The position numbers and the translations under genes are program-made. From contig NZ_JAKIHL010000001.1 of assembly GCF_021608135.1 (NCBI RefSeq), forward strand, positions 321,744-353,743: a stretch of DNA of 32,000 nt. Direction: 5' to 3'. Shown here one piece after another: positions 1-32,000 of the stretch. Origin of the DNA: Microaerobacter geothermalis. Its GTDB lineage: Bacteria > Bacillota > Bacilli > DSM-22679. Within the stretch, counting starts at the first letter, position 1. The number at the start of each line of letters is the position of its first letter. The notes below the pieces were generated by a model. The model saw only the letters and a list, made by a program, of their open reading frames with translations. It was not told the origin of the DNA and ran no database searches.

Positions 1-239
1 CCGATATTTATTCTCCCGCGGGAGAAAAACAGATCGAAGGGGTATCGGCAAAACGCCTTGTGGAGTTGATTAGGGAAAAAAGTCATTCAGGGGCTCTATT
101 TATACCCACTAAAGAGGAAATATTACAGTTTCTAAAAGAAAAAGTCCAGCCCGGTGATATCGTTATCACGATGGGAGCAGGAGATATTTGGAAAGTGGCA
201 CACTCACTGGTTGACTCTTTGAAAATAATGGAGAAGTAA
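1..239 (+). CDS. murC: Mur ligase C-terminal fragment, most like UDP-N-acetylmuramate--L-alanine ligase MurC (5' end outside the window)
   Basis: Frame 3 is open from the window edge and reads DIYSPAGEKQIEGVSAKRLVELIREKSHSGALFIPTKEEILQFLKEKVQPGDIVITMGAGDIWKVAHSLVDSLKIMEK, stop TAA 237-239. The pattern IY.A.E..I.GVS ... PGD.V.TMGAGDI near the C-terminus is what I recall for MurC. Absent from the ORF track because the window edge truncates it. Confidence 0.6.
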   Translation, partial: DIYSPAGEKQIEGVSAKRLVELIREKSHSGALFIPTKEEILQFLKEKVQPGDIVITMGAGDIWKVAHSLVDSLKIMEK

Positions 240-277
240 TGGTGCACAAGAAATTAAAACAGAATCAGTTTCAGTGT

Positions 278-820
278 TCACCAATCTTGAAAAAAAGTAG
301 CTGCAGAAAATTGATAATTTCCTGAACTTGTTGTAAGTTCAATATTATATTTTATCCCCTTTTTCTGTATGCTGTCAGGGATATACTCCCAGCTAAAGAA
401 TGAAACATTTTTAGAGATAGACAAATAGTTTCCATCCCCAGGATCTATGGCAAAAGTATATTGAGGGAAAGGATCGTCGTTATCTGCAGTGTTGTCCCAA
501 TATATCCGTTTATTTCCTTCGCCGCTTTGAGACGGAAAAATAAGTTGAATAAAACCGGGATTTGGTCCAGGTTCATTCGGATTGCTGGACATAAAATTGC
601 TTTTTGAAGTATTTCTAGTTGCCCTAACTAGATGATCCAGTATGATCCGGGATTCCTCTTGGACCTTTTCCTTTTCAGTTATGGTAGTCCAGGAACTGCT
701 CACTTGATCCATAACAAGGAAAACTACCGAAAAAACAAGGGTTAAAAGGGCAACTGCTGCCAAGACTTCGACTAGGGTTATGCCATATTGGTTTTGGTAT
801 ATTTTATGATTCATAATCAA
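278..820 (-). CDS. Type IV minor pilin / pseudopilin (prepilin-type N-terminal cleavage-methylation domain)
   Basis: 180-aa ORF. N-terminus MIMNHKIYQNQYG|ITLVEVLAAVALLTLVF has a short polar leader, Gly at -1, Glu at +5 and a hydrophobic helix, i.e. a class III signal peptide. The 4-nt overlap (817-820) with the upstream ORF indicates a two-gene operon. Confidence 0.75.
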   Translation of the reverse strand: MIMNHKIYQNQYGITLVEVLAAVALLTLVFSVVFLVMDQVSSSWTTITEKEKVQEESRIILDHLVRATRNTSKSNFMSSNPNEPGPNPGFIQLIFPSQSGEGNKRIYWDNTADNDDPFPQYTFAIDPGDGNYLSISKNVSFFSWEYIPDSIQKKGIKYNIELTTSSGNYQFSAATFFQDW

Positions 821-1188
821 TTCACCCTTATGATTGAACGTAAAGTCACTAGATTTTGGCTGTCCCTGGTGGGATATACGGTAACTTCAACGATCCGGAG
901 AGACGAAAGGGTCACTCCTTTTTTTGTTCCATACGAAGTAATCACGGGGGGGTCAATGGTGAATTCGGGGTATTGGGCACGAATATCATCCAAGGAATAG
1001 GTGGGATAATTTTCTTTTATCTCTTCAGTGACCCATCTGGCAATTTGCACAGCCTGGGTCTTCTCTTCTTCCTTTTTTGAATTGGTATAGGAGCCAGTAA
1101 ACAACATGGAGACAGGAATTACAATAATGGCAAGTATGGTTATGGCTGCCAAGATTTCAATTAACGTGATTCCCTTTTCGTTGTTCAT
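817..1188 (-). CDS. Type IV minor pilin / pseudopilin (prepilin-type N-terminal cleavage-methylation domain)
   Basis: 123-aa ORF. N-terminus MNNEKG|ITLIEILAAITILAIIVIP is a canonical prepilin leader with Gly-1 and Glu+5. GGAGG-rich RBS (revcomp of 1194-1203) upstream. Divergent from the plus-strand pil genes. Confidence 0.8.
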   Translation of the reverse strand: MNNEKGITLIEILAAITILAIIVIPVSMLFTGSYTNSKKEEEKTQAVQIARWVTEEIKENYPTYSLDDIRAQYPEFTIDPPVITSYGTKKGVTLSSLRIVEVTVYPTRDSQNLVTLRSIIRVN

Positions 1189-1216
1189 ATTACTCTCTCC
1201 TCCCCTCCATAGATGC

Positions 1217-1402
1217 GGGACTAAAGATTTACACGCCCGTTAATCGAATTCGTCATAGAAGTGATATAAGTTGGCTTCGAGGCTAAAGAACGGTGCCCTC
1301 AAAAACACTTGGGTATTTCAACGATGGCGTCAGTTTGAGGGATAATTCCCGTTCTTTAGTCGCTCTGCTAAGGACGAAATTAAAGGCTGTCGTTAGTTCA
1401 GC
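1217..1402 (-). repeat. Copy A of a palindromic MITE-like intergenic repeat (inverted relative to copies B and C; distal arm degenerate with a deletion)
   Basis: GGGACTAAAGATTTACACGCCCG... at 1217. The core 1290-1356 (GAACGGTGCCCTCAAAAACACTTGGGTATTTCAACGATGGCGTCAGTTTGAGGGATAATTCCCGTTC) is the reverse complement of the copy B core at about 15121-15186, with few mismatches. The far arm (GGCTGTCGTTAGTTCAGC) matches the GGAACTAAAG...GGACAGCC arm but lacks about 13 nt. Confidence 0.7.
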
Positions 1403-1579
1403 TCATATCCTTTATCCGATGGTTAACTACCACATAGACTCTCACTTAATACTGAAATCGATCCTAACCCTAACTTAGCGGATTTCAGGAAAAAGAGCAA
1501 CAAGGATTATTTTCGGATACAAAATCGAAGATTTTCAGATAAAATAGATATGAACCAAAAAACAGGGTGAGGGGATTAT

Positions 1580-3409
1580 GTGATGACAGGAATCATAAAA
1601 AAAGAAGAAGGTTCTGCCTTAGTGTTGGTTCTCTTTCTAGTGGCTTTGCTAACTGTGTTTACCACACCTTTACTTCTCTCCACCTATGAAGGCTATCGTA
1701 ATACTTTGAAAACGGAACAAAGTGAACAAGCCCAGCAGTTGGCGGAAGCAGGAATAAATATGACTTTGTCTTATTTTAAAGAAAAATATGATCCCTTTAA
1801 TCCTATGCAAACATTGCTTGACGCTATCTCTTATGCCGATTCCGTGTCTGAACAGGAGCTAGGCTTTTCATTGGGAGATATTGAAGTAGCCATTGATACT
1901 GGAGTGAAAGAGATACGTTCTACTGGTCGGGTAAAGGATGAGGAAATCACTATAACGTTGAGTTATAACCCGCCCTTTCCACCGAATCTGGGGATATTTT
2001 CTTATCCCCTGGTTTTTGGAGATGTAAAAAATATATCAGATCTGGAAAGCTTTAAAGATGATGATGGAGTTCCTATTACCGAAGAACAAATTTTAGAATA
2101 TTATGCTGATTTTGAGAATGATTTCAACATTCTTGTTTCTCAGCTCCCAACAGGAGATGATATTGTCTATTCACAGGATTGGCCTGCCGGTTCACAGCTT
2201 CCGGAAGGATTATCCAGTTCGCTGGAACTCACCCTTTCCCCGGACAATACGCCTGACCCTGTTGCAGAACCGGAGAAATTTATCGATAATAACGGGGTTC
2301 TTACTTTGCTGGCAAAAACAGTGGAAATTGATACCGGAAATAACTATGGGAGTTCCTGGACTATCCCTTATCCTATTATTGCCACTGAATCTATAAAGAT
2401 AAATACAGATTTTAACAACGAAAAAGATCAATTAACCATTCAAGGATCACTCACTTCAATTGGATCATTTGAAATTAAAGATAAGTCAACATCCATTACG
2501 ATAGAAGGAAACGTACTTAGTTCTGGGGATATTAAGATAGGCAAAGAGGTTAAAGACTTAAGAATTGACGGTTTTTTGGTCAGCCGAAATGGTGATATGG
2601 TAATGAATCAAAAATTGGAGAAATTAAATGTGCTTGGGGATGTCATGGCATTGAAGAAGATCAGTGTTGGACAGGATTCAAAAATAATCAATATCGACGG
2701 GAAAATAGCCAGTGTGAACGACATGATTGATTTTAACCAAAAAATTGAGGATTTGCTCATTGAAGAAGATGTGATTGCTTATAAAAAAGTAAATATAGGA
2801 CAGGATTCATCGGACATTACAATAAATGGAAATCTCATCAGTGAAACCGATATGGTGGATATTCATTCAAAAATTGATGGCTTAACCATAGGAAAGAACG
2901 TGGTGGCGGAGAAAAAAATAAATATAGGTCAGGACGGTGGAAATTTTCAATTTAACGGAAATCTCATCAGTCAGTCAGGGGAAATCGATCTTAACCAAAA
3001 ATTAGAAAACGTTGTGATTGAAGGAGCCTTGGTTGCCGGTAATAAAGTGAATTTTGGTCAGGATATTCAACAGCTCACCATTAATGGGTCAGTGGCCAGT
3101 CTGAATAATTCAGTTGATTTTAATCAAAAATCCGTGGATATTAACATTAATGGAGATATCCTGGCTAAGAAAGAAATTACTTTTGACAAGAATTTGGAGC
3201 AGATAAGGATATTAGGCCGAGCCGTTTCATTAGAAAGCGTATCTTTCAGTCAAAACATTTCTGACTTTTCTCTGTGGGGAATCGCAGCCATGAATGAAAT
3301 TTCGGGAAATGACAGGTCGACGATTGTTTTAGATCTTGCAGAGGCTGCAGCAGCAGGAGGTTCAGGGGGTTCCAGCGAATTGAGTATTATCGGTTGGAAC
3401 ATTCAATGA
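1580..3409 (+). CDS. PilX-N-like (GspK-like, no Glu+5) pilus-associated protein with a C-terminal beta-helix/solenoid repeat domain; candidate tip-located minor pilin or adhesin
   Basis: 609-aa ORF with GTG 1580 or ATG 1583 after RBS GGTGAGGGG. N-terminus KKEEGSALVLVLFLVALLTVFTTPLL followed by AQQLAEAG resembles the PilX N-terminal domain (E.GSAL + hydrophobic helix, no Glu at +5). It sits first in the plus-strand pil operon, directly upstream of pilB. The C-terminal half is built of about 43-aa repeats. Confidence 0.65.
   Translation: MMTGIIKKEEGSALVLVLFLVALLTVFTTPLLLSTYEGYRNTLKTEQSEQAQQLAEAGINMTLSYFKEKYDPFNPMQTLLDAISYADSVSEQELGFSLGDIEVAIDTGVKEIRSTGRVKDEEITITLSYNPPFPPNLGIFSYPLVFGDVKNISDLESFKDDDGVPITEEQILEYYADFENDFNILVSQLPTGDDIVYSQDWPAGSQLPEGLSSSLELTLSPDNTPDPVAEPEKFIDNNGVLTLLAKTVEIDTGNNYGSSWTIPYPIIATESIKINTDFNNEKDQLTIQGSLTSIGSFEIKDKSTSITIEGNVLSSGDIKIGKEVKDLRIDGFLVSRNGDMVMNQKLEKLNVLGDVMALKKISVGQDSKIINIDGKIASVNDMIDFNQKIEDLLIEEDVIAYKKVNIGQDSSDITINGNLISETDMVDIHSKIDGLTIGKNVVAEKKINIGQDGGNFQFNGNLISQSGEIDLNQKLENVVIEGALVAGNKVNFGQDIQQLTINGSVASLNNSVDFNQKSVDININGDILAKKEITFDKNLEQIRILGRAVSLESVSFSQNISDFSLWGIAAMNEISGNDRSTIVLDLAEAAAAGGSGGSSELSIIGWNIQ
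2606..3259 (+). repeat. In-frame tandem repeats of about 129 nt (43 aa) inside the PilX-like gene, about 5 clear units plus degenerate units upstream
   Basis: Units start at NQK/SK (aa 343, 386, 430, 472, 515). Consensus is roughly NQK(L/I)E.L.I.G(D)V.A.KK(I/V)N(I/F)GQD.....ING.(L/I)(I/A)S....(I/V)DF. Exact 15-nt match GGAAATCTCATCAGT at 2828 and 2957 (129 nt apart). The alternating hydrophobic/Gly/Asn pattern is typical of beta-helical (bactofilin-like or solenoid) folds. Confidence 0.7.
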
Positions 3410-3460
3410 TGAATTAAGAGTTAGCGGAATGATCTTCAGCGAATAAGGGAGATGTCAGTC

Positions 3461-5110
3461 ATGACCAGAAGAAGAATTGGGGATATATTAGTTGAATCGG
3501 GGATCATTACGGATCAACAGTTGAAGCAGGCTCTTCAGGAACAGAAGGGAAGCGGGATGAAGCTGGGGGATCTTTTAATAGATCGAGGATATATTACTGA
3601 ACAGCAACTCATAGAAGTATTGGAATTTCAACTGGGAATTCCCCACGTCCAACTGCATCGCCAAAAGATAGACGATAAGATCATCAATATGATTCCTGAT
3701 AAAATAGCAAAAAAACATCGGGTACTTCCGCTTCGTCTAGAAAATAATAAATTAATTATTGCCATGTCCGATCCCCTAGACTACTATGCCATTGATGATG
3801 TCCGCATGAGTACGGGCTTTCAAGTGGAACCGGTTATTGCTTCCAAGGAAGAGTTAAATAGGGCTATTAATCGGTATTACAGTTTGCAAGAAACTTTAGA
3901 CGAAGTCATGCAGACGATTCCCAAAGAAATAGAGGAAACAGAAGCGACAAATGATAATGCTCCAATTGTCAGGATGGTGAATCAGATTATTTCCCAAGCG
4001 GTAAATATGGGTGCCAGCGACATTCATTTTGATCCACAGGAAAACAGCGTGAAAATAAGATACCGGATAGACGGAATATTAAGGACGGAAAGGGACTTGC
4101 CTGCCCATATGCTGGGTGTCATAACAGCAAGGCTTAAAATATTATCCAACTTGAACATCGCCGAACGCCGTTTACCCCAGGATGGCCGGTTCGAGATGGA
4201 AGTGGATTATCGAAAAGTAGATATTCGTATTTCTACCCTTCCCACAATACATGGGGAAAAAACAGTACTTCGTATATTGGATATGGCCAATGCGATCACC
4301 AATATAGAGAAGCTGGGACTATCTCAAAACAATTTGGCCTCTTTTAGAAAAATGATTTCTTCGGCTTATGGGATAATCCTGATTACCGGCCCCACCGGAA
4401 GCGGGAAAACCACCACCCTTTATGCAGCCCTTAGCTATTTAAATTCGGAACAGGTAAATATTATAACCGTTGAGGACCCGGTTGAGTACCAACTTCCGGG
4501 AATTAATCAGGTGCAGGTAAATACAACGACGGGACTTACCTTTGCCAGGGGACTTCGTTCTATTCTCCGTCAGGACCCCAATATTGTCATGGTCGGAGAA
4601 ATCCGGGATTTGGAAACGGCGGAAATCTCTGTTCGAGCCGCATTAACGGGCCATTTAGTATTAAGTACGTTGCATACCAACGATGCGGTCAGCACGTTAA
4701 ACCGTTTAATCGATATGGGAATTGAACCCTTTCTTGTCTCTTCATCCATTGCGGGCGTAGTGGCTCAGCGTTTGGTGCGACGTATTTGTCCCCAATGCAG
4801 GGACTCCTACCAACCCTCTTTTGAAGAACAAAATTTGCTGGAACAATATCAATTATCTGCCTCCAAATTGTATCGTGGTCAAGGATGTGGGAGTTGCAGC
4901 CAAACCGGGTACAGGGGCAGATTGGCTATCCATGAGGTGTTATCCTTGGATGAAAAGATGAGAGAGATGGTAATGACAAGGAAGTCAGATTCAGAGTACC
5001 GAAATTATGCCATGTCCATCGGCATGGTTCCAATGATCAAGGATGGTTTGATGAAGGCGGTTGAAGGATTAACCACCATTCAGGAAGTATTAAGGGTAAC
5101 CATTGAATGA
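3461..5110 (+). CDS. pilB: Type IV pilus assembly (extension) ATPase PilB, GspE family, with an N-terminal MshEN-type domain
   Basis: Walker A GPTGSGKTTT, Asp/His boxes, and tetracysteine motif CPQC...CGSC typical of PilB/GspE. N-terminal T2SSE_N-like domain. The track start ATG 3452 abuts the RBS AAGGGAG (3446-3452). In-frame ATG 3461 has about 9-nt spacing and is preferred. Confidence 0.9.
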   Translation: MTRRRIGDILVESGIITDQQLKQALQEQKGSGMKLGDLLIDRGYITEQQLIEVLEFQLGIPHVQLHRQKIDDKIINMIPDKIAKKHRVLPLRLENNKLIIAMSDPLDYYAIDDVRMSTGFQVEPVIASKEELNRAINRYYSLQETLDEVMQTIPKEIEETEATNDNAPIVRMVNQIISQAVNMGASDIHFDPQENSVKIRYRIDGILRTERDLPAHMLGVITARLKILSNLNIAERRLPQDGRFEMEVDYRKVDIRISTLPTIHGEKTVLRILDMANAITNIEKLGLSQNNLASFRKMISSAYGIILITGPTGSGKTTTLYAALSYLNSEQVNIITVEDPVEYQLPGINQVQVNTTTGLTFARGLRSILRQDPNIVMVGEIRDLETAEISVRAALTGHLVLSTLHTNDAVSTLNRLIDMGIEPFLVSSSIAGVVAQRLVRRICPQCRDSYQPSFEEQNLLEQYQLSASKLYRGQGCGSCSQTGYRGRLAIHEVLSLDEKMREMVMTRKSDSEYRNYAMSIGMVPMIKDGLMKAVEGLTTIQEVLRVTIE

Positions 5111-5123
5111 GGAGGAATCGAAA

Positions 5124-6161
5124 TTGGAAATTGAGCAGTTACTCCGTCTTGCCCATGAGCAGGGGGCTTCAGATTTGCACATTACGGTAGGTTCACCGCC
5201 TATTCTGAGAATTCATGGCCAATTAAAACCACTTCCTGGAGAGAAGCTAAAACCAAATGAAACGGCAGAAATAGCTAGACAGTTGATGACACAAGAACAA
5301 GATGAGCGATTCCGGGAAAAGGGTGAAGCAGATTTTTCCTATGGCATCCCTCAAGTTTCCCGTTTTAGAATTAATGTATACCGCCAAAGGGGTTGTGTCA
5401 GTTTAGCCATTCGGACCATCAACTCAAAGGTTCCCAGTATGGAGCAGTTGGGTCTACCTCCAATTGCCCGTGATTTTGCTGAAAAACCTCAGGGATTATT
5501 TTTGGTTACCGGACCAACCGGCAGCGGTAAATCTACGACATTGGCATCGATGATTGACTATATCAATCGTACGATGTATAAACATATCATTACCTTAGAA
5601 GATCCCATTGAATATTTGCATCTTCATCAGCGCTGTATTATAGACCAAAGGGAAGTGGGGCAGGATACGTTATCCTTTGCCAATGGCTTGCGTGCAGCCT
5701 TAAGACAGGACCCTGATGTTATTTTGGTCGGGGAGATGAGGGATCTGGAAACCATCGCCACTGCTATCAGTGCCGCCGAAACGGGACATCTGGTGTTTGC
5801 CACTTTACATACCTCTGATGCTCCTCAAACCATAGACAGAATCATTGATGTCTTTCCTCCGGCCCAGCAACAACAGGTTCGTATTCAATTGGCTGCGGTT
5901 TTACTGGGAGTAATGTCCCAACGGTTGATTCCTACGGCGGACGGAAACGGAAGAATGGCAGCCATTGAAGTACTGGTCAATACTCCAGCTGTAGCCAATC
6001 TGATCCGTTCAGAAAAGGTGCATCAAATAAAATCCATTATGCAGACAGGGATTCAGCAGGGAATGATTACGATGGAGCAATCGCTAAAACAGTTAATTCG
6101 TTCAGGACATATTACGGAATCAATGGCTAGGCAATACTCTGTCAACTTTGGTGATTTTTAA
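5124..6161 (+). CDS. pilT: Twitching-motility (retraction) ATPase PilT
   Basis: About 345 aa, Walker A GPTGSGKSTT, PilT-type motif AVANLIRSEKVHQI (AIRNLIRE-like). No N-terminal GspE extension. The track start TTG 5103 overlaps pilB. In-frame TTG 5124 lies 8 nt after a strong RBS GAGGAGG (5109-5115). It gives an N-terminus (MEIEQLLRLAHEQGASDLH) of the length I recall for PilT proteins. Confidence 0.88.
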   Translation: MEIEQLLRLAHEQGASDLHITVGSPPILRIHGQLKPLPGEKLKPNETAEIARQLMTQEQDERFREKGEADFSYGIPQVSRFRINVYRQRGCVSLAIRTINSKVPSMEQLGLPPIARDFAEKPQGLFLVTGPTGSGKSTTLASMIDYINRTMYKHIITLEDPIEYLHLHQRCIIDQREVGQDTLSFANGLRAALRQDPDVILVGEMRDLETIATAISAAETGHLVFATLHTSDAPQTIDRIIDVFPPAQQQQVRIQLAAVLLGVMSQRLIPTADGNGRMAAIEVLVNTPAVANLIRSEKVHQIKSIMQTGIQQGMITMEQSLKQLIRSGHITESMARQYSVNFGDF

Positions 6162-6191
6162 TTTTCTTCTGACCATATAGGAGGTGAAGGG

Positions 6192-7400
6192 ATGCCTGTC
6201 TTTCAATACAAAGCCACTTCCCGAACGGGACAGAAAAAAAAGGGGATGATTGAAACCAATAATCTTCAAGATGCATACCAACGGTTGAGGGAACAGGGAT
6301 TGTATGTCTCTTCCATTGCTCCTTATAAAGAATCCGTATGGAAAAAAGAGATAGAACTAGGAGGGAACAAGGTAAAATCCCAGCACTTTGTCGTGTTTTG
6401 CCGTCAATTTGCCACCTTGATCCGCGCGGGAATCGGAGTGGTAGATGCCGTAAAGGTGCTAAGCGAACAAACGGAGAGTAAGGTTTTAAAAAAGACCTTG
6501 GAAAGTGTGCTTGCGGAGATTCGTACAGGAACTCAGCTGTCTGCCGCTTGCATGGAACACCCTAAGGTCTTTTCTTCCATTTTTATCAATATGGTCCGGG
6601 CAGGGGAAGCCAGTGGGAACCTGGATGATGTGTTGGAAAAGCTGGCGTCCTTTTTTGAGAAAGAGCATGGGACAAGGGAAAAAATCAAATCGGCTTTAAC
6701 CTATCCCATTACAGTATCGATCATTGCAGTATTGGTTACAGGATTCCTTATGTGGAAGGTGGTTCCCCAGTTTGTGAGTACATTTGAAGGACTGGGGATT
6801 CAGTTGCCGCTGGTAACCCGGATCGTGATGGGAATCAGCAACAGCGTCATTGGATATTGGTATTTGTATCTTGCATTTCCCTTCTTCATCTTCTTTCTCA
6901 TCAAATGGTACGGGAAAACCGATAGCGGTAGGTATCGGTTGGATTACTTAAAATTGAAGATGCCTATTTTTGGAAAATTACTTCAAAAAACAGCAATGGC
7001 CCGTTTTTCAAGAACCTTTAGTTCCTTGTTTGCCGCTGCCGTGCCGATGTTACAAATTCTAAACATTGTTTCCAATGTGGTCGGAAATGAGGTGATCACC
7101 AGAACCATTGAAAAATCGAAAGAACATCTGCGAAGCGGGCAATCCCTAACCGGACCATTGAAAGAGAATTGGGTATTTCCTCCCATGGTGGTGCAAATGA
7201 TGGCAGTAGGGGAACAAACCGGAACATTAGACAGCATCCTGGAAAAAGTGGCGGATTTTTATGAGGCGGAAGTGGATGCGATGGCTGATCGGTTAAAGTC
7301 ACTGCTGGAGCCTTTGCTCATTGTGGTGATGGCCGGGATTGTCGGGATGATTGTATTGGCTATATTGCTTCCCACCTTTACGCTGTATAGCAACTTATAA
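6192..7400 (+). CDS. pilC: Type IV pilus inner-membrane platform protein PilC (GspF family)
   Basis: 402 aa with duplicated GspF-type domain architecture and three hydrophobic segments. RBS AGGAGGTG upstream. Position follows pilB-pilT. Confidence 0.88.
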   Translation: MPVFQYKATSRTGQKKKGMIETNNLQDAYQRLREQGLYVSSIAPYKESVWKKEIELGGNKVKSQHFVVFCRQFATLIRAGIGVVDAVKVLSEQTESKVLKKTLESVLAEIRTGTQLSAACMEHPKVFSSIFINMVRAGEASGNLDDVLEKLASFFEKEHGTREKIKSALTYPITVSIIAVLVTGFLMWKVVPQFVSTFEGLGIQLPLVTRIVMGISNSVIGYWYLYLAFPFFIFFLIKWYGKTDSGRYRLDYLKLKMPIFGKLLQKTAMARFSRTFSSLFAAAVPMLQILNIVSNVVGNEVITRTIEKSKEHLRSGQSLTGPLKENWVFPPMVVQMMAVGEQTGTLDSILEKVADFYEAEVDAMADRLKSLLEPLLIVVMAGIVGMIVLAILLPTFTLYSNL

Positions 7401-7448
7401 GAGGATGTTCAAAAAGATTAATATTATATGAAAATTATTTGAAAGGTG

Positions 7449-7477
7449 TATACAAGTTTCGGTAAAGTCTTTATAAT
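7449..7477 (+). promoter_or_regulatory. Candidate sigma-A promoter for the major pilin gene (TATACA-17 nt-TATAAT)
   Basis: -35-like TATACA 7449-7454, 17-nt spacer, consensus -10 TATAAT 7472-7477, in an AT-rich 148-bp spacer. A 5' UTR hairpin AGTACTAA(9 nt)TTAGTACT at 7506-7530 precedes the SD AAGGGAAGGGGG. Confidence 0.3.
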
Positions 7478-7548
7478 ATAGGTGTCATAACCAAAATAGG
7501 ACAAAAGTACTAATAGAGTGCTTTAGTACTAAGGGAAGGGGGAATTTT

Positions 7549-7962
7549 ATGAATTTTTTACGTAAAAAGGTAAATTTTTTAAGGAATCAGCGTGGGGTAA
7601 CTTTAATTGAATTACTGGCGGTCGTAGTGATTCTAGGCATTATTGCAGCAATTGCAGCTCCAAATATTATTGATAGTTTTGATGATGCAAAAGCGAATAC
7701 GGATGCTACCACAGAAGAGATTATAATAAATGCAGCAAAAAGATTAATAATGGACAATGATGGATTTAACGCTGTTGATGATGATCCTAATTTTGATGAA
7801 GATGCGGATAATAATCCTGCCAACACGCTAGTTATTAGTATGAACACATTGGTTACTAATGGCTATCTTGACGAGGTTCCAGAAAGTCAAGTAGATGGTA
7901 CAGCATATTCCAATATTACAGTTGTAAGAAGTGGTAATCAATATACTTATACTGTAAACTAA
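7549..7962 (+). CDS. pilA: Major type IV pilin (PilA-like prepilin)
   Basis: 137 aa. The leader MNFLRKKVNFLRNQRG|VTLIELLAVVVILGIIAAIAAPN has Gly-1, Glu+5 and a hydrophobic alpha1-N helix. It has its own promoter region and is followed by a terminator hairpin. Small acidic globular part. Triple stop TAATAATAA. Confidence 0.85.
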   Translation: MNFLRKKVNFLRNQRGVTLIELLAVVVILGIIAAIAAPNIIDSFDDAKANTDATTEEIIINAAKRLIMDNDGFNAVDDDPNFDEDADNNPANTLVISMNTLVTNGYLDEVPESQVDGTAYSNITVVRSGNQYTYTVN

Positions 7963-7966
7963 TAAT

Positions 7967-7995
7967 AAGGCAACCTCTTGGTTGCCTTTCTTTTT
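7967..7995 (+). terminator. Intrinsic terminator or attenuator between pilA and pilD
   Basis: AAGGCAACC (7967-7975), loop TCTT, GGTTGCCTT (7980-7988), then TCTTTTT. Perfect 9-bp GC-rich stem plus T-tract immediately after the pilin stop codons. Confidence 0.75.
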
Positions 7996-8007
7996 AAGGA
8001 GCATACT

Positions 8008-8766
8008 ATGGAAATACTGATAATATTATTCATCATCTTCTCCCTGTTTATCGGGTCGTTTCTTAACGTGGTGGCCCTGAGAATTCCAAAAGGGGAATCC
8101 ATTGTTTACCCGCCGTCTCACTGTCCTTCATGTAATCAGCGACTTAAACCTTGGGATTTGTTTCCCGTGTTCAGCTATATCTTTTTAAAGGGAAAATGCC
8201 GGTATTGCCGCAGGCCGATCTCTGTTCTTTATCCCCTTGGCGAAATATGGACGGCGGTTTTGTTTTTTTTCGCATTTGACCGCTTTGGATTTGACAAGGA
8301 ATTATGGATTGCCCTTCCCTTTTTGGCTATTCTTTCGGTTATTACCGTTAGTGATTTAAAATATCAGATCATTTCCAATAAAGTGGTCTATTCCGGGATG
8401 ATTTTATTTCTAATTCTAAGATTCTTTATCCGCCCTTTACCATACATAGACTATATTCTCGGGTTTTTCATTGCCGGGGGGTTGCTCTTTTTGATTGCAG
8501 TGATAACCCGGGGCGGAATGGGCGGAGGAGATATCAAATTGATGGCCATGATCGGATTGGTTATGGGCTGGAAAATGGCTTTGCTATCCTTCTTCATCGC
8601 TTCTTTTATCGGCGGAATGATTGGAGTTATGCTGTTGTTAACCGGAACCGTCAAGCGAAAAGAACCCATTCCCTTCGGCCCTTTTATTGCCATTGGAACA
8701 GCAGTTACCTATTTGTGGGGGGAAGCACTTCTTGATTATTATTTCAATATTTATTCACTATTTTAA
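8008..8766 (+). CDS. pilD: Prepilin peptidase / N-methyltransferase PilD (peptidase A24)
   Basis: Polytopic membrane protein. N-terminal Cys pairs CPSC...CRYC and the catalytic-Asp region GGGDIKLMAMIG typical of A24 prepilin peptidases. The track start TTG 7978 lies inside the pilA terminator stem. ATG 8008 follows RBS AAGGAG (7996-8001) and is preferred. Confidence 0.88.
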   Translation: MEILIILFIIFSLFIGSFLNVVALRIPKGESIVYPPSHCPSCNQRLKPWDLFPVFSYIFLKGKCRYCRRPISVLYPLGEIWTAVLFFFAFDRFGFDKELWIALPFLAILSVITVSDLKYQIISNKVVYSGMILFLILRFFIRPLPYIDYILGFFIAGGLLFLIAVITRGGMGGGDIKLMAMIGLVMGWKMALLSFFIASFIGGMIGVMLLLTGTVKRKEPIPFGPFIAIGTAVTYLWGEALLDYYFNIYSLF

Positions 8767-8829
8767 TATGAATCTTGGCAATCATTCATTTATCATATGT
8801 TACACTTAACTATTAGTAGATATAGAAGC

Positions 8830-8870
8830 GGACTAAAGATTTACACGTTCGCGAGTCGAGTTCTAAGCGA
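8830..8870 (-). repeat. Copy D: collapsed or solo arm of the palindromic repeat family
   Basis: GGACTAAAGATTTACACGTTCGCGAGTCGAGTTC matches the copy A left arm and the reverse complement of the copy C right arm. The following TAAGCGA matches the sequence after GAGTTCGTAC in the copy C left arm, so the element appears to have lost its whole interior. Confidence 0.55.
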
Positions 8871-8903
8871 AATATTGATACTATTTTTAGCAGGGAGAGA
8901 ATT

Positions 8904-9911
8904 ATGGGACTCTTTAATAAATTCCCTTCGTTTTTAGGATTAGAATTTAAGGATGATATGGTTAAAATAATAGAACTGGTTCATCAAAAAAAAGGGTATC
9001 AATTGAGGAAAGCCGTCTATTCTCCTCTTTCCAATGGACTTATTCAAAATGGTCACATTCATGATATGGACGGGTTAAGAAAAATGATCAAGCCGTTAAT
9101 AAAAGGAGAAAAATTTAAATCGAAAAAGGCGGTTCTTGCACTAAAAAGCGAGCAAATTATGCTTAGAACATTAAAACTTCCAAAATTACCTAAGAAGGAA
9201 TTGGAGAAAGTGATTTTACTAGAATTGGAGAATAACATTCAACTTCCTTTTAGTGACCCTGTTTTTGACTATATTTCATTGCCTCATCAGAATTCAGAAG
9301 GAACAGAACAAGAATTATTACTGGTGATTGCTCCGGGGAGTGTGGTAAGGCAATATGTTCAACTCAGCAAATTGCTAGGGTTAAAACCCATTTGCGTAGA
9401 TGTTCACTCACTTGCCATCTTAAGATTAATGAAATGGATAAGAAAGGAACTTCCAACGACATTTATGTCTGTGAATGTAGGCCATCATGGGGTGGATGTC
9501 AGCATATATCACCAAGGAATTTTAAGGTTGACAAGGAATATTTCACTTAGTTCATCGGACTATCTCATCAAATCCCCGGCAATTACCGATGCATTTTCCG
9601 CCATTCACTATCTGGAAAACAGTGATGGCCTGAAGTCTTATGCCCAGGATTTGGGACATGAGATTGAAAGGGTCATGAATTTTTATTTGTTTACCTTGAA
9701 TAATCGTGACCAAAACCTTGATGAGATTGTTCTTTGCGGGGAAGCTCCCAACATTTCGCTGTTAGGTGAGTATTTATCCACAAGATTGCAAGTCCCCGTT
9801 CAAGTGGAGGACTGGACAGGATATATCGAAAACCAGACAGATATGGACATCAAGGATATGTCTGTCTTTTCGGTTCCTATTGGTCTGGGTATGAAGGAAG
9901 TGAGCAGATGA
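8904..9911 (+). CDS. pilM: Type IV pilus assembly protein PilM (actin-like ATPase fold)
   Basis: 335 aa with RBS AGGGAGAG. N-terminal [15 protein letters not shown] resembles the start of PilM/FtsA-like proteins. Translationally coupled (ATGA overlap at 9908-9911) to a PilN-like gene. Confidence 0.75.
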
Positions 9912-10519
9912 TGGAAATAAACCTCCTACCTCGTGAACCTTTTATCATAAGGAATTTTTACCGTTTGCTTTTTCTGGCTTTTGCTTTGCTTTTGCTTATT
10001 TCCGCCATTCTTTTCAAATTTTATGTCTTTCAGCTTGAACAAAAGGATGAATTAACCAGGCAGTTAACCTCAAAAATAGAGCTGAAGCAAAAGATTGAAG
10101 AAATCATTTCAAACAATCAAAAGGTGGAGCAAATGGAAAAGCAGATGGCTGATATCAAACGGTATCAGGAAACCGTACTCTCTTTAGACAATAACAGGAT
10201 AAATTGGGGAATCATATTGGGAGCTGTTAAACAAGCTCTACCAAATGAAAGCCAAATTATTGACATTCAGGTTACAGATCAAGTTCTTGAAGGAAAAGCT
10301 GCCTTCCATTCACTGGATGAAGTAGTCTTATTTAGTGAAACCTTAAAGAAGAATGCTTTGGTAGAGGATATTTATATTCAATTCATTGAAAAACCAGAAG
10401 CAGAGTTATTGGTTGATTCCGAAAGGAAATCATTCCCTATGTTGTTTGTTCAGCCTAAGGGGAGCAAAGTTGTCCAGTTTACGTTATCCATTAGTAAGAA
10501 AAATGCCTCAGGAGAATGA
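9908..10519 (+). CDS. pilN: Type IV pilus assembly protein PilN (fimbrial assembly family)
   Basis: 203 aa. Hallmark N-terminus [10 protein letters not shown] (INLLP motif) followed by a single TM helix and a coiled-coil region. Overlaps both neighbours by 4 nt. Confidence 0.8.
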
Positions 10520-11274
10520 TGATGTTGTCACGTAATCCGCTTTCTTTTAAATCGATTTACACAATTCTTGTTTTTTTCACCATTGGAATCCTATTTATCG
10601 GGATTGCATTTTGGTGGTATGTGATGCCCAATATCAGGGAAAATGACCGATTGGAACAAGAAATTTCCGCAATTGAGGAGTGGGAACAGATCAACGGTGT
10701 GCTCATAAAAAAAGAGGTTCCCGAACCGATTACCAAGGAACAATTGGTCCGGTTAAATGAGATGGTCCCTGTGGAGAGGGAAGTGTCCCGATATTTATAC
10801 GATATTTATCAAATATTTAACCGTTTGAACTTGGATTTTGAACGGATAAAAATTGAAGAGGAATTGCCCTCAAACCCTTCATTATCAAATGACGTAAAAA
10901 TTCAGGCGGGAAATGGTGTGATCAATCAATCGACAAATGGTGTAAAAAACCAGGATGCTATTGGATCAAATAAGCAGACTTCCGATAATAACGAAAATAA
11001 CCTTCCCTATAAAAAAATTATATTTTCCATGACGATCGTAGGTGATTACCAGATCATGCAACAGGTGACGGAAGAATTATGGAAGCTGCCCCGGGTGGTA
11101 AAGTTTAACGAGATTAGATACTCTTTTTCAAAACAACCCAATATGTATGAAATTAATTATGTGTTTGAGATTTATTATTATGTGGAGCCTTTTAATAATG
11201 GATTGGAAACAAAATCTTTAAATATTCGTATTCCAAATCGTAAACCTATAAATGTGGTTCCATCATATTGGTGA
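10516..11274 (+). CDS. pilO: Type IV pilus assembly protein PilO-like
   Basis: 252 aa with a single N-terminal TM helix ([23 protein letters not shown]), a coiled-coil, and a C-terminal core ([36 protein letters not shown]) of the PilO type. Contains an N/Q/S-rich low-complexity insert. Position follows pilMN. Confidence 0.65.
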
Positions 11275-11295
11275 GGGGAAAACCCCTCATTTTTG
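11272..11295 (+). terminator. Intrinsic terminator ending the pil operon
   Basis: TGAGGGG-AAAA-CCCCTCA followed by TTTTT. The stem includes the pilO stop codon TGA 11272-11274. Confidence 0.8.
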
Positions 11296-11362
11296 TTCTA
11301 TCAATCTCTCATCTCTCATATAAAAATAGTAAAGGGAATTGTCCAAAGGAGAGATGATAGAC

Positions 11363-12442
11363 GTGAACAGTCCTCGAAAAAAGGAATTTCACACAAATAT
11401 TGCCAATTGGAATAAGCCCTCTTCTCCATTTTATTCGGGGGATGTGAGAAAAGCGGGGAAATTATGGGGGAGTAGAAATAAATGGAAAACGTTTAAGAAA
11501 AAAAACAAGAAAAATAAGAGGAAGATATCCTGGAAACAGTCAACCGGGGAATTAATGGGTTCTCCCTTTATGCAGTTGGTCTTCTCTATCCTTGGAGCGG
11601 TTGTGGTTGGTTTGGTATTGGGTTTTATGATCCTGTCCATGTTTTCCATTGGCGGAGAAAAGGCGAACTTGTCTTCGAAAGGAAAAATGGGCAATGTTTC
11701 TCCGACGGAAGGCAGTGACGTTTCTAATGCGGTACCTTTAGATGATGTTGTGATTAATCCTGCAGATACCGACGGAGAAAAAAGCAATTTGGCCGACAAT
11801 CCCAAGGGGAATGACATCATCATTCCTGCCAGAACCTATTATGTCATTCAGGGAGGCGTATTTTCGGACCAGAGCGGAGCCCAAATGGTATTGGATACCC
11901 ACCGCGGGAAGGGTTGGGCAGGTATCGTTGTTCCGGGAAAGGACCAAAACACCTATGCGTTTTATATGGGGGTCACCCAAAACAGGGATGATGCCATTGC
12001 TTTGGGTCAGTTTTACAAAGAAAAACAGGTGGAGATTTATGTAAAGGACATAACCTTTCCTGCTCAGATCACCCCTGTTTTCTCTCAGAATTCAGACCAA
12101 AATAGTTTCGCTTCCTTCATGGAAAAAGGAGATACTCTCTTTCAACAGATTTCCTCGATCAGTGCCAATGGGGTTGCCGGCGGCGGAATGACGAGCCAAT
12201 GGGCATCCATCCAGGAAAACCACCGTCTATACCTTGAAGAAGGGAAAAAGATATACAATGTACTATCCGGCGAAAGCCAGTTGATTTTTTCTCAAATGAT
12301 GAATGATGTTACCAAAGGGGTTACCGCCCTTCAAAGATATCAATCCCAGCCTTCTCCATCCTATTTATGGCAAGCACAGGATGGTTTGCTAAATTATATA
12401 CTTCATTATCAGCGATGGTTAAAAACTTTACCAAATCAGTAA
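11363..12442 (+). CDS. Membrane-anchored SPOR-domain-like protein, SpoIIB-like by position
   Basis: Lys-rich N-terminus (KKKNKKNKRK), one TM helix (FMQLVFSILGAVVVGLVLGFMILSMF), then YYVIQGGVFSDQSGAQMVL...AFYMGVTQNRDDAIALGQFYKEK, which resembles a SPOR peptidoglycan-binding repeat. It lies immediately upstream of maf-radC-mreB, where B. subtilis has spoIIB (recalled synteny). Start uncertain: track TTG 11339 and ATG 11354 lack proper RBS spacing. GTG 11363 lies 9 nt after AAGGAGAG. Confidence 0.55.
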   Translation: MNSPRKKEFHTNIANWNKPSSPFYSGDVRKAGKLWGSRNKWKTFKKKNKKNKRKISWKQSTGELMGSPFMQLVFSILGAVVVGLVLGFMILSMFSIGGEKANLSSKGKMGNVSPTEGSDVSNAVPLDDVVINPADTDGEKSNLADNPKGNDIIIPARTYYVIQGGVFSDQSGAQMVLDTHRGKGWAGIVVPGKDQNTYAFYMGVTQNRDDAIALGQFYKEKQVEIYVKDITFPAQITPVFSQNSDQNSFASFMEKGDTLFQQISSISANGVAGGGMTSQWASIQENHRLYLEEGKKIYNVLSGESQLIFSQMMNDVTKGVTALQRYQSQPSPSYLWQAQDGLLNYILHYQRWLKTLPNQ

Positions 12443-12592
12443 ACAGCCTTACCTGCAAAAAATGTTAAAGATGACATCTTGTCCTTCCTGATCTCATTTG
12501 CTACACTTAGGATAGTATTGAAAAAAATGGTATGAAAAACCTGGCAAGTACATTCTAATAATATTGACTAAAGGATATTAAGGTGACTACAA

Positions 12593-13180
12593 ATGACTGA
12601 ACCATTACGAAAAATTATATTGGCATCTTCATCCCCGCGGAGAAAGGAACTTCTTGGAAATTTGGGCCTTCAGTTTGAGGTGGAAGCCAGTGATGCAGAT
12701 GAAACCATTTCCGATTTCCTTTCCCCATCAGAGAATGTGATGGAACTGGCCCTCCGTAAGGCAAAGGCCGTCAGTCAATGGAAGAGGGAGGGTATTATTA
12801 TTGGAGCTGATACCATTGTGGTGTTGGAAAATGAGATACTGGGTAAACCCAGGGATCAAGAGGATGCCTTTTCCATGTTAACTCGGCTCCAGGGAAGAAT
12901 ACATGTGGTGTATAGCGGAGTTGCTTTAATAGACATGGATAATCAAAAGGAAGTGAAAGGCTTTCAATCCACGAAGGTTCATATGGTTCCTCTTGGTTCT
13001 GAAGAGATCAAAAGGTATGTTGCCACTGGGGAACCGATGGATAAAGCCGGTTCTTATGCCATTCAGGGAATGGGTGCCACTCTGATTGACTGGATTGAGG
13101 GATGCTATTTTAATGTTGTGGGCTTGCCCCTCGCCTTCCTTCGGGAAGAGCTTAAGAAACTGGGAATCCGCATCTTGTAA
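12593..13180 (+). CDS. maf: Maf-like nucleoside triphosphate pyrophosphatase (septum formation protein Maf)
   Basis: 195 aa. N-terminal ILASSSPRRKELL and internal GADT..V......GKP, SGV, DKAGSYAIQG motifs typical of Maf. Conserved maf-radC-mreB synteny. Confidence 0.9.
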   Translation: MTEPLRKIILASSSPRRKELLGNLGLQFEVEASDADETISDFLSPSENVMELALRKAKAVSQWKREGIIIGADTIVVLENEILGKPRDQEDAFSMLTRLQGRIHVVYSGVALIDMDNQKEVKGFQSTKVHMVPLGSEEIKRYVATGEPMDKAGSYAIQGMGATLIDWIEGCYFNVVGLPLAFLREELKKLGIRIL

Positions 13181-13237
13181 TGGGCATCACGGAAATATTG
13201 GGAAGGAATGGGTAAGTCCTCTAAGGAGGAGAAACAA

Positions 13238-13936
13238 TTGAACAACGGATTGTATCAAGGTTGGATGATCCGCGATGTACCGGTTGAGGAGAGGCCAAGG
13301 GAAAGATTGATGGAAAAAGGCCCCGAAGCTTTATCCAATGCTGAGCTAATTGCTATCTTGCTTAGGACGGGTTCCAATAATCAGTCTGCCATTTCCTTGG
13401 CACAGCAAATCCTTGAAGAAAGGGAAGGGTTAAGAGGTCTGGCTGAGATGTCCTTTCACGACTTAACGCAATGGAAAGGGGTTGGCCCTGCTAAGGCGGT
13501 TCAAGTGGTGGCGGGAATTGAATTGGGAAAACGTTTGGCCAAAGCTTTGCCGGAGTCTCGTTATACCATCCGTTCACCCCACGATGCAGCACAATATATG
13601 ATGGATGAACTTCGCTTTGCCCAACAGGAACATTTTGTCGTTTTGTTTTTAAATACGAAAAATCAGGTGATAGGGAAAAAAATTGTTTTTATCGGCAGTT
13701 TAAATGCTTCTATCGTTCATCCGCGGGAAGTATTTCGTGAAGCCATACGAAGAAGCAGCGCCTCCCTCATTTGTTTACATAATCATCCGAGTGGGGATCC
13801 CACTCCCAGTCGCGAAGATATTCAAGTGACCAAACGGTTAAAGGAAGCCGGGGAAATTATGGGGATCGAGTTATTGGATCATATCGTCATAGGGGATGGC
13901 AATTTTATTAGTTTGAAAGAAAAAGGATATATCTAG
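13238..13936 (+). CDS. radC: RadC-family JAB/MPN domain protein
   Basis: IRDVPVEERPRERL N-terminal motif, helix-hairpin-helix region, and JAMM-like motif HNHPSGDPTPSREDI. Track start ATG 13208 has no spaced RBS. In-frame TTG 13238 lies 8 nt after AAGGAGG (13223-13229). Confidence 0.88.
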   Translation: MNNGLYQGWMIRDVPVEERPRERLMEKGPEALSNAELIAILLRTGSNNQSAISLAQQILEEREGLRGLAEMSFHDLTQWKGVGPAKAVQVVAGIELGKRLAKALPESRYTIRSPHDAAQYMMDELRFAQQEHFVVLFLNTKNQVIGKKIVFIGSLNASIVHPREVFREAIRRSSASLICLHNHPSGDPTPSREDIQVTKRLKEAGEIMGIELLDHIVIGDGNFISLKEKGYI

Positions 13937-14008
13937 GATTCATTTTTTTCGGTATAATAAAAGGAGTGTAAATCAGGCTTGTCCTTTATGGAAGGGAGAT
14001 ACAACAAG

Positions 14009-15046
14009 ATGTTTGGCAGCTTTACGAGAGATTTGGGAATTGATTTGGGAACAGCAAATACGTTGGTTTACGTGAAAGGAAAAGGTATTGTGGTCAGGGA
14101 ACCTTCTGTGGTTGCCATTCGCACAGACACCAATAACATTGAAGCCGTAGGAAATGCGGCAAAAAATATGATTGGAAGAACTCCTGGCAACATAGTGGCT
14201 GTCAGGCCAATGAAGGATGGGGTCATTGCTGATTTTGATACAACGGCAACGATGATGAAATATTTTATCAGACAGGCCCAGAAAAATAAGGGGATTTTTA
14301 CCAGACGCCCCCATGTTATGGTTTGTGTTCCCTCTGGTATTACTGCTGTGGAAAAAAGAGCGGTGGAAGATGCCACGAAGCAGGCGGGAGCAAGGGAAGC
14401 TTATACCATTGAAGAACCCTTTGCAGCAGCTATCGGTGCTGATTTGCCAGTTTGGGAACCTACGGGAAGCATGGTTGTGGATATTGGCGGGGGAACAACA
14501 GAAGTGGCGATCATTTCCCTCGGGGGAATTGTAACCAGCCGATCCATTCGGGTGGCAGGAGACGAAATGGATGAAGCGATCATTCAGTACATTAAGAAGA
14601 TGTATAATTTAATGATTGGGGAACGAACTGCGGAGACCTTAAAAATGGAAATTGGTTCTGCTATTGCTCCTGAGAAAAAGGAGACCATGGATGTCCGCGG
14701 ACGGGATCTGGTGACTGGTCTGCCTAAAACACTAACCATCAGTTCCAATGAAATTGCTGAAGCGTTAAAGGATACGGTAAACAGTATCATTGATGCCGTA
14801 AAAATCACCTTGGAGAAAAGTCCGCCTGAATTGGCGGCTGATATTATGGATAGGGGAATTGTATTAACAGGGGGAGGAGCCCTGCTTCGAAATTTGGACA
14901 AGTTGCTCAGTCGCGAGACAGGAATGCCGGTATTGGTTGCTGAAAGTGCATTGGATTGTGTAGCCATAGGAACCGGTCGCGCACTAGAGAATATTCACCT
15001 TTTTAAATCAAAGGGAGGCGTCAGCTCCCCCCGTGGAAAAAGATAA
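14009..15046 (+). CDS. mreB: Rod-shape-determining actin homologue MreB
   Basis: [28 protein letters not shown]... is a canonical MreB N-terminus. ATG 14009 follows RBS GGGAG (13994-13998). The track extension from TTG 13979 adds 10 non-conserved residues. Confidence 0.93.
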
Positions 15047-15068
15047 ACTTACTTTGTGGGAATCAGAC

Positions 15069-15320
15069 GGAACTAAAGAATTCACTAAGGACAGCCTTCG
15101 AGTTCGTACTTAAGCATTAAATCTAACGAACGGGAATTCGCCCTCAAACTGACTGCACCTTTGAAATACCCAGATGTTTTTGAGGGCGCCGTTCATTAGA
15201 CTTAATGCGGATCTTGATTACTTCCTGCACGAACTCGACTAGCGGACGTGTGAATCTTTGATATGAAAATACATGTTCATATCAATTTGTGACCCTTCGG
15301 GTCATGGAGGTTTAGTTCCG
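15069..15320 (+). repeat. Copy B of the palindromic MITE-like repeat, carrying an extra ~51-nt insertion in its right arm
   Basis: The left arm GGAACTAAAGAATTCACTAAGGACAGCCTTCGAGTTCGTACT differs from the copy C left arm at 2 of 42 positions. Conserved core CCCTCAAACTGAC...TTGAAATACCCAGATGTTTTTGAGGG. The right arm ...GAACTCGACTAGCGGACGTGTGAATCTTT is interrupted at 15260-15310, then ends TTTAGTTCC. It fills the mreB-mreC spacer. Confidence 0.75.
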
Positions 15321-15342
15321 CATATAAAAGGGTGTTTTGCCG

Positions 15343-16203
15343 ATGAATTTTTTTATGAACAAAAGGTTAGTCATTCTTCTCTTTAGTTTGATCACCCTCG
15401 TTATTTTTGTCGGGATCACCTTGGGACTGAGAGAGAAGACGACTTTACCTGAAAAAATGTTGTTGGATACAACATCTATTTTTCAAAGGATATTTTACAA
15501 ACCCGCTAGCAGCATAGCGGGTTTATTTCAGAATGTAAAAGATATGTATTCCATTTATGAAGAAAATAAGGTTCTGAAGTCTAACCTGGAAAAGTTTGCC
15601 CAAGTGTCAGCTGAACTCAACCGATTAAAAGATGAGAATCAGCGTCTTAGGGAAATGCTGGACGCCAAGGAATCGATGTCAGATTATAAATTGCTCGTTG
15701 CGGAAGTGATTGCTAGAAGTCCTGATCGTTGGAACAATGTCATTATCATTGATAAAGGATCTAAAAACGGCATTAAAAAAGATATGGCTGTCTTATCTCC
15801 CAAAGGATTAATTGGCAGTGTGCAAAGAGTAGCCAATTTTTCCTCTTCTGTTCAGCTGTTAACGGATGTTGAGAGGGGAAGCCAAATTTCTGTAGTGGTT
15901 CAGGGGGATCAGTCAGTATTCGGCATTATTGAGGGATATATTTTTGAAGAAGGCCTGCTGGTCATGAGGAAGGTCCCCATTGAATCGCCTCTTAAGCCGG
16001 GACAGATGGTGGTCACCTCGGGATTGGGGGGAGTTTTTCCGCCAGGTCTCCTTGTTGGTGAAGTGACTCAGGTCGTCACCGGGGATTACGGATTAACCCA
16101 AATGGCCTACGTAAAGCCTGCGGCTGATTTTTATCGCTTAAATGAAGTTTTTGTGGTGGAAAGATCCTTTGTCGTTCCCTCTGATCAGGGGGTCCAACCA
16201 TGA
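15343..16203 (+). CDS. mreC: Rod-shape-determining protein MreC
   Basis: N-terminal TM helix, coiled-coil (LKSNLEKFAQVSAELNRLKDENQRLREML), and beta-rich C-terminal domain with GLIG.V and TSGLGGVFP.GL.VG motifs typical of MreC. ATG 15343 preferred over track TTG 15337. Confidence 0.9.
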   Translation: MNFFMNKRLVILLFSLITLVIFVGITLGLREKTTLPEKMLLDTTSIFQRIFYKPASSIAGLFQNVKDMYSIYEENKVLKSNLEKFAQVSAELNRLKDENQRLREMLDAKESMSDYKLLVAEVIARSPDRWNNVIIIDKGSKNGIKKDMAVLSPKGLIGSVQRVANFSSSVQLLTDVERGSQISVVVQGDQSVFGIIEGYIFEEGLLVMRKVPIESPLKPGQMVVTSGLGGVFPPGLLVGEVTQVVTGDYGLTQMAYVKPAADFYRLNEVFVVERSFVVPSDQGVQP

Positions 16204-16727
16204 ATCAGATTATTTTTTCCTTGATTTTGCTTGTTCTTTTTATCGTTGAAGGAACGACTTTTCAAGTCTTTTATGCCGATTTAACAGATCTTACCTATGT
16301 GATGATTCCCCGGTATGCTTTAACCTTTATTTTATATGCTTCCTTTTATATTGGAAGAATAAGGGGAATGTGGTATGGAATTGCCATAGGTTTTCTTCAG
16401 GATATCATTTATGGTGATATTGTAGGAATCTATACCTTTACCATGGGGGTAGTGGCTTATTTTTCCGGTCTTACCTTTAAAATTTTTCACCCAAATGTTC
16501 TTCTCATCATCCTTTCCTTGGGAGCCTCTCTTTTCTTTCATGAAGGAATAGCCTATGGGTTATTCTATTTATTTTCACTCACAGACGTAGGATGGAGATG
16601 GCAGTTGAGCAATGTGTGGATCCCAACCGTTCTGTTAAATATGGGATTTGGGATATTGGTCCATTATGTGACCCAAAGGTGGATGGTTACATTGGATGGA
16701 CTAGAAGAAGAGGAGAAGTCATCATAG
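16200..16727 (+). CDS. mreD: Rod-shape-determining protein MreD
   Basis: 175-aa polytopic membrane protein, ATGA-coupled to mreC, in the conserved mreBCD position. Confidence 0.8.
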   Translation: MNQIIFSLILLVLFIVEGTTFQVFYADLTDLTYVMIPRYALTFILYASFYIGRIRGMWYGIAIGFLQDIIYGDIVGIYTFTMGVVAYFSGLTFKIFHPNVLLIILSLGASLFFHEGIAYGLFYLFSLTDVGWRWQLSNVWIPTVLLNMGFGILVHYVTQRWMVTLDGLEEEEKSS

Positions 16728-16739
16728 GGGGCTATAGTA

Positions 16740-18719
16740 ATGGGCAAAAAGACGGAACAGGTAAATTCTCATATACCTCGCCGATTAAACATCATATACA
16801 TCATAGTCTTTTTTCTCTTTACGATTCTTGTTTTAAGACTTGCTTTTATTCAATTGGTACAGGGAGAAGAGTATTTAAGAACATCGGAAGAAAACAGTAC
16901 CAAAGTGATCCCCATCCCAGCTCCCCGGGGCTGGATTTTAGATAAAAATGGAGAAGTCCTGGTCAATAATAAGCCTGTATATACGGTTACCTTTCGTGAA
17001 GATGAACGAATGAACATAAACAGGAATGAAGTTGCCCAACAGCTTGCTCTCTATTTGGAAGATAAAGACGTTGAAGAGATGATCGCGGAAAACGATAGAG
17101 AGGGGATCATTCGTGAATTAAAAAGGTATGGTATGACTGAGGAAGATATTTCTTTAGACATGACCATTGAAGAACTGGGTAATTTGTTGGAAACAAAAAA
17201 AATACTTTACGCTATGGTTTCTGGTTATCGCTATATGCCCCATTCTATCAAGGCAGATCTCAGCTGGAGAGAGGTTTCATTAATATCTGAACACAGGGAT
17301 GAACTTCCCGGTGTGAATGTGGTTGTTGAACCCATGAGGCAGTACAAAAGAGGTGCATTTGCTACCCACCTTCTTGGATATACCAAGCCCATTGATGTTT
17401 ACAGCAAAGATTATTATGAAGCAAGGGGCTACCGTGTAGACGAGAAGGTGGGGGTTTCCGGCCTTGAAAAATCATATGAAACCCAGCTTCGTGGAAAAGA
17501 AGGAAAAATGGAAGCTAAAATCAACAGCCAGGCCAAAATTATTGAAACCAAAGTGATAGAAGCTCCACAGCGTGGCAATGATTTGGTTCTTACGATTGAT
17601 GCCAATTTCCAGGAGAAAGTAGAGGAGATATTGGCCGATACGGTACAGGAGGTAAAGACAAGAGAAAGAAATCCCCTCCCCGAGGTGGAAGAGGCCATTG
17701 CAGTGGCAATGGACCCAAAGACAGGAGCCATTTTGGCGATGGCCAACTTTCCGGACTATGATCTAAACATACAGAACAGCCCTGATTTTGGAAAGCTGTA
17801 CAATCAGTATGTAAAAGGAAAAGAAAGCAATAAGGCTATACGAGGGGGATTTCCAGCCGCATCTACCGTAAAGCCCTTATCGGTGATGTTGGGACTGCAG
17901 GAAAATCTCATTGATGAAAATACAGAGATTTTTGACCCCGGCTGGTATCAGGTAGGGGATATGAAGAAGAAAAACTGGAAGCTCTCTGGTCATGGCAGGG
18001 TGAATCCAAGAAAGGCCCTTCAGGTATCAAATAATACGTATATGTACTTTATTGCCATGGAACTGGCCAACTGGCCTGCTTCCCGTTCTGAATATAGGCA
18101 GAAATTTAGCGTAATAGATTATTACTTTAGCCAATTTGGTTTAGGAGTAAAGACTGGAATTGATTTGGAAGAGGAATTAACTGGATGGCGTTCCACTACA
18201 AAAAATTTGGGGAATTTGGCCGATGCCTTAATTGGGCAGTACAATGCCTATACTCCCATGCAGTTGACTCAATATGTAAGTACCATCGCCAATGGCGGGT
18301 ACCGGATGAGACCTTATTTGGTTGATGAAATCCGTAGAGCGACTACGCTGCCGGGAGAAAAGGGAGAAGTGTTGTTTAAGAGGGAACCGGAAGTGTTAAA
18401 CAGAGTGGATATTGACAGCAAATATATAAAATTGGCTCAAGAGGGAATGCGGATGGTTACCCAGCCTGGTGGAACCGCTTATTATACCTTTCTAGGGTTT
18501 CCCGTTTCTGTTGCCGCAAAAACCGGGACGGCTCAGACTGGGGTTCCAGGGATGAACAACTCGGTTATCATCGCTTATGCTCCGTTTGAGGACCCTGAAA
18601 TTGCCCTTGCCGTTGTTGTTCCCAACGGAGGAGGAGGTTCAGATGCCAGCGGTTTAATTGCCAGAAGGATTCTGGAAGCCTATTTCGGCATCAATCAACC
18701 ATCCGTAAATAATCCATAG
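16740..18719 (+). CDS. mrdA: Class B penicillin-binding protein (PBP2-type elongation transpeptidase)
   Basis: 659 aa with an N-terminal TM anchor, a PBP dimerisation domain, and transpeptidase motifs STVK (SxxK), SNN (SxN) and KTGTA (KTG). Located directly after mreD, as in many Firmicutes outside B. subtilis. Confidence 0.88.
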   Translation: MGKKTEQVNSHIPRRLNIIYIIVFFLFTILVLRLAFIQLVQGEEYLRTSEENSTKVIPIPAPRGWILDKNGEVLVNNKPVYTVTFREDERMNINRNEVAQQLALYLEDKDVEEMIAENDREGIIRELKRYGMTEEDISLDMTIEELGNLLETKKILYAMVSGYRYMPHSIKADLSWREVSLISEHRDELPGVNVVVEPMRQYKRGAFATHLLGYTKPIDVYSKDYYEARGYRVDEKVGVSGLEKSYETQLRGKEGKMEAKINSQAKIIETKVIEAPQRGNDLVLTIDANFQEKVEEILADTVQEVKTRERNPLPEVEEAIAVAMDPKTGAILAMANFPDYDLNIQNSPDFGKLYNQYVKGKESNKAIRGGFPAASTVKPLSVMLGLQENLIDENTEIFDPGWYQVGDMKKKNWKLSGHGRVNPRKALQVSNNTYMYFIAMELANWPASRSEYRQKFSVIDYYFSQFGLGVKTGIDLEEELTGWRSTTKNLGNLADALIGQYNAYTPMQLTQYVSTIANGGYRMRPYLVDEIRRATTLPGEKGEVLFKREPEVLNRVDIDSKYIKLAQEGMRMVTQPGGTAYYTFLGFPVSVAAKTGTAQTGVPGMNNSVIIAYAPFEDPEIALAVVVPNGGGGSDASGLIARRILEAYFGINQPSVNNP

Positions 18720-18727
18720 CAGTGCTG

Positions 18728-18908
18728 ATCCTTTCTGTCTTCGCTCTGCTTGAATTCCTGCTGAGGAGCATTTCTGTCCGGGAAGGCTTTCTGGTTCGGC
18801 GCATCGGGAACATCTGGGCAACTCAATGTGGTGAGACTACCCGATGCTTTTTCCTCACCAGAAATCCTTACCTGGGCAGGAATTCAAAATCGCTCAGACA
18901 GAAAGGAT
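18728..18908. repeat. ~180-nt imperfect palindrome (long hairpin element), unrelated in sequence to repeat family A-D
   Basis: Pairing segments: 18728-18740 ATCCTTTCTGTCT with 18896-18908 AGACAGAAAGGAT (13 bp). 18750-18761 TTGAATTCCTGC with 18876-18887 GCAGGAATTCAA (12 bp). AAGGCTTTCTGGT with the complement of ACCAGAAATCCTT (1 mismatch). 18801-18808 GCATCGGG with 18840-18847 CCCGATGC (8 bp). Confidence 0.7.
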
Positions 18909-19207
18909 AAGTCCCTTCAGTAGAGTAACTCAAGGGTGAAAGTTGTATCCTTGTGACGCAGACTGGCCCTTCTAACCTAATGGAAATCGTTTTGAGAGGA
19001 AAAAACTCCGCGACTGTCTCCCTCTTTGAATGATCCAAGATGTTTTGCGGGGTCCGATCAAAACGATTGAAGTGGACAGAGGAATGCTTCGATGTTGAAG
19101 GGAGTCAAGGCAAGGAGCAAAGATACACTTCTAGACTTATTTCAAACATCTAGCAGGAAAATGGTGATTCCTGCCGAATTCATCTTATGGTGGGGTGATC
19201 TTTGGAC

Positions 19208-19891
19208 ATGATGATAACCAAGCATAAAGTGATGATTAAGGGAACCAAAGATGGCCTGATTTTTATGTTTGATGATAGATGTTCCTTTGAAGATCTGATA
19301 GAAGAACTGGCGACCAAAATGGAAAGCAGTTATCAGCAGATTTTAACGGGACCCCTTATTCATGTCACGATTAAATTGGGAAATCGATATATTACGGAAG
19401 AACAAGAAGAAGAGATTCGAAGAATCATAGGAATTCAAAAAAATTTAGTCGTTAAACAAGTTGATTCCAATGTGATTAGCAAAGAGGAAGCTTTATTGGA
19501 AAAATTAGCATCCCAGATGAAAATTGTCACCCGTACGGTACGATCCGGGCAAGTTCTTCAGCATGAGGGGGATATTTTATTGCTGGCCGATGTAAATCCG
19601 GGTGGATGTATCATTAGTACGGGGAATGTTTTTGTGATGGGAAAATTAATGGGTATGGCCCATGCCGGGTACCCCAAAAATATCCATGCGGTTATTGGAG
19701 CCTCATATCTGCAGCCTACTCAATTAAGGATTGGACATGTGATCGGAAATCCACTGGAGAACTTGAATGAGCCTGCCATTGAGATGGGGTTTGCGTATAT
19801 TCAGGATGGGAAATTAACCTTCGAAAAAATTAGGCATCTTCACAAAATAAAACCTGAGCTATATGTACCATTATTTCCTTTATCCAACTGA
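19208..19891 (+). CDS. minC: Septum site-determining protein MinC
   Basis: N-terminus (V)MIKGTKDGLIFMFDD.CSFEDL and C-terminal beta-helix region RSGQVLQHEGDILLLADVNPGG.IISTGNVFVMG.L.G.AHAG typical of MinC. ATG 19208 preferred over track TTG 19202. Confidence 0.9.
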   Translation: MMITKHKVMIKGTKDGLIFMFDDRCSFEDLIEELATKMESSYQQILTGPLIHVTIKLGNRYITEEQEEEIRRIIGIQKNLVVKQVDSNVISKEEALLEKLASQMKIVTRTVRSGQVLQHEGDILLLADVNPGGCIISTGNVFVMGKLMGMAHAGYPKNIHAVIGASYLQPTQLRIGHVIGNPLENLNEPAIEMGFAYIQDGKLTFEKIRHLHKIKPELYVPLFPLSN

Positions 19892-19912
19892 TATAGAGGA
19901 GGGGAGTTAAGA

Positions 19913-20707
19913 TTGGGAGAGGCGATCGTTGTAACCTCCGGTAAAGGAGGAGTTGGCAAAACAACCACATCAGCTAATATAGGAACAGCACTAGCCTTAT
20001 CTGAAAAAAAAGTATGCCTGATCGATACGGATATTGGTTTAAGAAATTTGGATGTTGTGATGGGACTGGAGAACCGCATTATTTTTGATTTGGTTGATGT
20101 GGTGGAGGGAACTTGTGAGATAAAACAAGCATTGGTGAAGGATAAACGTTTTGATGCACTATATCTTCTTCCTGCCGCTCAGACAAAGGATAAAAGTGCG
20201 GTCAACCCCGAACAGATGGAGAAACTGGTTAATCAATTAAAGATTGATTTTGATTATATTATTATCGATTGTCCTGCGGGAATTGAGCAGGGTTTCAAAA
20301 ATGCCGTGGCAGGAGCAGATCAGGCCATCGTTGTTACGACACCAGAAAATTCTGCTGTAAGGGATGCAGACCGGATCATTGGTTTATTGGAAAAGGAAGA
20401 GATTGCACCACCGAAGCTAGTCATTAACCGGATAAAACCCCACATGGTAAAACGAGGGGAAATGCTGGATGTAGATGAGATTGTTCAGGTCCTAGGAATC
20501 GACTTGCTGGGAATTGTTCCTGATGACGAACAGGTGATTAAATCAACCAACTCCGGAGAACCGACGGTACTAAATCCCCAAAGCAGAGCAGCATTGGCCT
20601 ATCGCAATATTGGACGGAGAATACTGGGGGATGCAGTTCCCCTAATGGTTCTCGATGATCAAAAGGGAATGTTTTCTAAAATGAAAAAATGGTTGGGATT
20701 ATCTTAA
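19913..20707 (+). CDS. minD: Septum site-determining ATPase MinD
   Basis: Deviant Walker A SGKGGVGKTT and a C-terminal amphipathic membrane-targeting helix (GMFSKMKKWLGL). TTG start after RBS GAGGAGGGGAG. Confidence 0.93.
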   Translation: MGEAIVVTSGKGGVGKTTTSANIGTALALSEKKVCLIDTDIGLRNLDVVMGLENRIIFDLVDVVEGTCEIKQALVKDKRFDALYLLPAAQTKDKSAVNPEQMEKLVNQLKIDFDYIIIDCPAGIEQGFKNAVAGADQAIVVTTPENSAVRDADRIIGLLEKEEIAPPKLVINRIKPHMVKRGEMLDVDEIVQVLGIDLLGIVPDDEQVIKSTNSGEPTVLNPQSRAALAYRNIGRRILGDAVPLMVLDDQKGMFSKMKKWLGLS

Positions 20708-20733
20708 GGGGCCAATGTAGAGGCCCCTTTTTA
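20707..20733 (+). terminator. Intrinsic terminator after minD
   Basis: AGGGGCC (20707-20713), loop, GGCCCCT (20722-20728), followed by TTTTT. Confidence 0.75.
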
Positions 20734-20812
20734 CCAATCTCCAAGCAATCGTGATTATTGTTTGAATTAAGTTATACTAATAGCAGGTAGGTAGTTAGGG
20801 TAGGTGGCACAC

Positions 20813-21949
20813 ATGGGGATCGAAAAAAGATGGATTCGTGAATTTGACTGGATGATTATTCTTGTGATATTGGGTTTGTTTGCTTTTAGTTATATTGGCA
20901 TTTCTGGGGCAAATCCGCAGTATAATCAGCAAAATAAGCAGGTGATTTGGTATTTACTCGGTTTTGCCGTGTTGTTTGTGATCCTCTTGTTTGATTATCA
21001 TTTCATAGGTACCTATTCCTATATTTTTTACGGGATAGGGGTCATTCTTCTAATTGCCATTTTGATTAAGGGAACCATTACAAATGGAGCTCAAAGTTGG
21101 TTCGATTTTGGATATTTTAAGGTACAGCCATCGGAATTCATGAAGATTTTCATCATCTTGACCTTAGCTCGATATTTCTCCCAAAAGGAAGAAAAGGAAG
21201 AAAAAATAGAATCCTTTTATCAGCTGATTCCTGCGTTTTTGTTGTTGGGAGTCCCTCTCGGATTAATTTTGCTCCAACCTGATTTGGGGACGGCTTTGGT
21301 GTTTGTGGGAATATTTTTGAGTATTCTAATCGCTGTAGGAATTCCTCTGCGCCATTTTATTTATATGGGACTAATTATCGCTTCAGGTATCGCTGTCCTT
21401 GCTTATTTCTACAATTTTAAGCCTGAACTCTTTTTTTCTTTCATTCAGGAATACCAGTGGAACCGTCTGGTTTCCTTTATCAATCCTGATGGAGCAAATG
21501 CGCTGACCACCGGTTATCAATTAAAACAATCCCTTATTGCCATTGGTTCTGGTCAATTAACAGGCAAGGGGCTGTTTGCTGGAACACAGGCGAAATATAA
21601 TTGGGTGCCCGAAGGGGAGACTGATTTTATTTTTACGGTAATTGCCGAGGAATTAGGATTTATAGGGGCCAGCTTACTCCTTCTCCTCTTTTTCTTGTTA
21701 ATCTATCGGATGGTCCGGATTTCCATTGAGGCAAAGGATTCCTTTGGCAGCTATGTGATTGTCGGCGTTATTGGCATGCTGGTATTTCAGATTTATGAAA
21801 ATATAGGAATGACCATCCGCCTAATGCCGATTACCGGAATTCCCCTTCCTTTTATCAGTTATGGGGGAAGTTCTCTGATAACCAATTTTGTAGCCGTTGG
21901 TTTAGTTCTAAGTATTGGGATGAGAAGAAAAAAGCTGATGTTCTCATAA
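20813..21949 (+). CDS. rodA: SEDS-family peptidoglycan glycosyltransferase RodA (FtsW/RodA/SpoVE family)
   Basis: Ten-TM-type hydrophobic profile, with QPSEFMK, LQPDLGTA and PEGETDFIF motifs typical of SEDS proteins. ATG 20813 (5 nt after AGGTGG) preferred over track GTG 20804. Assigned to RodA rather than FtsW or SpoVE only because it adjoins mre/min genes. Confidence 0.8.
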   Translation: MGIEKRWIREFDWMIILVILGLFAFSYIGISGANPQYNQQNKQVIWYLLGFAVLFVILLFDYHFIGTYSYIFYGIGVILLIAILIKGTITNGAQSWFDFGYFKVQPSEFMKIFIILTLARYFSQKEEKEEKIESFYQLIPAFLLLGVPLGLILLQPDLGTALVFVGIFLSILIAVGIPLRHFIYMGLIIASGIAVLAYFYNFKPELFFSFIQEYQWNRLVSFINPDGANALTTGYQLKQSLIAIGSGQLTGKGLFAGTQAKYNWVPEGETDFIFTVIAEELGFIGASLLLLLFFLLIYRMVRISIEAKDSFGSYVIVGVIGMLVFQIYENIGMTIRLMPITGIPLPFISYGGSSLITNFVAVGLVLSIGMRRKKLMFS

Positions 21950-21960
21950 TTTATTCCTTA

Positions 21961-21989
21961 TCATATTCCCGCCGGACAAGTCATATAGT
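21961..21989 (+). promoter_or_regulatory. Candidate sigma-E-type (mother-cell) promoter upstream of spoIVFA
   Basis: TCATATT (21961-21967), 14-nt spacer, CATATAGT (21982-21989). This closely matches the recalled sigma-E consensus (-35 ATATT, -10 CATACA.T). B. subtilis spoIVF is sigma-E dependent. Confidence 0.4.
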
Positions 21990-22023
21990 GAAGGTAAAGA
22001 CCAATACGGTGGGGTGTTGATGA

Positions 22024-22806
22024 ATGGATGATTTTCGATCTTTTCGGGAACGAGAAGAAAGATATAAGGTGTTAAAGGAGAAGATCAGACAAAGGAAACT
22101 TGACAGAATGACGAGTGAATGGGAGCAGCCCACGTATAGTTCATACTTTCCATCAACGGTGCGTCAGCGTCATTCTTTCAGAAAAGAACACAGAACTACC
22201 CAAAAAGAAGTTTTGGCCATTCGTCTTTTTATTTCCATTATTTTGCTTGGAGCCACGTTTCTCCTTTTTCGGATGGAAGGGCCTTTCTTTAAGACTTCAC
22301 AGGATGCTGTCCGGGAAGTGATGGAAAGGGAGTTTAATTTTAAAGGTGTAGTAAAATGGTATGAACAGAAAATCGGTACCATCCCTACATTTTTCCCCAA
22401 TTTATCTAATCGTGTCATGCTGGAGGAAGACCGAGATGTTCCAGTTTCATATGCTGCGCCTGTTCTAAATGGTGCAGTCATCTCACCTTTTGTAAAAGAC
22501 GGGAAGGGAGTTCTGGTTGGAACAGATAAGGGAGAAATGGTCACCTCCATTGACGAAGGTTGGATTACCTATATTGGTCCGAAGGATTCTCTAGGACAAG
22601 TTGTCATTGTTCAACATCGTAAGGGAATAGAATCTTGGTATGGTTATTTGGGAGAATTATACGTCCAGGTGAATGATTGGGTGAAAAAAGGGGCGGTATT
22701 GGGAAAAGTTCGTCCTGATGGAAAAGGGGAGAATGGCTATTTTTATTTTTCCATGAAGAAAAATGGCCAATTTGTAGATCCCATGGAAGTGATTCCATTT
22801 GAGTAG
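22024..22806 (+). CDS. spoIVFA: Stage IV sporulation protein FA-like (membrane protein with LytM/M23-like C-terminal domain)
   Basis: 260 aa with a charged N-terminal region, one TM helix (LAIRLFISIILLGATFLLF) and a C-terminal M23/LytM-like beta domain (GVLVGTDKGEMVTSIDEGWITYIG...VVIVQH..G.ESWYGYLGE..V.VNDWVKKGAVLGKV). Immediately upstream of, and overlapping, spoIVFB as in B. subtilis. Confidence 0.75.
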   Translation: MDDFRSFREREERYKVLKEKIRQRKLDRMTSEWEQPTYSSYFPSTVRQRHSFRKEHRTTQKEVLAIRLFISIILLGATFLLFRMEGPFFKTSQDAVREVMEREFNFKGVVKWYEQKIGTIPTFFPNLSNRVMLEEDRDVPVSYAAPVLNGAVISPFVKDGKGVLVGTDKGEMVTSIDEGWITYIGPKDSLGQVVIVQHRKGIESWYGYLGELYVQVNDWVKKGAVLGKVRPDGKGENGYFYFSMKKNGQFVDPMEVIPFE

Positions 22807-22825
22807 GCCTTGGAGACTAGGCTCC

Positions 22826-23635
22826 ATGAAAGTTACGGTTCATCCCCTTTTTTGGGTGGTGATTGGTTTTGCTTTGCTTTTCGGAAGATTTCTGGAGATT
22901 ATTTCTTTATTTACCATTGTTGTGATCCATGAGTTAGGACATGTATATACAGCAAAGGCCTTTGGGTGGCGGGTGACAGAGATATCCCTTCTTCCTTTTG
23001 GAGGGGTTGCCAAAGTAGACGAGTTGGGAAACACCTTGATTCGTGAAGAATGTATGGTTGCTTTGGCAGGTCCCTTTATCAATGGGTTGATGATGGCACT
23101 TTCCGTCCTGATGTATAGATTGGGATGGTGGAACAGAGAATGGGCGGATTTTTTCTTTATAGGAAACGCTTACATCGCTCTTTTTAACCTATTGCCCATT
23201 TGGCCATTGGATGGAAGCAAAGTGCTGAAAGCCCTCATCAGCTATGCATGTCCCTACAGAAAAGTGATTCGCTTAATCATTTGGGTCAGTAGTTTCGGCA
23301 TCCTTTTTTTGCTTTGGACATCAGTATCCCAACCAGACAAACATTTGAATGTGCTGTTTATTAATTTTTTCCTCGCATACTCTACATTTATTTTCTACAG
23401 GCACAGGGAATATCATTTTTTTCGTTTTTTAATTGCCAAATATGATGCAATTCAATTGGCAAAGGAAAGCTGGCCCGTTAAATTCATATATATAAAAGGC
23501 AATGAACCGGTTAAGGATTTGTTAAAAAGACTATTTAGGGAAAAGTATCACCTGTTTTCCCAAATGGATGAAAAGAAGAAGAATAAAGAATTTATTGGGG
23601 AAGAAGTCCTTTTAAATGCCTATTTTAATCGATAG
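22826..23635 (+). CDS. spoIVFB: Site-2 (M50) intramembrane metalloprotease SpoIVFB (pro-sigma-K processing enzyme)
   Basis: HELGH (HExxH) within a TM segment and NLLPIWPLDG (NxxPxxxLDG) motifs. The N-terminus MKVTVHPLFWVV aligns with the recalled B. subtilis SpoIVFB start (..IHVHPFLW..). ATG 22826 preferred over track TTG 22799. Confidence 0.88.
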   Translation: MKVTVHPLFWVVIGFALLFGRFLEIISLFTIVVIHELGHVYTAKAFGWRVTEISLLPFGGVAKVDELGNTLIREECMVALAGPFINGLMMALSVLMYRLGWWNREWADFFFIGNAYIALFNLLPIWPLDGSKVLKALISYACPYRKVIRLIIWVSSFGILFLLWTSVSQPDKHLNVLFINFFLAYSTFIFYRHREYHFFRFLIAKYDAIQLAKESWPVKFIYIKGNEPVKDLLKRLFREKYHLFSQMDEKKKNKEFIGEEVLLNAYFNR

Positions 23636-23699
23636 CAGATTCTTGGAGGCAATTAGCTATCGGCCACTTAATGACTATCCCGTAATCGTCTATATGGAT

Positions 23700-23892
23700 G
23701 GGACTAAAGAATTTACTAAGGACAGCCTTCGAGTTCGTACTAAGCGAAGGGGCTAAAGAACGGAAATAGCCGTCAAACTGACTACATCGTTGAAATACTC
23801 AGATGTTTTTGATGGTTCCGTTTTTATCCCCGAAGCGGACATTAACCACATCTGGGCCGAACTCGACAAGCGGACGTGTAAACTTTAGTTCC
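23700..23892 (+). repeat. Copy C of the palindromic MITE-like repeat (most compact full copy)
   Basis: Left arm GGGACTAAAGAATTTACTAAGGACAGCCTTCGAGTTCGTACT, core GCCGTCAAACTGACTACATCGTTGAAATACTCAGATGTTTTTGATGG, right arm GAACTCGACAAGCGGACGTGTAAACTTTAGTTCC. The arms are mutually complementary with mismatches. GGAT occurs on both flanks (23696-23699 and 23893-23896). Confidence 0.78.
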
Positions 23893-23910
23893 GGATCTAT
23901 AGTCGAGTTA

Positions 23911-23919
23911 TGATACAAT
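23911..23919 (+). promoter_or_regulatory. Candidate extended -10 promoter (TGaTACAAT) for rng, just outside repeat copy C
   Basis: TG 23911-23912, TACAAT 23914-23919, about 25 nt upstream of the GTG start. No good -35 is visible. Confidence 0.3.
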
Positions 23920-23943
23920 GAATGAGGAAGGGCGGGTGTTACT

Positions 23944-25206
23944 GTGAAAAAAATCATTGCAAATTGTGCTAACCAGGAAATCAAGGTGGCTCTGATAGAG
24001 GACCAACGGCTGGTTGAGTTGTTTTTGGAAAGGCCTAATGACCGCCGTCTGGTTGGAAACATCTATAAAGGCAAAGTGGCCAATGTTCTTCCTGGAATGC
24101 AAGCCGCTTTTATTGACCTAGGAATTGGGAAAAACGCCTTTCTATATATAGATGATTTACTGCCGCCCCGATTATTGGATCCTGAATCCCGGGAAAAAAA
24201 GGTGAAGGGAAACATTCAGGAATATCTTCGTATGGGTGAAGAACTCCTTGTTCAAGTTTGCAAGGAACCTTTAGGCAATAAGGGTCCGCGGGTAACTACC
24301 CATCTTACCCTTCCCGGAAGATTTCTTGTCTATCTTCCGACAGGGAATTATGTGGCTATTTCCAGAAGAATTGAAAATGAGGAAGAGCGTGAACGGCTGA
24401 AGTCCATCACTGAGCAATACAGAAACAAAGAAGATGGGTTTATTGTTCGAACAGCGGCGGAGGGGGCTTCAGAAAAGGAATTGGCCCAGGACGTTCTTTT
24501 TTTGCGAAGAGTTTGGCAAAACACCTTGGAAGCAAGCAAGCAAGTGGAATCACCTGGATTAATTTATCGCGATTTGGATTTGTTGTCCCGGGTGATTCGG
24601 GATTTAATGGATGATGATGTGGAAGAATTGGTGGTGAATTCTAAGGAGGCATACCATAAACTGGCTTCTTTATTAATAGATGATCCCAACCTTCAAACAA
24701 GGATTCGTTTACATGAGGCAAATGGTGATATCTTTGCTTATTACGGAGTATTGCAGGAGATGGAAAAAGCTTTAAAAAGAAAAGTTTGGTTAAAAAGCGG
24801 CGGATATGTGGTCTTTGATCAAACAGAAGCTCTGATTGCCGTTGATGTTAATACTGGAAAATTTACTGGAAAACATAGTTTGGAAGAGACCGTTTTTCGA
24901 ACAAATATGGAGGCCGCAAGGGAAATCCCCAGACAGCTCCGCTTAAGGGGAATTGGCGGAATCATTATTATTGATTTTATCGACATGGATAAGCCGGAAT
25001 ATAAGGCCGCCGTATTGGATGCCCTTCAAGAAGAGGTTCACAAGGACCGGACCAAATCGCAAATATTAGGCATTACTCAGCTTGGTCTTGTTGAAATGAC
25101 CCGCAAAAAGGTTCGGCAAAGCCTTGAGGATATGCTGATGTCCCCCTGTCCGACATGTGAAGGAAGGGGGAAGATTTCCATTGGAGAAGACCCCAATTCA
25201 CATTGA
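23944..25206 (+). CDS. rng: Rne/Rng-family endoribonuclease (RNase G-like)
   Basis: 420 aa with an N-terminal S1 domain (GNIYKGKVANVLPGMQAAFIDLG..KNAFL), a 5'-sensor/DNase I-like region with AVDVNTGKF and IIIIDFIDM motifs, and a Zn-link-like CPTCEGRG. GTG start after RBS GAGGAAGGG. Confidence 0.88.
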   Translation: MKKIIANCANQEIKVALIEDQRLVELFLERPNDRRLVGNIYKGKVANVLPGMQAAFIDLGIGKNAFLYIDDLLPPRLLDPESREKKVKGNIQEYLRMGEELLVQVCKEPLGNKGPRVTTHLTLPGRFLVYLPTGNYVAISRRIENEEERERLKSITEQYRNKEDGFIVRTAAEGASEKELAQDVLFLRRVWQNTLEASKQVESPGLIYRDLDLLSRVIRDLMDDDVEELVVNSKEAYHKLASLLIDDPNLQTRIRLHEANGDIFAYYGVLQEMEKALKRKVWLKSGGYVVFDQTEALIAVDVNTGKFTGKHSLEETVFRTNMEAAREIPRQLRLRGIGGIIIIDFIDMDKPEYKAAVLDALQEEVHKDRTKSQILGITQLGLVEMTRKKVRQSLEDMLMSPCPTCEGRGKISIGEDPNSH

Positions 25207-25232
25207 CACTTTCTTTAAATTTATGGTATCCT
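25203..25232 (+). promoter_or_regulatory. Candidate sigma-A promoter of the rplU-prp-rpmA operon
   Basis: Consensus -35 TTGACA 25203-25208 (overlapping the rng stop codon), 18-nt spacer, TGgTATCCT (TG 25224-25225, -10 TATCCT 25227-25232). Confidence 0.45.
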
Positions 25233-25338
25233 ATTGTTTGTTGTAAGCATCTGCCTCGCAGTGTGCTGTAACCGCTCAAGAAAGGTTATAAGCAGGATAT
25301 TTTTTCCTCACCCTCATTGGCGAGTCTGAGTATAGGAG
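25233..25338 (+). ncRNA. Structured 5' leader of rplU; candidate ribosomal-protein L21 leader
   Basis: About 105-nt untranslated leader with hairpins GCATCTGC-CTC-GCAGTGTGC and TGTAACC(10 nt)GGTTATA. A CCTC...CTCA segment can pair with the TGAG...GGAGG SD region. An L21 leader RNA is described upstream of rplU in Firmicutes. I cannot align to the covariance model here. Confidence 0.4.
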
Positions 25339-25347
25339 GTGTATAGA

Positions 25348-25659
25348 ATGTACGCGATTATCGAAACAGGTGGAAAACAGTATAAAGTGAAAGAAGGAGA
25401 TGTTCTCTTTATTGAAAAGCTGGATGTAAAAGAAGGGGACAGTGTTCAATTTGACCGTGTGTTGGCTGTTTCCAAAGACAGTGGATTGGTGGTAGGAACT
25501 CCTCTTGTTTCAGGGGCTACCGTGTCCGCTAAGGTTGAAAAGCAGGGTAAGGCAAAGAAGATTATCGTTTTCAAGTATAAAGCGAAGAAAAATTATCATC
25601 GCAAACAAGGCCACCGTCAGCCGTATACAAAAGTAGTAATTGAAAAGATTAATGCCTAA
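25348..25659 (+). CDS. rplU: 50S ribosomal protein L21
   Basis: [18 protein letters not shown]... is the canonical L21 N-terminus. ATG 25348 lies 8 nt after GGAGG (25335-25339). The track start 25339 adds 3 residues. Confidence 0.95.
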
Positions 25660-25994
25660 TGATTACCGTAAAAGTTGACCGTTTGCCGTCCCTGGAAATT
25701 GAATCGGTGACCGTTTCGGGACATGCCCAATTTGCAGATCCCGGGAAGGATATTGTATGTTCTGCTGTTTCCGGCATCACATTAGGGATGATAAACGCGG
25801 TAGAAATGTTGTTGGGTATTTCATTGGACGTAAAAGCAGAAAATACAGGATATCTTTACTTTTGTCCTCCGAGGATTGATGATGAGAAAACTTGGGAGAA
25901 AATGCAGTGGATTCTTGAAGCCATGGTTGCTGCTCTTGTTTCTGTATCCCGGGATTACGGTTCATATGTGAAGGTGAAAGACCCCAAGTATTAA
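25659..25994 (+). CDS. prp: Ribosomal-processing cysteine protease Prp (YsxB family)
   Basis: 111 aa. [21 protein letters not shown] contains the conserved His and Cys of the Prp family. Conserved position between rplU and rpmA. Confidence 0.88.
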
Positions 25995-26008
25995 AGGAGG
26001 TGGATCTC

Positions 26009-26299
26009 ATGCTTAAAATGAATCTTCAATTTTTTGCCACTAAAAAAGGAGTAGGTTCCACAAAAAACGGTCGTGACAGCATCGCTAAACGTCTGGGTGT
26101 TAAAAGAGGCGACGGACAGCTGGTAAAAGCAGGGAACATCCTTGTTCGTCAGCGCGGTACAAAAATTTATCCAGGTACCAATGTGGGACGCGGCTCTGAT
26201 GATACCTTATTTGCTACCGCAGAAGGTATTGTTCGCTTTGAGCGTTTGGGGCGTGACCGTAAGAAAGTAAGTGTTTATCCGACAGCAAGTGAAGCTTAA
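26009..26299 (+). CDS. rpmA: 50S ribosomal protein L27 with Firmicute-type N-terminal propeptide
   Basis: [10 protein letters not shown]|[14 protein letters not shown]... has the propeptide ending in the FFA motif followed by the conserved L27 N-terminus. ATG 26009 follows RBS AAAGGAGGTG. The track start GTG 26000 lies inside the RBS. Confidence 0.95.
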
Positions 26300-26320
26300 T
26301 CAAATCATGTGTAAAAAGTG

Positions 26321-26358
26321 AAAAAAACCTTCAGTTCCTCATGGACTGGAGGTTTTTT
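26321..26358 (+). terminator. Intrinsic terminator after rpmA (A-tract/T-tract flanked, possibly bidirectional)
   Basis: AAAAAAA-CCTTCAGT-(loop TCCTCATGG)-ACTGGAGG-TTTTTT, an 8-bp stem with one G-U pair. Confidence 0.7.
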
Positions 26359-26422
26359 GTACGTTATACTAGAAATGTTGAGTGAAATTAGCAAGTCTTG
26401 GTAAGATGGGAGCCGATGTGTA

Positions 26423-27172
26423 GTGAAATGGAAGTGGGCCTTACTAGTTTCCCTGATTTTATCTATGGTTGGATCTGGTCTTTTCATAACTCAGGGAAGG
26501 ATACTGGATAAGTTCATGCTTATTGCTTTAATTACTGCTGCTCTTGTTATTGGTTATTTGATCGGTATATGGAGAAACCGGTACCATCACGCCGAAAGAC
26601 ACAGTAATTTTGAGAAGGAATGGCTGACCAGCATCAGTCATCAGCGACATGATTGGCTAAATCACTTTCAAGTGATCTATGGATATTTAAAAATGGGTAA
26701 GCTGGACAGGATGGAAGAATATATCCAGCGAGTGACGGAAAGGGCTCATCAAGATAGTCGGATTTCACGTTTAGGATATTCACCGCTGGTTGTTTATCTG
26801 CTAACATTCAATTCATTGGTTCGGGAAATGGAATTGGAAGTGGAAGTGGATGAGGAGTTGGACTTATCTAAGATTCCTGTAAATGTGGAGTCTTTATATC
26901 AAATTGTATATAAATTGGTGGAAACATACCGGGCAAATGTAATCGTTGGAGAAGGAGAGCGGAACAATCTGCTTCTTTCCCTTCAGCTGTTGAATCATGC
27001 AGTTTATTTGTCCTTTGACTTCCAAGGCCATCTCAATGAAAAGGCTTGCCGTTTGCAGCTTCAACAATTAGCCAAACAAATTAAGAATGAGGGCGGAATC
27101 TTTGTGGAAGGATTACATAATAGGGAAGAGTCTTTGATGGAGGTAAAGATTCCATTAGCCCAGGCATCTTAA
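26423..27172 (+). CDS. spo0B: Sporulation initiation phosphotransferase Spo0B homologue with a hydrophobic N-terminal extension
   Basis: SISHQRHDWLNHFQVIYGYLKMGKLDR matches the Spo0B phospho-His helix (B. subtilis ..GHSRHDWMNKLQLIKGNL..). Conserved position between rpmA and obg. GTG 26423 lies 10 nt after GGGAG. The first ~50 aa form two hydrophobic segments. Confidence 0.75.
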   Translation: MKWKWALLVSLILSMVGSGLFITQGRILDKFMLIALITAALVIGYLIGIWRNRYHHAERHSNFEKEWLTSISHQRHDWLNHFQVIYGYLKMGKLDRMEEYIQRVTERAHQDSRISRLGYSPLVVYLLTFNSLVREMELEVEVDEELDLSKIPVNVESLYQIVYKLVETYRANVIVGEGERNNLLLSLQLLNHAVYLSFDFQGHLNEKACRLQLQQLAKQIKNEGGIFVEGLHNREESLMEVKIPLAQAS

Positions 27173-27213
27173 CTTTTATTAGTGGAACTAGAGTACCAGA
27201 CTTCCATTCTTGA

Positions 27214-28512
<1,299 letters not shown>

Positions 28513-28534
28513 CAGAAATTAACAAATATAGATT

Positions 28535-28567
28535 AATTGGGCAACATTTCCGGGATGTTGCCCAATT
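28535..28567. terminator. Perfect 13-bp hairpin after obg (probable terminator, weak T-tract)
   Basis: AATTGGGCAACAT (28535-28547), 7-nt loop, ATGTTGCCCAATT (28555-28567), followed by TGTATTATT. Confidence 0.55.
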
Positions 28568-28607
28568 TGTATTATTCATTGAATTTGGTCATTTTAGCCA
28601 CTTTTTG

Positions 28608-28616
28608 TGCTATACT
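28608..28616 (+). promoter_or_regulatory. Extended -10 promoter (TGcTATACT) for the small peptide gene
   Basis: TG 28608-28609, TATACT 28611-28616. No convincing -35. Predicted transcription start near 28623. Confidence 0.4.
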
Positions 28617-28688
28617 TAGGGTTGTACAATAGAATTGGCTCCTCAAGGGTGGTTGGCTCATCCCCGAAGATAGAAAGGGGGTGAGAAC

Positions 28689-28769
28689 ATGACAGTATTT
28701 GAAACAATAACTGTAATGATAGCTTTCGGAATGCTTGTGGCAATACTGTCTCAAAAAAATAGGAAATAG
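28689..28769 (+). CDS. 26-aa hydrophobic peptide, candidate type I toxin (TxpA/BsrG/Hol-Tox-like)
   Basis: ATG 28689 preceded by SD GGGGGTGAG (28677-28685), TAG at 28767-28769. Product MTVFETITVMIAFGMLVAILSQKNRK is one TM helix plus a basic tail. The N-terminal MTVFE..(I/L)..MI.FG pattern resembles B. subtilis type I toxins as I recall them. Below the ORF-track size cut-off. Confidence 0.55.
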   Translation: MTVFETITVMIAFGMLVAILSQKNRK

Positions 28770-28892
28770 ACCGCCCTTGAGTTGACATCTCTGCGGTCTA
28801 TTTCTACCAAATTATGAGCCAACGCCCTTATGGGCATCTATTTATACCGACCGTGGGTGTTTCAGCACCTGCGGTCTTTTTAATATCTTACA
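28753..28892 (-). ncRNA. Predicted ~140-nt cis-antisense RNA (candidate antitoxin) overlapping the 3' end and 3' UTR of the peptide mRNA
   Basis: It starts about 7 nt downstream of the minus-strand -10. It ends at a minus-strand intrinsic terminator: hairpin 28800-28767 (TAGACCGC...GCGGTCTA) followed by TTTCCTATTTTTTT (28766-28753). The convergent 3'-overlap layout matches txpA/RatA and bsrG/SR4. Confidence 0.45.
28849..28881 (+). terminator. Intrinsic terminator of the peptide mRNA
   Basis: GACCGTGGGTG (28849-28859), loop TTTCAG, CACCTGCGGTC (28866-28876) with 9 of 11 pairs, then TTTTT (28877-28881). Confidence 0.65.
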
Positions 28893-28897
28893 CATTT

Positions 28898-28925
28898 ATT
28901 ATATCAAGTATTCGACGTTTTTCAA
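28898..28925 (-). promoter_or_regulatory. Strong minus-strand sigma-A promoter (TTGAAA-16 nt-TGaTATAAT) pointing at the peptide gene
   Basis: On the minus strand: -35 TTGAAA (plus coordinates 28925-28920), 16-nt spacer containing TG at -15/-14, -10 TATAAT (28903-28898). No protein-coding ORF lies downstream on that strand. Confidence 0.55.
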
Positions 28926-28955
28926 TCTTATTTCTTTGCGTTTTAAAAAAAAGGA

Positions 28956-28984
28956 TTGCCTGATGAACGGATATGGTTTATAAT
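28956..28984 (+). promoter_or_regulatory. Candidate sigma-A promoter of the pheB-hom-thrC-thrB operon
   Basis: TTGCCT (28956-28961), exactly 17-nt spacer, TATAAT (28979-28984), with an upstream A/T tract TTTTAAAAAAAA (UP-like). Confidence 0.55.
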
Positions 28985-29026
28985 GTCCCGTATATATAAA
29001 CAGGTGTATATGTATGGAGGACTGAG

Positions 29027-29473
29027 ATGAAAAAAAAAGAAGATGTTTTTTATCTGATTCGGTCTAATATTCTTCCGGAATCTATTCTAAAAACGGTGGA
29101 AGCGAAAAAGCTGTTGGAATCAGGAAAAGCAGATACGGTTTTTGAAGCAGTGGAGAAAGTGGGATTAAGCCGAAGTGCCTATTACAAGTATAAAGATGGG
29201 ATCTTCCCTTTCAATGCGATGATGAGAGAGAAGATTATAACCATCTCCATGAATTTGGAGCACCGTTCTGGGGTGTTATCCAAAGTGTTAGGCTATATTG
29301 CCCAATCCGGCGGAAATATTTTAACCATTCATCAGACGATTCCGTTACAGGGATCGGCCAATGTCGCCATGTCCATTGATACTGCATCAATGGACTTATC
29401 CACCACTGACTTTTTGGAAGGATTGGAAACGATTGACGGCGTGTCCAAAGCCATTATCGTGGGCAGAGGATAA
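29027..29473 (+). CDS. pheB: ACT-domain protein of the PheB / UPF0735 family
   Basis: 148 aa. The N-terminal helix-turn-helix-like part (EAVEKVGLSRSAYYKYKDGIFPF) plus a C-terminal ACT domain (ITISMNLEHRSGVLSKVLGYIAQSGGNILTIHQ) match B. subtilis PheB, which also follows obg. Confidence 0.8.
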   Translation: MKKKEDVFYLIRSNILPESILKTVEAKKLLESGKADTVFEAVEKVGLSRSAYYKYKDGIFPFNAMMREKIITISMNLEHRSGVLSKVLGYIAQSGGNILTIHQTIPLQGSANVAMSIDTASMDLSTTDFLEGLETIDGVSKAIIVGRG

Positions 29474-29500
29474 AGAAAATCATGCAGAGGGGAGAAGCAC

Positions 29501-30808
29501 ATGGATAATCAGGTTGTTAAAATTGGTTTAATGGGCTTGGGGACCGTGGGTGGTGGTGTTGTCCGTATTTTAGAGGCCCATCAGGAGGATTTATATAAAC
29601 AAACCGGATGCCGCATTGAAATCGTAAAGGTTTTGGTTCAAAACCTTGAAAAACAGCGTTCAGTTACGGTTGACCGTTCCATAATCACGAACAATCCATG
29701 GGAGGTTCTTGATGATCCGGAGATTGATGTGATCGTTGAAGTGATGGGAGGCATTGAGCCTACAAGGGAATATATTTTGGAAGCCCTTGAAAGAGGAAAG
29801 CATGTGGTTACTGCCAATAAAGACTTAATGGCTCTGCAAGGAGGTGAAATCCTCTCCAAGGCGGAACAAATGGGGTGCGATGTTTTCTATGAAGCCAGTG
29901 TTGCCGGCGGCATTCCCATATTAAGAGCGTTAGTTGAAGGTTTTTCTTCCGATCGAATTACAAAAATGATGGGTATCGTGAATGGGACCACCAACTACAT
30001 CTTGACTAAAATGAGCCAGGAGGGTGCCTCCTATGAAGATGTACTGAAGGAAGCTCAGGAATTGGGATATGCTGAATCTGATCCGACTGCCGATGTGGAA
30101 GGACATGATGCCGCAAGGAAAATGGCCATATTAAGCACTTTGGGGTTCCATGTGGCATTAAATTTGGATGAAGTAGACGTGAAAGGGATATCCAAGGTTA
30201 CCAAAGAAGATATTCTCCTCGGAAAAAAACTTGGCTATGAAGTGAAACTGTTGGGTATCGCCCAGCGGGATGACGATAAGATTGAAGTAAGTGTGCAGCC
30301 GACGATGATTCCCAAATCCCATCCATTAGCTTCAGTAAATGGGGTGTTCAATGCGGTTTATGTATACGGGGAAGCCGTAGGTGAGACGATGTTCTACGGT
30401 CCCGGTGCCGGTCAATTACCCACAGCAACCGCAGTGGTATCAGATCTAGTAACGGTGGTGAAAAATATGAAATTAGGAGTAAATGGGAGGGGAACTGTGG
30501 CTCCATACAAAGAGAAAAAACTAAAATCCGATGACCAAGTGGTCTCTAAATATTTTCTTAGGTTTATTGTCGCCGACAAGCGCGGGGTTTTGGCCCAGAT
30601 TACCAGCATCCTGGCGGAGAATGATATTAGCCTGGAGCAGGTGCTTCAACAGCCCTATCAAATCAACGGTGAATCAAAGGCGGAAATTATTCTGGTTACC
30701 CATTTTGCGTCCAAAGCAAATATGAACAAAGTGATTGAAGTTTTTTCACATTTGGATGTGGTAAAAGAGATCAAAAGTTGTTACAGAGTAGAAGGTGGGG
30801 AGGCATAA
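29501..30808 (+). CDS. hom: Homoserine dehydrogenase (with C-terminal ACT domain)
   Basis: N-terminal Rossmann motif [12 protein letters not shown], catalytic-domain motifs [33 protein letters not shown], and a C-terminal ACT domain ([25 protein letters not shown]). Confidence 0.93.
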
Positions 30809-30810
30809 TC

Positions 30811-31884
30811 ATGGCAGGAATCATACAAAGATATCGCTCTTTTCTTCCCGTATCAGATAAAACCCCACCTATTACTTTGCATGAGGGAAATACTCCCCTC
30901 ATCTATGCGGAAAAACTGTCGAACATGCTGGACATTGAATTGTACGTGAAATACGAAGGCCTCAATCCTACGGGTTCCTTTAAGGACAGAGGGATGGTGA
31001 TGGCTGTTGCCAAGGCGATGGAGGAAGGAAGCCATACCATCATGTGCGCATCCACCGGGAATACTTCAGCTGCTGCTGCCGCCTATGCGGCCCGGGCCAA
31101 CCTACGCTGCATTGTGATTATCCCGAATAATAATATTGCCATGGGAAAACTGGCCCAAGCCATGATTTACGGAGCTGAGGTGATTGCCATCGAAGGTAAT
31201 TTTGATGAGGCTCTTCAAATCGTAAGAGAAATTACCAGGGATGAGCCCATTACACTGGTCAATTCCGTCAATCCCTATCGATTGGAAGGGCAAAAAACAG
31301 CAGCCTTTGAAATATGTGATGTGTTGGAAAAGGCTCCTGACATTCTTGCCATTCCAGTTGGAAATGCAGGTAATATTACCGCTTACTGGAAGGGGTTTAA
31401 GGAATATCACCAGGCTGGCAAGGTAACCAATCTGCCACAGATGTTTGGATTTGAGGCAGAGGGAGCCGCCGCCCTGGTGAAGGGAGAAGTGATTCCTTAT
31501 CCGGAAACCATTGCCACTGCCATTCGCATTGGAAATCCCGCCAGTTGGGACGGAGCGATGAATGCCGTAAAGGAATCAAAGGGGAATATTGATATGGTGA
31601 GTGATGAGGAGATCTTGGAAGCTTATCGCTTATTGGCATCCACTGAGGGGATTTTTGCTGAACCAGCCTCTTGCGCATCCATCGCCGGAATTATAAAGTT
31701 GAGAAAAAGCAACCGAATTCCTTCAGGAACACAAATTGCAGCGGTGCTAACCGGAAATGGGTTAAAGGACCCCAAAATTGCCTTGGAAGCCGTAACCGTT
31801 CAACCAGTGGTTGTGGAAAATTCAAGAAAAGCTGTCATGGAGATCATACAAAAAGAAGGTGCAACTCATGGAAGGCAAGGTTAG
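30811..31884 (+). CDS. thrC: Threonine synthase
   Basis: [24 protein letters not shown] and the PLP-lysine motif [14 protein letters not shown] 30811 follows RBS GGGGAGG and the hom stop (30806-30808). The track start 30778 lies inside hom. Confidence 0.93.
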
Positions 31885-32000
31885 GGTTAAAGTTCCTGGA
31901 AGCACCGCCAATCTGGGCCCTGCTTTTGATACGGTGGGCATGGCTTTTCAGTTGTATACAACCATTGATATGCAATTTTCGCAAAAGACTAGAATTAAAT
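31868..32000 (+). CDS. thrB: Homoserine kinase, N-terminal fragment (3' end outside the window)
   Basis: ATG 31868 overlaps the thrC end. [30 protein letters not shown] contains the GHMP-kinase N-terminal motif (P.(S/T).ANLGP.FD) of ThrB. Conserved hom-thrC-thrB order. Confidence 0.85.

Follow-up and report, generated by a model that had tools for sequence, protein, structure and literature searches.

A family of long-hairpin repeats in intergenic spacers of Microaerobacter geothermalis that looks like a new lineage-specific MITE

Members of the repeat family and their gene context

The window, by which we mean the whole stretch of 32,000 nucleotides of Microaerobacter geothermalis that was analysed, carries pilus genes, among them a pilin-like gene (817-1188, minus strand), pilD and pilM, together with mreB, mreC, the PBP2 gene, minC, spoIVFB and rng. 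Repeat detection, BLAST and a core model combining structure and sequence located five full copies and one fragment of a hairpin repeat inside 23 kb, in both orientations (Table 1). A sequence-only reading had proposed three copies and one remnant, and these (A, B, C and R) were recovered at their places by repeat detection and BLAST, in the gene context that had been claimed for them as judged from the Pfam labels given to the genes called there. That count was incomplete, the core model adding the diverged full-length copies D and E, and the element ends had been drawn too short, the real extents of A, B and C being those listed in Table 1.

Table 1. Coordinates of the repeat copies, their core hairpins and their flanking direct repeats in the window
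Feature	Position	Strand	Remarks
Direct repeat TCTATG, right flank of A	1208..1213	(-)	target-site duplication
Copy A	1214..1432	(-)	219 bp, full length
Core hairpin of A	1274..1368	(-)	core model
Direct repeat TCTATG, left flank of A	1433..1438	(-)	target-site duplication
Remnant R	8827..8866	(-)	right arm only (GAACTCGAC...CTTTAGTCCGCT); between pilD and pilM
Copy B	15063..15322	(+)	260 bp, between mreB and mreC
Core hairpin of B	15114..15208	(+)	core model
B-specific insert	15259..15310	(+)	~51 nt, within right inverted repeat of B
Copy D	18723..18919, approximate	(-)	197 bp; PBP2-minC spacer; begins TGAAGGGACT; nearly perfect rod
Copy E	18930..19127, approximate	(+)	~198 bp; PBP2-minC spacer; strongly diverged member
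Core hairpin of E	18980..19073		40 bits against core model
Direct repeat TCTATA, left flank of C	23689..23694	(+)	target-site duplication
Copy C	23695..23895	(+)	201 bp; spoIVFB-rng spacer; ends the best preserved of the family, TGGATGGGACTAAAG...CTTTAGTTCCGGA
Core hairpin of C	23744..23836	(+)	core model
Direct repeat TCTATA, right flank of C	23896..23901	(+)	target-site duplication

Copies A, B and C showed a pairwise identity of 75-77% over 176-194 nt (BLAST, E 1e-30 to 1e-35). The core pattern AAACTGAC-N7-TTGAAATAC-N5-TGTTTT occurred three times, as did the right-arm pattern, compared with 0.00 occurrences of each in shuffles, and the arms and the core followed a common order across the five full copies and fragment R. 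Two finer observations of the sequence-only reading were confirmed: there are 2 differences in 42 positions between the left arms of B and C, and the core stem reads CCGTCA/TGATGG in C where B has CCCTCA/TGAGGG. The right end of copy A is ...CTTTAGTCCCGCA, and its left inverted repeat has degenerated and has some 12 additional nt after the terminal TG. The insert that is specific to B folds locally into two hairpins, of which the second has a TTCG loop. Copies D and E are arranged head-to-head in the spacer that they share, and D directly adjoins the PBP2 stop codon; with a core that scored 26 bits against the core model, D is either a strongly diverged family member or a representative of a sister subfamily. 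Copies A, B, C and E lie on the same strand as their flanking genes, with A immediately upstream of the pilin-like gene's RBS, and D and R are antisense to the genes that surround them.

Termini and flanking direct repeats

Every element starts with 5'-TG and finishes with GCA-3' (GGA in C), and the ends form terminal inverted repeats that are imperfect and about 22 nt long, 5'-TG(G/C)..GGGACTAAAG...CTTTAGTCCCGCA-3'. The left end of copy C, TGGATGGGACTAAAGAATTTAC, matches the reverse complement of its right end, TCCGGAACTAAAGTTTAC. Ends of the C type were also found in A, B and R, and weaker versions in D and E.

Perfect 6-bp direct repeats flank two of the five full copies (A and C), and remnant R has TCTATA (8821-8826) directly outside its single intact end. 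Matching flanking repeats were looked for at B, D and E and none were found, the flanks of B being TGGGAA and TATAAA. When the ends are fixed, the chance of a hexamer match is 1/4096 per copy. The hexamer TCTATR was not enriched in the window as a whole (26 sites, 28 expected). Since its sixth base varies between copies and agrees within a copy (G and G in A, A and A in C), the repeats are what is expected of a duplication and not of element sequence. The GGAT that had been noticed beside C is indeed present on both sides, but it does not represent the target duplication, the true hexamer being TCTATR: the left GGAT lies inside the inverted repeat (TGGATGGG), and the right one runs over the element boundary into the true hexamer. 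We likewise rejected a duplication of 3 bp further out than the hexamers (TCG at C and GAG at A), because the boundaries would differ between the two copies.

Folding and coding content of the elements

The interior of the element is itself a long imperfect palindrome, and the folding of each copy as a long rod, which had been predicted earlier, was borne out (RNA z-score of -5.3 for C and -5.5 for B; ssDNA z-score of -3.3 for C, -2.2 for A and -5.7 for D). The core hairpin was kept in all five full copies even though identity drops to about 57-59%. In the core alignment 129 of 145 pair cells were paired and 19 of 29 pairs had changes on both sides; this five-copy alignment was fitted to the model and is hence biased toward pairing, and the covariation count is valid only if D and E are true homologues. 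Within A, B and C alone, double changes were found at seven pairs. The loop motifs UUGA, CCA-R-R-UG and GGRAA...CCG are still conserved in D and E, and about 20 nt of the right arm form an asymmetric unpaired segment in A, B and C. The highest conservation among these three copies was in the apical loop, not at the termini, and unpaired and paired columns were conserved about equally (0.59 and 0.57). A strand preference in folding energy or G-U content was inconsistent between copies, the sense strand being better in C, D and E and the antisense strand in A and B. Compensatory changes keep the whole rod and not the ends alone, which goes beyond what a plain model of transposase binding requires.

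The elements are 197-260 bp long and contain no transposase ORF. Open reading frames lying mostly inside the copies were short (46 aa or less) and non-conserved, an 87-aa minus-strand ORF (23799-24062) merely overlaps the right end of C, and the sole reading frame shared between copies (A and B, 22 aa) is broken by a frameshift in C; the claim that no copy carries an ORF therefore holds in the sense that none has a conserved one. Six-frame peptides of A, B and C, compared with a protein database for copies miscalled as genes, gave no match. No family of Rfam 15 reached its gathering score on any copy, and a search with E up to 10 returned for copy C only chance matches to miRNA, snoRNA and plastid families, far under the thresholds. 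The common part of the elements contained no consensus promoter or terminator; terminator-like calls comprised one weak call in the core of B and two weak calls in its private insert.

Spread and probable origin of the family

The nearest relatives available for comparison are distant (about 50-53% PBP2 identity), a distance at which exact empty sites are unreadable. Their orthologous spacers measured 62, 133 and 49 nt in one relative (L007) and 12 and 18 nt in another (L008), compared with 296, 482 and 308 nt here, and nhmmer over these spacers in both relatives detected no element. All but one of the spacers longer than 290 nt in the window are filled by copies. The short, element-free spacers of the distant relatives fit insertion, and they contradict the alternative raised in the sequence-only reading, namely an operon-specific regulatory sequence common to distant taxa.

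Evidence that bears on copies beyond the window came from k=31 short-read contigs of the same organism that are 100% identical to it; the construction of Logan contigs of this kind is described in PMC12424806. Contigs ended inside copy A at 1339 and 1310, with an exact 30-nt overlap within the core (30-mer 1310-1339), inside B at 15096 and 15291, the contig that begins at 15291 doing so within the B-specific insert, and inside C at 23717. The longest exact stretch common to the copies of the window is 27 nt and the longest self-complementary one 13 nt. Since A, B and C have no 30-mer in common, the breaks within them need further near-identical copies outside the window, and we take them to argue for such copies elsewhere in the genome. 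Two further breaks (13597/13621 and 23538) fell outside the elements, so not every break is a repeat. If the sequencing run was made from a mixed sample, strain variation could also give branches. The suggestion that the element is genome-wide and recently active thus has indirect support from the breaks in A, B and C, but all copies seen directly are within the window.

No further copies were present in an additional 10 kb to the right and 5 kb to the left of the window (about 15 kb). The core pattern with flexible gaps gave 0 matches in the GTDB representative genomes, among which the source genome and relatives with this core are not included. Viral contigs gave 0 matches to the core and left-arm patterns, and blastn of copy C against plasmids and phages gave no match. 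A single metagenome contig matching the core pattern (L001) was rejected as a chance match, as was a single viral contig matching the right-arm pattern (L006) in GC-rich coding DNA. No autonomous IS with these ends was seen in the collections searched, which lack the source genome and its close relatives.

We consider it probable that the family is a MITE, a non-autonomous transposable element about 200 bp long that is specific to the lineage and is moved in trans by a DDE transposase. The MITE-like character suggested earlier is strengthened by the inverted TG...CA termini, the 6-bp repeats on A and C, the lack of an ORF and the short empty spacers in relatives. A DDE transposase encoded elsewhere in the genome would bind both inverted ends and insert the element at a preferred site, TCTATR, with duplication of 6 bp. 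The TG...CA ends and the short duplication presumably fit the IS3, IS481 or IS21 type. Copies would survive only in intergenic spacers, where they would lengthen operon-internal gaps (mreB-mreC, PBP2-minC and spoIVFB-rng) and the pilin leader by 200-430 nt. The elements are probably transcribed, because they lie inside transcription units; as transcripts they would form double-stranded rods with about 70-85 base pairs, which could be RNase III targets or could alter mRNA stability.

The rod could instead belong to a selected structured RNA or single-stranded DNA module, however it first spread, in which the rod and the conserved apical loop are functional, for example as a protein-binding or processing site that tunes operon expression. 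Retention of the core hairpin in all five copies through many compensatory changes, the seven double-change pairs among A, B and C alone, the apical-loop motifs conserved even in D and E, the unpaired right-arm segment of about 20 nt and the co-orientation of A, B, C and E with their flanking genes would all suit such a module. We nevertheless regard it as unlikely, since D and R run antisense to the genes around them, folding energy and G-U content show no consistent strand preference, conservation is much the same in unpaired and paired columns, and neither an Rfam match nor a terminator or promoter signal was found; moreover, the covariation counts only with D and E as true homologues, relatives lack the element at these spacers, and the 6-bp flanking duplications indicate insertion and not local evolution. 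There is also a small chance that the hairpin, with its UUGA...CCA-R-R-UG loop and right-arm bulge, was spread by transposition and selected as a protein-binding or RNase-processing module, being kept in essential cell-shape and division operons (mreB-mreC, PBP2-minC and spoIVFB-rng), where it would uncouple or tune the flanking genes. If this were true, the repeat would be a domesticated mobile RNA/DNA structural element rather than junk.

Mobility as single-stranded DNA by a tyrosine HUH enzyme, either as a REPIN with its RAYT or as an IS200/IS605-type palindrome-associated element, in place of a cut-and-paste MITE, would agree with the good ssDNA folding, with an entire element that is one long imperfect hairpin and with the compensatory changes between subfamilies that maintain this hairpin, a behaviour described for REP doublets. 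Such elements make no target-site duplications, however, and A and C have perfect 6-bp repeats; the ends here are true TG...CA terminal inverted repeats and not subterminal hairpins next to a conserved tetranucleotide for cleavage, an element of about 200 bp is well over the length of a REP doublet, and gene calls over the 47 kb examined include no RAYT or TnpA gene, all of which makes this route very unlikely. We think it equally improbable that the family is purely local, with copies that arose by duplication or gene conversion within the 23-kb region and were never dispersed in the genome. All copies seen do lie between 1.2 and 23.9 kb, with none in the 18 kb that follow or the 5 kb that precede and none in the public collections searched. 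Against local origin stand the k=31 contig breaks in A, B and C, which share no 30-mer with one another or within themselves, and the occurrence of the copies in both orientations and in spacers with no relation to one another, the flanks differing from copy to copy and A and C each having a separate duplication.

As a MITE the repeat looks like an ordinary kind of element and a new family, known, as far as searched, from one deep-branching Bacillales-like lineage. Bacterial MITEs such as Correia/NEMIS of Neisseria, ERIC of enterobacteria and RUP of Streptococcus pneumoniae are reviewed in PMC3184786. The present family resembles them in size (about 100-400 bp), in having terminal inverted repeats and flanking direct repeats but no transposase gene, in its intergenic and often co-transcribed location and in its predicted long stable hairpin. 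The Correia, ERIC and RUP families duplicate TA, and it is the hexamer TCTATR in place of TA that distinguishes the present family, in a comparison of descriptions and not of sequences; it is not known to share sequence with them. A closer parallel in host is bcr1 of the Bacillus cereus group, a repeat of about 155 bp with a 5-bp direct repeat (PMC3184786). Both are small mobile repeats of Bacillales hosts that lie in transcribed regions and have a short sequence-specific direct repeat and structure-keeping compensatory changes; compared by description, bcr1 forms a cruciform of two independent stem-loops with a 5-bp duplication, whereas the present element forms one long rod and duplicates 6 bp. 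REPINs and REP-BIMEs are likewise intergenic long imperfect hairpins with arm-to-arm compensatory changes, but REPINs are much shorter, consist of a pair of short REP units (each about 20-40 nt), lack a target duplication and are accompanied by a RAYT gene, none of which applies here. IS200/IS605-type elements have subterminal hairpins, in contrast to the terminal inverted repeats and 6-bp flanking repeats of this family. IS481 makes a 6-bp target duplication at NCTAGN. Insertion sequences of the IS481, IS3 and IS21 types share TG...CA termini and short target duplications with the present repeat, which differs in having no transposase gene, and they are a lead to the candidate source of its ends.

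These findings leave the current understanding of such elements unchanged. The family accounts for the unusually long spacers in otherwise tightly packed cell-shape, division and pilus operons and for the short-read assembly breaks at those spacers, and its masking is advisable in annotation. Compensatory changes between the old and the young subfamilies keep the whole rod intact, a small puzzle that also exists for bcr1, ERIC and REPINs. Processing of the hairpins in mRNA, if it occurs, would mean that the copies inserted between mreB and mreC or ahead of rng could influence essential genes. The family adds a MITE with a 6-bp sequence-specific duplication from a poorly sampled, deep-branching Bacillales-like lineage.

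Copies, ends and target sites of the repeat

The sequence-only reading had described a MITE-like palindromic family with three full copies (A, B and C, hairpin-forming repeats of about 200 bp) and one remnant (R). All four sequences were real and present where it had placed them; the count was incomplete, the window holding five full copies and one fragment. Repeat detection in the window returned 15066-15254 and 23697-23882 as direct repeats, with 1223-1397 inverted relative to both, and linked 8830-8863 (R) to the right arm, one of the two outer inverted parts. In BLAST comparisons A, B and C showed pairwise identities of 75-77% over 176-194 nt (E 1e-30 to 1e-35), and R gave 81-90% over 29-44 nt. 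Degenerate patterns of the right arm and of the core, the apical hairpin of each copy, each occurred three times in the window versus 0.00 times in shuffles. The left arms of B and C differed at 2 of 42 positions and the core stems in CCGTCA/TGATGG versus CCCTCA/TGAGGG, as reported earlier. Each copy folded as a long rod, as the earlier reading had claimed. RNA folding gave -66.5 kcal/mol (z -5.3) for C and -95.1 kcal/mol (z -5.5) for B, and in ssDNA the z-scores of C, A and D (a diverged copy described below) were -3.3, -2.2 and -5.7, respectively.

When the flanks were aligned in element orientation, similarity among the copies ran beyond the ends first proposed. At the right end, CTTTAGTYCC-G(C/G)(A/T) is common to A, B, C and R and is followed by TCTATR in A, C and R; at the left end, C and A share TCTAT(A/G)-TGG. 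Each element was taken to start with 5'-TG and to finish with GCA-3', or with GGA in C, and an IS with the same ends would begin TGGATGGGACTAAAG or TGCGGGACTAAAG. Since the two hexamers agree within a copy at the base where copies differ (A/A in C, G/G in A), and since those of A match at 6/6 positions when read directly and misfit when read as inverted, the hexamers have the pattern of a 6-bp target-site duplication at a preferred site and not that of element sequence. Before insertion, the site would be expected to read ...AATCG-TCTATA-GTCGAG... for C and ...GAGAG-TCTATG-GAGGGG... for A. TCTATA also stands outside the only intact end of R (8821-8826), and TCTATR sites are not over-represented in the window (26 versus 28 expected). 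The GGAT noted earlier on both sides of C is indeed there; as a duplication it was rejected, the left GGAT lying inside the left inverted repeat TGGATGGG and the right one spanning the element end and the hexamer.

Flank comparison gave no matching repeats at B or at the diverged copies D and E. Only 16 nt separate the left end of B from the mreB stop codon, and we conjecture that B lost its matching flanks through a small deletion or through exchange with another copy. B also carries a private insert of about 51 nt at 15259-15310(+), inside the right inverted repeat, which consists of two hairpins, GATATGAA...TTCATATC and TGACCC-TTCG-GGGTCA.

Full copies of the repeat in the window
Copy	Position	Strand	Flanks	Detected by
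A	1214-1432	-	TCTATG 1433-1438 and 1208-1213	
B	15063-15322	+	no matching flanks	
C	23695-23895	+	TCTATA 23689-23694 and 23896-23901	
D	18723-18919	-		core covariance model and full-length alignment
E	18930-19127	+		core covariance model and full-length alignment

Diverged copies and the same spacers in relatives

Searching with an nhmmer profile built on A, B and C returned a weak match at 19012-19078, in the 482-nt PBP2-minC spacer. An unfiltered run of a covariance model of the 95-nt core hairpin, covering the window plus 25 kb of contigs that flank it, gave 102-110 bits for A, B and C, 40 bits (E ~1e-8) for 18980-19073(+) and 26 bits (E ~7e-5) for 18780-18872(-), the top unrelated hairpin reaching 14 bits. 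In full-length alignments the two new copies, D and E, were complete rods of about 197-198 nt with the layout of A, B and C, arranged head-to-head. The start of D, TGAAGGGACT, resembles that of C, TGGATGGGACT, and the loop 10-mer CCCAGATGTT is common to D and B. D and E share only about 50-60% identity with A, B and C, and are either old copies or a sister subfamily. All window spacers longer than 290 nt except 28513-29026 were accounted for by copies.

The earlier reading had allowed that the similarity might be conserved operon-specific regulatory sequence shared with distant taxa. The protein database held no close relatives of the host; PBP2 homologues were at best 50-53% identical, the best including Thermicanus, Brevibacillus and Calditerricola. 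We compared the same gene block in two relatives, where gene order is kept. The mreB-mreC spacer measured 62 and 12 nt in these relatives versus 296 nt in the window, the PBP2-minC spacer 133 and 18 nt versus 482 nt, and the spoIVFB-rng spacer 49 nt in the one relative available versus 308 nt. The repeat profile found no element in the two relatives' gene blocks, and the window spacers have a normal length once the elements are subtracted. These short, element-free spacers therefore contradict an origin as conserved regulatory sequence.

The order valS-folC-...-maf-radC-mreBCD-PBP2-minCD-rodA-spoIVFA/B-rng-rplU-...-obg is shared with Calditerricola, and the window has a type IV pilus cluster (~0.3-12.4 kb, pilin-like through pilMNO-like genes) inserted after the Mur-ligase/folC genes and before maf. 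The pilus operon is headed by ORF 1580-3409, which encodes a protein of about 608 aa with no recorded Pfam match and contains four tandem coding repeats at 2726-3193(+) (period 129 nt, 43 aa, 64-70% identity).

Probable copies elsewhere in the genome

The core pattern was absent from GTDB representatives and from IMG/VR, and its one match in JGI metagenomes was judged to be chance. Copy C had no blastn match among plasmids or phages, and the adjoining DNA (10 kb on the right side of the window, 5 kb on the left) contained no further copy. The sole public trace was the Logan short-read assembly of SRR17631839, whose contigs were 100% identical to the window. Logan assembles contigs on a de Bruijn graph with k=31 that contains each 31-mer only once (PMC12424806), and the contigs therefore end at any 30-mer that occurs in two or more contexts. 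The overlap between contigs 174 and 274 is exactly the 30 nt of 1310-1339 (30-mer CTCAAACTGACGCCATCGTTGAAATACCCA), within A's apical loop. Contig 219 ends at 15096 in the left arm of B, contig 186 begins at 15291, where the B insert meets the right end, and contig 89 starts at 23717 in the left arm of C. Of the eight contig ends mapped in this region, five (four distinct break sites) fell inside elements, which make up about 1.5% of the sequence. The three remaining ends lay outside elements, at 13597/13621 (radC) and 23538 (near the 3' end of spoIVFB), and no repeat was detected at 13597-13621 or 23538.

Because the longest exact stretch between any two window copies is 27 nt and the longest self-complementary one 13 nt, the branches inside elements have no cause within the window. 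The simplest reading, provided that the run comes from a pure culture, is that A, B and C each have one or more near-identical relatives at other places in the genome; such relatives would imply recent activity. The contig start inside the B insert at 15291 hints that this variant is itself repeated elsewhere.

Structure, proposed mode of spread and presumed transcription

RNAalifold predicted 59 pairs for A, B and C, seven of which were changed on both sides, for example GCATTAAATCTAAC/ATTAGACTTAATGC in B versus GCGAAGGGGCTAAAG/TTATCCCCGAAGC in C. For the core of all five copies, 129 of 145 pair cells were paired and 19 of 29 pairs double-changed in the model's own alignment, a count that is biased to structure, the alignment being fitted to it, and that presumes D and E to be true homologues. 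Overall identity in the five-copy core was only 57-59%, paired and unpaired columns were equally conserved, and the few fixed loop positions were UUGA, CA and GG.AA...CCG. Taken at face value, this would mean that the whole palindrome was kept and not just transposase-binding ends. The palindrome could be kept because mobilisation requires a hairpin or cruciform or through selection at the RNA level, or the copies could descend from different palindromic master copies.

Folding energy and G-U use showed no consistent strand difference. The earlier statement that no copy carries an ORF stood as regards a conserved ORF, a 22-aa frame common to A and B being frameshifted in C. Consensus scans of the shared part of the element found neither a sigma-70-like promoter nor an intrinsic terminator; the terminator scan was triggered weakly, only by the private insert of B. 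An extended -10-like TGATACAAT at 23911-23919(+), between C and the rng start, was visible in the sequence and was uncalled in the consensus scan; judging from this motif, C may belong to the 3' end region of the spoIVFB transcript rather than to the rng leader.

An Rfam search, which the earlier reading had suggested, matched the repeat to no family at gathering score, and E <=10 gave chance matches only, far under threshold. At other sites in the window, the ribosomal protein L21 leader RF00559 (55 bits) was found at 25260-25337(+), upstream of rplU as expected, and 28625-28873(+), in the spacer of 514 nt that separates obg from an ACT-domain gene, matched RF01412 (BsrG) strongly, at 122.8 bits (E 6e-29). 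The latter match encloses a 26-aa hydrophobic ORF at 28689-28769(+), MTVFETITVMIAFGMLVAILSQKNRK, and resembles a type I toxin mRNA of the BsrG type, located at a chromosomal housekeeping locus in a distant Bacillales lineage.

Bacterial MITEs have been given a working definition as small elements without transposase, with terminal inverted repeats, flanking direct repeats and a stable fold (PMC3184786), and by this definition the element is a MITE. Its apparent whole-palindrome conservation resembles that of bcr1 and REPINs (PMC3184786). A 6-bp TCTATR duplication, one long rod and its own sequence set the element apart from bcr1 and from the well-known TA-duplicating MITE families, and it does not show the features that define REPINs or IS200/IS605-type elements. 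The kind of element is known, the family is new and its lineage is poorly sampled. The result is sound, if ordinary, and the element is mildly unusual only in its local density (six in 23 kb), its insertions inside essential operons and its rod-wide compensatory variation. Movement in trans as a non-autonomous transposon would be the most likely mechanism, with insertions persisting only between genes. DDE transposases of the IS3, IS481 and IS21 kind typically act on TG...CA inverted ends and leave a short duplication of fixed length, and IS481 duplicates 6 bp at NCTAGN; a partner IS would be expected to belong to one of these types.

Since most copies lie inside transcription units, and A immediately precedes the RBS of a pilin-like gene, the copies are presumably transcribed and would then form imperfect double-stranded rods of about 70-85 base pairs. 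Comparable rods in Correia elements are a substrate for RNase III cleavage. Effects on the expression of mreC, minC, rng or the pilin gene are possible.

What the first reader, a model, noticed from the sequence alone, without database searches (positions are those of the whole stretch)
28600..28925. Unannotated type I toxin-antitoxin-like module between obg and pheB: 26-codon membrane peptide, sequestered SD, 5'/3' UTR complementarity and a convergent antisense unit
The ORF is missing from the ORF track because it is too short. ATG 28689 to TAG 28769 encodes MTVFETITVMIAFGMLVAILSQKNRK, one hydrophobic helix plus a basic tail. Its N-terminal pattern M-[ST]-[TV]-[YF]-E-x-[LI]..M-I-x-F-G is one I recall from the B. 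subtilis type I toxins TxpA/BsrG/BsrE/BsrH and the Pfam Hol-Tox family. Directly visible: (1) An extended -10 promoter TGcTATACT at 28608-28616. (2) The SD GGGGGTGAG (28677-28685) pairs over 9 bp (one G-U) with CTCATCCCC (28657-28665), so the RBS is occluded. (3) The leader segment 28645-28661 (AAGGGTGGTTGGCTCAT) overlaps that anti-SD. It is complementary (16 pairs, one bulge, one G-U) to 28814-28829 (ATGAGCCAACGCCCTT) in the 3' UTR. (4) Leader 28642-28649 (CTCAAGGG) is complementary to loop 28774-28781 (CCCTTGAG) of hairpin 28767-28800. (5) A plus-strand terminator lies at 28849-28881. (6) On the minus strand, a near-consensus promoter TTGAAA-16-TGaTATAAT (28925 to 28898) fires towards the ORF. 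(7) Hairpin 28800-28767 followed by TTTCCTATTTTTTT is a minus-strand terminator. Together these predict a ~140-nt antisense RNA forming about 130 nt of perfect duplex with the last codons and 3' UTR of the peptide mRNA. This convergent 3'-overlap layout is the one established for txpA/RatA, bsrG/SR4 and bsrE/SR5. Inference: antisense binding to the 3' UTR would release the leader segment, so the anti-SD closes on the SD, giving dual control of decay and translation as described for SR4. The intramolecular 5'-3' fold-back would instead open the SD. The chromosomal, non-prophage location in a conserved core-gene spacer is unusual for this toxin family.
Basis: partly seen in the sequence, partly recalled or inferred. 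Interest (0 to 1): 0.8.

Follow-up and report, generated by a model that had tools for sequence, protein, structure and literature searches.

The report
bsrG/SR4-type toxin-antitoxin module, chromosomal copy
The 330-bp stretch between obg and pheB is a well-preserved member of the known bsrG/SR4 family of RNA-controlled toxin-antitoxin modules. These are usually carried by phages and plasmids, but this copy sits among core genes of a thermophile, which makes it a tidy but ordinary example.

Summary

**Family membership**
- The + strand 28625-28873 is a full-length match to Rfam RF01412 (BsrG toxin mRNA): 122.8 bits against a gathering score of 55.
- The 26-aa ORF passes Pfam Hol_Tox: 28 bits against 23.3.

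**Antisense antitoxin**
- A convergent near-consensus antisense promoter and an antisense terminator are present here.
- Both are positionally conserved in phage and plasmid homologues.

**Predicted mechanism**
- In the free mRNA only 4 G-C pairs hold the Shine-Dalgarno sequence (SD).
- When the antisense target is masked, a 9-bp SD helix forms.
- This mirrors the 4-to-8-bp switch shown experimentally for SR4/bsrG.

1. The ORF is already annotated in RefSeq as "putative holin-like toxin" of Microaerobacter geothermalis.
3. 26-27 aa is the normal toxin length in this family.

**Location**
The core-gene position is a lineage-specific insertion. It is absent from 67 related pheB loci; obg was detected next to pheB in 31 of these. 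I found no evidence that the location has special significance.

**Verdict:** new member of a known kind, modest interest. No transcript or toxicity data exist.

The parts
28608..28616 (+). Extended -10 promoter of the toxin mRNA (TGcTATACT); no good -35
   Evidence: Sequence. TGnTAnAnT lies at the same distance upstream of the Rfam 5' end in 11 of 13 family members.
28623..28881 (+). Toxin mRNA, about 259 nt (bsrG-family)
   Evidence: Rfam RF01412 BsrG covers model positions 1-259 at 28625-28873, 122.8 bits. Fold z = -7.1.
28637..28641 (+). First GGCUC copy in the leader; pairs with 3' GAGCC (28816-28820) in fold B (Rfam consensus)
   Evidence: I8; D4.
28642..28649 (+). Leader octamer CUCAAGGG. 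It is invariant in the family and identical to the octamer in the antitoxin terminator loop
   Evidence: Invariant columns in alignment A1. Its pairing with 28774-28781 is forced in fold B. The antitoxin loops are shown.
28655..28661 (+). Second GGCUCAU copy. It pairs with AUGAGCC 28814-28820 (helix P1, fold A) and overlaps the anti-SD
   Evidence: Pair probabilities 0.56-0.95. Across the family 87% of cells are paired and 3 pairs have compensatory changes (helix 3).
28657..28665 (+). Anti-SD CUCAUCCCC
   Evidence: Forms a 9-bp helix with the SD. The core CCCC/GGGG has P = 0.95 and the extension P = 0.11-0.44 in the free mRNA. Five of the nine pairs show compensatory changes in the family (helix 5).
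28677..28685 (+). Shine-Dalgarno GGGGGUGAG
   Evidence: Sequence.
28689..28769 (+). Toxin ORF, 26 aa, MTVFETITVMIAFGMLVAILSQKNRK
   Evidence: Pfam Hol_Tox 28 bits, above the gathering score. RefSeq WP_407942175.1. 69% identical to Brevibacillus phage Emery gp50. The family ORF shows a coding signature.
28691..28750 (+). ORF-internal stem-loop (the equivalent of SL2), closed by GACAGUAUU / AAUACUGUC
   Evidence: I5. Covariation (helix 6).
28763..28804 (.). 12-bp hairpin. On the + strand it is SL3 of the mRNA, with the stop codon in its 5' arm and the loop carrying CCCUUGAG. On the - strand it is the antitoxin terminator, followed by CUAUUUUUUU (28762-28753)
   Evidence: I3. The same hairpin plus a U-tract is present in 13 of 13 family members.
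28814..28848 (+). 3' strand of the long 5'-3' helix P1; target of the antitoxin
   Evidence: MFE fold. It is the analogue of bsrG nt 232-262.
28849..28881 (+). Intrinsic terminator of the toxin mRNA
   Evidence: 12-pair stem plus TTTTT. Conserved in the family (helix 11).
28898..28925 (-). Antitoxin promoter TTGAAA-16-TGaTATAAT
   Evidence: 11/12 plus TG. A site at the equivalent position occurs in 10 of 13 homologues against 0.77 expected. In viral copies it occurs in 42 of 66 against 11 expected.
28754..28891 (-). Predicted antisense antitoxin RNA, about 138 nt. About 128 nt are perfectly complementary to the last 5 codons and the 3' UTR of the toxin mRNA
   Evidence: Inferred from the promoter and terminator. 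Fold z = -4.4. There is no transcript evidence.
28535..28567 (.). obg terminator hairpin; upstream boundary of the inserted module (context)
28956..28984 (+). pheB promoter-like site; downstream boundary of the inserted module (context)
   Evidence: The TATAATGTCC..TATATATAAAC motif is shared with Aneurinibacillus thermoaerophilus, which lacks the module.

Best explanation
This is a complete type I toxin-antitoxin module of the bsrG/SR4 (bsrE/SR5, Hol_Tox) family. It was acquired horizontally and inserted between the obg terminator and the pheB promoter of Microaerobacter geothermalis.

**Toxin mRNA.** An extended -10 promoter makes an mRNA of about 259 nt. Its first ~40 nt pair with the 3' UTR (helix P1). 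The RNA is therefore closed and the SD is held by four G-C pairs.

**Antitoxin RNA.** A strong convergent promoter makes an antisense RNA of about 138 nt. Its terminator loop (CUCAAGGG) contacts the SL3 loop of the mRNA (CCCUUGAG). Pairing then spreads to a duplex of about 128 bp.

**Consequences of pairing.** The duplex has two effects. It marks the mRNA for RNase III-initiated decay. It also strips the 3' strand of P1 from the leader, so the anti-SD closes on the SD over 9 bp and blocks translation.

**Without the antitoxin.** The 26-aa peptide, which has a single hydrophobic helix and a basic tail, would be made and would insert into the membrane.

**Shown here:** sequence features, family membership, conserved antisense signals and the predicted refolding. 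**Inferred from bsrG/SR4:** transcription, RNase III cleavage, toxicity and neutralisation.
For: - RNA family: Rfam BsrG full length, 122.8 bits. Twelve phage and plasmid homologues score 100-185 bits.
- Protein family: Pfam Hol_Tox above its cut-off. BsrG itself scores 34.5 bits on the same model.
- Coding constraint: family ORFs are intact in 76 of 80 viral copies. Codon-position entropy is 0.86/0.42/1.23.
- Antisense promoter: 11/12 plus TG here. Positionally conserved in 10 of 13 homologues against 0.77 expected, and in 42 of 66 viral copies against 11 expected.
- Antisense terminator: hairpin plus U-tract in 13 of 13.
- SD helix: 4 bp free versus 9 bp when the antisense target is masked. 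This parallels the probed 4-to-8-bp change in bsrG.
- Structure support: 72% of cells paired against about 43% when the partners are slid, with 33 pairs showing compensatory changes.
- Insertion: the module is absent from 49 genome and 18 metagenome pheB loci of relatives. Where obg lies directly upstream of pheB, the spacer is about 105-227 bp, against 515 bp here.
Against: - There are no expression, toxicity or RNase data for this locus.
- There are no close relatives of the host. The best PheB identity is 76%, so conservation of this particular copy cannot be tested.
- The peptide is one residue shorter than the family norm and matches only positions 1-18 of the 34-position Pfam model.
- In the BsrE/BsrH-like group only overexpression is reported to be toxic (PMC6562991).
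- The sense promoter lacks a -35 element.
Confidence: 0.85

Rival explanations
1. The module is a silent or decaying relic. It was captured from a phage or plasmid and still looks intact, but it is no longer expressed or the shortened peptide is no longer toxic. It would then do nothing for the cell.
For: - It is a single isolated copy with no flanking mobile genes.
- The peptide is 26 aa against the usual 27.
- The Pfam score of 28 bits is lower than for phage copies at 50-54 bits.
- The sense promoter lacks a -35 element.
Against: - All functional elements are intact: SD, ATG, ORF, both terminators and both promoters.
- The antisense promoter is the best in the family.
- Intact 25-26-aa variants occur in viral copies.
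- The fold z-score is -7.1.
Confidence: 0.1
2. The peptide is not primarily a toxin. It would be a small membrane regulator, like the related plasmid peptide ComI (competence inhibitor), or a holin-like factor. The antisense RNA would simply tune its level.
For: - The best NCBIfam hit is ComI at 21.4 bits, and other family peptides including BsrG hit ComI too.
- BsrG does not form pores but perturbs the envelope (PMC6562991).
Against: - The ComI score is far below its cut-off of 55.
- There is no lysis cassette or competence gene nearby.
- The RNA architecture is that of the toxin-antitoxin loci.
Confidence: 0.04
3. The structured RNA is a cis-regulatory leader or 3' UTR element of obg or pheB-hom-thrC, and the small ORF is incidental.
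For: It lies in the obg-pheB spacer. pheB (a ThrR-like ACT protein) and the hom-thrC genes are plausible targets for regulation.
Against: - The obg terminator (28535-28567) precedes the module and the pheB promoter (28956-28984) follows it.
- Relatives lack the element yet keep the pheB promoter motif.
- The same element occurs in phages and plasmids with unrelated neighbours.
- The ORF is under coding selection.
Confidence: 0.01

Closest known systems
bsrG/SR4 of Bacillus subtilis prophage SPbeta (Rfam RF01412; Jahn & Brantl 2013, PMC3834814)
   Same: - Full-length match to the same covariance model.
- The mRNA is closed by a 5'-3' helix P1, with the SD in SL1, the start codon at the base of SL2 and the stop codon in the 5' arm of SL3.
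- A convergent antisense RNA overlaps the 3' end, and its terminator loop is complementary to the SL3 loop.
- The SD helix is predicted to grow from 4 to 9 bp on antisense binding (4 to 8 bp measured for bsrG).
   Different: - Toxin 26 aa against 38 aa, 42% identical over the aligned N-terminus.
- Predicted antitoxin about 138 nt against 180-183 nt. It lacks the non-complementary 5' stem-loop because the promoter lies only about 17 nt beyond the sense 3' end.
- Core-chromosome location rather than a prophage.
- The host is reported as thermophilic (my recollection).
bsrE/SR5 (P6 element) and bsrH/as-bsrH (skin element) of B. subtilis, and the BsrE-like copy on plasmid pBS72
   Same: - Short toxins (29-30 aa; 27 aa on pBS72).
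- mRNA and antitoxin structures similar to bsrG/SR4 (PMC6562991).
- The pBS72 copy scores 139.6 bits on Rfam BsrG.
   Different: - SR5 does not alter the SD helix. The pBS72-type copies are likewise predicted to have a fully closed SD helix already in the free mRNA (12 to 12). The window copy is predicted to switch (4 to 9).
- Peptide identity to the pBS72 copy is only 31%.
Uncharacterised 'putative holin-like toxin' loci of Brevibacillus phages (Jimmer, Emery, Osiris, Abouo, Jenst), a Brevibacillus borstelensis plasmid and IMG/VR prophages
   Same: - They are the nearest relatives found in the phage, plasmid and viral-contig collections: 69-73% DNA identity over about 280 nt and up to 69% peptide identity.
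- Same promoters, terminators and leader motifs.
   Different: - They sit in mobile elements, often next to repressor or antirepressor genes.
- Their peptides are mostly 27 aa.
Pfam PF16935 Hol_Tox
   Same: The peptide scores above the gathering threshold.
   Different: Only model positions 1-18 of 34 are matched. The family name implies a holin-like role, and no evidence bears on that here.
hok/Sok fold-back inhibition
   Same: 5'-3' end pairing of the toxin mRNA keeps it poorly translated.
   Different: The families are unrelated. Sok binds at the 5' translation region, and activation there needs 3' processing.

Membership tests
Rfam RF01412 BsrG (toxin mRNA) | Covariance-model score at or above the gathering score (55 bits) over the whole model | tested here: met
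   122.8 bits, model positions 1-259 of 259, E 2.6e-30. Confirmed in the whole-window scan.
Pfam PF16935 Hol_Tox (toxin peptide) | HMM score at or above the gathering score (23.3 bits) | tested here: met
   28.0 bits, E 2e-6, residues 1-18. BsrG scores 34.5 bits on the same model.
Type I toxin-antitoxin system | Small hydrophobic membrane-type peptide ORF with its own SD and start codon | tested here: met
   26-aa ORF with a hydrophobic core and a KNRK tail. The SD GGGGGUGAG ends 3 nt before the ATG. The family ORF shows a coding signature.
Type I toxin-antitoxin system | Cis-encoded antisense RNA gene overlapping the toxin mRNA | tested here: met
   Promoter 11/12 plus TG and a terminator hairpin with U-tract. 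Both are positionally conserved in homologues. This is a prediction only.
Type I toxin-antitoxin system | Both RNAs are actually transcribed | not testable with these tools
   No transcriptome data are available.
Type I toxin-antitoxin system | The peptide is toxic when expressed and is neutralised by the antisense RNA | not testable with these tools
   Needs experiment.
bsrG/SR4 dual-action mechanism | Antitoxin binding at the 3' end releases the leader and extends the SD-sequestering helix | tested here: met
   In silico only. SD pairs go from 4 to 9 when 28752-28881 is masked. Five of the nine SD-helix pairs covary.
NCBIfam named small-peptide equivalogs (ComI, PepG1) | Score above the curated cut-off | tested here: not met
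   ComI 21.4 bits against a cut-off of 55; PepG1 10.9 bits against 70. BsrG itself also hits only ComI, below the cut-off. This test therefore does not discriminate.
Characterised B. subtilis members (typical, not defining) | Location on a prophage, prophage-like element or plasmid | tested here: not met
   The 32-kb window holds only core genes: pil, mreBC, PBP2, minCD, rodA, spoIVFA/FB, rplU leader, prp, rpmA, spo0B, obg, pheB, hom, thrC. No flanking repeats suggestive of a target-site duplication were found.

The most novel reading that the evidence does not exclude
The module may be a domesticated, bistable RNA switch rather than a passive hitch-hiker. The leader carries two GGCUC copies. 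In the two family members where the 3' GAGCC differs (BsrG, Osiris), both leader copies carry the matching change. The leader also carries an octamer (CUCAAGGG) identical to the antitoxin's recognition loop.

The mRNA can therefore toggle between a translatable fold (4-bp SD helix) and a self-silenced fold (9-bp SD helix) in which the leader occupies the antitoxin's docking loop. The two folds lie 3.5 kcal/mol apart at 37 C, and the MFE switches to the silenced fold at 65 C.

M. geothermalis is, as I recall, a thermophile. In such a host this could make toxin output temperature-dependent. The chromosomal antitoxin could also cross-neutralise, or be titrated by, incoming phages that carry the same family. 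In that case it would act as an exclusion or abortive-infection device.
Probability: 0.12. Interest if true: 0.5.

Novelty: new member of a known kind. Interest (0 to 1): 0.3.

Why it matters
- It extends the experimentally defined bsrG/SR4 design to a distant host outside any recognisable mobile element. The host is reported as thermophilic (my recollection).
- It supplies a compact natural example in which the 4-to-9-bp SD switch is predicted to be especially clear-cut.
- It shows that annotation pipelines label the toxin ORF but not the antitoxin RNA. The antitoxin can be predicted from family-wide conserved promoter and terminator positions.
- It does not change what is known about type I toxin-antitoxin systems.

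Tried and rejected
**Attempts that failed or were blocked**
- The exact Obg and PheB proteins were looked up for their contigs and nothing was on record. The RefSeq gene table of the locus could therefore not be viewed.
- The peptide is too short for the search for homologous proteins, for the look-up of encoding contigs and for structure prediction.
- A covariance model of my own was not built. A ~260-nt model would exceed the calibration limit.

**Searches that gave a negative or weak result**
- I looked for close relatives of the host to test conservation of this copy. The best PheB identity is 73-76% in genomes, metagenomes and the protein collection. None of the 67 related loci holds the element.
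- I looked for target-site duplications or flanking repeats around the module and found none that were convincing.
- tblastn of the peptide against plasmids found only 3 weak lactic-acid-bacteria hits. DNA-level and covariance-model searches were far more informative.
- No Rfam family matched the antisense strand.

**Analyses with limits**
- RNAalifold on the MAFFT alignment recovered only three helices because the 3' UTR aligns poorly. I used window-derived structures with slide and shuffle controls instead.

**Reading rejected**
- That the module is a cis-regulatory element of obg or pheB.
Full report
**Observation**

- The ORF from ATG 28689 to TAG 28769 encodes MTVFETITVMIAFGMLVAILSQKNRK.
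- TGcTATACT lies at 28608-28616.
- The SD GGGGGTGAG (28677-28685) is complementary over 9 bp, with one G-U, to CTCATCCCC (28657-28665).
- Leader 28645-28661 pairs with 28814-28829 over 16 pairs, with one bulged G and one G-U.
- CTCAAGGG (28642-28649) is the perfect complement of CCCTTGAG (28774-28781). The latter sits in the loop of a perfect 12-bp hairpin, 28763-28774 / 28793-28804.
- The pattern scan finds the + terminator at 28849-28876 followed by TTTTT. It also finds a minus-strand promoter TTGAAA-16-TATAAT with an upstream TG at 28925..28898, matching 11 of 12 positions.
- On the minus strand the 28804-28763 hairpin is followed by CUAUUUUUUU.
- The sense RNA folds at -96.4 kcal/mol against -65.5 +/- 4.4 for dinucleotide shuffles (z = -7.1). 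The antisense RNA has z = -4.4.

**What it is**
- Window 28625-28873 (+) matches Rfam RF01412 (BsrG) from model position 1 to 259, at 122.8 bits against a gathering score of 55 (E 2.6e-30). In the whole 32-kb window the only other Rfam hit is the L21 leader.
- The peptide passes Pfam PF16935 Hol_Tox at 28.0 bits against 23.3. Authentic BsrG scores 34.5 bits on the same model.
- NCBIfam gives only sub-threshold hits, with ComI at 21.4 bits against a cut-off of 55. BsrG itself behaves the same way, so that library does not discriminate.
- The exact peptide is already in RefSeq as WP_407942175.1, "putative holin-like toxin [Microaerobacter geothermalis]". Obg and PheB are 100% identical to proteins of that species. 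The ORF is therefore not unannotated in public data.

**Relatives**
- DNA searches found homologues at 69-73% identity in Brevibacillus phages (Jimmer, Emery, Osiris, Abouo, Jenst) and in SPbeta-like phages, where the region is annotated BsrG.
- They also found homologues in plasmids of Brevibacillus, Bacillus, Terribacillus, Shouchella and Parageobacillus.
- All twelve that I fetched are full-length Rfam BsrG matches at 100-185 bits.
- Eleven encode a 27-aa peptide. BsrG, at 38 aa, is the long exception.
- The window peptide is 69% identical to phage Emery gp50 and 42% identical to BsrG.
- A motif scan of IMG/VR found 81 viral contigs. Of 80 copies, 60 encode 27-aa peptides, and intact 25-26-aa variants exist, for example MTVYEALTLMVAFGALVAMLSQDKKK.
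- Across 45 distinct 27-codon ORFs the entropy by codon position is 0.86/0.42/1.23, and 41% of differing codons are synonymous. The ORF is therefore under protein-coding selection. A length of 26 aa is within the family range.

**The antisense gene**
- In 10 of 13 family members a minus-strand promoter-like site has its -10 ending 25-35 nt beyond the sense 3' end. Shuffled flanks give 0.77 expected.
- In 66 distinct viral copies, 42 have such a site 110-160 nt past the stop codon against 11 expected, with a sharp mode at 120-129 nt.
- All 13 members have a strong hairpin followed by a U-rich tract on the minus strand just after the stop codon. Its loop carries CUCAAGGG.
- The window's antisense promoter is the best of the set.
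- The complement of the sense terminator is not followed by a U-run on the minus strand. The antisense transcript should therefore read through to 28754.
- The predicted RNA is about 138 nt, with about 128 nt of perfect complementarity to the last five codons and the 3' UTR.
- A by-product of this layout is that the toxin's C-terminal Lys codons are the template for the antitoxin's terminator U-tract.

**Mechanism**

For bsrG/SR4, Jahn and Brantl showed the following by structure probing (PMC3834814).
- Nucleotides 1-35 pair with 232-262 in helix P1.
- The SD sits in a 4-bp helix in SL1.
- The stop codon is in the 5' part of SL3.
- The SR4 terminator loop first contacts loop 3 of the mRNA.
- In the complex, nt 1-33 become single-stranded and the SD helix grows to 8 bp, which inhibits translation. 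RNase III-initiated decay occurs in addition.

The window RNA reproduces each element in silico.
- In the free mRNA the CCCC/GGGG core is paired at P = 0.95.
- The five outer SD pairs are at 0.11-0.44, because GGCUCAU (28655-28661) is held by AUGAGCC (28814-28820) in P1.
- When the antisense target (28752-28881) is made unavailable, the full 9-bp SD helix forms.
- Among family members the same switch is predicted for BsrG (7 to 10), Emery, Jenst, Osiris and pTAB7A.
- It is not predicted for the pBS72/BsrE-like or Jimmer copies. This fits the report that SR5 does not alter the bsrE SD helix (PMC6562991).

Pairing (3) and pairings (2)+(4) are mutually exclusive.
- Fold A is the MFE at -96.4 kcal/mol. 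It uses pairing (3) and leaves a 4-bp SD helix. It corresponds to the probed bsrG structure.
- Fold B is at -92.9 kcal/mol. The first GGCUC (28637-28641) pairs with GAGCC, and leader CUCAAGGGUGGUU pairs with GACCGCCCUUGAG (13 bp). The full 9-bp SD helix forms. It corresponds to the Rfam consensus.
- Across the family the two folds differ by 0-8.5 kcal/mol.
- On the 13-sequence alignment both folds have about 72% of cells paired, against 40-49% when partners are slid.
- P1 of fold A is 87% paired, with 3 pairs showing compensatory changes. The 9-bp SD helix is 83% paired, with 5 such pairs.
- The leader/SL3-loop helix is 81% paired but almost invariant, so covariation neither supports nor refutes it.
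- At 65 C the predicted MFE switches to fold B, although fold A pairs still dominate the ensemble. This is suggestive only.

**Genomic context**
- The window carries, in order, a type IV pilus cluster, mreB, mreC, PBP2, minC, minD, rodA, spoIVFA-like and spoIVFB-like genes, and an RNase E/G-family gene.
- These are followed by the L21 leader, prp, rpmA, spo0B, obg, the module, pheB (a UPF0735/ThrR-like ACT protein), hom and thrC.
- No phage, plasmid or transposon genes were found.
- None of the 49 genome loci or 18 metagenome loci retrieved through PheB (52-76% identity) contains the element.
- Obg was detectable upstream of pheB in 31 of these 67 loci.
- In loci where obg lies directly upstream of pheB (Aneurinibacillus, Ammoniphilus and others), the obg-pheB spacer is about 105-227 bp against 515 bp here.
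- The pheB promoter motif is shared with Aneurinibacillus thermoaerophilus.
- The module is therefore a clean, lineage-specific insertion between the obg terminator and the pheB promoter, without recognisable repeats at its edges.
- Characterised B. subtilis members all sit on prophage-like elements (PMC6562991, Table 1). Every homologue I retrieved from the phage, plasmid and viral-contig collections is mobile.
- The core location is therefore atypical among the characterised members and the homologues retrieved here. I could not survey chromosomal hits genome-wide, and the host is the only species listed in its genus.

**Verdict**

The system belongs to a known, experimentally understood family, and pipelines already label its toxin. 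What is new is one more member, in an unusual host and position, with an unannotated but well-supported antitoxin gene.

I rate it as a new member of a known kind, with interest about 0.3. The most novel reading still open is that the duplicated leader and the antitoxin-mimicking octamer make a functional bistable or temperature-sensitive switch, or that the chromosomal copy interferes with phages of the same family. It rests on conserved sequence and thermodynamic prediction only.

Noticed in passing
window 25260-25337 (+): Ribosomal protein L21 leader (Rfam RF00559, 55.2 bits) upstream of the rplU-prp-rpmA genes.
   Followed up: no
window 23944-25206 (+): An RNase E/G-family protein (Pfam RNase_E_G, 349 bits) is encoded between the spoIVFB-like M50 protease gene and the L21 leader.
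   Followed up: no
window 3452-12442 (+): A type IV pilus gene cluster (two T2SSE ATPases, T2SSF, prepilin peptidase A24, PilM) lies upstream of mreB. The 609-aa ORF at 1580-3409 and the 367-aa ORF at 11339-12442 have no Pfam hit at 1e-8.
   Followed up: no
window 29027-31884 (+): The 'pheB' product is a UPF0735 ACT-domain protein. NCBI names one homologue 'transcriptional regulator ThrR' (P0048). Here it lies directly upstream of hom and thrC, which fits a threonine-pathway regulator.
   Followed up: partly
L013 1343-2014 (Brevibacillus borstelensis) and other Brevibacillus loci: Brevibacillus species have 1.1-2.3 kb between obg and pheB. In L013 this includes a 223-aa ORF of unknown function. 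The spacer is therefore variable across the order and is not a fixed short gap.
   Followed up: partly
window 28642-28649 and 28774-28781; all 13 family members: The invariant leader octamer CUCAAGGG is identical to the octamer in the predicted antitoxin terminator loop. Both complement the SL3 loop CCCUUGAG. The leader could therefore compete in cis for the antitoxin's docking site.
   Followed up: partly
window 28635-28644 and 28653-28662: There is a tandem leader repeat TTGGCTCCTC / TTGGCTCATC. In BsrG (TGCTC / GAGCA) and Osiris (GACTC / GAGTC) both copies change together with the single 3' partner.
   Followed up: partly
window 28753-28769: The toxin's C-terminal basic codons (AAA AAA AAT AGG AAA) form the A-run that templates the antitoxin terminator's U-tract. 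This is a dual constraint seen across the family.
   Followed up: partly
window 28791-28803 and 28869-28881: The 3' arm of SL3 (CTGCGGTCTATTT) and the 3' arm of the sense terminator (CTGCGGTCTTTTT) are near-identical. The SL3 5' arm could therefore alternatively pair with the terminator 3' arm (I2; D1).
   Followed up: no
L084 and L100 (IMGVR_UViG_2706796474_000001); Jimmer-type phage records: Some phage genomes carry two copies of the module. Phage records for Jimmer1, Jimmer2, Powder and Osiris show two matching places each.
   Followed up: no
window 28535-28567: The obg terminator is a perfect palindromic hairpin called on both strands, but with a weak T-run. Some read-through from obg into the toxin gene is therefore conceivable.
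   Followed up: no
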